Assembly: GCA_965261355.1 (NCBI GenBank)
Contig: CBDHDK010000002.1
Span: 268,637 to 332,636, forward strand
Length of the DNA stretch: 64,000 nucleotides
Reading direction: 5' to 3'
Source of the DNA: Dehalococcoidia bacterium
Lineage (GTDB): Bacteria; Chloroflexota; Dehalococcoidia; Lucifugimonadales; UBA3495
Position 1 is the stretch's first letter. Each line of letters starts with the position of its first letter. This document shows positions 1 through 64,000 of this stretch, in pieces. The notes below the pieces were generated by a model. The model was not told where the DNA came from and ran no database searches. It saw only the letters and a list, made by a program, of their open reading frames with translations. A program made the position numbers and the translations under genes.

Positions 1-307
1 CGAATCGGTGCAGGGCTGGCAGGCCGACCGGGTCGCCCGCGACTACATCGAAGCGCGCGGCTACGGGCAGTGGTTCACCCACCGCCTGGGCCACAGTATC
101 GGCTTCGAGGTGCATAGCGAGGCCGTGAACCTTGACGGCTTCGAGACCTACGACACCCGCCGCATCATCCCCGGCGTCTGCTTCTCCGTGGAACCCGGCA
201 TCTACCTGCCCGAGTTCGGCGTCCGCTCCGAGATAGACGTCTTCATGTCCGAAAACGGCCCCGCACCCTCCTCCCCCGTGCAGCGCGAAGTCGTCCTCAT
301 GGGGTAG
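1..307 (+). CDS. Xaa-Pro aminopeptidase (M24 family), C-terminal part, runs off window start
   Basis: Motifs HRLGHSIG..VH, SVEPGIY, GVRSE. Confidence 0.85.
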   Translation, partial: ESVQGWQADRVARDYIEARGYGQWFTHRLGHSIGFEVHSEAVNLDGFETYDTRRIIPGVCFSVEPGIYLPEFGVRSEIDVFMSENGPAPSSPVQREVVLMG

Positions 308-397
308 GCCACCGTGCCTGCCCCCGTCCCCTCCCTCCACTCTCTGCCATTCACCTCTCTGCCCCCTTCCACGTTGAGAAACCCCGTCTCCCCCAAA

Positions 398-426
398 CCG
401 TCATCCCCGCGCAGGCAGGAACCCAA
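398..426. repeat. REP-like short palindromic element
   Basis: ccgtcatccccgcgcaggcaggaaccca resembles GTCATxCCCGCGxAGGCGGGAATCCA-type intergenic repeats; single degenerate copy. Confidence 0.35.
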
Positions 427-634
427 ACCCCCGTCACCTGACTATTGGACCACCTGATTTGAATCCCTTCCAGGTGACGCTAGCCCGGCCTTGCATCAAA
501 AAAGCTAGTTACGTCTAAAACCTGAGTTCTGCATCAAAAGCCCGGTTTCTGTCTCAAAACCCCCGAGATTAGCAGCGTAATTGATAACATCGGCGTACCG
601 AACGCTTTGGCTGGTACCGAGCTACGAGGACTAG

Positions 635-1842
635 GGATTCTCTGAACAAGTCGGGTGGGATGTGGCATAGTTGGAATGAACCAGCAGGTGCCCGTTGAGG
701 AGTAAAGGCAGATGGACCAGCCCACCTTTGCTGACCTGGAATACCAGGGAAAGAGGCGCAAGACCCGCCGGGAACTGTTCTTGGAGCGGATGGACGGCCT
801 AATTCCTTGGCAGAGCCTGGAGAACCGCATCCGCCCCTTCTACCCCAAGGCCGGAAGGGGACGCCATCCCTACCCGCTGTCCGCCATGCTGAGGGTCCAC
901 TGTGTCCAGCTCTTCTACAACCTGAGCGACCCAGGCATGGAGGACCTGCTCTACGAGTCCGACCCGGTGCGGCGGTTCGTGGGGCTGAAGCTCTCAGGCC
1001 CCCTGCCCGACGAGACCACCATCCTGAATTTCCGTCATCTCCTGGAGCAGCACAGCCTGGGGCAGGGGCTGTTGGAAGAGATCAACGCCCACCTGGAATT
1101 TCAGGGGCTGAAGCTGCGGGAGGGAACCATCGTGGACGCCACCATCATAGAGGCACCGTCCTCCACCAAGAACCGTACCGGGGAACGCGACCCGGAGATG
1201 CATCAGACCAAGAAGGGGAACCAGTGGCATTTCGGGATGAAGGCGCATATCGGGGTGGACTCGGAGACGGGCATAGTGCACAGCATGTGCGCGACGGCAG
1301 CCAACGCGCACGATGTTACCGAGACCCACAAACTGTTGCACGGCGGTGAGACGGTGGTGTGGGGCGACGCCGGATATCAGGGGGTTCACAAGAGGGAGGA
1401 GAACCAGGGGCTGGAGGTAGAATGGCTGGTGGCGATGCGTCCGGGGCGTCGTCGGCAGCTGGAGCCTGAGAGCGATGAGGCGCTGGCAGAGAAGGCGAAG
1501 GCGTCGGTGAGGGCCAAGGTGGAGCATCCCTTCCTGAAGGTGAAGCGGTTGTTCGGGTATGTCAAGGTGCGCTACCGGGGTCTGGCGAAGAACACGGAGC
1601 GGGCTGGCGCTGCTGTTCGGGCTGGGCAACCTGCTGACGGCGGAGGGTCAACTGAGGGCGTAGTGCGCCCGGAGGCAGGCCACAACCGGCCTCCGGCCCG
1701 CCCCAGTCCTTAAATAGTGCCGTCAGGGGCGAAACTCAGGGGACTGAGTGCTGGCCAGCAACGCCCGAAAGACAGTTCCCCTACCCCTTTCGCCGCCCCA
1801 TCAAGCAAAACTGATAACAAAACACCCTTGTTCAGACTATCC
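635..1842 (+). mobile_element. IS5-family element
   Basis: 16-bp TIRs ggattctctgaacaag / cttgttcagactatcc; CTAG at 631-634 and 1843-1846. Confidence 0.9.
712..1663 (+). CDS. IS5 transposase with +1 frameshift near 1601
   Basis: IVDATII, KKGNQWHFGMKAHIG, GDAGY, RAKVEHPF; expected tail LALLFGLGNL lies in another frame and ends at TAG 1661-1663. Confidence 0.85.
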
Positions 1843-1846
1843 CTAG

Positions 1847-3080
1847 TAGTTAATCGCTAATGGAATGATGGGTTTTGGGACTTAAGCTTGATCCGGGCGT
1901 CCCCGGTGCTAAAGCGCCAGTTCACCCTGACTCCGTCCCGATTGCGCCGCTCCTGCCAAGTGCCGCTTTCTTGGGTCAGAACCTCCCGGTCAGGTATCCG
2001 GCGATTCAGGCACTGCCTAGTCAGCACTCCCAGTTCTATCTCCGCCATATTCAGCCAACTCCCGTGCTTCGGAGTGTAGTGGATTTCCAGCCACCGGGCT
2101 ATCCGCAGGGCCTCCGCAGGCTCGAAGGCCTCGTACAAGGATGACGGGTGGTGCGTGTTCAGGTTGTCCATCACCAGCACTATCCGCTCCCTGTCGGGGT
2201 AGTCCTCATCCACCAGTTTCCGCACCACCTCCGCCCAGTCGGTCCGCGTGCGCCTTTCCCTGACCTCCACTCGCCGCCATCCCTCCAGCGGCGCGTACAG
2301 CATGAACAGGTTGCTCACCCCGTTGCGCTGGTATTCGTAATTGTAGGCCAAGGGTGCTCCGGGCCTCCCTGGGCGGGGTTGACGCGTATCCTGCACCAAC
2401 TGCTTGCTGTTGTCGTCCAAGCACACCAGCACCTCGTTATCATCAAAGGGCCGATAATGCGCCTCCAGCACGTCCTCCATGGCGCAGACAACCTCGGCGC
2501 TGACCTGAGGCGGGAGACACCAGCACTGCCTCAGCCAGGACTTGAGCCGGGTTTTTTCAGTGTCCGGCGCACCGTCTCGGTGCTGATGCTGTCCACTATC
2601 TCCCTATCTACCTATCTACCAGTCCGCCGACCAGCATCGTGAGGGTCCAACTGACCCGTCCCTCCGGCGGCTTGGAGCAGCCCAACGCTATCAGGTGGGC
2701 CTGTCCCTCGCCGTCCAGCTTCCTGGGGCGGTGGTTGAGTTGCCTCTTGCGCCCGAGGGCCGCCTCCACTCCCTGCTCCACGCAACGGCGGCGCACCCGC
2801 TCCACCGTGGCCGTGCCCACCCCTAGGGCCCGGGCTATCTCCTGATCCATCATCGGACCCTGGGCCTGGTTCTCGTCGCTGAGCAGCAGAATTCGAGCGT
2901 GAGTCTGCTTGTAGGCCGCAGCACGGCCCTTGGACTCCAGTGATTTCAGTTCCTCCTGCTCCTCTCCCGTCAGACTCACCCAGTATTTCCTCACCATCAC
3001 ATCCTCCCAATTCCCGGTCCCTGCGCGTAAGCGCTAGCTCATCATTGCTCATCAGCCATCATTTCAAAGTGGTTGGCCTA
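1847..3080 (-). mobile_element. IS630-family element (orfA 2608-3000 disrupted; orfB 1857-2480)
   Basis: HTH orfA plus DDE orfB (VMDNLNTH, YTPKHGSWLNMAEIEL); A7 run at the junction; bounded by CTAG. Confidence 0.85.
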
Positions 3081-3397
3081 CTAGTCGCGATTGCGAGAGG
3101 ATGTTTGATCCGATGACAAATTTTTCGTTCCTACAAAGTCCCTCAATCGTGGTTTGGCTATGTGTTACACTAGTTAACCGTGAGCCCGTTGCCACACCCT
3201 AGGCAACTTTTTTTCCAGATCTTGCCAAGAACTAGGGTGAGATAGTTGACAAGTGGGTAGCGATCCGCAAAAATAGACCCAAGAGCACTGGTCCGCTACA
3301 AGTGAGCTCCTAGGTCTCTACCAAGAACTCGGCCTATACAGGCTTCGGTCTACAGAACAGAAAGGAGGTATCGAGGTATCAATGTGCAGGAGGCGTT

Positions 3398-3958
3398 ATG
3401 GCCACTCATCCTAATGCCGCCATTGCCGTAGATGTGCTGAGAAGCCACTTGGCCCACTTGAATGGCAAGATTGCTACTCTCACAGAGGAACGGGACACGG
3501 TGGCCAAAGCATTGGAATCTCTCCTAGGTCACAGCGGCGCTACGTCGGCTGAGTGTTCGACTGATCGGAATAATCGCAGCCATCCAGCAGCGACGGATCC
3601 CATCGGCAGTCAGCAGAGGAATATAACAGACCTGAATGACTTGGTTATCGATTTCAAGGGATCGGCCAACCTTAGGGAGCGATTGATCAGAATTGCGCTA
3701 GCTAAGGAGGGCGTGTTGTTAAACATTACAGAGGTGGCTCGGTTCCTGATCGAAGCTGGAGAATCCCAAGCAACGATCCCGAACCTTCGAACTAACGTGC
3801 ACGACATCGTGAACGGAAGCCCAGACCTTTTTGAGAAGGTCTCGCCCGGAACCTACCGATACCTTGGGATGAGGGTTAGGGAAGACAATCCTTCGAACGA
3901 ACAACTAGATGTGCAGCGAGGCATCGGCAAATTCGCGGATGGATCAGAGACAAGCTGA
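3398..3958 (+). CDS. Hypothetical coiled-coil plus putative winged-HTH protein (paralog A)
   Basis: RBS ggagg; C-terminal half aligns with the 5465-6067 protein. Confidence 0.7.
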   Translation: MATHPNAAIAVDVLRSHLAHLNGKIATLTEERDTVAKALESLLGHSGATSAECSTDRNNRSHPAATDPIGSQQRNITDLNDLVIDFKGSANLRERLIRIALAKEGVLLNITEVARFLIEAGESQATIPNLRTNVHDIVNGSPDLFEKVSPGTYRYLGMRVREDNPSNEQLDVQRGIGKFADGSETS

Positions 3959-4017
3959 TTTCAAAAATTTAGCTCCCCCGCCTTTGCACAGAGAGGGAGC
4001 TTGACTGGAGGAACGAG

Positions 4018-5319
4018 ATGAACCCCCAACCTACTATTTACTCTACGGCAACCGCTTTGCGAGGTCAAGACAATGCTGCCACCGGGCGCCGTCAGCTCGG
4101 GCTGGAAATAGCAGCGACGATCAAGATTGGCAAAAACCGCGCGGGGTACGTGGTTCCCTCGCAGTCCGGCACCGGCTCGTATCTGGTGAATTTGGATGGT
4201 GAGCCCTTCTGCACCTGCCCCGATTTCGAATTGCGGCAAGAGCCCTGCAAGCACATCTTCGCGGTTGAGTTCCTTGTCCAACGGGAGGGTGCGCCGAGAA
4301 ACCCAACAAAAACCGACAAAGGAGCCCGAGAGTCCACCACGGACAGAGACTGGTCCGCCTACAACGATGCACAGGCCAACGAGGGGAGGCTCTTTCCCGC
4401 TTTACTAAGAGAGCTTTGCGACGCCGTGCCCCAACATCCGAGGTCCAAGGGGCGTCCGAGATTGCCGCTTGGCGATGTGCTGCACGCTGCTTGCACAAAA
4501 GTTTATAGCACTAGGTCCACTCGTCGGGCTATGGCGGAAATCTCTGACGCCAAAGCGAACGGGTACCTTAGCAAGGCACCGTCGGTCGCCAGTGTCTTCC
4601 GGTGTATTGAGAACCCAGAGCTAACCCCTGTCCTACAGGACCTGATCGCAATGAGCGCTCTGCCGCTTCGTACGACCGAGGTCGACTTCGCCATAGACGC
4701 CAGCGGTTTTTCCTCTTCGGTTTACGAGAACTGGCACGACCACAAATGGGTCCGCCGCGGCGAGAACACACTGTGGGTCAAGGGTCACATTTGCTGCGGC
4801 GTCCGAAGCAACATCATCACCGCCGCTGTTGCCACCCCAGGAACTGCGAACGACGCTCCGTTTTTCACCCCACTCCTGGAGGCCACAGCCCCGAATTTCC
4901 GGGTGGATTCCGTCTCTGCGGACAAGGCCTATCTGAGCCGGAAAAACTTGGGGGTGATTGAGGCCCTTGGGGCAAGCGCTCGCATTCCTTTCAAGTCGAA
5001 TTCGGCTATGTCCGCAGCAAAAAAGCGGCGCGATCCGGTGTGGGAGCGAAACTTCCGCTTTTTCCATGATCATCGCAGCGAGTTCCTAGAGGGCTACCAC
5101 AAGAGGTCGAATGTTGAAACCGTCTTTTCGATGGTGAAGAGCAGGTTCGGGGGCTCTGTACGTTCCAAGACCCCAGCCGCTCGACTGAACGAGGTGCTTC
5201 TCAAATTCCTCTGCCACAACCTTTGTGTAGTGATCAAGGCGAAGTACGACCTCGGTATTGAGCCCGACTTTGATTCGGGGCCGCGTGAGGTCAACTCGTG
5301 GTTCCCGATGGCGGCGTAG
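4018..5319 (+). CDS. Transposase with N-terminal SWIM zinc finger and IS4/IS5-type DDE core
   Basis: CTCPDF..CKH SWIM motif; AIDASG, SADKAY, YHKRSNVETVFSMVK. Confidence 0.85.
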   Translation: MNPQPTIYSTATALRGQDNAATGRRQLGLEIAATIKIGKNRAGYVVPSQSGTGSYLVNLDGEPFCTCPDFELRQEPCKHIFAVEFLVQREGAPRNPTKTDKGARESTTDRDWSAYNDAQANEGRLFPALLRELCDAVPQHPRSKGRPRLPLGDVLHAACTKVYSTRSTRRAMAEISDAKANGYLSKAPSVASVFRCIENPELTPVLQDLIAMSALPLRTTEVDFAIDASGFSSSVYENWHDHKWVRRGENTLWVKGHICCGVRSNIITAAVATPGTANDAPFFTPLLEATAPNFRVDSVSADKAYLSRKNLGVIEALGASARIPFKSNSAMSAAKKRRDPVWERNFRFFHDHRSEFLEGYHKRSNVETVFSMVKSRFGGSVRSKTPAARLNEVLLKFLCHNLCVVIKAKYDLGIEPDFDSGPREVNSWFPMAA

Positions 5320-5464
5320 GTACATCAGGACGCATGGGGCCTGACCCATCAGTCGCGCCCCCATGCGTTCAAGCACCCGGCCTGCCGACGAGGTGACAAC
5401 TCTCGCCAAGACGGTTACAGCCGGAACGGATTATCGAAGGTACGACTTCTACGCGAGGAGGTCT

Positions 5465-6067
5465 ATGGAAACACAGAGCTATAGGCCCGTTCTGGACGCT
5501 CTGACCCAGCAGTATGACAACCTGGGTCGCGAGATCAAGGAAAAGATGGAACTACAGGCCGCAATGGGGATGGTGAGGATCCATTTCGAAAGACTGAGTA
5601 GGTACGATGGCCGCGACGAACCGTACAGGCGTCCGGAGAATGCTGAAACCAGCTTGATCGGCCTGTATGTGGATTTCGGAGGCGCTCGCAACCTTCTCCA
5701 GCGGATACTGAGGATAGGCGATGCAGCTGAAGGGAAGCTCCTGAACGCCACAATGGTCGCAAATTTCCTTATCGAAACCGGGCAATCTCGAGGAAATCTG
5801 AATAGCCTCCGCCGGGAAGTGGGCCAAACATTCAAGCGGCATCCAGAGTATTTTGAGCCGGTGTCAACCGGAACTGTCAGATTCCTAGGCAGGAACGCGA
5901 CTGTTCCGGTCCCTCCCTTGGGGAGCAGATTGCCCAATTGGACGGGTGGCAAAGGACGTAATGGACACAGATATAGCGAATCTGACCAAGGTCTCACTGA
6001 TTTCGGGCAGGAGTTCGATTCTTCCTTGTCCGAAGGAGGTGAAGTAACGGATGAATATTATGACTAA
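5465..6067 (+). CDS. Hypothetical coiled-coil plus putative winged-HTH protein (paralog B)
   Basis: RBS gaggagg before ATG 5465; shares DFxGxxNL..R, LLNxTxVAxFLIExGxS and FExVSxGTxR with paralog A. Confidence 0.7.
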   Translation: METQSYRPVLDALTQQYDNLGREIKEKMELQAAMGMVRIHFERLSRYDGRDEPYRRPENAETSLIGLYVDFGGARNLLQRILRIGDAAEGKLLNATMVANFLIETGQSRGNLNSLRREVGQTFKRHPEYFEPVSTGTVRFLGRNATVPVPPLGSRLPNWTGGKGRNGHRYSESDQGLTDFGQEFDSSLSEGGEVTDEYYD

Positions 6068-6098
6068 GGTAAAACTCCCCGGAAACCGGGCGGACACA

Positions 6099-6691
6099 GC
6101 GCCGCCCACTTCCCCGCCGTCAAGACTCTGGACACCCTCGACTTCCCGGTAATCCCGTCGCTGAACAAGGCGCTGGTGATGGAACTGGCACGCTGTGAAT
6201 ACATCCAGCGCCGGGAGAACGTCATCGCCGTCGGCAACAACGGCACCGGCAAGACCCACGTGGCCCTTGGGCTGGGGCTGGCCGCCAGCCAGCGGGGCAT
6301 GTCCGTGGGTTTCACCACCGCCGCCGCCCTGGTCCACGAGATGATGGAGGCCCGGGACGAGAGACGGCTGCAAAATCTCCAGCGGCAACTGTCCCCGCTC
6401 AACCTGCTGATCATCGACGAACTGGGCTTCGTGCCCCTGTCCCGCACCGGCGCGGAACTGCTCTTCGAGGTCTTCAGCCAGCGCTACGAGCGGGGCTCCA
6501 CAATGGTGACCACTAATCTTCCCTTCGATGAATGGACCGAGGTCTTCGGTTCGGAACGGCTCACCGGAGCGCTGCTGGACCGGCTCACCCACCACGCCCC
6601 AATCCTGGAGATGAACGGCGAGAGCTACCGCCTCAAGCGCAGCAGGGAGAACGCTGCAGCACAAGCCCCGGACGAATCAGACAACCCATAA
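6099..6691 (+). pseudogene. istB: 5'-truncated IS21 istB ATPase
   Basis: GTGKTH, LIIDELG, ALLDRL; close relative of 12428-13210. Confidence 0.85.
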
Positions 6692-6833
6692 GCCGTGCCA
6701 GAAGCCGTCCTCACTCACTCACCCGCCCAGCCAGCTGCCAGCCTGCCTCTGTGACACTTCTCCCGAACAACTGGCGCGGACATTTACGCTGGCCAATGAC
6801 CTCTCTGGTGATACATTTTTGCTCCGCCCCAGT

Positions 6834-7067
6834 TGTTGACGTCCAGCAAAAAGGTCCTCGCTAACAGGCCAGCATAAATGTCACATTCACCCTATGGAGA
6901 ATGTGACTTTGACTCCCAAGGAACAGACAAGACTACAGGTTCTCAACAGCCTGATGGCAGAGCACATGACGTTGGATCAGGCGGCCACGCTGATGGGTGT
7001 CAGCACCAGGCACACGAGGCGTATGCTGGCGGCCTACCGGGAGAAGGGAGTTGCCTCGGTTGTCCAC
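6834..7067 (+). mobile_element. IS1202-like (ISNCY) element, left end and 5' fragment
   Basis: Near-identical to 13317-13550. Confidence 0.85.
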
Positions 7068-7119
7068 GACGACCCGGGCCGCAACATAGGGCGCCCCCGA
7101 TCATCAAACCGGCCGACAA

Positions 7120-7437
7120 TCACAGGAGCAAGTCCGCCGGATCGGTATCGAGAAACTCGACCTCAAACTCGGAGTCGCGCAGGCCGGCGGATTCAACCCT
7201 GGCGAACACATGCTCCAACGAGCCGGCCACGGCTATAACCCCGTTCCGGCCCACCGCCACCCATTGGTCAGGGTACAGTTCCATCAGGGCGCCCCGCTCC
7301 CGATTCATGCGCAGGACGGCCTCGCGGAACTCCTCTCTCCTCTCCCGCAGGGCCTCAACGCCGCCCAGCCGGTCGATGATCGCCTGCACATCCGCCTCAT
7401 CCATCGGGCGTCTTCCACCACCGGCGGTTTCGGGCAT
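7120..7437 (-). CDS. DUF5678-like small protein
   Basis: LMELYPDQWVAV..GVIAVA motif; RBS aggag. Confidence 0.55.
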   Translation of the reverse strand: MPETAGGGRRPMDEADVQAIIDRLGGVEALRERREEFREAVLRMNRERGALMELYPDQWVAVGRNGVIAVAGSLEHVFARVESAGLRDSEFEVEFLDTDPADLLL

Positions 7438-7532
7438 GGCTCTCCTGCCAGTCAGAAAACGGCATTGCCATGCGGGTGCGTACAAGGTTACATACGCCGG
7501 AACAGACGGTCAAGGACAGACCCAGCAGCCCC

Positions 7533-7665
7533 CAGGACGATTGCAAAGTCTTCTACAACCCCGTCATGGTGAGCCTGTCGAACCATCGGTGGCTAGTATG
7601 GGCATCCTTCGACAAGCTCAGGATGAGCAGAAACCGATAGGCGACGTTACTTTGCAATCGTCCTG
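7533..7665. mobile_element. MITE with ISAs1-type ends enclosing a REP-like hairpin
   Basis: Perfect 17-bp TIR caggacgattgcaaagt, identical to the ISAs1 end at 11409-11425. Confidence 0.7.
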
Positions 7666-7741
7666 GGGGGAGGGGTTGCCGAGCGGACAACCCCGCGTCA
7701 AAGCGGCTATAATGCCGCTCCATCAGCCAAGTGGAGGGCCG

Positions 7742-8143
7742 GTGAGCAGAGCCAAGCGGGCAATGGCCGCCCTCGCCATCGTGGTTGCCGCCCTAGTAGT
7801 GGCCGGGGCGTACCTCCTCGCTGGTGATCTGCAGGGCCCAGGGGCCGATGGGCCGTTCAGAATCGACGCCGCGCACTGCAACGGCGGCGCTCCCTACATG
7901 CTCCTGTGGGACCGGGCAAGCTTGGAACTCGGGAACCCGCCGGACTTCTTGGTCGAGAACGTCCGCATGGAGTTCAGGGTGGGGGAGCCGGGCTGGTCGG
8001 CCCTAAGAGTGCTGTCCCTTGAGATGGTTCTGTTAGCTGACGGCAAGGCTTACCTGGCCAGCGGCCACGTTGAGATACACGACTGCAGACTGGAAGACTT
8101 CAAGATTGTGGAGGGCATCAGGAAGGTGGGGGAACACCGGTAG
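7742..8143 (+). CDS. Hypothetical membrane-anchored protein
   Basis: GTG with ggagg RBS; N-terminal hydrophobic helix. Confidence 0.5.
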   Translation: MSRAKRAMAALAIVVAALVVAGAYLLAGDLQGPGADGPFRIDAAHCNGGAPYMLLWDRASLELGNPPDFLVENVRMEFRVGEPGWSALRVLSLEMVLLADGKAYLASGHVEIHDCRLEDFKIVEGIRKVGEHR

Positions 8144-8574
8144 GGCGCGCTGGAATCCCGTCCAGATGCAGCGACGTTCCCTATCCGCAATCACTTGAGG
8201 GGCCTAGCACGCACGATCCCGAAATCCGGCACCGAGATAGCCCGCCCGCGTTGACGCCTTTCGTCAGAACGTCGGCGGATCCGGGACCAAGTTAAGAGCC
8301 GGAACCAAGTGGCGGAATTTTCTCGATACCAGGGCAATCGCGTCTTAATCTATGGTGCATAATGAGTATCTACCGCATTGATGGTCCTCCCGAATACCAG
8401 CATTTTGGGACCAACCTCGCCTGTCCCGGAGTCATCCTGGGCCTTGCTCCAGCCCAATTTCCAGTGCCATCAGAGCTTCGCCCCAGGGTTTTGAGCGCTG
8501 TCAATGACGGGTTAGAAATGAGCCATTTGTAACGGGTTGGAACTAAGCCACATCGTTGATGTCCAGCGATTCTG

Positions 8575-10619
<2,045 letters not shown>

Positions 10620-10715
10620 GCACCTCCGCCAAGTGTCCGGCGATGATGCCCCAGCTATCGAGGTGGCTCAATTCCAGTCCGTAATTTTTGGCTCAGTTTA
10701 AGCCCGTTATTAACA

Positions 10716-11425
10716 CAGCAAATTCCTCTGCCAATGCCGCCAGCACCTGGGGTTGGTTCCCCTTGATGCGCACCAGGCAGTCTCGTCCGTGGCTCACGAT
10801 GGCCTGGCACAGGTCCCGCTCCGCATACAGAGCGTCCATGGTCAGCAGCCTCAGGCCGGGATAGCGCTCGAACAGTTTCCCCAACTGTTCCCGCAACACC
10901 CAGGGTTCGTACCGTTTCTCCGATGCCGGCCACTGGGCCAGGCACAGCTTCAGGTCATGGGCCAGTACGTTCACCATCACCAGAGGATTGCCGCTTACGT
11001 CCTCAGACTGCTTGGCCCATTTGCCGTCCACCGAGGCGTGCACCTCCTGGTCCGCCACCGCCTGGGCCACCCATCCCGCCAGGGCGCCCTGCAGCTGCTC
11101 ATAAGGGACCCCGGCCAAGGTGCGGGAGATGGTGGTGGCGTGGGGCGGATGGTCCCGCACAAAGCCCAAAGGCTCCCTCAGCACCGGCCAGTGCATCTTG
11201 GCGAAGAGGGCGATGTGGGCCATGGTGGTCTGACCACAAACCAAGCCCAGCAGGGTCAGCCGGAGGATGGCCTGAAAGGGATGCCGGCACTCCCCTGGCC
11301 CTCCTGGGATCCGGCACCAGTTCCAAACATCCGAACAGAGATTCCGCCGCCTCCATATCCGCACACTCCCATATCTCACTTCCCTGTCTTTATAAACTTC
11401 CCTCCGTGACTTTGCAATCGTCCTG
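10716..11425 (-). pseudogene. ISAs1-family transposase remnant with left end
   Basis: VPDPRRARG..HPF, SVDGKW, TMDALY, IKGNQP; frameshifted and truncated by IS21-A. Confidence 0.8.
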
Positions 11426-12431
11426 GGCCGAGACCACCGAGGCCTTCCTGGACGGCCACGTAGCAGCCTTCGCCTTTCTGGGCGGAGTCCCCCAGAGCAT
11501 CCTCTACGACAACACCAGGCTGGCGGCGGCGAGGATCCTGGGCGACGGCCGGCGTCAACGCACCCGCGCCTTCACCGAGCTGCAGTCCCACTACCTGTTC
11601 GAGGACCGGTTCGGCCGTCCCGGCAAGGGCAATGACAAGGGCAAGGTGGAAGGCTTGGTGGGGTACATGCGCCGCAACTTTCTGGTGCCGGTGCCGTCCT
11701 TCGAAAGCTTTGATGCGCTCAATGCCTACTTGGAGCGACGATGCCTGGAACGAATGGACGCCAAGCTCAGGGGACATACGGAGACGATTGGCCAGCGGAT
11801 GGAGCGGGACCTGGACGCCCTGCTGCCCCTGCCTCCGGTGGCCTACGACGCTTGCGATAAGCAGGTTGGCCGGGTGAGTTCGCTGTCCCTGGTAAGGTAC
11901 AGGACCAACGACTACTCGGTGCCGGTGGCCTACGGATACCGGGACGTGCTGGTACGGGGATATGTGGACCAGGTGGTGATCAGCTGCGGGTCCGAGGTCA
12001 TCGCCAGGCACCGCCGATCATACGAGCGCGACGACTTCGTCTACGACCCCATCCACTACCTGCCGCTCTTGGAGCGTAAGCCGGGAGCTCTGGACCAGGC
12101 CGCACCCCTGCAGGGCTGGGAACTCCCCGATGAGTTTGGGACGCTGCGCCGGCTGCTGGAGTCCCGCATGGGACGGCGGGGCAAGCGGGAGTACGTGCAG
12201 GCGCTGAGGCTGCTGGAGACCTTCTCCCTGCAGGAAGTGCACGCAGCGGTAAAGGACGCCCTCCGGCTGGAAGCCATCAGCTTCGACGCCGTCAAGCACT
12301 TGGTGCTGTGCCGGCTGGAGGGGCGGCCGCTCAGGCTGGACCTGGAGCTCTATCCCTACCTGCCCCGGGTCAGAGTCAGCACCACGTCCGCCATGGACTA
12401 CATGACCCTGTTGTCGGGGAGAGCGGCATGA
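11426..12431 (+). pseudogene. istA: 5'-truncated istA of a second IS21 (IS21-B)
   Basis: LYDNTR, GNDKGKVEGLVG; begins at the ISAs1 end. Confidence 0.85.
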
Positions 12432-13210
12432 ACGACCGGTCGACGCTGCTATTGGAACACCATCTCAAAGAGCTGAAGCTGCCCAGCTTCCTGAGAGAGT
12501 ACGGGAAGATGGCTGCCCTGTGCGCCGCCGAGGGGGTGGACCATCCCCAGTACCTGCTCAGGCTGGCTGAGCTTGAGCTCATCGACCGCCACCAGCGCAT
12601 GGTGGAGCGGCGGATCCGCGCCGCCCGTTTCCCCGCGGTCAAGAGCCTGGACACCCTCGACTTTCCGGCCATCCCGTCGCTGAACAAGTCCCTGGTGATG
12701 GAACTGGCACGCTGTGAATACATCCAGCGCCGGGAGAATATCATCGCCGTTGGCAACAGCGGCACCGGCAAGACCCACGTGGCTCTGGGACTGGGCCTCG
12801 CCGCCTGCCAGCGCGGACTCTCAGTGGGTTTCACCACCGCCGCCGCACTGGTCCACGAGATGATGGAGGCCAGGGACGAAAGGCGCCTGCTGAACTTACA
12901 GCGACAACTGTCCCGGCTCAACCTGCTGATCATCGACGAACTGGGCTTCGTGCCGCTCTCCCGCACCGGAGCGGAACTGCTCTTCGAGGTCTTCAGCCAA
13001 CGCTACGAGCGGGGCTCCATCCTGGTGACCACCAATTTGCCCTTCGACGAGTGGACCGAGGTCTTCGGCTCGGAACGGCTCACCGGAGCCCTGCTGGACC
13101 GGCTCACCCATCACGTCCACATCCTGGAGATGAACGGCGAAAGCTACCGGCTCAAGCGTAGCAGGGAAACCGCCGCGTCCCAAGCTCCAGACGATCGCGA
13201 GGAAGAATAG
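12428..13210 (+). CDS. istB: IS21 helper ATPase IstB
   Basis: GNSGTGKTH, LIIDELG; ATGA overlap with istA. Confidence 0.9.
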   Translation: MNDRSTLLLEHHLKELKLPSFLREYGKMAALCAAEGVDHPQYLLRLAELELIDRHQRMVERRIRAARFPAVKSLDTLDFPAIPSLNKSLVMELARCEYIQRRENIIAVGNSGTGKTHVALGLGLAACQRGLSVGFTTAAALVHEMMEARDERRLLNLQRQLSRLNLLIIDELGFVPLSRTGAELLFEVFSQRYERGSILVTTNLPFDEWTEVFGSERLTGALLDRLTHHVHILEMNGESYRLKRSRETAASQAPDDREEE

Positions 13211-13316
13211 GGCACACCGCCAACGCTGTCTCCTCCTGCTCCTGTAACGTCCCCACTCCGACCGCTTTACTGCCGTCTGTCATCACGTCGGTGGTACACG
13301 ATCACGCCGCCCCAGT

Positions 13317-14960
13317 TGTTGACGTCCAGCAAAAAGGTCCTCGCTAACAGGCCAGCATAAATGTCACATTCACCCCATGGAGAATGTGACTTTGACTCCC
13401 AAGGAACAGACAAGACTACAGGTTCTCAACAGCCTGATGGCAGAGCACATGACGTTGGATCAGGCGGCCACGCTGATGGGTGTCAGCACTCGGCACACCA
13501 GGCGCATCCTGGCGGCCTACCGGGAGAGGGGAGTTGCCGCAGTTGCCCACGGCCACCGGGGTCGCAGAGCGCCCAATGCTACCCCCGAGGCCGTTTTGGA
13601 CGATGTGGTTCATCTGGCTGGCAAGAGGTACCCAGGGGCCAACCACACCCATCTCAGCGAGTTGCTGAGCGAACACGAGGGCATCGACATCGGCAGGACC
13701 ACGCTCAGACGCATCCTGGTCAACGCCGGGCTGAAGAGTCCACGGCGAAGGCGTCCTCCCAAGCACCGGGTACGCCGCCAGCGAATGCCCCGGGAGGGGA
13801 TGCTGCTCCAGGTGGACGGCAGCTTCCACCCGTGGTTGGGGGATCAGGTTCCGCCGTTCACGTTGCTGATCGCAGTGGATGATGCCACCGGCACGGTGGC
13901 CGACGCCCTGTTCTGCGAGAAGGAGGAGGCCTACACCTATTTCCTGCTGGTCCAGGACTTGGTGCAGAGCGCTGGCATTCCCGTGGCCCTCTACGTCGAC
14001 CGGCACGGGGTCTTCAGGCACACACCAGGGTCCGGCCTCCCTACGACGTCGACCCAGTTCAGCCGGGCCATGGACGAGTTGGGGATACAGATGATATTCG
14101 CCCTCTCTCCACAAGCCAAGGGTCGCGTGGAGCGGGCTGCTGGAACCTTTCAGGACCGGCTGGTCACCGAACTCCGGTTGGCGGGCGCCAGCAGCATCAG
14201 GGAGGCCAACGGGGTGCTGGAGCAGTTTCTGCCGCGATACAACCGGCGCTTCCGGGTCCCCCCGCAATGCTCTGAGTCCGCGTACCGGCCTCTGGGCCCT
14301 GATCTATCCTTGGAGCAGGTCCTGTGCTTCAAGCACCGCAGGAAGGTGGCCAAGGACAATACGGTGAAGTTCCAGCTGCATACGCTGCAGTTGCTGCCGG
14401 AGCCGGAACGCCCCAGCTATGCCGGTGCGGTCGTGGAGGTCCTGGAAGGACTGGACGGCCGGCTCAGGGTGCGCCACGAGGGACGCATCATCAACGCCCA
14501 GGAGGCGCCGCCCAGCCCGGTATTCCTCCGCAACGGCCAGGGCGATTCGGCCACTCCTCTCCTTTCGCCCGCCGGGGCCTACTACTCGGACCAGCGCTGG
14601 GCAGCCACCCTCAAGGCACTGGACTCAAGGACGACGGATGAGGAACATCAAGTGGGCATAACCGGCGGTGCGTCCGCTGCCTTGACACCCGCAACTGTCC
14701 CCCCGCGCAAACCAACCTTCCTGCAGAAGGAGAGATGGAAGGCGATTCAGAAAGCCGGGCGCAAGGGGATGTCGCTGCGGGCGATCGAGAGGGAGTTGGG
14801 AATCCACAGATCCACCATCAAGAAATACATGGACGCCGACGGTCCTCCAGGGCGGCGTTCCCGGCCGGCTCTCACTGCTTAAACATCCGATACAGTGCCG
14901 GCATAAGAAAGTGACATTTATGCTGAACATCTAGCCGGACATTTATGCTGGCCTTCGACA
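13317..14960 (+). mobile_element. Complete IS1202-like (ISNCY) element inside the IS21-B right end
   Basis: TGT..ACA ends with repeated cagcataaatgtc motifs; 7-bp DR ccccagt at 13310-13316 and 14961-14967; IS21 tip resumes to 14993. Confidence 0.88.
13377..14882 (+). CDS. IS1202-like rve transposase with C-terminal HTH
   Basis: LQVDGSFH, AVDDATG, YVDRHG, PQAKGRVER, QDRL; C-terminal GMSLRAIERELGIHRSTIKKY. Confidence 0.88.
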   Translation: MENVTLTPKEQTRLQVLNSLMAEHMTLDQAATLMGVSTRHTRRILAAYRERGVAAVAHGHRGRRAPNATPEAVLDDVVHLAGKRYPGANHTHLSELLSEHEGIDIGRTTLRRILVNAGLKSPRRRRPPKHRVRRQRMPREGMLLQVDGSFHPWLGDQVPPFTLLIAVDDATGTVADALFCEKEEAYTYFLLVQDLVQSAGIPVALYVDRHGVFRHTPGSGLPTTSTQFSRAMDELGIQMIFALSPQAKGRVERAAGTFQDRLVTELRLAGASSIREANGVLEQFLPRYNRRFRVPPQCSESAYRPLGPDLSLEQVLCFKHRRKVAKDNTVKFQLHTLQLLPEPERPSYAGAVVEVLEGLDGRLRVRHEGRIINAQEAPPSPVFLRNGQGDSATPLLSPAGAYYSDQRWAATLKALDSRTTDEEHQVGITGGASAALTPATVPPRKPTFLQKERWKAIQKAGRKGMSLRAIERELGIHRSTIKKYMDADGPPGRRSRPALTA

Positions 14961-14993
14961 CCCCAGTGGCCCAATATCTCGGCGCCATTGACA

Positions 14994-15310
14994 CGGAGCA
15001 GAAGTTGCGCTCCCTGAGCCGCCACACCCAAAAGGTGCGGCCGCAGGTCCAGCAGGCTGCGATCTTCCTCATTATCGTTACACCGTGTAACGCTAAGACC
15101 AGACTACCGGGACAGGCGCTGTTGACCGGGTGTGCCGCCGATCGTGGATCCTGGGAGGCGTGGAAGTGTCCCTTGGTCTGGAGGAAGTTCCTTGTGCCGG
15201 CCGCGGAAGTGGGAGTTGAGAACGATGGCCATGATACCCGCGGCGCACCATCTGCAGTAAGCGCCGTCGGCGGCGGCGCGGTCGCAGTTCCTGCAGGTGG
15301 AGTTGACCAT
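14994..15310 (-). repeat. Copy 1 of a two-ORF zinc-finger module, truncated at the IS21 tip
   Basis: CRNC..CRWC ORF plus CWTC..RNFCS ORF; homologous to 25893-26295 and 44345-44768. Confidence 0.7.
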
Positions 15311-15511
15311 GGCCTAAACTAAAGCCACGGTGGGATCTACATTTCGAGGGTCTTGAAGACTACCGAAAGGACCCTGATACTACAGTCGCAGATTAGCAAG
15401 AGGTCTCTTCTTGATCGTCGGCGCTACCTCACCATTCCAGACCATTCCAGTTTTGCGGCTGTTACAATTAGCCCCGCGACCCCAAACTAACGAAACTTTT
15501 GGAGAGCAATC

Positions 15512-16039
15512 ATGGCTGTTTCCGCCGGGATATCGAATGCGCTGGAACGTAACTGGGGTATGGTAGACCGCGCCATAGACGGGCTGAGTGATGAGACACT
15601 GGCGCGCCGGATATCCGACAGCGACAATTCCATCGGTTGGCTCCTCTTCCACATGAGCCGGGTGGTGGACGTTTTCATGAATGCTAGGTTCCAAGACAAG
15701 CCTCAGATATGGACAGAGGACGGTTGGTGCGAGAAATTCGACCTGAGCGACGACCCGGAGACGACCGGCCAAGGCTGGGACACGGCGCGCGTGGCCGCGT
15801 GGCCGCTTCCCTCCAAAGACGTCCTGGTAGGGTACTACGAGGCCATGAAGGCCTGCTGCCGGGAGTATATGTCCTCCGTGACCGACGAGGAGTTGAGCGC
15901 CACCATGAGCCTGAGGCCCGGTTCGGATCCCGAGCCGAAAGAGGCCATCATCGGTGTCCTGGTCTTTGACAACGTCGTCCACGGAGGCCAGATAGCCTTC
16001 CTGCGCGGCCACTGGGAAGGCATGGGCTGGTTCGTCTAG
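15512..16039 (+). CDS. DinB-family protein
   Basis: NSIGWLLFHM ... HGGQIAFLRG. Confidence 0.8.
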   Translation: MAVSAGISNALERNWGMVDRAIDGLSDETLARRISDSDNSIGWLLFHMSRVVDVFMNARFQDKPQIWTEDGWCEKFDLSDDPETTGQGWDTARVAAWPLPSKDVLVGYYEAMKACCREYMSSVTDEELSATMSLRPGSDPEPKEAIIGVLVFDNVVHGGQIAFLRGHWEGMGWFV

Positions 16040-16080
16040 CGCGAACGCAGGCTTCCCGGACAATTTCTACAGGTTTACCG

Positions 16081-16114
16081 AAGAGCACGGCGAACTCAAG
16101 CCGTGCTCTTTCTT
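16081..16114 (+). terminator. Intrinsic terminator
   Basis: aagagcacggc-loop-gccgtgctctt followed by tctt. Confidence 0.7.
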
Positions 16115-16631
16115 AGCTCGACACAAAACCAATACCAAGGTGGGAAGTGCGTTTCGGGGAGATTGACGATGACCGCAAGGACTCCACGGCACCTCATATC
16201 ACCTTTGGGCCCCAACTGGGTGGGCACCGATGGTGCGGTCCAGCGATATGTACATTTCACCTTGGCTTTAGTTTAGGTCCTCGAGGAAGAGGAAGAGGAA
16301 GAGTTTCACGGTAGCCCCTGCTGTGCCGCTGTCGCAAGGGCCGACTGTCATCAATTGCTGGGACCCCACACACCTCCGTTCCTCGGGGAACGGTGCCCTG
16401 GACGCCATCCACGTCGCCCCGGGTAAAAACGGTCAGAGGCCTCGAAACCAGTGGCTTTCCTGATTTTCACGCCGATCGGCGCACAAACGTCATCGCAGGA
16501 CGTGGTTTAAGGCCCCCGTTTTTCCTCGGTCTTGGGCTTTGCACAATGAATCTCTTTTAATTCCGGTTAATTGTGGAAAGCTACACATTTTCTTTGTTGT
16601 GATCTCCGGTCGTATACCGGGTTTTTCCGCG

Positions 16632-16982
16632 TTAGTGCGTTTCTGCTGGTCTCAGGAAGTACCCTTCTTCAGGGAGATGGCTGGAACCGGCGAGGGGTTC
16701 GGACTGCGGTATTAGTTCCAGAGGCTGGTCGATGGTGCCTTTGGCCACTGCGATGTACCATTTTCCACCTGGGGACTCCAGGAGTAGCGTCCGGAGGTCG
16801 ACTTGGCCGGTCCGGAAATCATTTAGGCGCTTGGGACAGACGGCCGCCACTGCGTAGCGGTCAAAGTCTCCTGCGGATTCGATCATGTCGCAGACGTAGT
16901 GGACGCCGGTGGTGTCGCGGGCCGCGAACATCTGTATCCCGTCGTAGTATTCCAGAACCTCGGTGAGTGTGATGGTGTTCAT
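16632..16982 (-). CDS. Hypothetical protein (cargo gene 2)
   Basis: LEYYDG.QMF..D and C-terminal LPEEGYFL; ATGA coupling to the upstream gene. Confidence 0.6.
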   Translation of the reverse strand: MNTITLTEVLEYYDGIQMFAARDTTGVHYVCDMIESAGDFDRYAVAAVCPKRLNDFRTGQVDLRTLLLESPGGKWYIAVAKGTIDQPLELIPQSEPLAGSSHLPEEGYFLRPAETH

Positions 16983-17352
16983 GGGTTCACCATTGTGCAG
17001 GCCGCCATGATGTCGTAGCTGGCGTAGGGCCACCATGTGTGGTGGGACCTTCGTCCGGTTTTCATGATGTGGCCTGCGCCTTGTGTCAGGTTGAGCTGGC
17101 AGACCGCCATATCTCTCAGGTGCGCCGCCCTGTTAGTGATTGGGCATCGGGTTGTTCAGTGAACACCGACAGTCCTCGTGCTTGGCACTCGGATACGTTG
17201 AACTGGGTGGCGGGTCTCAGGTCTTTTTGTGACCTGAAGTCGTCGTCGGTGGGCGGGTCGTTTCGTACCAAGCGGTACACGGTGAGAGGAACGGAGATTT
17301 CCTCCGCCTCGCCGGGTGGGCAGTCTTCTGGCAGGGGTTCGCGGTGGTTCAT
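16979..17352 (-). pseudogene. Hypothetical protein (cargo gene 1), frameshifted near 17120
   Basis: LPEDCPP..VYRLV..CQARGLSVF continues in another frame as SHHTWWP. Confidence 0.5.
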
Positions 17353-17559
17353 GGCGATGGGATTCCGATGCCGCCAAGTTTATTTGGGTCTGGGGCAGGT
17401 GTCAAAATGAGAGGATTGTGCACGATGAATTTATTGTAACTCCGATTCGTTGTGCAAAGCCTCGGCCGGGTTCCGTTTACCTGTAGCGAAGGCCTGCTCT
17501 GGCCTGCGCCTTCGAGTACGCTACAGGCCAACGGATCCAGCGACACCTTTTCCGCCACC

Positions 17560-17800
17560 CTGGGGATGAGGCCCACTTGGATCCTGACCTTGATGCCGGG
17601 GCCTATCCCCGGGAGCCTGGATGGCGAGGGCTGCTGGGGCAGGTAGATATAGCGGAACGCCATTTGGAGAAGGAGGGTGTGGCGGCGGGTGATTTCTTCC
17701 TGTTCTTCGGCCTGTACCGTCAGGTGGAGGCAAGTCGCGCGGGTTGGCGATTTGTGAACGGTTCCCGTCGGTTGCACTTGTTGTGGGGTCCGCTCAGGCA
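17560..17800 (+). pseudogene. Nmad3-like (nucleotide-modification-associated) fragment
   Basis: HLDPDL..GWRGLLGQ..HL..GV..GDFFLFFG. Confidence 0.5.
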
Positions 17801-17842
17801 GTGCAGGTTTCCGGTTGCGCCGGCGTCGCCGCCGGATGCTGT

Positions 17843-18058
17843 TCAACCTTCGCGCTCACGCCGGTAGTTTTCGAGAGCCTCGATGACCAGCGCGGTCGCG
17901 GTGGTGCGCCTGTCGAGCGCTCTGACCTTGAGCCAGTGGTGGAGTTCGCTGGGGATCCAACACTGTAATTTGGCCATGTCCTCCGCGGTGGCCCGGCTCA
18001 GGAAGTCACTGCTGTCCTGCTGGTCATCGCGTTGGGGCCGGCTATTGATGGTCGTCAT
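17843..18058 (-). CDS. ParG-like ribbon-helix-helix protein
   Basis: LQCWIPSELHHWLKVRA..T.TALVIEALE; overlaps the parA stop. Confidence 0.7.
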   Translation of the reverse strand: MTTINSRPQRDDQQDSSDFLSRATAEDMAKLQCWIPSELHHWLKVRALDRRTTATALVIEALENYRREREG

Positions 18059-18659
18059 GTGCTAACTGCTCCAGTTCGCGGCGTATGGCTAGGATCTCAT
18101 TGCGTGCGGTCCTGTCGGGGCCGGCGTGGGTGTAAGCCACCCGATCGGAGGTCCTGCTGTCCAGCACTGGCAACCCCAGTTCGGCTAGGGCGGCGTCGAT
18201 CTGCCGGCCCAGGCGGGTCAGGGGCTTGGCCATGGTGATCACGAAGGCAGCTCGGGGGATGCCCTTGTTCGACTTCTGACGGGCCTTGACGGCCGCCACG
18301 ATGTCGGTGGCGGCCCAGACGTCGAAGGCGCTGGCCTTGGCGGGTATCAGCACCACGTCAGCCACCCGCACGGCGTCGGCGCTGGTGTTGCTGATGCCGG
18401 GAGGGCCATCCAAGATAACCCAGTCGTAGCGACCGGATAGTTTGCGCACCTGGTCGACCAGTGGGTCGTGGCCGACACCCAGCACCGACAGGCTTTCGGG
18501 TCCGTGGGTGTTGAAGTGTCCCCAGTCGCGGGCGCCGCCCTGGGGGTCGGCGTCTAGGAGCAGTGCGGTTCCGGTCTGCGCCAGGGACCAGGCCAAGTTG
18601 GTGGCCAGGGTGGTCTTGCCGACCCCACCCTTCTGGTTGACGATTGCGACCACTGTCAT
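18042..18659 (-). CDS. parA: ParA-family partition ATPase (type Ib)
   Basis: NQKGGVGKTT, DADPQG, ILDGPP. Confidence 0.88.
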   Translation of the reverse strand: MTVVAIVNQKGGVGKTTLATNLAWSLAQTGTALLLDADPQGGARDWGHFNTHGPESLSVLGVGHDPLVDQVRKLSGRYDWVILDGPPGISNTSADAVRVADVVLIPAKASAFDVWAATDIVAAVKARQKSNKGIPRAAFVITMAKPLTRLGRQIDAALAELGLPVLDSRTSDRVAYTHAGPDRTARNEILAIRRELEQLAHDDHQ

Positions 18660-19142
18660 TGCGTTGCTCCGACCTGGTTGAGCCAGAATCATATAATCAC
18701 AAGAGCATGAAATCAAATGAACATCCGACGATATGAGCATAGGATTACATGAGCAGAGGATACAATGATGTTCGCTGCCGGATGAAGGGATGCTGGTGCG
18801 GATTGGCGCGACTTTGCGGCGACGCGCCTTGGGCGGCGGTGGATAAGCCTGGAACCGCGTCAGCACAGATCGAGCAGGTCCTGGGGGCCGGTGGTCTTGG
18901 AGTGCCTGCTGTCGCGGGCGCTGCCCTGGAGGTCCGCGATGCTTGCGACGAGCGTCATCGCGTTGCTCCGGCGCAGCTGGGCCAGAATCATGTAATCATA
19001 TAATTACATGAGCATATGCTCACAATCTTCTGCAGTAGCTCAAGGCCGGTACCTGTTGCCTTCATTGTGGCAGGCGTCCATTACCATCCCAGCGGGGGCA
19101 GGGCCCTGCAATAAGTTACACATTCAAGCTACTATAGTAACT

Positions 19143-19727
19143 ATGGTGCACAGCAATTACATCCGCCTCACACAATGGGCAGCCCAGCACGGCATGCACC
19201 GCATGACAGCCTGGCGCCATTACACCGCCGGCACCCTGCCGCCAGAACTCCAACCGAAGAAGATCGGCAACATCATCTATGTCCTGGCCAACCCAGGAAC
19301 CACTGGCGGCCGTGTCATCGGATACGCCAGGGTGAGCAGCGCAGAACAGAAGCCACACCTGGAAAACCAGGCCAACCGCCTATGGGCATACGCCGGACAA
19401 AACGGCATCATCCTCGATGACGTCGTCTCCGAAGTCGCCAGTGGCCTCAACGACAAACGCCCCAAGCTCAGAAAACTGCTGGCAGACCCCATCGTTCACA
19501 CCATAGTTGTGGAGCACCGGGAGCGACTGGCCCGGTTCGGCGTCGGCATGGTCGAGGCAATGCTCCAAGCCAGGGGAGGCTCACTGCTTGTTATTGACGA
19601 CGCAGAAGTCCCCGACGACCTCGTCCGTGATATGACGGAGATACTCACCTGCTTCTGTGCCCGGCTCTACGGAAAACGCTCCGCAGCCAACCGAGCCCGG
19701 CGAGCAATGGACACCGTCAGTGGTTGA
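19143..19727 (+). CDS. tnpA: IS607 TnpA serine transposase
   Basis: N-terminal HTH, GYARVSS, EVASGLND.R, EHRERLARFG, CARLYG. Confidence 0.92.
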   Translation: MVHSNYIRLTQWAAQHGMHRMTAWRHYTAGTLPPELQPKKIGNIIYVLANPGTTGGRVIGYARVSSAEQKPHLENQANRLWAYAGQNGIILDDVVSEVASGLNDKRPKLRKLLADPIVHTIVVEHRERLARFGVGMVEAMLQARGGSLLVIDDAEVPDDLVRDMTEILTCFCARLYGKRSAANRARRAMDTVSG

Positions 19728-21009
19728 GCTAAAAGGCAAGAAACAAAAACAGCCCAGTTCCTGTCCCCAGGACTGGCTACCAGCCGCCATCGTGGTGCAA
19801 CTGGATTTGACCTGCCGGCAGGAAAGGTGCGCCAGACGCTCCGTCGGCATTGCACGCTTCGTCTACAACCGCATGGTCGCCAACGACCAAGCGACACGAA
19901 AGGCAGATCTCTGGCTCACGCCCCATGAACTGGAAAAGGAATTCAACGCCGTCAAACAGACCAACCCATCACTGGCCTTCGTAACCCACGTCAGCAAGTT
20001 CGTTGCCCAGGGCGCCTGCCGGAACTACCGGAACGCCCGCTCAAGATGGCTCAACAAGGACCTCAAGGCCCGTCGCCCGGTATTCCGCAAAAAGAACCAA
20101 GCGGGGACGGGGTCTTTCCTCGCGGCCTCGAGCATAAATAAGATCCAATACGACGGACACCGCCGCATACGGCTACCCTACCTGGGCAGCGTCAGAATGA
20201 CCCGAGATCTACGGGAGGGAATCCCGTATGAAGTCACCATCAAAAGGCGCAACGGACGCTGGTACGCCAGCATCGCCTACTGGAAGCCGCCCGCAGACGC
20301 GCCGCACCGAGAAACACAATCGGCCGGCGGCGTCGACGTGGGCATCAATCCCCTGGCGGTCGACAGCGACGGCGTCACGTACGACAACCCCCGCGGCTAC
20401 CACCAGGCACAACGCCGCCTGAAACGCCGGCAAAGGGCGCAGGCCCGCCGCACCAGAGGCAGCCGGGGCTGGTGGGAGGCGCAACGCAGTATCGACAGTG
20501 CTCACCGCCGGGCCACGGGACTGCGGAGCAACGCGCACCATCAGGTCAGCGGGGCCCTGGTCGGCAAGTACCACACCCTGGGTATCGAAACCCTGAACGT
20601 CGCGGGCATGATCAGGGCCGGACTGCAGTCCAAGGCCCTCTCCGACGCCGGCATGTCCAGCCTGCTGGCCCAGATACGCTACAAGGCCAAGTGGTACGGC
20701 ACCCAGGTCGTGGCAGCGAGTCGCCGGTATCCCAGCAGCAAGACGTGCTCAGCCTGTGGTGAGGTAAACAAGGACCTGGGCAGGAAACCCATCTGGACAT
20801 GCCCCAGTTGCGGCGTCACTCATGACCGCAACGAAAACGCAGCTCGCAACCTGCTGAAACTTGCGCTACTCGCGGTGGGCGAGAATGTGATGCTCCCGGA
20901 CGGGGCAGCTCTGGCCGACGGTGATTCCACCATTGGTGAAACTGCCCCGGATGAAGGGAGAACCAAGCCGAGAACAGAGGCCAACACCCAGCTCACGCTG
21001 GCAATGTAA
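19720..21009 (+). CDS. tnpB: IS607 TnpB RNA-guided nuclease homolog
   Basis: GVDVGI, IETLNV, PSSKTCSACG..CPSCG, HDRNENAARN. Confidence 0.9.
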   Translation: MVELKGKKQKQPSSCPQDWLPAAIVVQLDLTCRQERCARRSVGIARFVYNRMVANDQATRKADLWLTPHELEKEFNAVKQTNPSLAFVTHVSKFVAQGACRNYRNARSRWLNKDLKARRPVFRKKNQAGTGSFLAASSINKIQYDGHRRIRLPYLGSVRMTRDLREGIPYEVTIKRRNGRWYASIAYWKPPADAPHRETQSAGGVDVGINPLAVDSDGVTYDNPRGYHQAQRRLKRRQRAQARRTRGSRGWWEAQRSIDSAHRRATGLRSNAHHQVSGALVGKYHTLGIETLNVAGMIRAGLQSKALSDAGMSSLLAQIRYKAKWYGTQVVAASRRYPSSKTCSACGEVNKDLGRKPIWTCPSCGVTHDRNENAARNLLKLALLAVGENVMLPDGAALADGDSTIGETAPDEGRTKPRTEANTQLTLAM

Positions 21010-21250
21010 CCATTGTTACTCATTTGGAACACCCTTGGCCGGAGGCGAGCTGCATCACCGGGGACAGCTGCAGACCCACGACAAGGTCAGGTCGATCAAA
21101 ACGGTTCCTGACTTGGGATGGAACCGCCAACACATACCAAGGGAACCCGGTCCCACTGGTGTTGCACACCGCGCCGCTGTTAGCCAAGGACCCGGGAAGC
21201 AACAGACCATGGGATAAAATCCGCACCATACGGAGACCTCCGAGAACGTC

Positions 21251-21970
21251 ATGACCACAATCAACGATATAAGCGACCTGATCAGGATCATCCGGCAGGA
21301 CCCTGACTGGGCAGAGGCACTCCGAAGCGTGCTCCTGTCGAAAGAACTCCTGGCATTGCCGGAAACCTTCGCTGCATTCGTCTCGGAAAACCGGGAAAAC
21401 TCCCGCATGGCGAACCAGCGCCTGTGCGCGATCGAAACCAACGTTGCTCATCTCACAACCAGCCAAACCAGCATGGGAGGAGACCTGAGCCGCCTCTCCG
21501 ACAGAGACTACGAAGGTTACGCCGCCCGCAGAGCACTCCTGATGGTGGCAAACCTGCTGGAACTGACCACCGTGGAGACCCTGTCCAGCACCAGCGAAAC
21601 GCAATGGCTCGATGACCTCGCACTGAGGGCCCAACTCAGCGGAGACATCACACATGCCGAAGCCCTGCAACTCCAAGCAGCCGACCTCGTGCTGGAGGGC
21701 ATCGTCCTGCCGACGAACATGACTCCGTCCACGTCCCTGGAACCCCAGGAAACGAACCCAGTGCCAGAAGGTCAAAGCCCCACGTTCTACCTGCTGGCAG
21801 AAATCTCGATGACCATTCAGGAAAGGGACATGGCCCGAGCGATCAACAGGGCAGCCATCCTACAGAAGGCCACAGGAACCAGAACCATGCCGCTCCTCGT
21901 GGGCACAGCCTTGGAGAACGGACTGGACAAGGGAGACACCGTCTTCCTGGAAGTCCCAGACCTCGACTGA
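21251..21970 (+). CDS. Coiled-coil plus PD-(D/E)xK-like protein (paralog 1)
   Basis: ADLV..AEIS..D..RA..RA.IL..ATG pattern shared with 24643 and 58414. Confidence 0.65.
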   Translation: MTTINDISDLIRIIRQDPDWAEALRSVLLSKELLALPETFAAFVSENRENSRMANQRLCAIETNVAHLTTSQTSMGGDLSRLSDRDYEGYAARRALLMVANLLELTTVETLSSTSETQWLDDLALRAQLSGDITHAEALQLQAADLVLEGIVLPTNMTPSTSLEPQETNPVPEGQSPTFYLLAEISMTIQERDMARAINRAAILQKATGTRTMPLLVGTALENGLDKGDTVFLEVPDLD

Positions 21971-22309
21971 ACGCCGCACCCAGGGGTGGCGATCACACTG
22001 TCCAGAGACAATGAAGGACCTCGTCCACAGCCGGAGGCAACTTGCCTCCGGGTTTCCTTTGCCGAGCAAGTTTCCAGTAACCCGAAGGCGCCCGTTGTGG
22101 CCTGCACCTGAACAAGCCGAAGATAGTGACTTGTGGCCCAGTGTCACAAACGCGCGTTTGTGAACCACCCAGCCAAGGGTTAACAACTGCTCACAAATTA
22201 GTGGGTTTCAGAATGTGCTGGTAGTTAATAGTCAAGCCGACCTAGGATGTGCTCCGTCTTTGGTGTGCGTTGCTGACTGGAGCAACACGAACACGAGTTC
22301 TGGTAGGAT

Positions 22310-23942
22310 GTGATCATGGTACGTCACAACAGAGGTCGCTCAGCGTCCTCCGGTCTGAATCCGTCGCACGGCCCATTGGTCAGCACCTATCAGACCCGGA
22401 TCGCTGACTATGGTGTCGTGGAGCCCATTGAGGGCGAGGCGGCATTGGCCGCATACGCGGAGCTCTACGGTCGGGTGCAGCGCAAGCTTTTTGCGGACTT
22501 TTCGGCTGGTGAGTTGCCTGCGTCTCTGAAGAAGGTTTACCTGCAACGATACGGCATACCGGCGCGGATGTTCAACGGGGTGCGGGTGTCGCTGGAAGGC
22601 AAGGTGTCCGCTGTCCAGAAGACCATGGGGCTGAGGCGGGATGACCTTCAGCGCCGGATTGGCCGGGCTGACGGTGAGGTTGCCAAGGCTGTTGAACGTG
22701 GACGCGTGAATCAGGGGCATCACAAGAGGCGCCGGCTGGCTAATCTGAGATTCAGGTTGTCTGCACTGGAAGCCGACATTGCGGCGGGCCGGGTGCGGCT
22801 GTGCTTCGGGTCGAAGCGGTTATGGAGGAAGCAGCATGACCTTGAGGTCAACGGTTATGGCAGCCATCAGGAGTGGCTCAAGGACTGGCGGGATTCCCGC
22901 AGCGACGAGTTCTTCGTAATGGGGAGCCGTGATGAAAAGGCTGGTTGCCAGCTGTGCGTTGCGAATGTTGCCGATGACGGTAGTCTGACCCTGCGGTTGC
23001 GCATGCCTGACTCTTTGGCGGAGCGGCATGGAAAGTACCTTTTGCTCGAGAATGTGCGCTTCGCCTACGGCCACGACCAAGTGTTGGCTGCACTTCAGAG
23101 CAATTTCGAGTACGTGGGTTATCAGCGGCAGCATGGTGAAAAGCAGGCTCGATCCACGGAGTTGGGTCAGGCCATCAGCTACCGTTTCAAGCGGGATGGC
23201 AAGGGATGGCGGGTATTCGTTACCACCAATATGATGGACGTGACGGTTGTCACGGACCGGCGGCGTGGTGCAATCGGCGTCGATTTGAATGCCGACCATC
23301 TGGCGGTCGCGGAGACCGATACCTCGGGCAACTGCCTGAACGCCTGGCGGGTGCCGCTGGTCAGCTACGGCAAGTCCCAGCATCAGGCTGAGGCTCTCAT
23401 CGGTGATGCGGTGGCGAGTGTGGTGGCTTGCGCCAAAGATGTCGGCAAGCCCGTCGTCATCGAGAGGCTGGACTTCCGCCAGAAGAAGGCCATTCTGGAA
23501 GGTCAATCCCGTAAGTACAGCCGGATGCTGTCGTCTTTCAGCTACGGCAAGGTCAAGGCCTACTTCATCTCCCGCGGCTACCGTCAGGGAGTGGAAATTC
23601 ACCAGGTCAACCCGGCCTACAGTTCGGTGATCGGCCGGGTGAAGTTCATGGAGCGTTGCGGGCTCAGTGTTCACCAGGCAGCGGCCTTGGTCCTGGCCCG
23701 TCGTTTACTCGGTTGCTCAGAGCGCATTCCGCGCCTTCGGGTGTGTCCCGTCGGCAAATGGCGTTCACGTCGCCTTCCGCGTACCTGCAAGGAAGCGTGT
23801 GAAGCACGTGTGGACGTACTGGGGTGCGATCTCGGGACAGCTGAGACCGGCGCTTGCAGCGCATCATCGGCTGGGAAAGCGGAGACGCAGACCCAATCCG
23901 GTTCAGGCTGTCGCGCGTGCTGAAACACGCGGGCTGGCTTGA
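22310..23942 (+). CDS. TnpB-related protein without zinc finger, 3' frameshift near 23760
   Basis: GVDLNADH, VIERLDF, VNPAYSSVIG, LSVHQAAALVLARR; no adjacent tnpA. Confidence 0.75.
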
Positions 23943-24189
23943 GCGGGGACCAGATCGGTGTTCCCGGGTGCGATTCCCGGGCGGAGCCGTCTTGAACTGT
24001 TGGGACGGCGAAAGGGCAGGTTTTCTTGGTCATTGCGACTAAAGTCAACCTTTTTTACAACGGCGATTCATCCACTGGCTCATCCACATGGACCGCTCCG
24101 GGGCTGACCAGAAGTCAGTCCGAAGACCGCTCTGCTCAGGTGCCACCTCTGGGGCTGGCTGGCAGGATTTAACCGCCAGATGTCAGCGA

Positions 24190-24540
24190 TCTTCCGCTCA
24201 CAGGTTCCACATTGCCGCCGCTCCTGACACCCACGATACCGTGGCGGCCGATGTGGTGCATTTGGCGCGTACCAAGGATGCAGGAACCAACCACTCACAT
24301 CTCAGCGAGTTGCTGAGTGAGCGCGGGGGCATCGACATCGGCAGGACCACACTGCGGCGCATCTTGGTCAACGCCGGGCTGAGCAGTCCGCGGCGCAGGC
24401 GCCAGCCAAAGCACCGGGTACGCCGCCAGCGGCACGGTGGTCGACGCCCTCTTCTGCAAGAAGGAGGACGCCCACAGTTGCTTCCTGCTGATCCACGGTC
24501 CTTTGCAGCGTTGCGGCATTCCCATCGCACTCAACACAAA
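24190..24540 (+). pseudogene. Internal remnant of an IS1202-like transposase
   Basis: NHSHLSELLSERGGIDIGRTTLRRIL matches the 13377 ORF. Confidence 0.75.
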
Positions 24541-24642
24541 CCGCCAAGGTATAATCGAGCCACGGATCAGGATCAAGAACATCCATGGCTTCCTCTAGGT
24601 CTTCGCCGGCAACGTCCAGCATAGACAAGCAGGAACGGAAAT

Positions 24643-25332
24643 ATGACCACCCAAGAAGGAACGCCCCCGGATAGCCTGGTCGCCAGAATGATCGGGGAGT
24701 TGAACGCCAACCCCGAAGCCAGGACCCTATTGTTGCGGGCGCTGCTCACTGACGACTTCCTGCTACTGCCAGCCAAGGTCGACCGGCTGATGGAACTGCC
24801 GGCCAAGGTTGACAAGCTCCAGGAGGACTTAAGCATGCTGATGGAGCTTCCGACCAAGGTCGACCGGCTCCAGGAGGAAGTACGCCAAGTCACAACAGAC
24901 CTGGCCTCCATAAGAGGCTCCCACGCCCGCGACGTAGCCCAACGCGCCGTTCGCCGCATTGCCCGCATCGTCAACTGCCGACTGCAGGAACAACTGAACG
25001 ACGACGACCTCTACGACTTCACAGCCAACAACGACACCACCGGCATCACCCCGGAGGACCTGAAGAGCTTCGAGAATGCCGACATCGTACTCCGGGCCAG
25101 CCACCGCGACAGCGGCGAGATCCACTACATTGCCGTCGAGGCCTCGTTCACCGGCGGGGAGGACGACACCCGCCGCGCCCTGCGCAACGCCCGGTATCTG
25201 ACGCGGTTCACCGGCCAGCCGGCCCATGCAGTGGTTGCTGCACTGCGGCTCACACCGGAAGCGGAAGCGGCCATACGCCATGGTGACCTCACCTGGTACG
25301 AAACAGAGCGCAGACACCTCGAACCAGACTGA
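24643..25332 (+). CDS. Coiled-coil plus PD-(D/E)xK-like protein (paralog 2)
   Basis: ELPAKVD repeats; ADIV..AVEASFT..D..RA.RNA. Confidence 0.65.
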   Translation: MTTQEGTPPDSLVARMIGELNANPEARTLLLRALLTDDFLLLPAKVDRLMELPAKVDKLQEDLSMLMELPTKVDRLQEEVRQVTTDLASIRGSHARDVAQRAVRRIARIVNCRLQEQLNDDDLYDFTANNDTTGITPEDLKSFENADIVLRASHRDSGEIHYIAVEASFTGGEDDTRRALRNARYLTRFTGQPAHAVVAALRLTPEAEAAIRHGDLTWYETERRHLEPD

Positions 25333-25756
25333 GCCACGATGATGGCGGTATCGTCCGACTCAGCTGTAACCGCTGTGGAATATTCTCCACCGAGGTACCC
25401 CTGTACTCGACACCATCCGCTCCGTAGCCGCCTTGACCAGCTCCCCGTCCATGGAAATCCGTCGTCAGAATGCTCACCGAAGACGCGCCGCGAATCCGCG
25501 TCCCAGACGAGCTCCCCACCTACAGCAGACTCAGGATCATGCACTGCGACATCCCGAAGACGAGGTCAGGATGCGCGCCGCAAGCCTCGAGGACTCCTGC
25601 TTCCACTCGGAGACCGAGAAACCCGTCTCCGAGGGTACCGGATCGCTCCCAAAAATTTCTTTTACCGTTCGCGTGTATTGACATAGGGCTGAGCCCGGAG
25701 TGGACCGGGGGTTGGTTTGAAATCGAGGTTAATCCGGGAGTGAGCCAGACAAGGCC

Positions 25757-25792
25757 CACGGTGGTGCGTTCCCCGGGGAACGCACCACCGTG
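25757..25792. repeat. Perfect 36-bp palindrome
   Basis: cacggtggtgcgttcccc|ggggaacgcaccaccgtg. Confidence 0.9.
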
Positions 25793-25892
25793 AAGGTCCG
25801 GTAGAGGGCAGAATTGATGACAGTTGGCCATTGCGCCGGCGACGTCGCTGCGGCTACCGTAAAACCCTCACTCTTCTTCGAGGGCCTGGGTC

Positions 25893-26295
25893 ATGGCCAA
25901 CCCCACCTGCAGGAACTGCGACCGCAGCGCCGACGCCGGCGCTTACTGCAGTTCGTGCGCCGCGGGAATCATGGCCAGTGCCCTCAACCCCCACTCCCGC
26001 GGCCGATGGAAGAAACTTCCGCTAGGACAAGGGACACTTCCCCGGCGGCCAGGACCCACTGCCAACAACTCTTCAGGTCAACAGCGCCTGTTCGGGTAGT
26101 CCCGAGACTAGCGTTACAGGGTGTAACGATATGAGGAAGATGGCCGCCTGCTGGACCTGCGGCCGCACCTTCTGGGTGTGGCGGCTCAGGGAGCGCAACT
26201 TCTGCTCTGGGAAGTGCCGGGTGCGACATCACCGCTCGGCCTACAGGAAGCCCGGTCCCTCGACCTCGGGCGGGACACCCGCTGACATGGGGTAG
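25893..26295 (+). repeat. Copy 2 of zinc-finger module (ORFs 25893-26099 and 26131-26295)
   Basis: CxxC..CxxC and CxxC..CSGKCR ORFs separated by cgttacagggtgtaacg. Confidence 0.7.
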
Positions 26296-26296
26296 G

Positions 26297-26764
26297 TCAG
26301 TCGCCGGTGTCGGCGCTGGAGAGCATATCCAGGTCGGCGCCTGGGAGCATCTTCAAGTCTCCATTGGAGAGGGCCTGGTACAGGGTCTGCTTGCCGGTGA
26401 GCATGTATGGGAGGAAGACCTCTTCCACTGTGACCATCTCCGTCTCGATCAGTGCCATCTGGGCCAGTATCCACTCCTTGATGATTCGCCAGGCGGTGCG
26501 GTTCGCCTGTTGCATCCGCGCCGCGGGGTTCGTCTTCATCACCCGGTCCCGGGTCAGTATCTCGAAGACCGCATCAGCGTTGATGGGGAGGGAGAAGCCC
26601 AGAGTCCCGCTCGCCGTCTCCATGCGCCATTTCAGGCCGGTGGCCATTCCTCCGGGACCATAGTGGGTGAGAATCTCGGTTACGCCCTTCCTGACGAGGA
26701 TGGACATGATCTCGGCGGCGGTCTGCTCGGCCGGGATCTTTGTCGTGTAGTTCAGCAGAGGCAC
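26297..26764 (-). CDS. Hypothetical protein of a phage/ICE-type family
   Basis: PLLNYTT..QA.RTAWRIIKEW..AQMA..EEVFLPY; RBS ggagg. Confidence 0.6.
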   Translation of the reverse strand: MPLLNYTTKIPAEQTAAEIMSILVRKGVTEILTHYGPGGMATGLKWRMETASGTLGFSLPINADAVFEILTRDRVMKTNPAARMQQANRTAWRIIKEWILAQMALIETEMVTVEEVFLPYMLTGKQTLYQALSNGDLKMLPGADLDMLSSADTGD

Positions 26765-26960
26765 GGTGATGCTGACCTCCTCGTATAAGGTATCCACCAC
26801 GATAGCACCGGGGATAGCACCGGGCCGGTCGCCTCCTGGGGTCCTGACCAACCACTTCCTGGACGTAAGGGAACAACTCAGTCCCTGATTCCATTGTGAG
26901 ATCCCCGGGAAAACCGCCTGGTATAAAATGGACAAAGCAGGGTTGCCCGGGAGGCCTTTA

Positions 26961-27326
26961 ATGGACAAGATGACCGAGACGTCCAATTACCCACTGTGGC
27001 AAGTCGATCAGGCGGAAAAGGCCATCAGCGCCGGGAACATCGGGGATGCCGGCCTGATGATGTACAGCGCCATCGAGACCACGATGATCGGCTTGGCCCA
27101 GCGCAGAAATCTCCCCCATGCAGACCACGACGACCTGCTCCGCCTGGCCATAACCCTGGACGAAGAACACGGACCCGAATGGTCTCACTTCGTGCGGTTT
27201 GAAGCTGCCAGGGCAATGTACGACAACTTCCACCTGCGATTCCTGAACATTGAGGAGACCCTCATGTCTCCGGAGAACGCCAGGGAGTTCGTAAGCTGCC
27301 TGCAGGAATACTACGCGGCCGCATGA
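26961..27326 (+). CDS. PaREP1/HEPN-like protein
   Basis: QAEKA..G....AG.MMY.A ... MYDNFH. Confidence 0.5.
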   Translation: MDKMTETSNYPLWQVDQAEKAISAGNIGDAGLMMYSAIETTMIGLAQRRNLPHADHDDLLRLAITLDEEHGPEWSHFVRFEAARAMYDNFHLRFLNIEETLMSPENAREFVSCLQEYYAAA

Positions 27327-27703
27327 CCCCTGCGGAAAGGCTTGCTGAGGCCAGGGACATGGCCATTCTGGCCGCAGAGCTCCAGGCCAGGGGCATTCTG
27401 ACCGCGTCTGGCGAGATGCTGTGGGGAGCTGTCAACCACATCATCAATGCCATTGCTGACCACCACGGGCTTGTCATGGCCAGCGGCGCCCCGATGTCCA
27501 GGCGCCTTGTGATGGAACACCTGCAGCAGGCGGACCCCAGGGAACCGCCACTGCAGAACAGCCTAGCTGTGGTCGGTGAGCTGCACGGCCACTTCTACAA
27601 CAAGCACATGAACGATGTGCGACATGCTGGCGCGATGACCGCTTCATTCCAGCTTGTGGAATATCTTCTGAGAAGGCCTGAGGTGCTGGTCATTGGCCAA
27701 TAA
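27323..27703 (+). CDS. PaREP1/HEPN-like protein
   Basis: SGEMLWGA ... LHGHFY; ATGA overlap. Confidence 0.6.
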   Translation: MTPAERLAEARDMAILAAELQARGILTASGEMLWGAVNHIINAIADHHGLVMASGAPMSRRLVMEHLQQADPREPPLQNSLAVVGELHGHFYNKHMNDVRHAGAMTASFQLVEYLLRRPEVLVIGQ

Positions 27704-28020
27704 CAAACCCCGCTGGTGCGCACGGCTTGGTGCCGAACGGACCGCGGGGAGGGGTAAACTAAAGGGCCCCCTAGAGGCCGAAAATTCAGCTCGCACAAGA
27801 TGGGTTTCGTTAGCTGGATGTGATCAAGGCTCACTTGCGCTTATCTGCGGTATTGGAAAGCGACCCCGGTAATTCCCGCCCCAATCAGTTTTGCATGCCC
27901 CTTGTCCGTGGGCTACAGCTGAGGCACCGCTTTCCAAAAGGTAATTAAAGGGCGGTAGGATAGCACGCAGACTCCAGCGGATCCCTAATTACTTCAGCGA
28001 AGAGGAAGCGGCCGCCCTAG

Positions 28021-28168
28021 CAGCCCGTCCGAGAAACAATGGTCTAAGCGAAAATCGTCTTCAACGACATCAATTTTTCCGATTACTGTTTTATTGGAGC
28101 CTATTAGTCACCAATGCGATTAGACTGTAACGCTTTTCGTCTCCAAAATCTAATCCTCGGACAGGCTG
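28021..28168. mobile_element. MITE, CTAG-flanked
   Basis: 13-bp TIR cagcc(c/t)gtccgag; CTAG at 28017-28020 and 28169-28172. Confidence 0.7.
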
Positions 28169-28172
28169 CTAG

Positions 28173-31100
28173 AAATCTGGCCGGAAAGTGGTTTGAGTCG
28201 CCGAGCATTTATAATTGGGGTCAACAAGAGTAGCGAGGGTTGAGAATGCTGGGAGAGCGTTCGGACCAGAGGGGTCTTTGGGAAGCGGACCGGTTGTACC
28301 TGGACCACGTGGGGAAGGACACCTTCTACGGTCTGCTGGCTTCCCTGCGGGGCCGGCTGTTCCAGGACTCCGATTTCGCGGTGTTCTACTGCGCTGACAA
28401 CGGCCGGGACAGCGTGCCGCCCAGCCTGCTGGCCACGGCGCTGCTGTTGCAGACCCACGACAAGGTGAGCGACGCCGAGGCCAAGGCCCGGGCCGACTTC
28501 GACATCCGCTGGAAGGTGGCTCTGGGGATTGAGGTGGAGGACAGGCCCTTCGCCAAAAGCACGCTCCAGGTGTTCCGGGCCCAGCTGATCCTGCACGACA
28601 GGGTGCGGGAGGTATTCGAGTCCAGCGTGCGCCTCGCCCGGGAGTCGGGCTACCTGAAGAGGCGCAGCATGAAGGTGGCTCTGGACACGACCAACATCCT
28701 GGGCCGGGGCGCGGTGAGGGACACCTACAATCTGCTGGCCGACGGGATCGTCAAACTGATGCGGGCGCTGGCGCAGGTTGAGGGAATCAGCGTCGGGAAA
28801 TGGGCCAAGGCCCGGGGATACGGGCGGTACCTCGCCTCCAGCATCAAGGGAGAGGCGACCATCGACTGGTCGGACAAGCGGGCGCGGACGGCACTGCTGG
28901 CGGGGATTGTGGGAGACGCGGACCGGCTCTTGGAATTATCGCGGCTGGCCCAGGGGGAGTTGCCCGAGGACGGTGCTGAGCGTCAGCAGATAGTGGCGGC
29001 GGCGGAACTGCTGGGGCAGTTGCTGCTCCAGGACATTGAGCGCAAGGGTGGCGACGGCGACGGCGACGGCGATGACGGCGTGAGCCTCAAGGACGGGGTG
29101 AGCAAGGACCGGATGATGTCGGTGCACGACCCTGAGATGCGCCACGGGCACAAGAGCAGCAGGAGACGCTTCGACGGACACAAGGCGGCGATTGTGGTTG
29201 ACACCGACACCCAGCTGATCACCGCCGTGGAGGTACTGCCGGGCAACGCTCCGGACAACCTGGGGGCGCTGGAACTGGTAGAACAGAGCGAGGCCAACAC
29301 CGGTGTGCCGGTGCAGGAGGCCATGGGCGACGCCGCCTATGGAGACGGAGCTACCAGGCAGACCTTCGCCGACGCGGGCCGCACCCTGATTGCCCGGGTG
29401 CCGGGACGGCCCGACCGGCAGCGCTTTCCCAAGAATGACTTTGTCATCGACCTGGTGGCGGGCAGTTGCACCTGTCCGGCAGGGCAGGTCACCCACACCA
29501 TAGTGCCAGCGGGACGGCGTACGGATGCCGCGGGTCGGATACACCACTTGCAGGCCTTCCAGTTCGACGGGTCCGAATGTATGACATGTCCCCTGCGGTC
29601 TCAGTGCATCTCGGCCAAGGGCAGGAAGGGACGGCGGGTGCTGATCCATCCCCAGGAGGCTCTCCTGCAACAGGCCCGTGCGTTGCAACAGAGCGCCGGG
29701 TATGACGAATATCGAGCGCGACGCGTGGTGGTCGAGCACAGATTGGCCCGACTGGTCCAGTTGGGCATTCGCCAGTCCCGCTACTTCGGACGCGCCAAGA
29801 CGCGATTCCAGCTGTACCTAGAAATCTGGCCGGAAAGGGTTTGAGTCGCCGAGCATTTATAATTGGGGTCAACAAGAGTAGCGAGGGTTGAGAATGCTGG
29901 GAGAGCGTTCGGACCAGAGGGGTCTTTGGGAAGCGGACCGGTTGTACCTGGACCACGTGGGGAAGGACACCTTCTACGGTCTGCTGGCTTCCCTGCGGGG
30001 CCGGCTGTTCCAGGACTCCGATTTCGCGGTGTTCTACTGCGCTGACAACGGCCGGGACAGCGTGCCGCCCAGCCTGCTGGCCACGGCGCTGCTGTTGCAG
30101 ACCCACGACAAGGTGAGCGACGCCGAGGCCAAGGCCCGGGCCGACTTCGACATCCGCTGGAAGGTGGCTCTGGGGATTGAGGTGGAGGACAGGCCCTTCG
30201 CCAAAAGCACGCTCCAGGTGTTCCGGGCCCAGCTGATCCTGCACGACAGGGTGCGGGAGGTATTCGAGTCCAGCGTGCGCCTCGCCCGGGAGTCGGGCTA
30301 CCTGAAGAGGCGCAGCATGAAGGTGGCTCTGGACACGACCAACATCCTGGGCCGGGGCGCGGTGAGGGACACCTACAATCTGCTGGCCGACGGGATCGTC
30401 AAACTGATGCGGGCGCTGGCGCAGGTTGAGGGAATCAGCGTCGGGAAATGGGCCAAGGCCCGGGGATACGGGCGGTACCTCGCCTCCAGCATCAAGGGAG
30501 AGGCGACCATCGACTGGTCGGACAAGCGGGCGCGGACGGCACTGCTGGCGGGGATTGTGGGAGACGCGGACCGGCTCTTGGAATTATCGCGGCTGGCCCA
30601 GGGGGAGTTGCCCGAGGACGGTGCTGAGCGTCAGCAGATAGTGGCGGCGGCGGAACTGCTGGGGCAGTTGCTGCTCCAGGACATTGAGCGCAAGGGTGGC
30701 GACGGCGACGGCGATGACGGCGTGAGCCTCAAGGACGGGGTGAGCAAGGACCGGATGATGTCGGTGCACGACCCTGAGATGCGCCACGGGCACAAGAGCA
30801 GCAGGAGACGCTTCGACGGACACAAGGCGGCGATTGTGGTTGACACCGACACCCAGCTGATCACCGCCGTGGAGGTACTGCCGGGCAACGCTCCGGACAA
30901 CCTGGGGGCGCTGGAACTGGTAGAACAGAGCGAGGCCAACACCGGTGTGCCGGTGCAGGAGGCCATGGGCGACGCCGCCTATGGAGACGGAGCTACCAGG
31001 CAGACCTTCGCCGACGCGGGCCGCACCCTGATTGCCCGGGTGCCGGGACGGCCCGACCGGCAGCGCTTTCCCAAGAATGACTTTGTCATCGACCTGGTGG

Positions 31101-31979
31101 CGGGCAGTTGCACCTGTCCGGCAGGGCAGGTCACCCACACCATAGTGCCAGCGGGACGGCGTACGGATGCCGCGGGTCGGATACACCACTTGCAGGCCTT
31201 CCAGTTCGACGGGTCCGAATGTATGACATGTCCCCTGCGGTCTCAGTGCATCTCGGCCAAGGGCAGGAAGGGACGGCGGGTGCTGATCCATCCCCAGGAG
31301 GCTCTCCTGCAACAGGCCCGTGCGTTGCAACAGAGCGCCGGGTATGACGAATATCGAGCGCGACGCGTGGTGGTCGAGCACAGATTGGCCCGACTGGTCC
31401 AGTTGGGCATTCGCCAGTCCCGCTACTTCGGACGCGCCAAGACGCGATTCCAGCTGTACCTAGCGGCTACAGTGGCCAACCTGACCCTGGTGGCGGGCAA
31501 AATCGAGCTGTCGGACAGTGTCGGCGGTGGGCTTCCGCGCCACCGCGCCGTCCTCAGTGCCGTCCCCAGTGATGTCCAGGCTGTTTCCCACGGTGTGGTC
31601 GCCCATGCTACGGCCATTTTCGGCGCTGTCCGGCTCGGACTGCTGTGGTCCCAGATTCTGTTCGCCCCGGCTTTACTGCCGAAATCTCTCTCCCCATCCA
31701 GGGCTTTTCGGCCCGGCTTCTAGCGGCTACAGTGGCCAACCTGACCCTGGTGGCGGGCAAAATCGAGCTGTCGGACAGTGTCGGCGGTGGGCTTCCGCGC
31801 CACCGCGCCGTCCTCAGTGCCGTCCCCAGTGATGTCCAGGCTGTTTCCCACGGTGTGGTCGCCCATGCTACGGCCATTTTCGGCGCTGTCCGGCTCGGAC
31901 TGCTGTGGTCCCAGATTCTGTTCGCCCCGGCTTTACTGCCGAAATCTCTCTCCCCATCCAGGGCTTTTCGGCCCGGCTT
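28173..31979 (+). mobile_element. IS1182-like element copy 1, split by copy 2
   Basis: 5' part 28173-29817 and 3' part 31724-31979; CTAG-flanked. Confidence 0.88.
29822..31719 (+). mobile_element. IS1182-like element copy 2 (transposase 29888-31723)
   Basis: GRDSVPP N-terminal domain, ALDTT, GDAAYG, CTCPAG, VVEHRLA; CTAG duplicated at 29818 and 31720. Confidence 0.88.
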
Positions 31980-32115
31980 CTAGGGCGTGTGGAGAATCAA
32001 CAGGAGCAATCACTGACATGCCATCAAACATGACGATAACGCCTGCCGGTCCCACTACCCGCACCACCGACAGCGACAGTGTACAATCCGACCAGCACCG
32101 TTCGGAGGACACAAC

Positions 32116-32322
32116 ATGAGGCTAAAGGGCACCGTAAAGGGCCAGACCATAGTGTTCGACCACCCCATCGACCTGCCCGAAGGCCACCGGGTGGAAGCGG
32201 ACGTAAATCCGATTGAGTCACCCCTAGACCTCGAAAAGTACGGCATCAGGCCCTTCCCCCCCGCCGACTACGTGGTCACCAACGACATCGTCAACGACAT
32301 CCGGGACGAACTGGGCATCTGA
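32116..32322 (+). CDS. Putative antitoxin
   Basis: Small ORF before the PIN toxin; KGTVKG..I....IDLPEG. Confidence 0.6.
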   Translation: MRLKGTVKGQTIVFDHPIDLPEGHRVEADVNPIESPLDLEKYGIRPFPPADYVVTNDIVNDIRDELGI

Positions 32323-32325
32323 ACT

Positions 32326-32754
32326 ATGAGATCACTCTACGACGTAAACGCCCTACTCGCCCTGCTGGACACGAATCACGATTCTCACAACGCCGTATCC
32401 TCCTGGTTCGGGAACAACATCGAACACGGATGGGCCTCCTGTCCGCTAACCCAGAACGGCTACCTGCGCATCGTCTCACAAGCCCGCGACCCGCGACCAA
32501 GACCCCTTGCCGAGGCCTACCAGCAAATGCTGACAGCCACCGCCGCCCCGCAACATCAATTCATTCCCGACGACGTAAGCCTGCTTGACGACACAGTGGT
32601 GCGCTTCCGCCACGTGTCCGGCCACCGGCAACTCACCGACATATACCTGCTGGCCCTTGCAGTGGCCCATGAAGCGCAACCGGTAACGCTGGACACTCAC
32701 ATTCCCCTCAACGCCGTCCACGGGGCCAAGGAAAACAACCTGGCTACAATCTAA
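32326..32754 (+). CDS. vapC: PIN-domain VapC toxin
   Basis: DVNALLAL, TQNGYLRI, QLTDIYLLALA, VTLD. Confidence 0.85.
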   Translation: MRSLYDVNALLALLDTNHDSHNAVSSWFGNNIEHGWASCPLTQNGYLRIVSQARDPRPRPLAEAYQQMLTATAAPQHQFIPDDVSLLDDTVVRFRHVSGHRQLTDIYLLALAVAHEAQPVTLDTHIPLNAVHGAKENNLATI

Positions 32755-32960
32755 TATCCCCTTCCCCTTGCCAGCCGAGCGCCCACACCACAGCTGGCAT
32801 CCAGAACCGGCCAAATGTCCAACAGGCCCTAGTGGCCCAACTGCTTTGATATGATGACTTGAAGAGTATCGGTCTTTTCGAAGAGCACCGTCGGCAGAGT
32901 ATCGCCGGGTACTCCGGCCAATATTGTCCACTCATCAGCTCAAAGATGTCGTACTACTAG

Positions 32961-33130
32961 AAGTCTGGCCGGAAAGCCATTGGCCGGGTTTTGCGCTACT
33001 CGAAGCAGACGTATTCAAGATTTATATGGCATGGTGGTGCATGTAATACGTTGCAACACCCACTATACCGTCGATAATCGACGTTAAGAAAACGCCGCCC
33101 TGGTGGGAATCGAGGTTTCCGGCCAGACTT
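32961..33130. mobile_element. MITE related to the IS1182-like ends
   Basis: Perfect 15-bp TIR aagtctggccggaaa; CTAG on both sides. Confidence 0.85.
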
Positions 33131-33134
33131 CTAG

Positions 33135-34361
33135 TAGTTCGCCGCTATTGTATTGACGGGTAGAGAGACTTGAGCTTGATGCGGGCGTCCTCGGTGGTGA
33201 AGCGCCAGTCCACTCGAATTGCCTCCCGGTTTCGTTGCTCTTGCCATGCTCCGGTTTCCCGCGCCAAGTCTTCCTGGCGGGGTATCCGGCGGTCAAGGCA
33301 CTGTCGCGCCAGCACCCCCAGTTCTATCTCCGCTATATTGAGCCAACTCCCGTGCTTCGGCGTGTAGTGAATCTCCAGCCGTTCGGCGATGCGCCGCGCC
33401 TCCGCCGGCTCGAAGGCCGCGTATAGCGACGCCGGGTGATGGGTGTTCAGGTTGTCCATCACCAGCACTATTCGCTCCTTGTTGGGGTAGTCCTCATCCA
33501 CCAGCCTCCGCACCACCTCAGCCCAGTCGGTCCTGGTGCGCCGGTCCGTGACCTCCACCCGCCGCCATCCCTCCAAGGGCGCGAACAGCATGAACAGGTT
33601 GCTCACCCCGTTTCGCTGGTATTCGTGATCGTAGGCCATGGGTGCCCCGGGCCGCGGCGGGAGGGGTTGCCGGGTCTCCTGCACCAGTTGCTTGCTGGTC
33701 TCGTCCAAGCACACCAAGACCTCATTGTCCTGGTATTCACGATGATAGACCTCCAGCACGTCCTCCATGGCGCACACGAATTCTGCGCTGCCTTGGGGCG
33801 GGAGGCACCAGCACTCCTTCAGCCAAGGCTTGAGTTCGTTTTTTTCAGAGTCCGGCGCACCGTCTCCGGGCTGATGCTGTCCACAATCTCCCGCTCCACC
33901 AATCCGTCGGCCAGCATCTGCATGGTCCAGCTGACCCGTCCCTCCGGCGGCTGGGATATGGCCATGGCAATCAGATGGGCCTCACTTTGGCCATCGAGCT
34001 TCCTCTGACGGCGGCGCAGTTGCTCCCTGCGCCCCAAGGCTGCATCAACCCCCTCCTCCACGCATCGGCGCCGCACCCGCTCCACCGTGGCGGTGCCCAC
34101 CTTGAGGGCCCGGGATATCTCCTGGTCCATCATTGGTTCGCCAGACTGGTTCTCATCGCTGAGCAGGAGGATGCGCGCGTGAGTCTGTTTGTAGGCCGCA
34201 GCCCGGCCTTTGGACACCAGTGCCCTCAACTCCTCCTGCTCCTCCCCAGTCAGTCCCACACGGTATTTCTTGACCATCACATCCACCCCACTTCACGATC
34301 CTCTTCCTTCGGCTCCGGTTTCCTGCATCTTACCAGACATCATTTCAATGATGGTCGTCTA
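33135..34361 (-). mobile_element. IS630-family element, apparently intact (orfA 33819-34286, orfB to 33145; probable programmed -1 frameshift)
   Basis: CLDETSKQ, VMDNLNTH, HGSWLNIAEIEL; A7 run at LKKT. Confidence 0.9.
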
Positions 34362-34365
34362 CTAG

Positions 34366-35773
34366 TACGGCAGTCGCAGATCGAAAACGGGTAGAATTGG
34401 GGCAATCAACGGGTGGTGAGGTGAGGCTGTGGCAGGGCACGGGGATGAGGTGGCTGAGGTCACCCGGTGGGCCGAGGGCATCGAAAAGGTGCACGAGTGC
34501 ATCGCGGGACGGTTCCGGCGTCCGGAGCCGCGGCGGCGGGCGCTGGACTATCTGAAGGGGTTGCTCAGCCCGGTGGAGCGCAAGAACGGCTGGCAATTGG
34601 CGGAGCAGGCGGGCGACGCCAGCCCCGATGGGGTGCAGCGTCTGTTGTACAACTACCAGTGGGACGCTGACCTGGTTCGCGATGACTTGAAGAGCTACGT
34701 GATCGAGCATCTGGCCGACGCTGCGGCAGTTCTGGCGGTGGACGAGACCGGATTCCTCAAGAAAGGGGACAAGTCGGTTGGGGTGCAGCGTCAGTACAGC
34801 GGTACGGCAGGGCGGATCGAGAACTGTCAGATTGGCGTGTTCCTGGCCTATGCCAGTGTCAATGGCAGGACTCTGCTGGACCGGGAATTGTACCTGCCCC
34901 AGGTGTGGGCGGAGGACTTGGAGCGGCGACGGGAGGCCGGAGTGCCGGAGGGGGTGTCATTCCGGACCAAGCCGCAACTGGCGCAGCTCATGCTGGAGCG
35001 GGCGGTGGAGTCGGGAGTCCCCTTCGGCTGGGTGGCCGGGGACGAGGTCTACGGCAATGACCGCAACTTGCGGCTGTGGCTGGAGCGGCAGGGCGTTCCC
35101 CACGTGCTGGCCATCAAACGCAGTGAGAAGCTATGGGCTTTGACGGACAGGGGACCGCGTCAGGTGAAGGCCGACCGTCTGGCGTCCGGAGTTGAGGAAT
35201 GCGCGTGGGTGAGGTGCAGCGCCGGGGACGGAGCCAAGGGACCACGGGTCTACGACTGGGCCACGGTGGATATACGTCCCCTGAGGGAGCCTGGCAAAGG
35301 CTATTGGCTGCTGGCGCGGCGCAGTCTGTCCAACCCCGAGGAACTGGCCTACTACGTCTGTTACGGCTCGGCGGGAACGACCCTGGAGGAACTGGCGAGG
35401 GTGGCCGGGACCCGGTGGGCCATAGAGGAATGCTTCGAGGAGGCCAAGGGACAGGTGGGGCTGGACCAGTATGAAGTGCGGAGGTGGGACGGCTGGTACC
35501 GGCACATCACGCTGTCGATGTTGGCCCACGCGTATCTGTCCGTGATCAAGCATCAGGCCATGGAACAGGGAGAAAAGGGGGCTGCTACGGTCCGGATGAA
35601 GAACTGATTCCCATGACAGTGCCCGAGGTGCGCCGGCTGCTGACCCACCTCGTATGGACAGAGAACCAACCGCCTGATTTCATCCTGTACTGGTCGTGGT
35701 GGAGACGCCGCCACCAAGCCAGAGCCCGGCGTTGCCATTACAAACGGCGCCAATCTAATCTGCGACTGTAGTA
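34366..35773 (+). mobile_element. IS701-family element (transposase 34429-35607 plus frameshifted tail)
   Basis: VDETGFLKKG.KSVGVQRQYSGTAGRIENCQ, RWAIEECF; TIR tac..cagtcgcagat; AAAAGGGGG at about 35573; CTAG flanks. Confidence 0.92.
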
Positions 35774-36614
35774 CTAGATAACCCGGTCTCCCCACCCTGG
35801 CGTGGACTGGCTGTCCGTCTCACCAGACCCCCCGGGCAAAGGAGCCAACATTACGCGCCAACGGGGACTTTCCTTGAACGCCTCAACAAGGAGTTCCTCG
35901 AGCGGAACATCGATGTCGATATCGTCGAATTCGAAGTTGAAGGCAGCCTTCACGTGGGCCGGGCATACGAGGCCCGTCGTGGCGTGGTTCTCCAGTCCCA
36001 CCCGCCTCAGTTCCTCGCGTTCGGCGAGGGTCATCTTCCGTTGGTAGTGGCAGCCAGCGATGGCGCATTTGACCGACGCTTTTCTGGGCATTTCCCCAAT
36101 ATTACAACAACAGCTCGAGAAGGGGGGCTGGCATGCGCGCAGGGTGTTCAGCGTCAACCTTTATCTTGGTTGTGGAGTGGGAACAATCCCTGCACCCAGG
36201 TAGTCCTGGGCATAGGCTCACAAACCGGAAAGGGCCGTTGAACGCTGAAAATGAGATTTGCACAACTGGTTCTTCTGACCGCCGGACGTAACCCGGGGGA
36301 CAGGACGGACCCCGTCCGCCAACTGTTGACGACCGAAGGCAAAACGTTACTTTTTACCGGTAATTACCCCCCGTCCGCTGGAGTGTGGCTTAGACCATCT
36401 CCCTCGGGTGGGCGTTTTTATGCCATCGGCGCTCCCACGGGGCACAGCACAGCCACCGGCGCCGGCGGAGTCGAACCGGAAACGCCAGGCGGGTAAGCCG
36501 GCCGGGTGATTGACTCCACCGCGCCGGATGCCGAGGCAGGTAATCCCCCGACCTGTGCTAGGATTCGGACAAGCCTCCCCAAAGCCGCCCAGCAAACGCA
36601 GGGACTGGAGCGAT

Positions 36615-39600
36615 ATGAGAATGTCACGACTTTTCCTGGGAATATTTTCCCTTGCACTGATTCTACCGTTGTTGCTGCTGGCCTGCGTCGGCTCTGATGA
36701 GCCGACGCATGGGCCATCCTCGGAACGGGCCACCGCGGCTCCGACAGACCTGCCCGACTCGGAACGGGCCACCGATGAGCCGGAGGACAGGGCATCCTCT
36801 GGACAGACCACACCCGAGCCGACCCCGCCCGCACCGGACCGGGAAGCGCTGGTCGCCATCTATAACGCCACCGGCGGCCCGAATTGGATAAGAAACAATA
36901 ACTGGCTGAGCGACGCGCCGATTAGCGAGTGGGAAGGCGTCACCACTGACGGCAACGGCCGCGTCACCGAACTGTGGCTCAACGGGAACGAGTTGAGCGG
37001 GGAAATACCGCCCGAGCTGGGCAACCTCGCCAACCTGATCGAGTTGTACCTCTTCAGGAACCAGTTGACCGGGGAGATACCGCCGGAGTTGGGCAACCTC
37101 GCCAACCTGACATGGCTGGACCTCGACGGGAACCAGTTCAGCGGGGAGATACCGCCGGAGTTGGGCAACCTCGCCAACTTGACCGGGCTGGGCCTCAGCG
37201 GGGACGGGTTGAGCGGGGGGATTCCGCCGGAGTTGGGCAACCTCGCCAACCTGACATCGCTATACATCCAGCAAACCCAGTTGAGCGGGGGGATTCCGCC
37301 GGAGTTGGGCAACCTCGCCAATCTGAAACATATGTACCTCATCTGGAACCAGTTGAGCGGGGAGATTCCGCCGGAGTTGGGCAATCTCGCCAACCTGACA
37401 AGGCTGGGCCTTTCCAACAACGAGTTGAGCGGGGAGATACCGCGGGAGTTGGGCAACCTCGCCAACCTGACAGTGCTGGGCCTCGGCAGGAACCAGTTGA
37501 GCGGGGAGATACCGCCGGAGTTGGGCAGCTTCGCCAACCTGATAAGGCTGGGCCTCAACGGGAACCAGTTGAGTGGGGAGATACCGCCGGAGTTCGGCAA
37601 CCTCGCCCACCTGCAATTTCTGGGCCTCGACGGGAACCAGTTGAGTGGGGAGATACCGCCGGAGTTCGGCAACCTCGCCCACCTGCAATTTCTGGGCCTC
37701 GACGGGAACCAGTTGAGCGGGTGCGTGCCAAGCAGTTTGTCAGGCCGTTTGGATTTGGAGCGTTCAGACCTAGGTGGTCTCCCGCTCTGCCCCTGGCCCG
37801 AAGCGGACCGGAACGCACTGGTTGCCTTCTATAACGCCACCGGCGGCCCGTACTGGAATAGTAACGATAACTGGCTGAGCGACGTGCCGATCAGTGAATG
37901 GGCAGGTGTCACCACTGACGGCAACGGCCGCGTCACCCAACTGTGGTTCGACGGGAACCAGTTGAGCGGGGAGATACCGCCCGGGTTGGGCACCCTCGCC
38001 AACCTGGCAGTACTGGGCCTCGGCTGGAACCAGTTGAGCGGGGAGATACCGCCGGAGTTGGGCAACCTCGCCAACCTGGAACTTCTGTGGCTCGTCCGGA
38101 ACCAGTTGAGCGGGGAGATACCGCCGGAGTTGGGCAACCTCGCCAACCTGAAATGGCTGCACCTTGAGGGGAACCAGTTGAGCGGGTGCGTACCAAGCAG
38201 TTTGTCAGTCCGGTTGGATATGGAAGAATCAGACCTGGGTGGTCTTCCGCCCTGCCCTGCGGCCACCGCCGAGCCGATGATGGCGCAGACCCCGCCCGAA
38301 ACGGACCGGGAAGCGCTGGTCGCCCTCTATAACGCCACCGGCGGCCCGAATTGGATAAGAGACAATAACTGGCTGAGCGACGTGCCGATCAGCGAATGGG
38401 AAGGCGTCGCCACTGACGGCAACGGCCGCGTCACCGAACTGGACCTCGAGGGGAACGAGTTGAGCGGGGAGATACCGCCGGAGTTGGGCAACCTCGTTAA
38501 CCTGGAATTTCTGTGGCTGGTCCGGAACGAGTTGAGCGGGGAGATACCGCCGGAGTTCGGCAACCTCGCCAACCTGGAATTTCTGGGCCTCGACGGGAAC
38601 GAGTTGAGCGGGGAGATACCGCCGGAGTTCGGCAACCTCGCCAACCTGACAGGGGGATTGTACCTCGGCGGGAACCAGTTGAGCGGGTGCGTGCCAAACT
38701 ATTTGTCGGGCCGGTTGGATATGGAACGTTCAGACCTGGGTGATCTCCAGTTCTGCCGTGCCTGGGGTGAACCTTCCAAGCGCCGGCCCACCACGATACC
38801 CGCTGCCATAGGGTTCGCAGAATGCATCCCTGAGGATCTGCACCACCACCTGTTGAGCATTGACGCCATCGAAAGTCTGGAGGACCTCAGGACGGTCAAC
38901 TGGGCCCCTCCCGCGGAGTTGGGTTCTGTTTACATTCCGGAAATCTGCCAGACCGTAGATGTGGTTCTCACTGCCGGTGAAGAACCCAAGGTTTTCAACG
39001 ACAACGTATTCGTCCTGCCCATCCCGGGAGACCTGGTCACGGAGCAACCCCTGAATCCCACTCACTACACTTCCCGCTTCTATGAATACTTTGACGATGA
39101 GTTTGATTTTCTGATATTCGTCACAAGTTTGCACCAATTCGTAGAACAAAGGCTCGGCGGCGGTAATCCCCAGTATTACCCTGTGTCCAACGGCGTGCGG
39201 GGAATCGGGTTCCGCATTTGGTCCAATGCGCAGAAGATGGGTTCGGGCGGCAGGCTTCAAGGTTTGGTCCGGATGCCCACCTACAGAACGATGGCTCATC
39301 AACACATATTGCTGCATGAACTCATGCACCGCTGGGGGGCTTATATAACAGGGAGCCTGGATTACCATTGGGCCTTCAGCAGTACCCACGGAATTTTGGG
39401 AGGATTTGACATTGCCGACTTGATGGATCTCGGCGACGGCGACTTTGCCGTCAGGCATAATTCGCTCAGCACCGGCGTACTTACCGACTCCAGTCGAACT
39501 GATGTCTACAGTCCAATTGAATTGTACGTGGCGGGCTTCATGCCACCGGGCGGCGTGCCAGACCTTTGGGTTGGTGAGGACGCGGAATGGGTACGGGACC

Positions 39601-39941
39601 AGTGGGGAGCGTATTCGCTCTACAGTGGGAAATACACTTTCTTCAAGCCGGGTACGGTCAGGATCTATACGATCGAGGAAATCATAGCGGAGCATGGCGA
39701 ACGCATCCCGGACTCGTCCCGGTCCCAAAAGGATTTCCGGGCGGCGGTGGTCATGCTAATTGACGGGAACCACCCGGCAACGAAGTGGCAACTGGACCAA
39801 TTGAGTTCCTACGTCGCCGCGTTCAGTTTCCCTGGGGAAAGTCGTGATGGCATGTACAACTTTTATGAAGCAACCGGAGGGCGGGGTACGATTGCCATGG
39901 GAGAGTTGTCAGAATTCCTGAAGGGGGGCAGTGAGCCCTAG
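36615..39941 (+). CDS. Lipoprotein with three plant-type LRR modules and a C-terminal HExxH zinc-metalloprotease-like domain
   Basis: Lipobox LLAC; DREALVA.YNATGG.NW caps; 24-aa LSGEIPPELGNLANL repeats; LLHELMHRWG. Confidence 0.88.
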   Translation: MRMSRLFLGIFSLALILPLLLLACVGSDEPTHGPSSERATAAPTDLPDSERATDEPEDRASSGQTTPEPTPPAPDREALVAIYNATGGPNWIRNNNWLSDAPISEWEGVTTDGNGRVTELWLNGNELSGEIPPELGNLANLIELYLFRNQLTGEIPPELGNLANLTWLDLDGNQFSGEIPPELGNLANLTGLGLSGDGLSGGIPPELGNLANLTSLYIQQTQLSGGIPPELGNLANLKHMYLIWNQLSGEIPPELGNLANLTRLGLSNNELSGEIPRELGNLANLTVLGLGRNQLSGEIPPELGSFANLIRLGLNGNQLSGEIPPEFGNLAHLQFLGLDGNQLSGEIPPEFGNLAHLQFLGLDGNQLSGCVPSSLSGRLDLERSDLGGLPLCPWPEADRNALVAFYNATGGPYWNSNDNWLSDVPISEWAGVTTDGNGRVTQLWFDGNQLSGEIPPGLGTLANLAVLGLGWNQLSGEIPPELGNLANLELLWLVRNQLSGEIPPELGNLANLKWLHLEGNQLSGCVPSSLSVRLDMEESDLGGLPPCPAATAEPMMAQTPPETDREALVALYNATGGPNWIRDNNWLSDVPISEWEGVATDGNGRVTELDLEGNELSGEIPPELGNLVNLEFLWLVRNELSGEIPPEFGNLANLEFLGLDGNELSGEIPPEFGNLANLTGGLYLGGNQLSGCVPNYLSGRLDMERSDLGDLQFCRAWGEPSKRRPTTIPAAIGFAECIPEDLHHHLLSIDAIESLEDLRTVNWAPPAELGSVYIPEICQTVDVVLTAGEEPKVFNDNVFVLPIPGDLVTEQPLNPTHYTSRFYEYFDDEFDFLIFVTSLHQFVEQRLGGGNPQYYPVSNGVRGIGFRIWSNAQKMGSGGRLQGLVRMPTYRTMAHQHILLHELMHRWGAYITGSLDYHWAFSSTHGILGGFDIADLMDLGDGDFAVRHNSLSTGVLTDSSRTDVYSPIELYVAGFMPPGGVPDLWVGEDAEWVRDQWGAYSLYSGKYTFFKPGTVRIYTIEEIIAEHGERIPDSSRSQKDFRAAVVMLIDGNHPATKWQLDQLSSYVAAFSFPGESRDGMYNFYEATGGRGTIAMGELSEFLKGGSEP

Positions 39942-41852
39942 AAATCTGGCCGGAAAGTGGTTTGAGTCGCCGAGCATTTATAATTGGGGTCAACAAGAGT
40001 AGCGAGGGTTGAGAATGCTGGGAGAGCGTTCGGACCAGAGGGGTCTTTGGGAAGCGGACCGGTTGTACCTGGACCACGTGGGGAAGGACACCTTCTACGG
40101 TCTGCTGGCTTCCCTGCGGGGCCGGCTGTTCCAGGACTCCGATTTCGCGGTGTTCTACTGCGCTGACAACGGCCGGGACAGCGTGCCGCCCAGCCTGCTG
40201 GCCACGGCGCTGCTGTTGCAGACCCACGACAAGGTGAGCGACGCCGAGGCCAAGGCCCGGGCCGACTTCGACATCCGCTGGAAGGTGGCTCTGGGGATTG
40301 AGGTGGAGGACAGGCCCTTCGCCAAAAGCACGCTCCAGGTGTTCCGGGCCCAGCTGATCCTGCACGACAGGGTGCGGGAGGTATTCGAGTCCAGCGTGCG
40401 CCTCGCCCGGGAGTCGGGCTACCTGAAGAGGCGCAGCATGAAGGTGGCTCTGGACACGACCAACATCCTGGGCCGGGGCGCGGTGAGGGACACCTACAAT
40501 CTGCTGGCCGACGGGATCGTCAAACTGATGCGGGCGCTGGCGCAGGTTGAGGGAATCAGCGTCGGGAAATGGGCCAAGGCCCGGGGATACGGGCGGTACC
40601 TCGCCTCCAGCATCAAGGGAGAGGCGACCATCGACTGGTCGGACAAGCGGGCGCGGACGGCACTGCTGGCGGGGATTGTGGGAGACGCGGACCGGCTCTT
40701 GGAATTATCGCGGCTGGCCCAGGGGGAGTTGCCCGAGGACGGTGCTGAGCGTCAGCAGATAGTGGCGGCGGCGGAACTGCTGGGGCAGTTGCTGCTCCAG
40801 GACATTGAGCGCAAGGGTGGCGACGGCGACGGCGATGACGGCGTGAGCCTCAAGGACGGGGTGAGCAAGGACCGGATGATGTCGGTGCACGACCCTGAGA
40901 TGCGCCACGGGCACAAGAGCAGCAGGAGACGCTTCGACGGACACAAGGCGGCGATTGTGGTTGACACCGACACCCAGCTGATCACCGCCGTGGAGGTACT
41001 GCCGGGCAACGCTCCGGACAACCTGGGGGCGCTGGAACTGGTAGAACAGAGCGAGGCCAACACCGGTGTGCCGGTGCAGGAGGCCATGGGCGACGCCGCC
41101 TATGGAGACGGAGCTACCAGGCAGACCTTCGCCGACGCGGGCCGCACCCTGATTGCCCGGGTGCCGGGACGGCCCGACCGGCAGCGCTTTCCCAAGAATG
41201 ACTTTGTCATCGACCTGGTGGCGGGCAGTTGCACCTGTCCGGCAGGGCAGGTCACCCACACCATAGTGCCAGCGGGACGGCGTACGGATGCCGCGGGTCG
41301 GATACACCACTTGCAGGCCTTCCAGTTCGACGGGTCCGAATGTATGACATGTCCCCTGCGGTCTCAGTGCATCTCGGCCAAGGGCAGGAAGGGACGGCGG
41401 GTGCTGATCCATCCCCAGGAGGCTCTCCTGCAACAGGCCCGTGCGTTGCAACAGAGCGCCGGGTATGACGAATATCGAGCGCGACGCGTGGTGGTCGAGC
41501 ACAGATTGGCCCGACTGGTCCAGTTGGGCATTCGCCAGTCCCGCTACTTCGGACGCGCCAAGACGCGATTCCAGCTGTACCTAGCGGCTACAGTGGCCAA
41601 CCTGACCCTGGTGGCGGGCAAAATCGAGCTGTCGGACAGTGTCGGCGGTGGGCTTCCGCGCCACCGCGCCGTCCTCAGTGCCGTCCCCAGTGCCGTCCCC
41701 AGTGATGTCCAGGCTGTTTCCCACGGTGTGGTCGCCCATGCTACGGCCATTTTCGGCGCTGTCCGGCTCGGACTGCTGTGGTCCCAGATTCTGTTCGCCC
41801 CGGCTTTACTGCCGAAATCTCTCTCCCCATCCAGGGCTTTTCGGCCCGGCTT
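39942..41852 (+). mobile_element. IS1182-like element copy 3 (transposase 40009-41856)
   Basis: Near-identical to copy 2; CTAG at 39938 and 41853. Confidence 0.88.
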
Positions 41853-41870
41853 CTAGTAGCCTGTCCGAAG

Positions 41871-42036
41871 CGGGAACCAGCTGAGCGGGGAGATACCCTC
41901 TGAGTTGGGCTACCTCGCCAACCTGACATTGCTGAACCTCAGCTTTAACCAGTTGACCGGGTGCGTGCCAAGGGGTTTATCGGGCCGGTTGGATATGGAT
42001 AATTCGAACCTGGGTGGTCTCCAGTTCTGCCAGTGA
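41871..42036 (+). pseudogene. Orphan LRR C-terminal fragment
   Basis: [32 protein letters not shown]. Confidence 0.8.
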
Positions 42037-42656
42037 GGCCCAGGCTCACCCGGCCTATCGCTGAGATAAATTCTCCGCGGAGAGTACAGGAGGCGAGGCC
42101 CCGTGTCCTCCGTGTCCTCCGTGCACCCCGCAACGTCGTCCGCCGCCCACCGGGTGCCGAGCCATGCCGGCGCAAGCCCGAGGGCTGCTGGACCGCCCCT
42201 CCATTTCGGGGACGCAGTCCCGGACAGCCAGCACTGCCACCACCCCAAAGGATCGCTGGCTCATACACCTCATTCCAGCCACGGGGAGGCCCTCGCCCGC
42301 GAACTCGCACTGGGCGTACTTCGCCACCATCGTGGTGCTGTGCGCCCCTGCCGCATGAACACTGAGTCTGGAACGCCAGCCCGGGTCTGACCCACCCGGC
42401 CGGGTGGCTGGAAACTCCCGTTGCAGGATCCTTGGCAGAATCCTATACATCAGCTATTCCAGCACCCCCTGCTCCTGCGTCCTGACAGGACCCTGAGCAC
42501 CTCCCCAGGTCTGCCTTTTGATGACAGCAGCCTGTTGCGCATCAGCACTTGGATGCCGGATCATGTAAACGAGCCGTTCAGCGCCTGACAGACAGTAAAC
42601 GGCGACGACGCCGGCGCTGTCGGCTCATCCTCTCTCCACCTCCAGGACGCCACCCC

Positions 42657-42983
42657 ATGCAGAAAGCCGCCATCTACGTCAGAGATCCCCTGACAACAGC
42701 CGGCAGCATCATCTCCAAAGAGGACCAGGAGAATGCCTGCCGAGAATACTGCCAGGCACGAGGCCTCACAGTCTCAGCCACGTTCATGGACACCGCCGGC
42801 AACCAGGACGAGTTCACCAGGATGATCTCCGTAGCCACCCTTGACGATATCCCCCTCGACTTCATAGTCGTCTGGAAGCTCAATCGCTTCTCCATGTCCC
42901 TGGAGGAGACCATCGAGCTGCGAGACAAACTCAGACGAGTTGGCACCAAGCTGGTCTCGACCACAGAGAGAGGCATCGACTAG
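42657..42983 (+). CDS. Serine-recombinase catalytic domain only
   Basis: AAIYVR..Q...C, IVVWKLNRFS; no DNA-binding domain. Confidence 0.65.
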   Translation: MQKAAIYVRDPLTTAGSIISKEDQENACREYCQARGLTVSATFMDTAGNQDEFTRMISVATLDDIPLDFIVVWKLNRFSMSLEETIELRDKLRRVGTKLVSTTERGID

Positions 42984-43078
42984 CCGTCCCTCTCGATTTC
43001 ATCAGCCGAAACCCAGCAATCCCATGTCCCCAGCCAAGTGTACCAACAGCCAGGTCACTCCCATTTTTAGAGGCAAGT

Positions 43079-43114
43079 TAAACCCGTGATAAAGATAGGC
43101 TTGTCACGGGTTTA
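43079..43114. other. loxP-like recombination site
   Basis: taaacccgtgataa-agataggc-ttgtcacgggttta: 14-bp arms (1 mismatch) and 8-bp spacer. Confidence 0.65.
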
Positions 43115-43126
43115 TGGGAGCCCCCG

Positions 43127-43600
43127 ATGTCGGTGCAAGTGGAAGGGGACCGCCGGTCCGTTCTGGCCAGAACGGACCACCTACAGGAGGTCCTGGAGCT
43201 GTCGGACCGCGACCGGGCCGCGGTCGCGGCCATCGCCGCAGCTGCAGGATGCCAAGGCCGCCAACACCCGGCGGGCCTATCTAGCCGCATGGAAGCTATT
43301 CTGAGACTGGACCCGACTCACTGACCAGCAATCCATGCCCGCAGATCCCTGATTGTCGCCCTCTACCTGGGCCACCTAGCGGCGGATAGGAAGCCCGTGG
43401 CCGCCATCTCCCACGCCCATGCCGCCGCGGGGATCGCGAAGACCGACGATCTCTCCCGCCATCCGGTCGTGGTTGAAACGATCAAGGGGGCTGGCGGAAT
43501 CAAGGACCAGCGCCCAAGCAGGCCAACGTACTGACGTCTGAGGCCCCAGCACGGATCAGGGAGAAAGCTCCCCCCAAGGCCAGCCAAATGTCTAATTGCC
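43127..43600 (+). pseudogene. Cre-like tyrosine recombinase, N-terminal remnant
   Basis: AKAANTRRAY..AWK.F, PA.P..VALYLGHLA, AISHAH..AG, HPVVVETIKG across frameshifts and stops. Confidence 0.65.
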
Positions 43601-43901
43601 TGCCCAGCAGAACTGGCCAATGCATCAGGGGCGAGATGTCAGGAGCCATCCGCCCGCCTAACGGCGCTCACAGACCCTCAGGATACGCTTTCCCGAGGGC
43701 AAGATCAGCCCCTGACAGGGCTGCCCCGTCCCTCAACCCGAGACCCAACAGACAAGAGCATCCCTGGTACCGACGTGGTTTCGTCCACAGGCTCTACGGA
43801 GCCGGGGTGACCTGCTGGCCGTAGCAAGACCACACTCCAGAGCCGAAAATTTCGCTGTCCTTCAGCCGACTCAGGGTCATGGTGAGCATCCGAGGTACCT
43901 C

Positions 43902-44140
43902 CTAGTCGGCCGCGGTTAGGTGAAAAGACCCCTCGGCCAGGTAATCGCGGCAGACGACGAGAACCGGCAGATTGTCCATGCGATTCGGAGACCCGCACTT
44001 GGCGCACCTCGGTAGCACAGCCCCGTAGGTCCGCTCGGACAGCCCAACCTCCAAGTAGCTCCACCATCGCCCCCACGGTGTCTCGACGAGAATCATGCCG
44101 TCCGCCCAGGGGCGCGGCTGAGGGCCATGCAGTATAGCGT
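43902..44140 (-). pseudogene. Possible replication-relaxation nuclease C-terminal fragment
   Basis: WADG..YLEVGLS..LPVLVVC. Confidence 0.35.
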
Positions 44141-44344
44141 CAGGAGATGGACCGGCGCTTCCTTGCGGATTCCTCTCCAGTTGGACCACTTTTACCCGGC
44201 GCGACATGGATGACATCTCCAGGGCGCCGTTCCCAGGAAAACGGAGAGGAGCCGGAGGCCAGCAACTGATGACAGTCGGGCATTGCGAGTGGAAGGACCG
44301 AGGGGTTATCGTGAAACTCTCACTCTTCCTCAAGGGCCTGGGTC

Positions 44345-44768
44345 ATGGCCAACCCCACCTGCAGGAACTGCGACCGCAGCGCCGACGCCGGCGCTTACTG
44401 CAGTTCGTGCGCCTCGGGAATCATGGCCAGTGCCCTCAACCCCCACTCCCGCGGCCGATGGAAGAAACTTCCGCCAGGACAAGGGACACTTCCACGGCGG
44501 CCAGGACCCACTGCCGACAACTCTTCAGGTCAACAGCGCCTGTTCGGGCAGTCCCGACCATAGCGTTACACGGTGTAACGATATGAGAAAGATGGCCGCC
44601 TGTTGGACCTGCGGCCGCACCTTCTGGGTGTGGCGGCTCAGGGAGCGCAACTTCTGCTCTGGGAAGTGCCGGGTGCGACATCACCGCTCTGCCTTCAGGA
44701 AGCCCAGCAGGTCGAAGTCGGACGAGAGAGTCCTGGACCAGAGGTGGTCGGGAACACCCCCAGCCTAG
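44345..44768 (+). repeat. Copy 3 of zinc-finger module (ORFs 44345-44563 and 44583-44768)
   Basis: Near-identical to copy 2. Confidence 0.7.
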
Positions 44769-44880
44769 GGCGCGGACCGAGGCAAGGAACTTTCTCGAGT
44801 ACGAGGGAGGATTGCACTGGGACCCGTATCAGTACAAAGATCTGGCCTCAAGAGAAGCACTCTTGAAACCCGCCCAGCTA

Positions 44881-45210
44881 TCAGCCGTCGGCCGCAAGCC
44901 TCGCACTTACCAGGCGGTTCAGGCTCACCCCTGCCTCAGCGGCTTGAACGGCCAATGCGCGGTGAGTTTCAGGGGGGACGCGGACCATGAACTTACCGCT
45001 GTAAACGCGATCCGCCATTGGCTCCGGCACTCGCTCGCTGTTGGACTGCATGTCAGCAACACAGTCGGACACCAGTTCGCGAATACCGGAGAAGGCCTCT
45101 TCCTGACTGCCGGACAACCAGCTCAACAGCGGGAACTCTGCGCAGAGACCAACAAATTCTCCATCTTCGGAGGACCAAGTAACTCGATATGTGTAGTGGT
45201 CGATCATCAT
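44881..45210 (-). CDS. hicB: HicB-like antitoxin
   Basis: WS.ED..FVG.C.EFP.LSW; YSGKFMVRVPPE.HR.L...A...GVSLN. Confidence 0.85.
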   Translation of the reverse strand: MMIDHYTYRVTWSSEDGEFVGLCAEFPLLSWLSGSQEEAFSGIRELVSDCVADMQSNSERVPEPMADRVYSGKFMVRVPPETHRALAVQAAEAGVSLNRLVSARLAADG

Positions 45211-45269
45211 TCACTGTCTATGTAAGTCTATGTAATTCGATTCTATTAGATTCTTAGGTAACGTTGGGT

Positions 45270-45527
45270 CTAGGTTCTAAGCTCCTTCTCTAACCGCTCA
45301 AGGGCTTTTATGACTTGCCTGACTTGGTAGTCTTTGGCCATACCGTTGCTACCCCTCTGAATGTTCACCCTTGGGTCCCCGGGCCACGGGGTCCGGTAGA
45401 CCGAGTGGCTGCTTCCCTGCCGCCGTGGTGTTCCGAAGAAACGGTCGCATATCTTGGCGAGGTCTGCGAACCGGATGCCCTTGCGGTTCCTACGGAGTTC
45501 CTGAATCGCCGCGGGAATGCCTTCCAT
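45270..45527 (-). CDS. hicA: HicA-like toxin
   Basis: RFADL..C..FFG.PR..GSSH..Y, AK.YQVRQV. Confidence 0.8.
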   Translation of the reverse strand: MEGIPAAIQELRRNRKGIRFADLAKICDRFFGTPRRQGSSHSVYRTPWPGDPRVNIQRGSNGMAKDYQVRQVIKALERLEKELRT

Positions 45528-45880
45528 ATTTCAAGCCTCGCATTAGTATTCTCTCCTTATCCATCGCTCACCTCTCTTCCATGGAGCTCGAGCTTACGAT
45601 GCCAACATGATATCACTATTGATATCTTTTACCAAGAGACTGTGTGTCTTCAGCAGGGCAACTGTCTGGCCCGGTGCCCTGTGCGTCTGCGCACGCCAGA
45701 CGCTCCTATTCTTGCCGATTCTGTACGAAAACCACCCCTCCGGCGTTGCCTTTGCCTTGACCGATAATTACACTTATCAGACATGGCACAGTCAGCTCAG
45801 CAATGCTGCCGGCACCTCCACGAAGTCTTCGCGGATTATGCCTGCGCTACCGAGGTGGCTCAATTCTGAGTCAGCGATTT

Positions 45881-47513
45881 TGTCATTGCTCTACGATAAC
45901 GTCCGCGTGAATTGCTCAGGGAAAATGTCCGTCTATGAAGGACGTGACATTGAACCAATGAGAGCAGGCAAGACTCCAAGTGCTCAACCGCGTGATGGAA
46001 TATCAACTTCCCAGGGCTCAGGCGGCCGAACTTCTGGGGATCAGCGAACGCCAAGTCCGGCGAATCCTGGCGGCCTACCGGAGGGATGGGGCCGCCGCAC
46101 TGGTCCACGGCAACCGGGGCCGCAAGCCCCGCAACTCGGTCCCCGAGGATGTCGCTGCCACCACGGTCATCCTGGCCAGCACGACCTACTTCGGCTTCAA
46201 CCACAGCCATCTGACCGAGGTCCTGGCAGAGCGGGAGGGCATTCAGCTGAGCCGGCAGACGATAAGCCGTCTGCTCAACCGCCACGGCCTGAACAGTGCC
46301 AGGGGCCATCGTCCCCCCAAACATCGTGTACGCCGGGAGCGTATGCCCCAGGAGGGCATGCTGCTGCAGATCGACGGCAGCCATCATCGCTGGCTGGAGG
46401 ACAGAGGTCCCAGATTCGTATTGCTGCTGGCAGTGGACGCCGCCACCGGCACGGTGGCCAATGCCATATTCCGACCCGAGGAGGACACTCGGGGCTACTT
46501 CCAGCTGATGGATGGGGTAATCCGGCGCTACGGCATCCCCCTGGCTCTCTACGGTGATCGCCACGGGGTCTTCAAGTTCAACGGCAAGCCCCGGCATATC
46601 CCCCAACCGGTGGGCCCAACCCAGTTCACCCGGGCCATGGGTGAACTGGGCATCGAACAGATCTTTGCCCGCTCGCCACAGGCCAAGGGACGCGTGGAAC
46701 GCATGAACGGCACCTTCCAGGACCGGCTGGTCAGCGAACTCAGGCTGGCGGGAGCCGCGACCATCGACCAGGCCAACGCCGCGCTGCGGGACTTCCTGCC
46801 CCGTTTCAACTCTCAATCCCGTGTGCCTGCCCAGCAGCCCCAGGTTGCCTATCGTTCCTTGGCCTCCTCCCTGCATCTGGAACGGATCCTCTGCTTCAAG
46901 CACCTGCGCCAGGTGGCCAGGGACAACACCGTCAAATACCAGTTGCGCACCCTGCAGCTGCTTCCAGTCCAGAACCGGCCCAGCTATGCCGGTGTCAAGG
47001 TGGAGGTGCTGGAGCAGAGCGACGGACAGCTGATGGTGCAGCACGAGGGGAAGGTGATCGCCCACCAGGAAGCTCCGCCCAAGGCGGGAGCGCTGCGGGC
47101 CGCCCAGGGGGCACTGGCTCCTACTCCCGAACTGGCCCAGGTGGTCAGGAACCTGAGCCAGCATGGTCTCACCAAGTTGCAACTGCAGCGCCTGGCCGCC
47201 TTGGAAGCACCCGTCGACCAACCGATGAATGATGAGAGCGGCCCCACCTCTTACACTCCGCCACCCAAGCAGGCAACGCCGCGCAAGCAGGCCCTGTGGA
47301 AAGCTGTCCACCACGCCAAGCTGCAGGGTGTCTCCCTGAGGGGCATCGCCAAGCAACTGGGTATTTCCAGAAACACGGTCAGGAAGTACGTCGACTTGCC
47401 AGCTCCCCCCATCAACCGGACTCCCAGACTGACTGCCCAATCAGTAACTCAGCACCATACCAACGGATATTTTCCCTGAGCACTTGGGCGGACATTTTCG
47501 CTGGACAACGACA
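45881..47513 (+). mobile_element. Second IS1202-like element (transposase 45935-47479, TGA at codon 9) inside an IS21 left-end remnant
   Basis: TGT..ACA ends; 7-bp DR gcgattt at 45874 and 47514; joined flanks match the IS21-A end at about 10605-10715. Confidence 0.88.
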
Positions 47514-47907
47514 GCGATTTTGGCTCACTTTAAGCCCAGCGGTGGCAAAAGGAAGGTTCAGTGATAAATGCCCTCAATCCCCAATCCCCAATCAATTGGG
47601 GGGAGTCCACCCAAATGCGAGACCCGGCGAAAGCCGGGCTTTTGCCTTTTGCCGTCGGCCTTAAGGCCGGAGGAGCGACGCCCTGGGGCGCGTCACTGTT
47701 ATGACAGCAGGCAGTTGAGATTTTGAGGGGCCATAGCGGAAAATAAACCTGAGGCCCGGTTGCGATCGACGAAGAGTATGCGTCGGCAGCGACGCCGCAA
47801 CGGGGCCTCGGCACCAGCAGATAGAAGGACTCCAACAAACAGGCCAAGCTAGCCAGCAAAGCACAGACAGTTTATGGGTAGGTCCATCGAGCGAGGCAGG
47901 CCGCAGC

Positions 47908-48891
47908 ATGAATAAGCACATACAGGCGCGGGCCGAGATACTGAAAGAAGCCCGGTACATCCCTCACGGCAGGTCACGGGGGAGAACGAAGAGTTCCATA
48001 AAAGCCGATGAGTACTGGCCCGCGCCGCCACCGGCTAACCTGCCCGTACAACCAACGGGAGATTGCCTGATTTGGACCGGCCGGCTGAACGGAGACGGGT
48101 ACGGTACGGGCAATTTCCCCAATGGGGTGCATCTGGCCCACGTTCAGGCCTACGCCCAGTCCAGAAAGACAAATCCGAAGCTGGGCCGCTCAATCTGCCA
48201 TCTGTGTCACAGGCCATACTGCATCCAGCCCTCGCACCTGTATGAGGGAGACAACAAGACAAACTCTGACGACCGCCAGCTAAGGTCGGGGAAGGGCACC
48301 ATGGGGCTCGTCTTCCACAAGCACGATGATGTGATGCGGGCAGCAAGATACCGGTGGCCCAGCCCGTCGCCGATCAATGACAGCCTGCTGGCTCCCGATG
48401 CAGTCGAAGTGGAACACGAATGCGAATACATCATCCCGGCCGGGGACGTGGCGATCTGCTCGGTCTGCGAGAAACCGGAAGACCCGAATTTCCATCGGGA
48501 CTCCGGACCTAAGCGTATGCAACCGCCGGACACGGACAGGAACTCGGTCTCGATGGTCAAGTTCGGCAAGGCCGTAACTGAAATAGGCAGCGGCGCGGTT
48601 CTTTGCTCCAACATGGAGGTGGAGCTAGACCTGCCAAAGAACCGGGCGGAAAGACGAAGAAGATTGCGGCAGGCCAAGAAGCAACGTGCCTGGGATGGGC
48701 CGGTCCTGATACATCAGAGGCAAGGGATTGTGCGGGTCAACGACCCGCTGCCCATACAGGTCAACACGGCTGCCCCGTTCGTCGCCCCGAGCGACGGTCT
48801 ACTGGTGGTAACGGTAACAACCAGTCCCCTGGACCGCAGCGAGGCAGAGTTGCTGGACCGGCTTACGCAACGGAGACCCCAAGCTGAGTGA
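47908..48891 (+). CDS. HNH-endonuclease-domain protein
   Basis: CLIWTG....GYG, AH, ICHLC....CIQPSHL..G....N. Confidence 0.75.
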   Translation: MNKHIQARAEILKEARYIPHGRSRGRTKSSIKADEYWPAPPPANLPVQPTGDCLIWTGRLNGDGYGTGNFPNGVHLAHVQAYAQSRKTNPKLGRSICHLCHRPYCIQPSHLYEGDNKTNSDDRQLRSGKGTMGLVFHKHDDVMRAARYRWPSPSPINDSLLAPDAVEVEHECEYIIPAGDVAICSVCEKPEDPNFHRDSGPKRMQPPDTDRNSVSMVKFGKAVTEIGSGAVLCSNMEVELDLPKNRAERRRRLRQAKKQRAWDGPVLIHQRQGIVRVNDPLPIQVNTAAPFVAPSDGLLVVTVTTSPLDRSEAELLDRLTQRRPQAE

Positions 48892-49271
48892 AGGGCGCTA
48901 AGGCAGGACCACCGGAAACTTCAAGAGGCGTAGATAGTGAAAGACAACAGGATCCCTTTGAGAGCCGAAGAGGTATCTCACGGCATCTTACCGAGGAAGG
49001 TGCCCTGCCTATCTGCGAGCAATGCAATTCGAGCGGGAACAGTAAGCCGGTCGAAATAGTCTCCGACGACGGCCAATCGGTCGGCTTCAGAGTCAGCATG
49101 ATATGGACCCACAAGCCATTCGGAGAAGCGGACTGTAGATACGTATACTTCTGCGATGAATGCTTTTGGGCACTACAGGCGAACGTCTATGGTGGGGTAG
49201 AGCCTTGGTTCGACGGCGCAGACGTTTATGGGATTCACCCTGACTGTCGGCAATGCCAAGAACGCAACTGA
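48888..49271 (+). CDS. Cys-rich hypothetical protein
   Basis: CxxC motifs; GTGA overlap with the HNH gene. Confidence 0.45.
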   Translation: MKGAKAGPPETSRGVDSERQQDPFESRRGISRHLTEEGALPICEQCNSSGNSKPVEIVSDDGQSVGFRVSMIWTHKPFGEADCRYVYFCDECFWALQANVYGGVEPWFDGADVYGIHPDCRQCQERN

Positions 49272-49949
49272 ACGGGACCCGTTCCCTGTGAAACACCTCC
49301 GCCCAGCCCATCACTTGCGCTAATGCGCGATTTTGGAAAGCGCCCCGGCAAATTCCACCCCAACCAGCTTTGCGCGTCCCTCGTCCGTGGGCTACATTTG
49401 CGACATCGCTTTTCAAAGGGCAGTTATATGGCGGTAGTACGGCACGCAGACTCCACCGGGTCCCTGCCTACTCCACCATGAAGGAAGCCGTCGCCTTGGT
49501 CGATGCCGCACTCTCCTACCTGACTCGCATGGCTTTTCGGTCGAGTCTATCTGGCGATGTTCCGAACATGGCCAGGGATTTCTCTTGCCCAGGGCGTCCG
49601 TTTCCCAGGGAACGTTGCAACAGTTTCTGGAGTAAACCCTTGGGATAACCCAGAGCTTGGTTCACCCCGTAGACCAACGCGGCACGAATAGGGTTCTCGA
49701 CAATCCATTTGAGTTGCCGATGCCTGGGCCCGCGCTTATGGACCTGCACCGTCCTGGTCATCGCCGGAAACCCGATCGTGAACTTGCCCTACAGTCCCAC
49801 CTTTGCCCTTGTTGACACCTCCGCAAGTCGGCTCCCTTCTCAGGCGATTGCAAAATTCGCCAGCAGGTACATGCGGCGTTGACCCACCTGAGCGTCGAGC
49901 CGTAACATCACCAACACCCGCGCAACGCTCATGTATAGAGAGGACACTC

Positions 49950-50285
49950 ATGGCACTTACCGCGGAACTGGGAAAAAAGGTGGAAGCCATCTACCGTGAG
50001 CACCTAGAAAAAGAGTTTCCAGCAACAGTGAAATTCGACACCATACGGGTAGAACCGGCCGAAGACAGCGAAGGCCGCGACACCTTCAGGGTCACCGTCG
50101 TTTACGACGACGGGAACGAGAGGCCTAACCCCAAGACCAGAGGAACCGTCCTGGCATCCCTGATGGACCCATTGGAGAACCTGGGGCTGCCGCCAGTACT
50201 CATCGAGTCCTACGTCCCCCTGTCGGAATATCCGATACTCTTGGACCTCCGGGCCGAACCCCCATGGGGAGTGGATGAAGAATGA
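49950..50285 (+). CDS. Hypothetical partner of the HEPN protein
   Basis: RBS gagagga; ATGA coupling. Confidence 0.6.
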   Translation: MALTAELGKKVEAIYREHLEKEFPATVKFDTIRVEPAEDSEGRDTFRVTVVYDDGNERPNPKTRGTVLASLMDPLENLGLPPVLIESYVPLSEYPILLDLRAEPPWGVDEE

Positions 50286-50764
50286 ACTGGCGCAACCTGA
50301 TGGACACCGCCAGGCAGATAGTAGGACACACGGAACCCCAACCACGCGGGCGACCAAGACAGGAACTTCTCAAAACGGCCGTCAACAGGGCTTACTACGC
50401 TATGTTTCATGCCCTGTGTCAGAACAACGCCGACGCCCTGGTAGGCAGAAGCACCGACGCAACCAACAGGCTCGCCTGGACCAGGACTTACAGATCCCTG
50501 GACCACCGCCAAGCGAAGAACAGGCTGACGCGGGCCCGGAGCGAAATTCCGAGCCCGGCACGGAGCTTCGCCGCAACATTCGCCGCACTGCAGGAACAGA
50601 GACACGCGGCGGACTACGACCCTCACAGCAGGTTCGCAAGAAGTGAGGTAATAGAACTACTGGACACCGTGGAGACCGTGACAGAATCATTTCTACAGAT
50701 GCCCAGAAGGGAGCGCAGGGCGGTGGCCGTGCTGGTGCTAATGCAGGAAAGGCCGACAGGCTGA
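50282..50764 (+). CDS. HEPN-like (UPF0332-type) protein
   Basis: AVNRAYYAMFHA ... QRHAADYD. Confidence 0.75.
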   Translation: MNWRNLMDTARQIVGHTEPQPRGRPRQELLKTAVNRAYYAMFHALCQNNADALVGRSTDATNRLAWTRTYRSLDHRQAKNRLTRARSEIPSPARSFAATFAALQEQRHAADYDPHSRFARSEVIELLDTVETVTESFLQMPRRERRAVAVLVLMQERPTG

Positions 50765-50965
50765 AGACCAGCGGACCGGAAGGGCCACGCACGGCTCAAC
50801 CTTCACCCCAAGATTTCCGATGGTCAGAACCACCCACGGCGTTGCACGGGAATACCGTTCTTGAGCAAAGCTAATACCCACGATTTTTGCAATCGTCTCC
50901 TTCTGTTTAATCTGAGCGTCCACGGCAGCGTCAACACCGAATCCGCGGCAATCCTCTGGCCGTCA

Positions 50966-51090
50966 TACTCAAAAAACCCTTGACAGCGTTTTTGAGATCA
51001 AACTATTATTGAGGGGATTTGTTGAGAGGCACGGCAAAGCTGACGGACGAGGTCCTCGGGACCCCTCTCAAAAACGGCCGTTTGTTGAGC
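50966..51090. promoter_or_regulatory. Putative res site with overlapping sigma70-like promoter
   Basis: Three (c)tcaaa..ttgag dyads; TTGACA-18bp-TATTAT; resolvase downstream. Confidence 0.45.
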
Positions 51091-51646
51091 GGAGAAGAAC
51101 GCCATGCACGTCTTCCTGGCAGGCGCCTGCCCCCAGTGCCGCAGCACGACGATGGTGGTCACCAACCAGGAGACGTTTGGGGAAAGAACCACGCCATCAA
51201 CCGCGGTGTCTGCGGCCGCCGGGTGATCGCGGCAGGACCCGCCGGGAAGGGAGTGCAGTGGCACGGCTGGGTAAACCCGGGGGTTTGGGGCAACAGGCTG
51301 TGGGACTTCGCTTCGGAAGGGGTCGATTCCGTCACCATGGCAGAGGGTGACCGCAGAAGCGAGGAGAGCAGAGTTGCCGCCGCAGCCGCTGTGGTCCACT
51401 ACGCTCCGTGAGACTCCCCGCTGTGTGGCCTCGATGAGAGTCCCGAACCGATGACCCCCGACCCGGAATTGGTGCGGGGGTGCGGAGACTGTCTTGAACT
51501 GGCGGCCGAGGACCTGTCCGACCGGAACACATACATGGGCCGCTGCCTCCACTGCAATCGGGAAATCCATGCCAGGGGCGGAGTCGCCTGGCGTCGGGCG
51601 GTCCGGAACCCTTCCCCGCACTGCGGCAAACCGGGGTGGTGAAGCG

Positions 51647-52252
51647 ATGATGATCCCCGTCACCTATGGCTACGCGCGGGTGAGCAAGAGCGACCGGGAC
51701 GACCGGAACCTCGAGACCCAGTTCCGCGAGCTGGCCAAACACGGCATCCGTGAGGAGCTCATCTTTTCCGACGTGATGACCGGCCGTTTGATGTCGCGGC
51801 CCGGATGGGATGATCTTTTGGCCCGGATCCAGCCGAGCGACACCATCGTGGTGGTATGGCTGGACCGCTTCAGCCGCAACTTCGACGAGGGCGTGAGGAT
51901 CCAGGCGGACCTGACCAGCCGGAACATCGGCATAGTGGCCATCAAGGAGGGGATCGACACCACCGACGACAGCGCCGCGGCCAAGTACTTCCGCCGGATG
52001 ATGCTGGCCAACGGTGCCTACCAGGCTGATTCCACCAGCGAGCGCATAAAGGTGGGCCAAGAGCGTGCCAAGGCCGAGGGGAGGCTTCCTGGGCGGCCGC
52101 CTGCGCTTTCACCCGACCAGGTGAACGAGTGCAAGCGTATGTTCGCAGAGAACCCGTCGGTGAGCCGTGTGGCCAGGATCATGAATATCTCGTGGAGCAC
52201 GGCCAACCGGGCAATCTTCAATGACAGTTCAGCACAAGCAGGAATGCAATGA
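51647..52252 (+). CDS. Resolvase/invertase (small serine recombinase)
   Basis: GYARVS, RPGW, VVWLDRFSR, GRPP and C-terminal HTH. Confidence 0.9.
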   Translation: MMIPVTYGYARVSKSDRDDRNLETQFRELAKHGIREELIFSDVMTGRLMSRPGWDDLLARIQPSDTIVVVWLDRFSRNFDEGVRIQADLTSRNIGIVAIKEGIDTTDDSAAAKYFRRMMLANGAYQADSTSERIKVGQERAKAEGRLPGRPPALSPDQVNECKRMFAENPSVSRVARIMNISWSTANRAIFNDSSAQAGMQ

Positions 52253-52360
52253 CCGATCGGGGCCGACCGGTCTGCGATTGCCCCGAACCCTGCGCCCGCT
52301 ACGCCGGGGGCAGGGACGAGGCCTTACAAACCGCCGTTGCTCCCAAGGAGATAGACCACG

Positions 52361-52780
52361 ATGATCAATTTGACTGACGAGATGGTATCGCGGTTGGACA
52401 GCGCTTTAGCCGACGGATATTCCTGCCTGGTGGGCACGGCCTCCAAGAACGGCGAACCCCAGATAAGCCCCAAGGGAAGCGTGATGGCCTTCGACAGAGA
52501 TACGCTGGCCTATTGGGAGCGGGCCAAGCGGTCGGCCTTGGACAACGTTATCGAGAATCCGCAGGTCGTCGTCTACTACGCCCACGCCGCCGACCGGGTG
52601 AGGTGGCGGTTCCACGGCAGGGCAACCGTCCACGAAGACGGTCCCATTCGCCAGGAAGTCATGGACCGCTGCGTCCAAGCCGAACTGGACCGGGATCCTG
52701 AACGCTTGGGTGTCGCCGTCCTCATTAGGATAGACAAGATCACGGAATTATCCGGAGAGGTGCTGCAACAAAGGGACTAG
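52361..52780 (+). CDS. Pyridoxamine 5'-phosphate oxidase-like split-barrel protein
   Basis: VGTAS..GEPQISPKGS, N..ENPQV, RFHGRA. Confidence 0.8.
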   Translation: MINLTDEMVSRLDSALADGYSCLVGTASKNGEPQISPKGSVMAFDRDTLAYWERAKRSALDNVIENPQVVVYYAHAADRVRWRFHGRATVHEDGPIRQEVMDRCVQAELDRDPERLGVAVLIRIDKITELSGEVLQQRD

Positions 52781-52876
52781 ACCAAGGCCCAGCTGAAACA
52801 TTCAAGGACTCGCGTCAGAGTGGACGGATGATGTGCCCGCAACCCAGCCTGAACCTGGGACATATGGGGTGCCGTC

Positions 52877-53501
52877 ATGGACGAGTACATGATTACAGCA
52901 CTCGAGGAAGCCCGCACCGGTGCCCGGGAGGGAGGCATCCCCATCGGAGCAGTCTTGGTAAACGCCCGGGGGACGGTGGTGGCCACCGGTCGCAATCGCC
53001 GGCTGCAGGAAGGGGCCTGCGTCATGCACGCGGAGATCTACTGCCTGTTGAACGCCGGCCGGAAGCTGAGCAGCTTCCGGGGGATGACCATGTACTCCAC
53101 GCTCATTCCCTGCAACATATGCGCCGGAGCCATCGTGCACTCCGGCATCATCAAGGTGGTGTATGGGGAATCCAGAAACCTCCCGGAGGACAACAGTCGC
53201 GAGTTCCTGGTCAGATATGGAGTAGAACTGGGCCGACCTGGACCTCGAGGAGGCCAGGCGGATGCTCAGGGCCTTCATTGAGACAGAGCCGGAAGAGTGG
53301 TCGGCCGACATAGGCCGCTGGGCGAGGAGGGAGAAGGCCGAACCATTGGCCACTCGAGCCGGTTGTGGCTGTGGGCTGCATATCGACTGGAAAAGTATCA
53401 CTGGTACACGTTCGACTGCGCCAGCGGTTGTTTCTGGAACACGTCCTGTCTCGAGTTGGTTGGTTGGACAGGACCAGTCTGCGAATAATGATGGGAGTTA
53501 G
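52877..53501 (+). pseudogene. Cytosine/nucleoside deaminase, frameshift near 53230
   Basis: GGIPIGAVL, HAE, PCNICAGA; W..DIG tail in another frame. Confidence 0.75.
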
Positions 53502-54009
53502 ATCCGAGTCTCTTCGACATAAGGGGCCTTATGCGAAGATGAGCCTCTGATCCTCGTCACCTATGTCCATGCATGGGTCATCGAGGCAGGCCGCGACGAC
53601 AGGCACTTGGAGACCCACATCAACGTCCTGACAGGCTAGGGCGTCCGGGATGATCTCATCTATCAGGACGCAGGAGCGGCGGCTCCCTGAAGCTCCCCGG
53701 CAGGCAGTAGCCGAAGACCAGGCGCCGACTTGGCGACACCATCGTCGTCGCCCTGTAAACCGACGGCAGGGGAAGCCGCGGCAATTCAGGCACGAACGGC
53801 TCCCAATGGCCGCGGCGCACTGCAGACCGGCGGGCAAACCGCATGCCCGGAACCTCCCAGCTGCCCCGCACCAGAAACCTGTCGTGCCCATTACATGCTC
53901 CACTTGAAATGCGCCCAATCCAGGCCTGTTGCCTTTGAAATCCACCCGCACCTTGCCAGACCCGCGCCCTATCGTCCAAACTCATCCTCATACGGCATCG
54001 GACAACGCC

Positions 54010-57000
54010 ATGCTCATCCTGCACGCCGCCCAAATTGAAGGTAGCCTCGTCCTCTGGGGCGAGGACTCCGAACCACGCCTGACGTCACCCGACCGGCAGC
54101 TGGAAGGGAACCACCCATACAGCGCCCAAGCCCAGGTCATAGCCGAAGCCATCGGCCTCGAAATGGGCGACAATTGCTTCGCCAGCGCAATCGCCTGGCT
54201 GCCCAGCCGGGGCGACGCTCCCGTGCCCTCCAGCCCAATAGTCGGCCCCATGCCCAGGTCGCGAGCCAAGCCGCGCATCAGGCCATGGACCGTGGCAACG
54301 CTCCGCCTGACACCGGAGCAAGCCGTCACGCTGCTGCAGGCGTGGCACGGACGACAGGTCGTGAGACCCGGCGTCGCCATCGGGCCCGATCTGTCCTACT
54401 GGACCCACGCCGTGCAGTTGGCGGTCTCTCTGACGGCCCGTCAACAGTTCCTGCCCAGCCTCTCTGAACGGGGCGGGAAGACCGTGGCGGCATGGATTCC
54501 GGTGTTCATCGGCGAGGATGCCCACCGGGTGGCCGAGCTGTCCGGACTGATGCCAGCGTCGGCCAGGGCGCTCACCGACATCGGGGCCACCGAACCGCCG
54601 GCCACCGCGGCCCAAGCGGTCCTCCGAGAGTTCATAACAGTCCAGGTTGACCACCTGGCACGCGCCGGAACGGATACCGAACACGGGGCGCAACCGCAGT
54701 TCGACTCCGCCCACGACGCCTGGCTGTCCGCCCTTTCCCGGTCCAATCCGGAGGTCCGGAGCAACCCGGCACAGCTCCAGCAGCTCCGCCGCCAGGTTGC
54801 CGAATGGCAGAGGCCCCTGGCCATCGCGGCCAACTCTCCATACCGGCTCTGCCTCAGGCTGGAGGAGCCGCCCGAACCCGGCGCAGACGACGATGCGCCG
54901 GCCATCCGGCAGGACGACTGGTACCTGCGCTACCTGCTCCAGCCCCACGACGACCAGAGCCTCCTGCTCCCCGCCGAAGCCGTGTGGAAGAATCGGGTCA
55001 ATGGAGCGCACCCGGACTTCAACCCCGCCGAGTTCCTGTTAAGTTCCCTGGCCCAGGCCGGCTCGGTGTGCCCACCCATCACCGACAGCCTGAAGCGCAA
55101 GCAACCCGCGGGATACCGGCTGAACACCGAGGAAGCCTACGGGTTCCTGGAAAGCCAGGCCGCCGCGCTGCAACAGGCCGGGTTCGGCGTGCTGCTGCCC
55201 GCTTGGTGGACCCGGCAGGGCACCAGGACCAGGCCCAGCATCCGGGCCAGGGCCAAGACCCCGGCCATGCAGGGCGGCTCCGGCATGACCATGACCTCCC
55301 TGATCGATCTCGACGTCGAGATGGCCTTGGGCGACGAACCCATATCGGTGCAGGAACTGGAGGAGCTCGCCGAGCTGAAGGTGCCGTTGGTGCGGTTCCG
55401 GGGCCAGTGGGTGGAGATCAACGCCGATGACATCCGGGCGGCAGCCGATTTCTGGCGCAACCGGGAGCAGGTCAGCCTGCGGGAAGTCGTGCAGATCGGG
55501 CTGGGCGCCGACCAGCGCGCCCAGGACGACAACGTTTCCCTGGCGGCCGGCGACTGGCTCCGTGATCTCCTGGAGCGCCTGCAGCAGAAGGGCCAGATTG
55601 AGCAGATGGACGCCCCCACGGACTTCGTCGGCCAGCTCCGGCCCTACCAGCAGATGGGCTACTCGTGGCTGGCTTTCCTCAGGGACTGGGGGCTGGGAGC
55701 CTGCCTGGCCGACGACATGGGCCTGGGCAAGACCGTCCAGACGCTGGCCGCCCTGCAGCTGGACCGCCAGCAGGGCAACGACCGGCCCAACCTGCTGGTC
55801 TGCCCGACATCCGTGATCAACAACTGGCAGCGGGAGGCGGCCAGGTTCACGCCGGACCTGCCAGTTCTGCTGCACCACGGCTCGAACCGCCAGGGCGGAG
55901 CTGCCTTCCGTAGCCAGGCGGGCAGTCACCATCTGGTCGTGACCAGCTACGGTACCATGCACCGGGACCGGGACCTGCTCGGCTCCGTACCCTGGCGGGC
56001 GGTGATCCTAGATGAGGCCCAGAACATCAAGAACCCGGGGTCCCAGCAGGCCAGGACCGCCCAGGGGCTCCAGGCCGACTACCGGATCGCCCTCACCGGC
56101 ACGCCGGTGGAGAACCACGTCGGCGACCTCTGGTCCATCATGCAGTTTTTGAACCCCGGCCTCCTGGGATCCCAGGCCGAGTTCAAGCGCAACTACTTCC
56201 AGCCCATCCAGACCGACCGGGACGGAGCGGCGGCCCGCCTGCAGAAGGCCACCGGTCCCTTCATCCTGCGCCGCCTCAAGACCGACCGGTCCATCATCGA
56301 CGACCTGCCCGACAAGAACGAGACCAAGCAGTACTGCAGCCTCACCAGGGAGCAGGCAACGCTCTACCAAGCCGTGCTGCGCGAGGCGGAGACCCGGCTG
56401 GAGTCCGCCGAGGGCATGAAACGCCGGGGGTCGATCCTGGACACCTTGACCAAGCTCAAGCAGGCCTGCAACCATCCCCGCCAGCTGCTGGGCGACAACT
56501 CCGCCATCACCGGCCGCTCCGGGAAGTTGGCCCGCCTGCAGGAAATCCTCGATGAGGTACTTCCCGGAGGCGACCGGGTGCTGGTCTTCAGCCAGTTCGC
56601 CGAGATGGGAACCATCCTGCAACAGCACGTACAGGAGACCTACGGCCTCGAAACCCCATTCCTCCACGGCGGCGTCACCCGGAAACAACGGGACCTGATG
56701 GTGCAACGCTTCCAGGACGACCCCGACGGCCCGCAGGTGTTCGTCCTGTCACTCAAGGCCGGAGGCTCCGGCCTCAACCTGCCACGGGCCAGCCACGTGA
56801 TCCACTACGACCGTTGGTGGAACCCGGCCGTGGAGAACCAGGCCACCGACCGGGCCTTCCGCATCGGCCAGACCAGGGACGTCCACGTCCACAAGCTGAT
56901 CTGCGCCGGCACGCTGGAGGACCGCATCGACCTGATGATCGAAATCAAGCAGGAGACCGCCGACCAAGTGGTGGGAACCACCTCGGAACGGTGGCTCACC

Positions 57001-57060
57001 GAGCTCTCCAACGCCGAGCTCCGGGACGTGCTGGCCCTCAGCGCGAGCCCGGCGGATTGA
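54010..57060 (+). CDS. SNF2-family DEAD/DEAH ATPase
   Basis: LRPYQ, LADDMGLGKT, LDEAQNIKN, LTGTPVEN, QATDRAFRIGQ. Confidence 0.93.
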   Translation: MLILHAAQIEGSLVLWGEDSEPRLTSPDRQLEGNHPYSAQAQVIAEAIGLEMGDNCFASAIAWLPSRGDAPVPSSPIVGPMPRSRAKPRIRPWTVATLRLTPEQAVTLLQAWHGRQVVRPGVAIGPDLSYWTHAVQLAVSLTARQQFLPSLSERGGKTVAAWIPVFIGEDAHRVAELSGLMPASARALTDIGATEPPATAAQAVLREFITVQVDHLARAGTDTEHGAQPQFDSAHDAWLSALSRSNPEVRSNPAQLQQLRRQVAEWQRPLAIAANSPYRLCLRLEEPPEPGADDDAPAIRQDDWYLRYLLQPHDDQSLLLPAEAVWKNRVNGAHPDFNPAEFLLSSLAQAGSVCPPITDSLKRKQPAGYRLNTEEAYGFLESQAAALQQAGFGVLLPAWWTRQGTRTRPSIRARAKTPAMQGGSGMTMTSLIDLDVEMALGDEPISVQELEELAELKVPLVRFRGQWVEINADDIRAAADFWRNREQVSLREVVQIGLGADQRAQDDNVSLAAGDWLRDLLERLQQKGQIEQMDAPTDFVGQLRPYQQMGYSWLAFLRDWGLGACLADDMGLGKTVQTLAALQLDRQQGNDRPNLLVCPTSVINNWQREAARFTPDLPVLLHHGSNRQGGAAFRSQAGSHHLVVTSYGTMHRDRDLLGSVPWRAVILDEAQNIKNPGSQQARTAQGLQADYRIALTGTPVENHVGDLWSIMQFLNPGLLGSQAEFKRNYFQPIQTDRDGAAARLQKATGPFILRRLKTDRSIIDDLPDKNETKQYCSLTREQATLYQAVLREAETRLESAEGMKRRGSILDTLTKLKQACNHPRQLLGDNSAITGRSGKLARLQEILDEVLPGGDRVLVFSQFAEMGTILQQHVQETYGLETPFLHGGVTRKQRDLMVQRFQDDPDGPQVFVLSLKAGGSGLNLPRASHVIHYDRWWNPAVENQATDRAFRIGQTRDVHVHKLICAGTLEDRIDLMIEIKQETADQVVGTTSERWLTELSNAELRDVLALSASPAD

Positions 57061-57104
57061 TCGATGGGACACAACCCAAGCTCCTTCCCAGAGCAGGAAC
57101 GACT

Positions 57105-57980
57105 ATGAGCTACAACGACTACCTGTACACCAAGCCAATTGAAGTCAGAGGCGGCATCCGGGCCGGGTCCAAACGAGGTGCCTTCGGCTCCAGTTGGTGG
57201 GCCAAGCGGTGGCTCCAGACCCTTGAGGAGTTCCAAATCGGGAGCCGCCTCGACCGGGGCCGATCCTACGCCCGCCGGGGACAGGTCATGTCCATCGACA
57301 TTCAGCCCGGCGGCGTCACGGCCAAGGTGCAGGGCTCCCGCAAGCGACCCTACAACGTGAGCATCGAGGTCCGGACCATCAGCCCACCGGACTGGGAACG
57401 CCTCCAGGAGGCCATGGCGGAACAGCCCATAATCGCCGCCAGCCTGCTGTCGGGGCGCATGCCGGACAACATCGAGGACACCTTCCGGGTCGCCGGCCTG
57501 TCCATGTTCCCCGACCGGCAGGGCGACCTGGAGACGGACTGCTCGTGTCCCGACTGGTCCAACCCATGCAAGCACGTTGCCGCCGTCTATCTGCTGCTGG
57601 GCGAGGAGTTCGACCGGGACCCCTTCCTGATATTCCGGATGCGGGGCATGGACCGGGAGGACCTGCTGGGCCCGGAGTTCCGCCGCTCGGCCCAGACCCT
57701 GGAGGGACTCACACTGCCCGCCGAGCCCCTGCCACCGGAACCCGGCGAGTTCTGGGCCAACCCGCTGACGGCGCTGCGGGAAAAGGACCATGCGGGCCCG
57801 GCCGTCATACCCGACCTGGCTGCCGCCCTGCCCCAACAGCTGGGCCGGTTCCCGCTCTGGCAGGGCAACCTGGAATTCGTCCCGGCAATGCAGGACATCT
57901 ACCGCGCCGCCTCCAATCGGGCCGTCCATCTCCACATGGGGCCGTCGGAACCGCCCGACATCCCAGCACCGGAGATCTAG
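57105..57980 (+). CDS. SWIM zinc-finger protein, SNF2 partner
   Basis: RL.RGRSYAR.G, CSCPDWSNPCKHVAA, FD.DPF. Confidence 0.9.
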   Translation: MSYNDYLYTKPIEVRGGIRAGSKRGAFGSSWWAKRWLQTLEEFQIGSRLDRGRSYARRGQVMSIDIQPGGVTAKVQGSRKRPYNVSIEVRTISPPDWERLQEAMAEQPIIAASLLSGRMPDNIEDTFRVAGLSMFPDRQGDLETDCSCPDWSNPCKHVAAVYLLLGEEFDRDPFLIFRMRGMDREDLLGPEFRRSAQTLEGLTLPAEPLPPEPGEFWANPLTALREKDHAGPAVIPDLAAALPQQLGRFPLWQGNLEFVPAMQDIYRAASNRAVHLHMGPSEPPDIPAPEI

Positions 57981-58328
57981 ACGGAGCAGGCACGGGACAC
58001 AACCACGGCTCCCTTCCGCCAGCACTTCAACGACGGGATTGAGGTGGCGGCTCCGGCCTGACGATACGGCACCAGGTGCGACGCCTCTAGAGGGAACGGG
58101 CGCGCCCGTTCGTCGAGTAGCTGGGGCTGAAGGACGCCCGAGGGGGCAATGATCGGACCATACGATCCAATGCCAAGCGTCGAACCGCCCTTCGTACGTC
58201 CAGAACGTCCCTTCTTGAATCGTCGTTTGAATTCCACTAATGCGGCGGCTCCGGGGCAACAGGCCACCAGATCCAATGGTCGTTGATCAGTGGGCGCACC
58301 CTTTTGCTCTCCTTCCAGCTCTTTGGCA

Positions 58329-58355
58329 TGGCGCAGCATCTCGGCGCCATTGACA
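58329..58355. mobile_element. Orphan IS21-B-type terminal repeat
   Basis: atctcggcgccattgaca identical to 14976-14993. Confidence 0.5.
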
Positions 58356-58413
58356 CAGGAGCCGGTGGCAGTCCTTCACCGAATGGCGATAGAATCAGGA
58401 CAAGGAATGCGAG

Positions 58414-59049
58414 ATGACCACGCCGATCACGACCTTTGAAGACATCCTCCAAGCCTTGGAGCGCGACCCGGGGCTCAAAGACGCCCTGCGCCGCCACATC
58501 CTCACCGAGCAGCTCCTGCAATTACCGGCAGCATTTGCAGCCTTCGTGGAAGAGCAGCGATCCTTCAACAGCAGGACAGAATCGCGGTTAACAAACGCCG
58601 ATGCCCGGATGGGCAGGATGGAACAGGACATGGGGACGATAAAGGGATATTACGCCCAGAGCAGAATGACAGCGGACGCCCCGGGTATCGCTGACGACAT
58701 GGGGCTCACGTACACCAGAACACTCACCGTGGAGGACCTGAGGCAGCTGGCCAACAGCCAACCCATGGAATCCACCACCAGGAGGAGTTTCAGGCAGGCC
58801 GATCTCATCATCGAGGCCACCGACGGATACGGCGAGAGACATTTCATCGCCATGGAAATTTCCTACACCGCAGACACCCGGGACTCGGACAGAGCGGTCA
58901 GGAACGCTGGGATACTCACAGACCTTACCGGCGCCAAGGCAACGGCCGCGATCGCAAGCGTGAGAAACAGTAACGAGGTCCAAGAATTGGTGCAGGAAGG
59001 AAGCCTGTACTGGTACGAGATTGAGGACCGAGGGCCCGAACAGGACTGA
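58414..59049 (+). CDS. Coiled-coil plus PD-(D/E)xK-like protein (paralog 3)
   Basis: ADLII..IAMEISYT..D..RAVRNA.IL..LTG. Confidence 0.65.
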   Translation: MTTPITTFEDILQALERDPGLKDALRRHILTEQLLQLPAAFAAFVEEQRSFNSRTESRLTNADARMGRMEQDMGTIKGYYAQSRMTADAPGIADDMGLTYTRTLTVEDLRQLANSQPMESTTRRSFRQADLIIEATDGYGERHFIAMEISYTADTRDSDRAVRNAGILTDLTGAKATAAIASVRNSNEVQELVQEGSLYWYEIEDRGPEQD

Positions 59050-59659
59050 CTCGCCAGCAGGAGAGCTACAAAAGCAAAGGGACCCAATCCACCAGTCGCC
59101 AGCCAGCAGACCGCAAATAATACCGAGCCGGTTGAGCGGTGGCACTCGTTCACGGAACAGGCGCAGATGCGGCGGTGGCAGGTCCACCGCCGCGTTGATC
59201 TTAGTCCTCTCAACTCCCATCCAGGCAAAACTCCCCAGACGGTTGAAGTTGCGGTTCGCACAACCGGTCTTCTGACCGCCGGACGTAACCGGGGGGACTG
59301 AACGGACCCGTCTGAGACGGTTTCGATATTTTCTGAGTCTTTTCGGAGTGCGATCACATCTCCGCCAACCTACGGGCAGCGCCGCCGCCGTCGACCCAAC
59401 CGGTGTAACAGAACCTGGTACGGCACCAAAACGGTCAAGAACGACGACCGCGGTAACCGCGAACGACTCCCCCGAGGGGTGGTTTTTGCCTGAATGTCCA
59501 CCAGGCCCCGCCGGGCTCCCTGCCCCCGCGACCCCGCTCCCTGGGCAACCGGCCCGTCGCCAGGATGGCCTCCACGGCGTCATCCATCTGCCCGATTCAG
59601 CGCCCCTCAGGTAACGTAGACTCGCTCAGCCAAAACCAGCAACCGGAGCCTGTAAGCGT

Positions 59660-60360
59660 CTGGCAGTGGGTCATTGTCCCTCCGGCACCGGCTGGGAGCC
59701 AACGCCCACCACGACCTCATCCAGCAGGCCGTTCCCCACGGCCCAGACCACGAGTCCCTGCTTCGTCCCGATGCCCAGCTTGTCCTGTATGCGGTAGATG
59801 GTGTTCCGGACGGTAACGACGCTGTTGCCCCTCGCCTGGGAGATCTCGATGTATGACCTGCCGCTGGCGAACAGCGTCAGGGTCTTCCGCTCCAGAGCCG
59901 AGAGCCTGTCCGAAGGCCGGCGGGGGCGAGCCCGCGCTCGCCCTGGACCATCGCGAAGACCTGCCTAACCGCCTCGTCTGGAATCCGCAGTTGGCCTTCG
60001 GCAACATCCACAACGGCTTCCGTCAGCTCCTCCGGTCGCGAGTACTTCTCCAAGTAAACCGTCGCGCCGGCGGCGATCGCCTCAATCACCGCATCCTACT
60101 GAGTCGAGGCCGTCAGCATCATAACCCGGGTGTCCGGCGGAAGCTCCATGATCTCCCGGCAGGCATCTATGCCGTTCTTGCGCGGCGTGATCACATCCAT
60201 GATGATGACCTTCGGTTTCATCTCCCCAGCGGTCCCCACGGCCTTCTCTTCATCGCCGGGCTGTCCCACCACCTCGAAGCGGCCCGACGCCTCCAGCACC
60301 TGCTGCAGGCCGTTCCTCATTACGGGATGGTCATCGCACCAACATCACCCTTATCCGGCC
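59660..60360 (-). pseudogene. NarL/LuxR-type response regulator, fragmented
   Basis: D.HP.MRNGL..VL, IIMDV..P..NGIDACREI, TVRNTIYRIQDKLG; stop codon and frameshifts. Confidence 0.7.
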
Positions 60361-60399
60361 TGGTGACGACATCCTATGCTGATCAACGACAATTAGTCT

Positions 60400-60590
60400 T
60401 GCCGGTCCGGTTGGCGACGACTACTTTTGCAAGTCACACATGGTACTCATCCGGTGCAGTAGGTGCCGGATTGGTTACGGATCAGCAAGTCGCATTACTG
60501 AGGCAAAGACAGATGGAAGGAAAGAAACAACAGACGGCGGCGGCCATGACGGGGATGAGCGAGCGGTCGGCGCGGAAGTGGCAGTGTTGC
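60400..60590 (+). pseudogene. IS21-type istA 5' remnant
   Basis: VTDQQVALLRQ..EGK.QQTAAAMTGMSERSARKW. Confidence 0.5.
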
Positions 60591-60729
60591 CCACTCCCAT
60601 GCCTCGCCCTCCGTGTCGCCCAGGATGGGACGCACCGATATCCCCTGACAGCCGTGCGCTTGCCATCCCAGCTTTGGGATGCTGTACTGCGGTCATTGAA
60701 GAGCAATCACGCTTACTGGAGCCGGCCGG

Positions 60730-61880
60730 TTGAAACGTATACTGCGCAGGGCGGGGTCCTGGCTGTTCCAACTCCTGGTGGTGGGCGGGGCGCTGTTGAC
60801 CCTGTTCATAGCCGTCACCCCACAAGGCCGGGCCAGCTTTCACACCGCGCTGTTCCTGACGGAGGTGCTGGACGCCCCGGTCAAGCCACAGGGCTGGTTC
60901 ACAGCCGAACCGCTGCGACACGACGTGCAACCCCCGCCCGTTGGCGGCACCTCGGTAGGCCAGGTCTATCGCATCTCCGACGGGAAGCCCCGCGCCGCCG
61001 TGCTGCTATCCCTGGGCATCACTGGCCAGGGATTTGCCGACTCCAACGTGATCAATCTCGGCAACGCCCTAGCCAGGGCCAACTTCGTGGTGATGTACCA
61101 GTGGTCCCCTGCCATGGGGGTCAGCGAGAAAATCGACCCTGCCGAACCGGAGAATCTGGTGTCGGGGTTCCGGTTTCTTGAGCAACAGGAATACGTTGAC
61201 CACGAACGGGTGGGCCTTGGCGGGTTCTCCGTAGGAGCTTCCTTCGCGCTTGTGGCCGCTGCGGACGAAAGGATTCGGGACCGGGTTAATTTCGTCAACG
61301 CCCTCGGCCCCTACTTCGACGCGGAACAGCTGCTGCTGCAGGCGGCGTCCCGTACCGTTGTCTACGACGGCGTGCGCACCGAGTGGGAGCCGGCGGCGCT
61401 CACGTTGAGCGTCATCGGAAACGAACTGATCGAAACCCTGGATAGCCCCCGCGATGCCGAGTTCCTCGCTGAGTTCGTTCTGAGCGACATGGATGCCCAC
61501 CCTGGAGAGTTGGAAACCCTGACCCCCCGGGCCGGACGGTGGCGCAGTTACTCCGGGGTGTAGGGCCGGAGGATGCCGCGGCGCTGTACGAGACACTGCC
61601 GTCCTCGTTCCATGCCGACCTGGCCGGAATCTCGCCCTCCAGTTACGTTCAGGACATCAGGGCAAGGCTCTTGGTGATGCATGACCGCAATGACCTGCTG
61701 GTGCCCGCCGCCGAGTCGCGCCGCCTGGTGGAGGCGAGTCGCGACCGGGTCAGGGTGCGCCACACCGAACTCTTGGCCTTCGACCACGTCACGCCCAGCG
61801 GAGGAGGAATCCTGACAGTTCTCGGTCAGGCCGCGCGACTCTACCGCCACATGTACGAAATCATCCGCATCGCTCACTGA
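60730..61880 (+). CDS. Alpha/beta-hydrolase-like protein split by a frameshift near 61530
   Basis: GFSVG nucleophile elbow; HDRNDLLVP and FDHV in the second frame. Confidence 0.7.
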
Positions 61881-61919
61881 ACTCACACCAGATGGCTGGG
61901 GGGCCCGGGTTTTCGTCCT

Positions 61920-63443
61920 CTAGCAGGGTGAAATCCCTGCGCTGCTGCGTATCGGCTGCAGGATACGGTGTCCGGCCAGTAATCCCGGGCGGTAGAGCGC
62001 ATCAAGCCTGGAACGCTTTGAGCGCCGCTTCCGCGAAGCAGTGGCGGCGGGCAAAACGGCGGGAGAGGGGGCAGTGTCGGCAGAGTCACCGGTGTCCTTC
62101 TTTAAGATGGTTACCACCAAGCTGCCGCCGACAACCACGACCATATATATGATTGCGGCCAAGCTGGACCATATTGTCGAAATCCGAGACCGGTCAATGA
62201 ATTCTTCGGAAGAATACCCCAAGTCGTTGAAATCAATTTCCCAGGATCGCACGAGTGTGTGGTCCGGTACGAACTGCAGGCTGGGGTCCCAGTAGATTAC
62301 CACCATACCCAACAGGCTCATGACAGTCAGAACAATTGTGATTGCAACTGCAACCTGGAGCATAAGTCTCTTGTCCAATTCGGTTAACCTTACGCTCTCA
62401 TCCCGGAGTATCAGGATCGCCATAAGGACTCCGCCCAATACGGGCAGCGCCTCCAGAAGATAGAGCCACGTCCCTGCGCAACTTATAAAAAGCATGCAGA
62501 TATATACAAAGGCAAGGGGCGGGATCGTTACCCATGCAGCACGCCGGTACGGACTGACCGCACCTCGAGAATCCTGCCACATGTACAAGAGGTCATACAT
62601 AAACCCGGCGATGAATGCCAGGACCAAGTTCACCAGCATGGCCAGGACATAGGGAATCGGTGTCCCGCCGAATCCGTCAATCGCATAGAAGCCGAAATGG
62701 TCCATCCGCATCAGGGGGGCCTGCAACATGGGCGTGCTGAGCAGCACAAATAGAGATACGAACAGAAAATCGCGGTGCCCCGTTGCGCGGCGCGGACGGA
62801 GGAAGTAGTGCGCAAGCACTGCGCAGACCACTACGACTATGTACGTGCTCAGCATCCAGTCGGCGCTCCATCCAACTGACGCCAAAAGATAACCTGCCCC
62901 GGCTATTCCGAGGCCTGGCAGCAGGAATTTTGACAGCAGGAACCGGATGACCTCTCCGGAATAAGACCGTCCCTCGTCCCCGTGGGGGGATGGGTTATCC
63001 GCTTCTGTGGAAGCCTCTGGAGCAGTGGCCGGAACATTTCTGCTGTCAGTCGCGGCAACCTCGGCGTAATTCCCCTCGCCGTCTCCCAGCCCCGCCAGCG
63101 CGATCAGCCCGTCGATTTCGGCCCGGCCCAGGTTGAGGGCAGAGCCGAATACCTCCAGCCGCTCCTTGGTGGGGAGGATCTCCCCGCTCTCCCATCGCCC
63201 TACGGTGGAATGGCTGTAGCCCTCGTATCCTTCCTTGACACTTCCCATCAGGTCCAGCAGACCCTTCTGGGATAGGCGCCCACCTCTTCCCCGGCCCTTG
63301 CGTTCCAGGCGGTAGGAGAGCATCAGCCGCCCCACCTGCCGGGCTCTCATTTTCCTATAATCGGTCTCATTTGAGGTGTCATCGGGTCTGATTGCACTGT
63401 TTTCCGCACTTTCCATATCTGAAATGTCCGGATTTTCAAACAT
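61920..63443 (-). CDS. XRE-type HTH fused to a multi-pass membrane domain
   Basis: LSQ..L..SHSTVGRWESGEILP followed by many hydrophobic helices. Confidence 0.7.
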   Translation of the reverse strand: MFENPDISDMESAENSAIRPDDTSNETDYRKMRARQVGRLMLSYRLERKGRGRGGRLSQKGLLDLMGSVKEGYEGYSHSTVGRWESGEILPTKERLEVFGSALNLGRAEIDGLIALAGLGDGEGNYAEVAATDSRNVPATAPEASTEADNPSPHGDEGRSYSGEVIRFLLSKFLLPGLGIAGAGYLLASVGWSADWMLSTYIVVVVCAVLAHYFLRPRRATGHRDFLFVSLFVLLSTPMLQAPLMRMDHFGFYAIDGFGGTPIPYVLAMLVNLVLAFIAGFMYDLLYMWQDSRGAVSPYRRAAWVTIPPLAFVYICMLFISCAGTWLYLLEALPVLGGVLMAILILRDESVRLTELDKRLMLQVAVAITIVLTVMSLLGMVVIYWDPSLQFVPDHTLVRSWEIDFNDLGYSSEEFIDRSRISTIWSSLAAIIYMVVVVGGSLVVTILKKDTGDSADTAPSPAVLPAATASRKRRSKRSRLDALYRPGLLAGHRILQPIRSSAGISPC

Positions 63444-64000
63444 TGAACGACTCACGGACTTAGTTAAAAATTTGTGGTATTTTGACACGCACTCTGATGC
63501 TTAACAAGGCGGAAACCCTGTCCGTCAGGCATTGTGTATGTCAAATAGGGTGCAAAGCACTCATCCATCCTCAGCGCACGCTGAGCCGGGTCGAAAGGTC
63601 CTTGCGGATTCCCTGCGAAGAGCTACGACCCGACGCGCCACAGCAACTCCCCTTGTCCAAACCTGCAGCGGGAGGCACGCAACCTCGAAGGTGCCAGGCG
63701 ATCCCGTCCGAAACCAGCAGAACGGTACCTCAGTGAATCGGATGCAGCATTGAAATCGGCGCAGCGCTCGCAGGCGCGGTCGATATTCGTCCTTTTGGTC
63801 GCAATCGGTGCGGCCCCGTCTGCCGCTGCCGCCGAAACACCCCAGGCACCCCATGCCAGCGTTCCCGCCGACAACTGCACGTCTAACATGAGCATCGCCA
63901 GTTTTTCGATCAATCGAAGTGAAGTTGCGGCAGGCGAAACGCTCAGGGCTACCCTCGGGGTCGTAAACGGGAGCAGGTTTTTCGATTACACCCACTACTA

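Follow-up and report, generated by a model that had tools for sequence, protein, structure and literature searches.

IS21 ends as an insertion hot spot for an IS1202-family element whose transposase carries an IstA-like C-terminal HTH

Why do IS1202-like insertion sequences lie inside the ends of IS21-family elements, and what might bring them there? A first-pass annotation of the window, the whole 64,000-nucleotide stretch of DNA that was analysed, had placed all three IS1202-like insertions that retain an end within IS21 ends. We call these elements ISx. The features of the window that bear on the question are the following.

6101–6691, + strand: 3' part of istB from an IS21-B-like variant, host of the 6834 insertion
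6774–6800, + strand: relic like an ISx right end, GCGCGGACATTTACGCTGGCCAATGAC, read from the sequence
6807–6826, + strand: IS21 repeat core, followed at 6827–6833 (+ strand) by the 7-bp target CCCCAGT
6834–7083, + strand: ISx copy truncated after its first 250 bp, left end included, 94.4% identical to ISx1 positions 1–250 (blastn)
8499–10715, − strand: IS21-A, a complete IS21-family element (Pfam IstB_IS21, rve, Mu-transpos_C_2)
10660–10715: left end of IS21-A with two direct repeats
11426–13316, + strand: IS21-B copy with istA and istB, the element that hosts ISx1 (blastn, Pfam, tblastn)
13290–13309, + strand: core of the inner right-end repeat of IS21-B
13310–13316, + strand: left CCCCAGT duplication
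13317–14960, + strand: ISx1, IS1202-family element, 1644 bp
13377–14882: ISx1 transposase ORF, 501 aa
about 14718–14834: IstA-HTH-1-like C-terminal domain of ISx1
14961–14967, + strand: right CCCCAGT duplication of ISx1
14968–14993, + strand: terminal IS21-B repeat, 26 bp, with tip ...CATTGACA
24229–24535, + strand: internal part of an ISx transposase gene, degraded (blastn, tblastn)
45807–45880, + strand: IS21-A-like left-end relic (inner repeat), 78% identical to 10615–10674
45874–45880, + strand: left GCGATTT duplication of ISx2, which ends this relic
45881–47513, + strand: ISx2, divergent IS1202-family element, 1633 bp
45980–47479: ISx2 ORF, encoding a transposase 52% identical to that of ISx1
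47514–47520, then to 47547, + strand: right GCGATTT duplication, then the terminal repeat (27 bp) of the relic of an IS21-A-like end, ...GGTGGCA

The placement within IS21 ends was borne out. ISx1, whose ends are TGTTGACG...CTTCGACA, and ISx2 have perfect 7-bp duplications and lie 26 and 27 bp, respectively, from IS21 tips; the copy at 6834 is truncated. All three face the same way, as had been noted, with the right end or its expected place pointing to the IS21 tip. The IS21-B host of ISx1 is 90.8% identical to positions 1059–2952 of IS21-B', with similarity stopping exactly at the ISx1 junction (blastn); the 5' third of this host is unlike IS21-B', and IS21-A cuts its left end. Because each of the 11 intact IS21-B' copies whose ends were read in this genome has one uninterrupted right end (...CGCCG CCCCAGT GGCCC...CATTGACA), some with target duplications of their own, ISx1 got here by simple insertion, 26 bp away from a real IS21 tip. 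Four other genome copies (99.6–99.7% identity) confirm the IS21-A tip at 10715: their similarity stops at 10715–10719 there and at 8486–8499 on the other side. The rejoined flanks of ISx2 match the IS21-A left end at 10660–10715 in 38 of 56 positions, in agreement with the first-pass annotation, and tblastn detected no istA left beside the relic at 45807–45880. The N-terminus of the ISx2 transposase is probably cut by a TGA, and one TGA lies within its alignment to ISx1. At the third site, the upstream istB (ORF 6176–6691, Pfam IstB_IS21 E 2.6e-53; 6101–6691, 90% identity to IstB-B residues 105–298 by tblastn) is a different copy, ~88–90% identical to the istB of the ISx1 host, positions 6807–6833 fit the target consensus cGGtGGTaCActTTT.C.CCG plus 7 bp, and the DNA past 7083 is unique in the genome. 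A right-end relic annotated at 6751–6800 is present, with an extent that we read as 6774–6800, and an IS21 variant with the same relic occurs at a locus in another genome (L060). The fragment at 24229–24535 is 81% and 78% identical to ISx1 positions 265–467 and 568–678, respectively (blastn).

By sequence, ISx belongs to the IS1202 family, as first proposed: NF033594 (the NCBIfam ISNCY_2 equivalog; cut-off 250 bits) scores 384 bits for ISx1 and 399 bits for ISx2. In the available part of the family description, IS1202 transposases are related to TnpAjo2/Tnp1202 (the ISNCY IS1202 group) and have Q, rather than K or R, as the seventh residue after the catalytic E, and the elements have 5'-TGT...ACA-3' ends, in which inverted repeats of 24–26 bp are imperfect, and close to each end an additional internal binding site (Harmer, Pong & Hall, 2023; PMC10132070). 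ISx has the transposase relation, the DDE triad with Q, the TGT/ACA ends, and the internal binding-site repeats. Its transposase is 34–37% identical to ISKpn21/ISEsa1-type transposases over residues ~4–372/381 only (tblastn), and D147, E252, and Q259, seven after the E, are invariant in a six-sequence alignment; the second catalytic D, at about residue 208, is read from the consensus line and is not among the listed invariants. The TGT...ACA ends match as inverted repeats at 16–24 of 26–28 positions, and the motif GACATTTATGCTG recurs close to the right end, whereas its reverse complement CAGCATAAATGTC stands close to the left end together with a degenerate copy. The 7-bp duplication matches no described subgroup length (3–6, 15–17, or 27–28 bp, or none) and therefore points to a new subgroup without weakening family membership; one lineage, ISx3, may make a 6-bp duplication (loci L014 and L016). 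One IS1202 subgroup does insert at dif sites, as the first-pass annotation stated and the available part of PMC10132070 agrees. ISx falls outside this ISAjo2/ISAba32 subgroup, for which insertion 3–6 bp from the XerC arm is diagnostic, and no dif-like TTATG..AAAT half-sites were seen in the ISx flanks read, which are IS21 repeats. Membership in the IS21 family itself was considered and rejected, as ISx has a single ORF and scores 57 bits with NF033546 (cut-off 160). We regard ISx as a previously undescribed IS1202 subgroup with a TnsB-like DDE transposase and a 7-bp duplication, abundant in Dehalococcoidia; our literature search found no earlier account of the subgroup, of IS21-end targeting, or of an IstA-like C-terminal HTH.

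How regular is insertion at IS21 ends? Of the ISx right ends examined genome-wide, 9 or 10 of 11 are 32–55 bp from an IS21-type tip, which rules out chance for the shared orientation of the three window copies to IS21 tips. The survey of homologous copies that the first-pass annotation suggested comprised 112 full-length ISx insertions, 96 of them distinct, from this genome and related Dehalococcoidia genomes; the sampled genomes are kin, and many of the sites have aged and been rearranged. Duplications are perfect over 7 bp in 45 of the 96 distinct insertions and match at six positions in 4 more, with 44 sites matching at four positions or fewer. IS21 genes adjoin 36 of the 96, 32 of these in a canonical arrangement, with same-strand istB immediately upstream (19) or opposite-strand istA upstream (13). 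A core-like motif (p<0.01) is present in one of four registers at 71 of the 96 sites, compared to ~10% by chance, and none was found at 25.

The target motif, GGTNCA..TTT..CCG (consensus over ~17–19 bp, GGTGGTaCActTTT.C.CCG), makes up the inner half of every repeat bound by IstA, and ISx inserts into the 7 bp that follow. IS21 repeats are 24–26-bp direct repeats, two or three in tandem per end, and the ISx core is their inner conserved part. Insertions recur 27–33 bp from the IS21 tip (the junction of inner and terminal repeats, as in the window), 3–9 bp from the tip, and ~49–55 bp from the tip (at the second repeat of the left end). The suggestion that targets differ and geometry is fixed needs revision, in that a motif is shared and three positions are used; what stays constant is insertion into the outer 7 bp of an IS21 repeat unit. 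The ISx left end usually adjoins the core (41 canonical versus 8 reversed registers), a strong bias in orientation and not a rule. For the ISx3 lineage in IS21-C ends, whose repeat sequence differs, no motif could be defined. Two identical ISx-tip junctions with different outside flanks were also found.

The 28 canonical sites used to train the position weight matrix belong to the 96, and the one training-independent test is a set of 24 sites with a duplication and without a nearby IS21 gene or obvious solo end. There, 10 of the 24 have a match at p<0.01 in precisely register −26, with 0–2 at each of 26 other registers. Weaker chance matches to the motif are used elsewhere as well; IS21 ends are the best targets, and others exist. 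A young, active family of 18 near-identical copies at 17 distinct sites has only ~5 of them in IS21 ends, 10 outside IS21 in ordinary DNA, where the 7-bp duplications are clean, and 5 at which the core-like motif is absent; one ISx2 copy of this genome lies within istB. IS21 ends are a strong hot spot for ISx, and homing is not obligate. The original claim that this lineage targets IstA-binding repeats stands as to frequency, which is far above chance, and falls as to exclusivity.

Comparison of elements with their hosts indicates that ISx insertions at IS21 ends are independent events, as had been argued for the copy at 6834. First, across many genomes, a single position in diverged IS21 copies is taken by different ISx lineages, several of them with perfect duplications there (CCCCAGT, CCCCGGT, CCCCACT, CCGCAGT, CCGCGGT, CCCCGTG, CCCCGCT, and CCACACG). 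Second, ISx3a and ISx3b are 96.8% identical, whereas their IS21-C hosts are just 75% identical. Finally, four ISx copies that are 99.9% identical lie in four different IS21-B right ends.

A candidate for the part of ISx that selects these sites is the C-terminus of its transposase. Among 18,950 NCBIfam models, the best match of this region is IS21 transposase positions 3–42 (E 1.4e-5; next 0.017), its best match in the whole PDB is IS5376 IstA residues 10–49 (E 1.8e-4), and a profile of seven ISx C-termini finds IstA HTH-1 in the PDB with E 2.5e-9 (next 3.4e-4). BLASTP aligns the region to the N-termini of IstA-B' (41% over 32 aa, E 9e-8) and IstA-A (36% over 33 aa, E 2e-6). The HTH of ISx2 also matches IstA (E 3.1e-4); that of ISx3 matches weakly (E 0.049, rank 2, with alignment scores within the shuffle range). 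The C-terminal HTH did not match the N-terminal HTH of ISx itself, and the C-terminal 100 aa of ISKpn21, the sole dif-targeting relative tested, had no matches at E≤10. Arg478 (R478) of ISx is conserved and aligns to the DNA-contacting R31 of IstA. In an AF2 model that is poor overall (mean pLDDT 53.4), helices at 448–462, 467–474, and 478–486 (pLDDT 81–88) follow a low-confidence stretch at 372–442. The C-terminus of ISx1 scores best against IstA-B' (76 versus 63, 51, 38, and 27) and that of ISx2 against IstA-A (82 versus 68, 61, 48, and 44), with shuffle controls at most 52–57; in these two cases only (n=2), the best-scoring IstA is that of the observed host lineage. The tail of the ISx transposase looks like a copy of the DNA-reading head of IstA.

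IstA HTH-1 (aa 1–39) contacts CS2 of R1 and R2 specifically, and IS21 integration requires two complete direct repeats (PMC10122671, available part). On balance, we favor a model in which ISx is a new IS1202 subgroup steered to the core motif of IS21 repeats by its IstA-like C-terminal HTH. This extra three-helix domain, carried on a long flexible linker and homologous to the IstA HTH-1 that reads CS2, the conserved inner block of every IS21 repeat, would bind the core, as predicted from homology only, and keep the transpososome positioned on the 7 bp next to it; ISx would probably read the motif directly through it and would not need IstA. A struck IS21 copy would probably be disabled, because insertion at the junction would part the two repeats that published biochemistry suggests IstA needs, and ISx meanwhile would sit in selectively neutral DNA. 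No support emerged for the further idea that ISx rides IS21.

Because the motif is also the place where IstA binds, motif-bearing sites fit direct DNA reading and recognition of bound IstA alike. ISx might recognize bound IstA or the ~70-degree bend between R1 and R2, its HTH docking by protein mimicry. IS21 subfamilies A, B, and C, with different repeats, are struck at equivalent positions, and IS21 transposase genes are found in 21 of 22 ISx-positive relatives versus 3 of 19 ISx-negative ones, a comparison among kin that is descriptive only. Moreover, in the available parts of the sources, the DNA of the IstA–DNA complex is described as bending sharply at the very repeat junction where the main hot spot lies, IstA HTH-1 itself makes extensive protein contacts in the tetramer (PMC10122671), and for the dif-targeting relatives recognition of bound XerC has been proposed (PMC10132070). 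However, insertion 3–9 bp from the tip, or at a single weak motif in an ordinary gene, does not depend on paired repeats or their junction, and DNA binding is the simpler role for a DNA-reading domain with a conserved arginine; we consider dependence on IstA unlikely.

A slightly less likely explanation is that the N-terminal end-binding domains of ISx bind IS21 repeats that resemble its own subterminal sites, with the C-terminal HTH used otherwise, in regulation or end binding. ISx right ends (consensus ..CGGACATTTacgCTGaaCtTCGACA) do resemble the target motif, with 26 of 51 distinct ends matching the matrix at p<0.01 at offset +1 (left ends, 17%), but this match is moderate, is one base off register, and comes from nine offsets tried. 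The N-terminal region of ISx is homologous to IstA (NF033546 positions 4–270, E 1.9e-15), and ISx copies sometimes abut other ISx ends (L032/L043 and the relic at 6774–6800). Such own-end mimicry has precedents in the IR-targeting of IS30 and IS911. Against this explanation, dif is the target of ISKpn21-type relatives, which have the same N-terminal domains but no C-terminal HTH (PMC10132070, available part).

That there is no targeting, and that ISx simply survives better in neutral IS DNA or that IS21 copied one ancient IS21::ISx composite, is very improbable and already largely refuted: the two identical junctions with different outside flanks would fit, and survivorship does inflate the association, because almost every old degraded copy in this genome occupies an IS21 end and the young family is mostly elsewhere, but base-exact positions with perfect duplications, near-identical ISx copies in diverged hosts, different ISx lineages at one spot, and the register-specific motif at non-IS21 sites are left unexplained.

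Beyond target selection by the C-terminal HTH, we tentatively suggest that the IS1202 C-terminus may be a swappable target selector and that one lineage may have acquired or retained IstA HTH-1 and become an IS21 parasite that inactivates IS21 at the repeat junction. If so, IS1202-family insertion could be re-aimed by exchange of one small domain, and IS21 copy number in these genomes would be controlled in part by a second IS.

Among known systems, the ISAjo2/ISAba32 subgroup (ISKpn21, ISAba71, and others) belongs to the same NF033594 family as ISx, with the 34–37% identity spanning the N-terminal HTHs and catalytic core, and shares the Q seven after the catalytic E, the TGT...ACA ends, and a second internal binding site. 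Insertion is oriented in both, and the duplication abuts a ~26–28-bp protein-binding site (available parts of PMC10132070 and bioRxiv 10.1101/2022.12.17.520857). That subgroup targets dif/pdif (XerC/D) sites, whereas ISx targets IS21 direct repeats, although not exclusively; ISx duplicates 7 bp rather than 3–6, 15–17, or 27–28 bp; and its C-terminal ~120 aa cannot be aligned to ISKpn21-type transposases, the IstA-HTH-1-like domain being absent from the ISKpn21 C-terminus. IS4321 and IS5075 (IS1111/IS110 family) are RNA-guided (seekRNA/bridge RNA) DEDD recombinases that make no comparable duplication; ISx, by contrast, has a TnsB-like DDE transposase, and its recognition is apparently protein-based. 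Like ISx, they use transposase-binding ends as a landing site, in their case the terminal inverted repeats of Tn21-type elements (PMC11187229, available part). IstA of IS21/IS5376 (PDB 8Q4D, 8B4H) aligns to the ISx C-terminal HTH over residues 10–49 (HTH-1 and the following PP motif), the cores of the two proteins are distantly similar, and both act on the same repeats; the HTH-1-like domain is N-terminal in IstA but C-terminal behind a long linker in ISx, which has no IstB partner. IS911 prefers sequences that resemble transposase-binding ends, those of its own family. IS30, in the available part of its source, prefers sequences like transposase-binding ends, as ISx does, but those of its own family.

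Three copies of ISx, the IS1202-family elements under study, lie in the window.

ISx copies in the window
13317-14960: ISx1, 1644 bp; ends TGTTGACG.../...CTTCGACA; ORF 13377-14882, 501 aa; perfect 7-bp duplication CCCCAGT
45881-47513: ISx2; GCGATTT on both sides; transposase 52% identical to that of ISx1
6834-7083: third copy; first 250 bp only, 94% identical to ISx1; CCCCAGT directly before it

ISx belongs to the IS1202 family because the NCBIfam model NF033594 (ISNCY_2) scored 384 and 399 bits for the ISx1 and ISx2 transposases (cut-off 250), because plasmid transposases annotated as ISKpn21- or ISEsa1-type were 34-37% identical to ISx over residues ~4-372/381, and because ISx has the family signature, a glutamine seven residues after the catalytic glutamate (PMC10132070), with E252 and Q259 invariant in a six-sequence alignment. 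Pfam detected nothing beyond HTH domains at the N-terminus and a weak match to rve_3. The target duplication of ISx is 7 bp and matches none of the described IS1202 subgroups, whose duplications are given as 3-5, 16-28 or 0 bp in the text of PMC10132070 and as 5-6, 16-17 or 27-28 bp in that of bioRxiv 10.1101/2022.12.17.520857. The reading frame of the truncated third copy stays open into 1.4 kb found nowhere else in the genome (7084-8498); past its first 50 aa, the ORF at 6878-8143 had no match in Pfam or NCBIfam.

This genome (three contigs, 4.84 Mb) contained more than 40 matches to the transposase of IS21, a family whose IstA binds terminal repeats. We compared both ends of 11 copies of IS21-B', an IS21-family element of 2536 bp with several copies bearing short target duplications of their own. 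The right end was ...CACGCCG CCCCAGT GGCCCA(C/A)...CGCC(A/C)TTGACA in all 11, with CCCCAGT present once, so ISx1 arrived by simple insertion, duplicating CCCCAGT, at a point 26 bp short of the tip. Around ISx2, only a relic of an IS21-A-like end was left and tblastn found no istA; the rebuilt empty site agreed at 38 of 56 positions with the left end of IS21-A, an element at 8499-10715 on the minus strand with four further copies (99.6-99.7% identity) whose similarity ends at 10715-10719. The IS21 host of ISx1 has its left end cut by IS21-A, and in its IstA ORF (10923-12431) the first 168 aa, within 10716-11425, are unlike IS21-B', making this host a hybrid or recombinant IS21; these residues match another IS21-like sequence of this genome, C1:3151770-3152476, with 84% DNA identity.

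Searches with blastn and tblastn located ~19 ISx copies or fragments in the genome, and 11 right ends were inspected. Beyond five of these, 7 bp led into a terminal repeat of the IS21-B type, 25-26 bp long (one of the five copies had CCTTACT duplicated on both sides); two lay 54-55 bp from an IS21-B left tip, and two of the ISx2 type lay 34 bp from a tip. The tenth belonged to the nearly full copy at C3:1169513-1171171, which had IS21-B sequence on both sides without a duplication, and the eleventh to an ISx2 copy lodged in istB rather than in an IS21 end. Two copies elsewhere in the genome, ISx3a and ISx3b, each lie against the second repeat at the left end of an IS21-C element; they are 96.8% identical but their two hosts just 75% identical, and they are therefore independent insertions. 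In the G000 C3:620971 region and at L121, a locus in a related genome, one IS21-B right end holds two different ISx elements, one at the repeat junction and a second whose left end begins 2 bp from the tip.

ISx-like transposases occurred in 22 of 41 related genomes searched, and a scan of a species-level genome collection confirmed 409 relatives, from which 80 loci were retained, all in records labeled Dehalococcoidia or SAR202. A scored automatic end-finder recovered 112 full-length ISx from this genome and from related-genome loci L001-L129, partial or frameshifted copies being left out (query start after residue 25, or end >30 residues before the transposase C-terminus). Among the 96 distinct by their flanks, duplications matched at 7/7 positions in 45, 6/7 in 4, 5/7 in 3, and at most 4 in 44, which are old or rearranged. 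We sought IS21 genes by tblastn, using a set of IstA and IstB proteins from this genome. At 19 of the 96 sites, istB lay on the same strand as ISx and ended ≤350 bp upstream of its left end; at 13, istA lay on the opposite strand and started ≤450 bp upstream; the left-end arrangement was reversed at 2, and IS21 genes were close by in another arrangement at 2; the remaining 60 had no IS21 genes within 700 bp, many being visibly solo IS21 ends.

One right-end spot was used by several ISx lineages (left ends TGTTGACG, TGTCGAAG, TGTTGTTG and TGTAACTG), and perfect duplications there included CCCCAGT, CCCCGGT, CCCCACT, CCGCAGT, CCGCGGT, CCCCGTG, CCCCGCT and CCACACG. At L060, moreover, the IS21 variant that hosts the third window copy, upstream relic included, had received an ISx of a different lineage with duplication CCCCACT. 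The three window insertions therefore do not descend from a single ancestral event, and the apparent independence of the third copy noted in the first-pass annotation stands. ISx has inserted independently, and with exact position, into IS21 direct repeats in many genomes. IS21 transposase genes were present in 21 of 22 ISx-positive relatives versus 3 of 19 ISx-negative ones, a co-occurrence that is strong, yet not independent evidence. One genome, G037, had 14 identical IS21 transposase matches and no ISx match and is a natural control for IS21 expansion without ISx. Two plasmid matches, H1 and H2, whose alignments extended deeper into the C-terminus (to residues 493 and 434), had no IS21 genes annotated nearby, the H2 record carrying no annotation, and did not extend the pattern beyond Dehalococcoidia.

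The left-flank consensus and weight matrix were derived from 28 canonical IS21-B-type sites. The consensus was cGGtGGTaCActTTT.C.CCG, with the duplicated 7 bp directly after it; below, the core is the inner conserved half of the IstA-binding repeat (GGTNCA..TTT..CCG), and the canonical register places the ISx left end beside the core with 7 bp between. A core-plus-7 unit is present in four IS21-B repeats.

Core-plus-7 units of IS21-B
Inner right repeat: GGTACACGATCACGCCG + CCCCAGT
Terminal right repeat: GGCCCACTTTCTCAGCG + CCATTGA + CA
Terminal left repeat: GGGACAATTTACCTCCG + CCGCTTA + CA
Second left repeat: GGTCCAATTTGCAACC + GCCGTTT

These units explain all three recurrent insertion positions. 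The one used in the window is 27-33 bp from the tip, another is only 3-9 bp from it (L035, L052 and L063 with perfect duplications, L120 one base out of register), and the third is about 49-55 bp from the left tip (L027, L073 and L087). One to eight additional bases separate the duplication from the ISx left end at L042/L114, L120 and L125, one of which has a duplicated TGTTGTTG.

We applied the matrix to 24 further sites that had a duplication but neither an IS21 gene close by nor an obvious solo end, setting p-values against 200,000 random 19-mers of this genome. Ten of the 24 reached p<0.01 at exactly the canonical register, compared with 0-2 at each of 26 other registers; at the right-side mirror register, 3/24 and 2/24 sites had the motif at offsets 6 and 7. 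Across all 96 sites, the motif occupied the canonical register at 41 and the reversed register at 8, and at least one of four registers at 71, with none at 25; because each site received ~10 register-offset tests, ~10% would be expected by chance. An ISx2 copy within an istB gene (C1:3146461-3148092, duplication TCGAGGA) also had GGTGCA at the canonical distance. Many ISx insertion sites thus share a register-specific DNA motif, which is also found outside IS21. For the IS21-C/ISx3 pair, the sites were too few to yield a motif.

The family model NF033594 spans only residues 15-373 of ISx1, and alignments of known relatives end near residue 372-381. The last ~80 residues are kept across ISx lineages, with W, A, A, G, S, R, L, T, Y and PP invariant in seven sequences, and several searches relate them to the N-terminus of IstA. 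First, among NCBIfam models the one for the IS21 transposase scored best, over its positions 3-42 (E 1.4e-5; next family 0.017). Second, BLASTP aligned the ISx C-terminus with the N-terminus of IstA-B', the IstA of IS21-B' (41% over 32 aa, E 9e-8, including the PPG.R motif after the HTH), and with IstA-A of IS21-A (36% over 33 aa, E 2e-6), and detected no similarity to the N-terminal HTH of ISx itself. Third, a search of the whole PDB gave residues 10-49 of IS5376 IstA (8Q4D and 8B4H) as the sole significant matches (ISx1 E 1.8e-4; ISx2 E 3.1e-4; ISx3a 0.049, rank 2), and a profile of seven C-termini matched the same protein with E 2.5e-9, the next PDB match being 3.4e-4. By contrast, the C-terminal 100 aa of ISKpn21, the one dif-targeting relative compared, had no PDB match at E≤10; ISx has a C-terminal IstA-HTH-1-like domain that is missing from the ISKpn21 C-terminus. 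A region search with the C-terminal 77 aa gave no information on IstA: of its 356 matches at E≤0.001, the 120 listed were all ISx-like proteins. AlphaFold2 modeled the whole ISx1 transposase poorly (mean pLDDT 53.4), with three confident helices at 448-486 (pLDDT 81-88) following a low-confidence stretch at 372-442. By alignment score, the ISx1 C-terminus was closest to IstA-B' and that of ISx2 to IstA-A, their respective hosts, a correspondence of these two lineages only; the ISx3 C-terminus had no such host match.

In IS21, HTH-1 of IstA (aa 1-39) makes specific contacts with the CS2 block of R1 and R2, and integration needs two complete repeats (PMC10122671). The strongly conserved inner GGTNCA of the ISx target probably corresponds to CS2, and the similarity to HTH-1 suggests that the C-terminal domain of ISx reads the motif and positions integration. 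ISx might instead recognize bound IstA, or the sharp DNA bend that HTH-1 of the catalytic IstA subunits makes near the R1-R2 junction (PMC10122671); this alternative predicts the same motif as direct reading, but we regard it as unlikely. Mimicry of ISx's own ends, with its N-terminal domains binding the IS21 repeats, again predicts that motif and seems somewhat less probable still. Insertion at the repeat junction would be predicted to disable IS21, and IS21 ends may offer ISx a safe harbor, as the first-pass annotation proposed.

Its further proposal of homing into IS21 ends fits older copies, which are mostly IS21-related, but is contradicted by a young family of 18 copies, 99.9-100% identical, in one related genome, where the majority of insertions are away from IS21. 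Sorted by eye, the 17 distinct sites of this family comprised four canonical IS21-B right-end flanks, one site separated by 2 bp from an IS21 tip (CCCTTGA duplicated, then CA), one that lacked a duplication but had an IS21-like flank on the left, one copy abutting another ISx end, and ten cleanly duplicated sites in ordinary DNA, such as the interior of an IS256-type transposase gene. The association of ISx with IS21 clearly owes something to survivorship in neutral DNA. Nevertheless, chance falls far short of explaining ~5/17 young insertions at a few exact positions of a genome of 3.7 Mb, and pure survivorship or IS21::ISx co-propagation without targeting is largely excluded. IS21 ends are a hot spot for ISx, not an obligatory target.

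Two reversed insertions had perfect duplications, L057 (ACCAGGG) and L074 (AGTGGGG). The same IS21 end was inverted on both sides of ISx, over 9 to 58 bp, at L024, L025, L010, L051, L053, L058, L065, L068 and L079; L023, listed with them, has it on the left side only, and L005 is the reciprocal case, flanked left and right by inner IS21 sequence. Every inverted-flank copy and L005 lacked a direct duplication. These flanks suggest exchange between oppositely oriented copies or, fitting equally, intramolecular replicative inversion, and they point to ISx-driven chromosome rearrangements. The idea that ISx rides IS21 found no support: the symmetric copies L051, L053, L058, L024, L025 and L010 had, by eye, no duplication outside the IS21 tips. 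In a test for composite IS21::ISx mobility, two identical ISx-tip junctions had differing outside flanks, an ambiguous result.

Other features were recorded in the window, the first and last being unrelated to the ISx finding.

Other features of the window
4018-5319: transposase with SWIM zinc finger and DDE_Tnp_1
28190-29840, 29838-31480 and 39959-41600 (approximate): three copies of a ~1.65-kb element, 96-100% identical over compared stretches, encoding a 534-615-aa transposase (DUF772, DDE_Tnp_1, DDE_Tnp_1_6); two copies in tandem, then a perfect 260-bp tandem duplication at 31460-31979
36510-39941 (+): 1143-aa ORF, mostly 72-bp (24-aa) leucine-rich repeats in at least 15 tandem units, with a ~1.65-kb element directly downstream
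53929-57060: 1043-aa SNF2-family helicase with DUF3670

In the main texts of PMC10132070 and bioRxiv 10.1101/2022.12.17.520857, supplementary site tables aside, IS21 and a 7-bp duplication are unmentioned, and an IS1202-family target is reported for one subgroup only (Xer/dif sites), the others being described without a conserved target. With the same tables aside, we found no published report of IS1202-family insertion into IS21 ends or of a 7-bp subgroup. ISx is a second IS1202 subgroup with a different, well-defined target. ISx offers a candidate recognition domain, an HTH of ~45 residues with known structure and DNA contacts, so the targeting mechanism of the family is directly testable. 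It likewise shows clearly how a DDE insertion sequence can specialize on repeats bound by the transposase of a different IS family, and its relation to IS21 bears on how mobile elements compete with and limit one another in IS-rich genomes. Insertion into the terminal repeats of another element is known from the IS1111 group, whose elements are RNA-guided. ISx is of added interest because it seems to have borrowed a DNA-reading domain from the very family that it invades.

Follow-up and report, generated by a model that had tools for sequence, protein, structure and literature searches.

IS1202-family elements with an IstA-like C-terminal HTH are inserted between the terminal repeats of IS21 in a Dehalococcoidia genome

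Two IS1202-family elements and the IS21 ends that they split

The window, meaning the whole stretch of 64,000 nucleotides that was analysed, hosts two insertion sequences of the ISNCY/IS1202 family and part of a third one. The elements, their target duplications and their genes are the following.

13317..14960, + strand: element 1, ISNCY/IS1202-family IS, 1644 bp (limits from the comparison of genome copies)
13310..13316, + strand: CCCCAGT, 7-bp target duplication of element 1, left copy
14961..14967, + strand: CCCCAGT, 7-bp target duplication of element 1, right copy
13377..14882, + strand: transposase 1, 501 aa (NF033594 ISNCY_2; AlphaFold2 model)
45881..47513, + strand: element 2, ISNCY/IS1202-family IS, 1633 bp
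45874-45880 and 47514-47520: GCGATTT, 7-bp duplication of element 2
45980..47479, + strand: transposase 2, 499 aa, 52% identical to transposase 1
6807..7043, + strand: third insertion, of the element 1 type

Element 1 has the termini TGTTGAC...TTCGACA, and carries the motif CAGCATAAATGTC twice at each end. The elements measure 1632-1690 bp, feature one ORF each and have no istB of their own; the istB genes found near them are part of the targeted IS21. They fall outside the IS21 family, as an istA-istB pair is not found inside the element. In the third insertion a motif resembling the inner IS21 repeat R2 (6807-6826) is followed by CCCCAGT (6827-6833) and by the left end of the element at 6834. 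The first 50 codons (6894-7043) are 98% identical to those of transposase 1, and the sequence departs from element 1 further downstream. The source genomes are rich in insertion sequences.

Transposase 1 is organized as two HTHs (residues 8-57 and 71-116), a DDE fold (142-292), a beta-barrel (318-376), a linker and a C-terminal HTH, denominated C-HTH hereafter. Transposases 1 and 2 score 384 and 399 bits with NF033594 (cut-off 250), a model labelled ISNCY_2 and not IS1202, which aligns only residues 15-373 of transposase 1. The best Foldseek matches of the transposase 1 model are IstA, TnsB and MuA, IstA being the first, and homology to IstA extends over the HTH-HTH-DDE-barrel (NF033546, E 1.9e-15). 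In the IS1202 family Q replaces K/R seven residues past the catalytic E (10.1101/2022.12.17.520857; PMC10132070). E252 and Q259 are invariant in 13/13 aligned transposases (VERAAGTFQ in transposase 1); between D147 and D208, D168 is invariant and D169 is conserved in at least 90% (AVDDATG). The TGT...ACA termini and a predicted, internal second transposase-binding site near each end also conform to the IS1202 signature, and plasmid genes annotated as ISKpn21 and as IS1202-like ISEsa1 are 34-37% identical over residues ~4-375. The label IS1202-like, given in the initial annotation, is therefore supported by the signatures tested, but the 7-bp duplication matches none of the published subgroup lengths (5-6, 15-18 and 24-29 bp). 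This points to a new IS1202 subgroup, and not to exclusion from the family. Duplications are perfect (7/7) at 37 of the 76 unique sites, and at least 6/7 at 42.

The IS21 sequences surrounding the two elements are listed below.

9378..10619, - strand: intact istA of IS21 type A
~10657-10712: unoccupied left-end repeats of IS21 type A
10693-11379, - strand: ISAs1-like transposase ORF, directly upstream of the truncated IS21-B istA
~11400-12431: C-terminal half of istA (Mu-transpos_C_2) of the IS21-B copy hit by element 1, 5' part missing
12428..13210, + strand: istB of the same IS21-B copy (Pfam IstB_IS21, E 4e-72)
13290..13309, + strand: inner terminal repeat R2 of the IS21-B right end, GGTGGTACACGATCACGCCG, directly 5' of the duplication; candidate C-HTH site
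14961..14993, + strand: outer repeat R1 and tip of the same right end, ...GGCGCCATTGACA, separated from R2 by element 1
45854..45873, + strand: inner repeat of a remnant IS21-A-like left end, GGTGGCTCAATTCTGAGTCA, directly 5' of the element 2 duplication

Both window copies, and the third fragment at 6834, are inserted between repeats. The R2 sequence at 13290..13309 has the highest target-matrix score in the window (25.9), and the uninterrupted target site of element 1 can be found in more than 10 of the IS21-B copies that the genome contains. Element 2 separates the two repeats of the IS21-A-like left end, the outer repeat TGGCTCACTTTAAGCCC lying directly 3' of its right duplication, with no istA nearby; the restored target aligns to the IS21-A left end of the window (10598-10778) with a similarity of ~80%. 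Element 1 and copy c7 are found 33 nt from the tips of two different IS21-B right ends, and the IS21 copies beside c1 and c7 diverge far more than the elements c1 and c7 themselves. Among relatives, istB or istA directly adjoins the element at 30/76 loci, and 38/76 unique sites were automatically flagged as IS21 context. A blastn-short search for IS21-B ends, which diverge fast, detected them in 13 of 78 related loci only, and was replaced by protein adjacency and motif analysis. Copy c9 is located inside the istB coding sequence, away from IS21 ends. Insertion at IS21 ends is real and precise, at one spot between the two terminal repeats. The elements are site-specific ISs: independent insertions occupy the same position, and unoccupied sites are available for comparison. 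This evidence consists of sites in assemblies, many of which are MAGs.

The C-terminal HTH and its likeness to IstA

[quoted passage not shown]

14535..14702, + strand: disordered linker of transposase 1, residues 387-442 (pLDDT 27-35)
14718..14834, + strand: three-helix HTH at the C-terminus of transposase 1, residues 448-486
14700-14879, + strand: 60-residue profile core of the transposase 1 C-HTH
47261..47440, + strand: C-HTH core of transposase 2

ORF 13377-14882 terminates with ...RKGMSLRAIERELGIHRSTIKKYMDADGPPGRRSRPALTA, and the C-terminal part of ORF 45980-47479 reads ...LQGVSLRGIAKQLGISRNTVRKYVDLPAPP.... That both transposases close with an extra HTH after a linker, as noticed in the initial annotation, is confirmed by the ORF ends and by the AlphaFold2 model of transposase 1, in which helices 448-462, 467-474 and 478-486 have a pLDDT of 85-91. 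The 22-residue strings then quoted map to DNA 14766-14831 and 47327-47392, within the positions given in that annotation, and the string with which they had been compared is HTH-1 of the type A istA (residues 20-41, ~10497-10562).

A profile of 38 C-termini was compared to all PDB sequences. The top match was IstA of IS5376 (8q4d/8b4h; E 3.6e-11) over residues 13-52, corresponding to HTH-1 and the start of the minor-groove linker; the runner-up had an E of 7e-4. Among NCBIfam models, transpos_IS21 (NF033546) is matched by 38/38 C-HTH cores at model positions 3-42, the next family by 15/38, and the ISL3 HTH model by just 4/38 (best E 5.7e-4). The likeness to the IstA N-terminus claimed from the sequence is thus borne out, also when ISL3, whose HTHs had been named as similar, is set against IstA. 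Pfam was discarded as discriminator, as it assigns the module to generic families (HTH_23, 38/38) and has no IS21-specific model.

ORFs from the six reading frames of the 4.84-Mb genome were searched with a profile of the last 85 residues. Own copies and fragments aside, the matches at E<0.01 are IstA N-termini (type B, 9e-6 to 1.8e-4; A2, 2.6e-5; type A of the window, 1.7e-3) and one 107-aa ORF (E 0.008); the N-terminal HTH of the element itself was not matched among these ORFs. Foldseek comparison of the 60-residue core to PDB ranked four IstA chains first (TM 0.63-0.67; E-values weak, 0.02-0.09), and the fold-based alignment shows 33% identity. By these sequence and fold comparisons the C-HTH is specifically IstA-like, of the HTH-1 type, beyond chance, and is not a generic HTH. 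A search of the profile against 1.84 billion cluster representatives yielded 396 clusters at E<=1e-10 and 3044 at E<=1e-3; it was abandoned as a test of other hosts, the 150 matches listed being without exception short fragments or C-terminal parts of this very family.

In the profile alignment the equivalent of IstA R31 is conserved in at least 90%, and the PP following the HTH, which is invariant or conserved in at least 90%, is accompanied by conserved basic residues. Contact with DNA is suggested by the R31 equivalent and the basic PP arm. The residue next to R31 (K32 in IS5376 IstA) varies with the clade (S/A/D/N/E/V). In IstA (IS21/IS5376; PDB 8B4H, 8Q4D) HTH-1 is N-terminal, is followed by HTH-2, and recognises the ends of its own element. 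In contrast, the C-HTH is C-terminal, is carried by a flexible tether without HTH-2, and belongs to a transposase with different own ends and no istB.

Target motifs and the reading of the IS21 repeat

Clades differing in the recognition helix of the C-HTH are found at different targets. The GIHRxT clade lies at GGTAC of IS21-B, the GISRNTVRKY clade TGG(C/G)TCA(A/C)TT of IS21-A (3/4 sites), the GISRVTVS clade TGGATCA of another IS21 type (4/4 sites), and the (A/S)(K/R)(N/D)T clade G.C.AATGA of IS21-C/D. N-terminal HTHs are near-invariant across clades, and the own terminal site is alike in all, HTH-less relatives included. The match of helix to target amounts to about four clade contrasts, and statistical tests overstate it because copies and clades are related. 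Three exceptions were noted: L001 has the helix SRITVRKY and yet lies at an IS21-B left end, L102 is of the HR type and yet lies beside an IS21-C-type istA, and L122 has D where the neighbouring IstA has H. When the C-HTH was compared with the adjoining IstA HTH-1 in 28 pairs, H preceded the conserved R with IS21-B in 19/20. Co-variation of C-HTH and IstA at the residue level was dropped, in view of the non-independence of pairs, of these exceptions, and of the lack of exact mimicry in the other clades.

Insertions outside the flagged IS21 context can feature the same half-site and T-tract (GGnnC..T.TT) in exact register. With a matrix derived from 16 IS21 sites, 11/21 non-flagged sites had p<0.05; when two mirror-image IS21-like sites were removed the figure was 9/19 (binomial 1e-7), a statistic overstated by related copies. 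GGnnC was found in register at 10/21 non-flagged sites, the expectation being 2.7%. The most conserved positions in the logo are G-17 (15/17), G-16 (14/17), C-13 (13/17) and T-7 (12/17); conservation of the second GC block is weak. In each terminal repeat one GC-rich block is read by IstA HTH-1, and the A/T-rich spacer accommodates the linker in its minor groove (PMC10122671). Judged by IstA HTH-1 bound to CS2, this logo would fit the pattern expected for one HTH plus a minor-groove arm. In the target-matrix scan some of the 38/76 non-flagged sites, such as L072, lack the motif.

Relatives that have no C-HTH generate duplications of 15-18 bp, matching the ISTde1-type length. IS21 proteins were found nearby at 11/23 HTH-bearing loci versus 0/15 HTH-less ones (Fisher p 0.0011, overstated by kinship), a difference confounded by duplication length, which also distinguishes the two sets. 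All HTH-bearing rows fall in one clade of the tree (support 99). In proteobacterial relatives, matches end near residue 375 in 22/25 among the matches listed, and in the one long match examined, from a plasmid of Agrobacterium rubi, the tail is of low complexity and an IstA-type HTH is absent. From these sequence contrasts, it is probably the C-HTH, and not another part of the protein, that reads the IS21 repeat. The proposal that an IstA-type HTH was acquired to recognise IS21 ends stands as to the type of HTH and the insertion at IS21 ends; the reading itself we infer.

Computation showed the homology to IstA HTH-1, the precise geometry of insertion and the motif in register, and these results could be accommodated in the following mechanism. 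An IS1202 (ISNCY) transposase would have gained a copy of IstA HTH-1 behind its HTH-HTH-DDE-beta-barrel body and a flexible tether of ~55 residues. The gained module would include HTH-1 and the proline-rich basic start of the IstA minor-groove linker, without HTH-2. Once tethered, it would bind a GGTAC-like HTH-1 half-site, together with the neighbouring T-rich stretch, in the IS21 inner repeat or in a look-alike, holding the transpososome so that strand transfer takes place ~13 bp beyond it, with a stagger of 7 bp; at an IS21 end this position would be the spacer between inner and outer repeats. The half of the IS21-B repeat that may correspond to CS2 was assigned from the available part of PMC10122671, and not from a mapped contact. 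The left end of the element would usually be toward the bound repeat, the N-terminal HTHs would read the own ends, and the element would be re-aimed to other IS21 subtypes when the recognition helix of the C-HTH changes. The re-targetable specificity suggested for the module is, on sequence grounds, plausible. Because IstA requires two complete repeats (PMC10122671), splitting them should disable the IS21 end, and the site would then be a harmless landing place; IS21 copies with such a split are probably dead.

Alternatively, the N-terminal HTHs might recognise IS21 repeats as look-alikes of the own ends, the C-HTH serving in end binding, assembly or regulation. The two types of ends share GAC, an A/T-rich stretch, a GC block and the distance of 7 nt from the cut, and insertion would be head-to-head, as in IS30 and relatives. 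When reverse-complemented, the IS21-B repeat variant CGGAGCAAAAGTGTACC looks similar to the element 1 terminal site GTCCAGCAAAAAGGTCC, both lying 7 nt from the junction, but the GISRVTVS target TGGATCACTTTTAG looks by eye little like the own end GCAGCGATTCCGTCAG. Own-end sites rank third and fourth among all element 1 positions when scored with the target matrix, but with values as low as 1.7-1.9, compared to 21.7-25.9 at occupied targets. The homology of IstA and transposase over the HTH-HTH-DDE-barrel, IstA being also the top fold match, would favour a shared recognition; own ends and N-terminal HTHs are however constant across clades with differing target motifs, and the HTH-less relatives, sharing the same type of end site, are at IS21 in 0/15 cases and feature the 15-18-bp duplications. 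Recognition of IS21 repeats as own ends is considered unlikely.

The element might instead be drawn to IS21 ends bound and bent by IstA, the C-HTH docking on the IstA assembly or the bend itself being preferred. DNA in the IstA complex is bent by ~70 degrees, most sharply near the R1-R2 junction, and IstA HTH-1 contacts the HTH-2 and DDE domains extensively (PMC10122671); a contact with XerC has been proposed for the dif-targeting ISAjo2 relatives (PMC10132070). The insertion point is exactly the R1-R2 junction. Insertions are found, however, at non-flagged sites that retain only the half-site and T-tract (10/21 with GGnnC in register), others such as element 2 occur at solo end remnants with no istA nearby, and the R31 equivalent and basic PP arm suggest DNA contact, so that attraction by protein or shape is very unlikely. 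Hardly credible is a passive association, by which copies inserted near-randomly would survive in other ISs as harmless and the C-HTH would be an unrelated regulatory or end-binding add-on: several insertions do fall within other mobile-element genes (c9 in istB; L067, from reading of translated flanks, in sequence resembling an IS256-type transposase gene) and the genomes abound in insertion sequences, but survival bias cannot yield the same nucleotide and 7-bp spacer in independent, diverged IS21 copies, nor an in-register motif at non-flagged sites, and IS21 ends make up ~0.1% of the genome (estimate from istB matches).

If the C-HTH reads the repeat, a broader view may be advanced tentatively, as possible though short of probable. 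The C-terminus would be a plug-in address slot, in which capture of the IS21 HTH-1 would have made a parasite of IS21 ends, re-aimed via the recognition helix, and one sub-lineage would have swapped in a serine-recombinase-like HTH and sits at other sites. In this third C-terminal type, in which left flanks have motifs in common pairwise, Pfam HTH_7 matches 2/7; comparison to PDB sequences gave nothing significant (Hin, E 0.75) and NCBIfam gave no match. A resolvase origin is a lead only.

Relation to other site-specific elements

The ISAjo2/ISAba32 subgroup of the IS1202 family, which targets dif/pdif in Acinetobacter, shares with the elements described here the Q after the E, the extra DD, the TGT...ACA ends, the second transposase site near each end and the HTH-HTH-DDE-beta-barrel organization (PMC10132070; 10.1101/2022.12.17.520857). 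In both groups insertions keep a fixed orientation and a fixed short distance to a site bound by another recombination system. Duplications of ISAjo2/ISAba32 are 5-6 bp long and the sites are XerC/D sites, whereas here duplications are 7 bp long and the site is an IS21 terminal repeat. Their C-terminus is described, in the available text of the same sources, as non-conserved or bi-helical, with no DNA-binding targeting domain assigned and an XerC contact proposed; here it is of the IstA HTH-1 type. IS21 has 0 occurrences in the available text of PMC10132070 and 10.1101/2022.12.17.520857. Neither IS21-end targeting nor this C-terminal HTH was found described in a literature search; the supplements of the IS1202 papers may hold C-terminal alignments.

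Tn7-like and Tn5053-type transposons, 'res hunters' included, home to defined sites of a host or of another mobile element, where landing is harmless, by means of the target selectors TnsD/TniQ, and IS1111-family elements enter the inverted repeats of Tn21-type transposons. The selectors of Tn7-like and Tn5053-type transposons are separate proteins, and IS110/IS1111 use an RNA guide; here, in contrast, the proposed selector would be fused to the DDE transposase, and copied from the transposase of the victim. IS30-type elements insert head-to-head beside end-like sequences, the own end-binding domain taking the own repeat as target. Here, unlike in IS30, targets are the ends of another family, and specificity varies with the clade while own ends are constant.

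To our knowledge, the target choice of simple DDE ISs is mostly loose, and precision is found mainly where selection falls to a guide RNA or to another protein acting as selector. A domain of ~45 residues, tethered to the transposase and copied from the transposase of another element, may be enough for nucleotide-precise insertion, and the Dehalococcoidia elements suggest that a plug-in address tag for insertion into DNA occurs in nature. If this is true, they would represent a natural, compact and protein-only programming of the insertion site of a DDE transposase. Confirmation would show by what means target specificity can be set by the variable C-terminus of IS1202-family transposases, a question left open for the dif-targeting members, whose spread on Acinetobacter plasmids accompanies that of resistance modules. 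Confirmation would also document one IS preying on the ends of another, and provide a small natural scaffold to study DNA-binding add-ons steering integration.

The data are of relevance for annotation as well, with regard to the IS21 copies split by these elements and to copy c2. The latter is a rearranged composite, in which an IS21 left end, an ISNCY element and an IS21 right end are joined.

IS1202-like elements in the window

The window (source genome G000, contig 3, 268637-332636) hosts two complete insertion sequences of the ISNCY/IS1202 family, denominated elements 1 and 2, and a broken third copy. IS21 types A to D are our own labels for IS21 subtypes.

13317-14960, + strand: element 1, full insertion sequence of 1644 bp; transposase ORF 13377-14882
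45881-47513, + strand: element 2, full insertion sequence of 1633 bp; transposase ORF 45980-47479
14766-14831 and 47327-47392, + strand: the strings quoted in the initial annotation, in the C-terminal parts of transposases 1 and 2
6834: left end of the third copy, of element-1 type, broken; first 50 codons 98% identical to transposase 1
9378-10619, - strand: intact istA of IS21 type A (ORF reading), source of the IstA string compared

The initial annotation had proposed that both transposases end in an additional IstA-like HTH. This stands: the quoted strings lie in both ORFs, and in the AlphaFold2 model of transposase 1 a disordered tract (residues 387-442, pLDDT 27-35) is followed by three confident helices (residues 448-486, pLDDT 85-91). 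The NCBIfam equivalog model ISNCY_2 (cut-off 250 bits) recognises the two proteins at 384 and 399 bits; it covers residues ~15-373 only and leaves the C-terminal part outside.

The IS1202-like label is likewise sustained by this match and by published family signatures. A Q seven residues after the catalytic E (E252/Q259) is invariant in 13/13 aligned transposases, and the interval from the first to the second catalytic D contains an extra DD (D168, D169); both are IS1202-family signatures in the available text of two papers (bioRxiv 10.1101/2022.12.17.520857; PMC10132070). Elements have TGT...ACA ends, with an internal site in two copies at each end. The transposase folds as HTH-HTH-DDE-beta-barrel and is structurally closest to IstA, TnsB and MuA. 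Plasmid genes annotated as ISKpn21 and as the IS1202-like ISEsa1 share 34-37% identity over residues ~4-375; among the rows examined, the C-terminal module is absent from the proteobacterial plasmid relatives. Target duplications measure 7 bp, perfect in 37 of 76 unique sites and at least 6/7 in 42/76, and match none of the IS1202 subgroups in the available text of the same papers (5-6, 15-18 and 24-29 bp; bioRxiv 10.1101/2022.12.17.520857; PMC10132070). Among described systems, the closest are the ISAjo2/ISAba32 elements, dif-targeting members of this family; in that available text, their transposases have a variable C-terminus without assigned function, and contact of these elements with XerC has been proposed (PMC10132070; bioRxiv 10.1101/2022.12.17.520857). 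IS21 is not mentioned in the available text of either paper, and in the literature searched neither IS21-end targeting nor the C-terminal module was found described. Within the IS1202 family the elements would form a new subgroup, with 7-bp duplications and a captured IstA HTH-1 that probably selects the target.

At least five insertion-sequence types are piled up at ~4000-15000. An ISAs1/IS4-like transposase fragment (10693-11379, - strand; Pfam DDE_Tnp_1_assoc) separates the intact IS21-A tip from the truncated istA of an IS21-B copy. Near the third copy are found an istB fragment (~6109-6651) and, just upstream, the apparent right end of another family element (6781-6803). A HicB-family antitoxin gene (44881-45210, - strand) borders the IS21-A-like remnant holding element 2 on its left side; upstream of the gene, a small ORF (45270-45527, - strand) without Pfam match occupies the place expected of a HicA toxin. 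To the right of element 2, a 327-aa ORF (47908-48891, + strand) has a weak match, slightly below the Pfam cut-off (E 8.9e-6), to the His-Me homing endonuclease zinc-binding loop.

The C-terminal module and IstA HTH-1

As judged from sequence, the C-terminal module is IstA HTH-1. A profile (A2) built from 38 non-identical 60-residue cores, taken from the window and related loci, was searched against all PDB chain sequences. The top two matches are IS5376 IstA chains (8q4d, E 3.6e-11; 8b4h, E 4.2e-11; 46 bits), aligned at IstA residues 13-52, and the third is seven orders of magnitude weaker. Positions 3-42 of the NCBIfam model transpos_IS21 are matched by 38/38 cores (best E 9.1e-9), the next NCBIfam family by 15/38; Pfam returns generic HTH families only. 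Resemblance to ISL3 HTHs was the caveat raised initially; the ISL3 model matches 4/38 cores. With a second profile, covering the C-terminal 85 residues, the six-frame ORFs of the whole source genome were searched. Beyond itself and fragments, this profile found at E<0.01 only IstA N-termini and one 107-aa ORF (E 0.008); the element's own N-terminal HTH was not retrieved in this search. When the module core alone is used in a fold search of the PDB, four IstA chains come first (TM 0.63-0.67, 33% identity), with weak E-values.

According to the available text of the structural study of IstA (PMC10122671), HTH-1 (residues 1-39) and HTH-2 (55-104) are joined by a long linker binding the minor groove, and IS21 terminal repeats feature two GC-rich blocks spaced by ~10 A/T-rich bp; HTH-1 reads block CS2, R31 and K32 contacting the major groove, and HTH-2 the other block. 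The module matches HTH-1 and the first part of the linker, rich in prolines and basic residues, after which the protein ends. The equivalent of R31 is at least 90% conserved, and neighbouring positions vary among clades.

Insertion at IS21 ends

About ten full-length and many partial element copies were identified in the source genome by tblastn; element ends and flanks were read directly, and the genome was then searched with the flanks. Insertion at IS21 ends is confirmed at the exact inter-repeat position for elements 1 and 2 and copy c7, copy c9 making exception. Element 1 splits the right end of an IS21-B copy 33 nt short of the tip: the inner repeat GGTGGTACACGATCACGCCG lies on one side of it, the outer repeat on the other, and the 7-bp inter-repeat spacer CCCCAGT forms its duplication. 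The unoccupied site is present in more than 10 other IS21-B copies of the genome. The third copy is immediately preceded by an inner-repeat-like motif (6807-6826) and CCCCAGT (6827-6833). Copy c7 is at the homologous position, with duplication CCTTACT, and is an insertion independent of element 1, because its IS21 copy is clearly more diverged. Copies c2 and c3 adjoin the same 31-33-nt IS21-B tip, c5 and c8 the left ends of two further IS21 types. Element 2 separates the two repeats of a left-end remnant that shares ~80% similarity with IS21 type A of the window, and its duplication GCGATTT occupies the place of the IS21-A spacer TAATTTT. Its close relative c9 is inside the istB coding sequence.

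Since IstA requires two complete repeats per IS21 end, as stated in the available text of PMC10122671, inter-repeat insertion should disable the IS21 copy; one insertion sequence would then parasitise another. At copy c2 (source genome G000, contig 3, 1169594-1171111) IS21-B is reduced to its first 93 and last 33 nt around the ISNCY element, the expected product of recombination between element copies in left and right IS21 ends.

The family is common in the source genus and order. In a sample of the 78 best loci of the genome collection, all labelled Dehalococcoidia MAGs, istB or istA of IS21 is directly beside the element in 30 of the 76 loci with a central transposase gene, and in most of these the element left end faces the IS21 interior. 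Both ends were located by regular expression in 78/97 elements. Alignment of 42 unique clean targets gives the pattern GGTGGTAC-A/T-rich-CCG, ending exactly at the duplication, with a few mirror images. Automatic flagging of IS21 context, by an IS21 protein next to the element or by the outer repeat with the tip, marked 38/76 unique sites, and several others are recognisable by eye. A target matrix was trained on 16 IS21-context sites, and the score of each test site was compared with those of every position in its flanks. Among 21 clean sites without recognised IS21 context, p<0.05 is reached by 11 and p<0.01 by 6; two evident mirror-image IS21 remnants dropped, 9/19 are at p<0.05 (binomial 1e-7). 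Kinship among copies, and the MAG origin of many sequences, make all p-values in this analysis optimistic. In the logo of 17 left-oriented unflagged sites G-17 (15/17), G-16 (14/17), C-13 (13/17), T-10 (9/17), T-8 (10/17) and T-7 (12/17) stand out, and the second GC block is weakly kept. GGnnC is in register in 10/21 unflagged sites, versus 2.7% expected. By analogy with IstA, a lone HTH-1 with a minor-groove arm would be expected to read such a half-site with a T-tract, and the GGTAC side of the IS21-B repeat would be the HTH-1 block.

IS30-type elements insert beside pseudo-ends, and the N-terminal HTHs may similarly read IS21 repeats as pseudo-ends. In outline, the sites at the element's own ends look like the target, and they rank in the top five of the matrix hits within element 1; this therefore stays the main rival. 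It is unlikely: own ends score 1.7-1.9 with the matrix, versus 25.9 and 21.7 at the window's two occupied targets. Docking on IstA, or on an IstA-induced bend at the repeat junction, is decidedly improbable, as insertions occur also at solo remnants and at sites not flagged as IS21 context. Passive survival of copies inside other insertion sequences leaves their nucleotide-exact recurrence unexplained, and deserves very little credit.

Target choice and the module

Evidence that the module may itself read the target is indirect, and of three kinds: clade specificity, module-less lineages and the tree. Where target specificity differs between clades, it is the module that differs along with it, not the remaining protein: N-terminal HTHs are near-invariant, and every clade has a similar terminal transposase site. 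The GIHRxT-helix clade (57 rows, support 100) is found at GGTAC sites of IS21-B. The GISRNTVRKY clade, which includes element 2, is at TGG(C/G)TCA(A/C)TT in 3/4 sites, and IS21-A genes adjoin at one locus (L129). The GISRVTVS clade is at TGGATCA, in ends of yet another IS21 type, in 4/4 copies of one genome, and the (A/S)(K/R)(N/D)T clade, including c5 and c8, at G.C.AATGA repeats of IS21-C/D. At least 10 near-identical GIHR-clade copies are found in each of two MAGs (L064-L076 and L082-L092), which suggests recent bursts; in the former set 3/10 copies are in IS21 ends, and most others have clean 7-bp duplications elsewhere.

Module-less lineages encode proteins ending in ...HPWRR, and form elements of 1428-1488 bp with the same kind of ends and duplications of 15-18 bp. 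Presence of the HTH correlates with IS21 proximity: in one class-wide sample, IS21 proteins lie within 1.5 kb at 11/23 loci with the module versus 0/15 without (Fisher p 0.0011, uncorrected for kinship). TGTCAA is directly 5' of the duplication in 5/6 module-less copies (L003, L028, L110, L139-L141; genomes G009 and G233), which might reflect a target preference particular to these relatives. A quick maximum-likelihood tree, rooted at its midpoint, has module-less lineages at the base and all module-bearing rows in one clade (support 99), a topology that fits a single gain of the module.

In 28 pairs of C-terminal HTH and neighbouring IstA HTH-1, H before the conserved R is in common in 19/20 IS21-B pairs, and no exact mimicry is seen outside IS21-B. 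There are three exceptions (L001, L102, L122), and residue-level co-variation is not claimed.

One monophyletic sub-lineage (L115-L117, L119-L121, L148; 7 rows, support 95) features a different C-terminal domain, consisting of a GK.IGRP arm and an HTH (...GK.IGRP...G.ISRRQAARELxIGYATLKRLLD). Pfam HTH_7 (resolvase HTH) matches full-length in 2/7 members, and searches of PDB and NCBIfam with this domain gave nothing significant. If this reading holds, the transposase C-terminus would be an exchangeable address slot. An IS21 gene directly adjoins the element in 0/7 of these loci; at L117 an istA fragment is ~950 nt away. The left flanks of L119 and L120 have the palindrome AGAAGG.AATCCTTCT in common, those of L116 and L117 GCTCCGAAAC.
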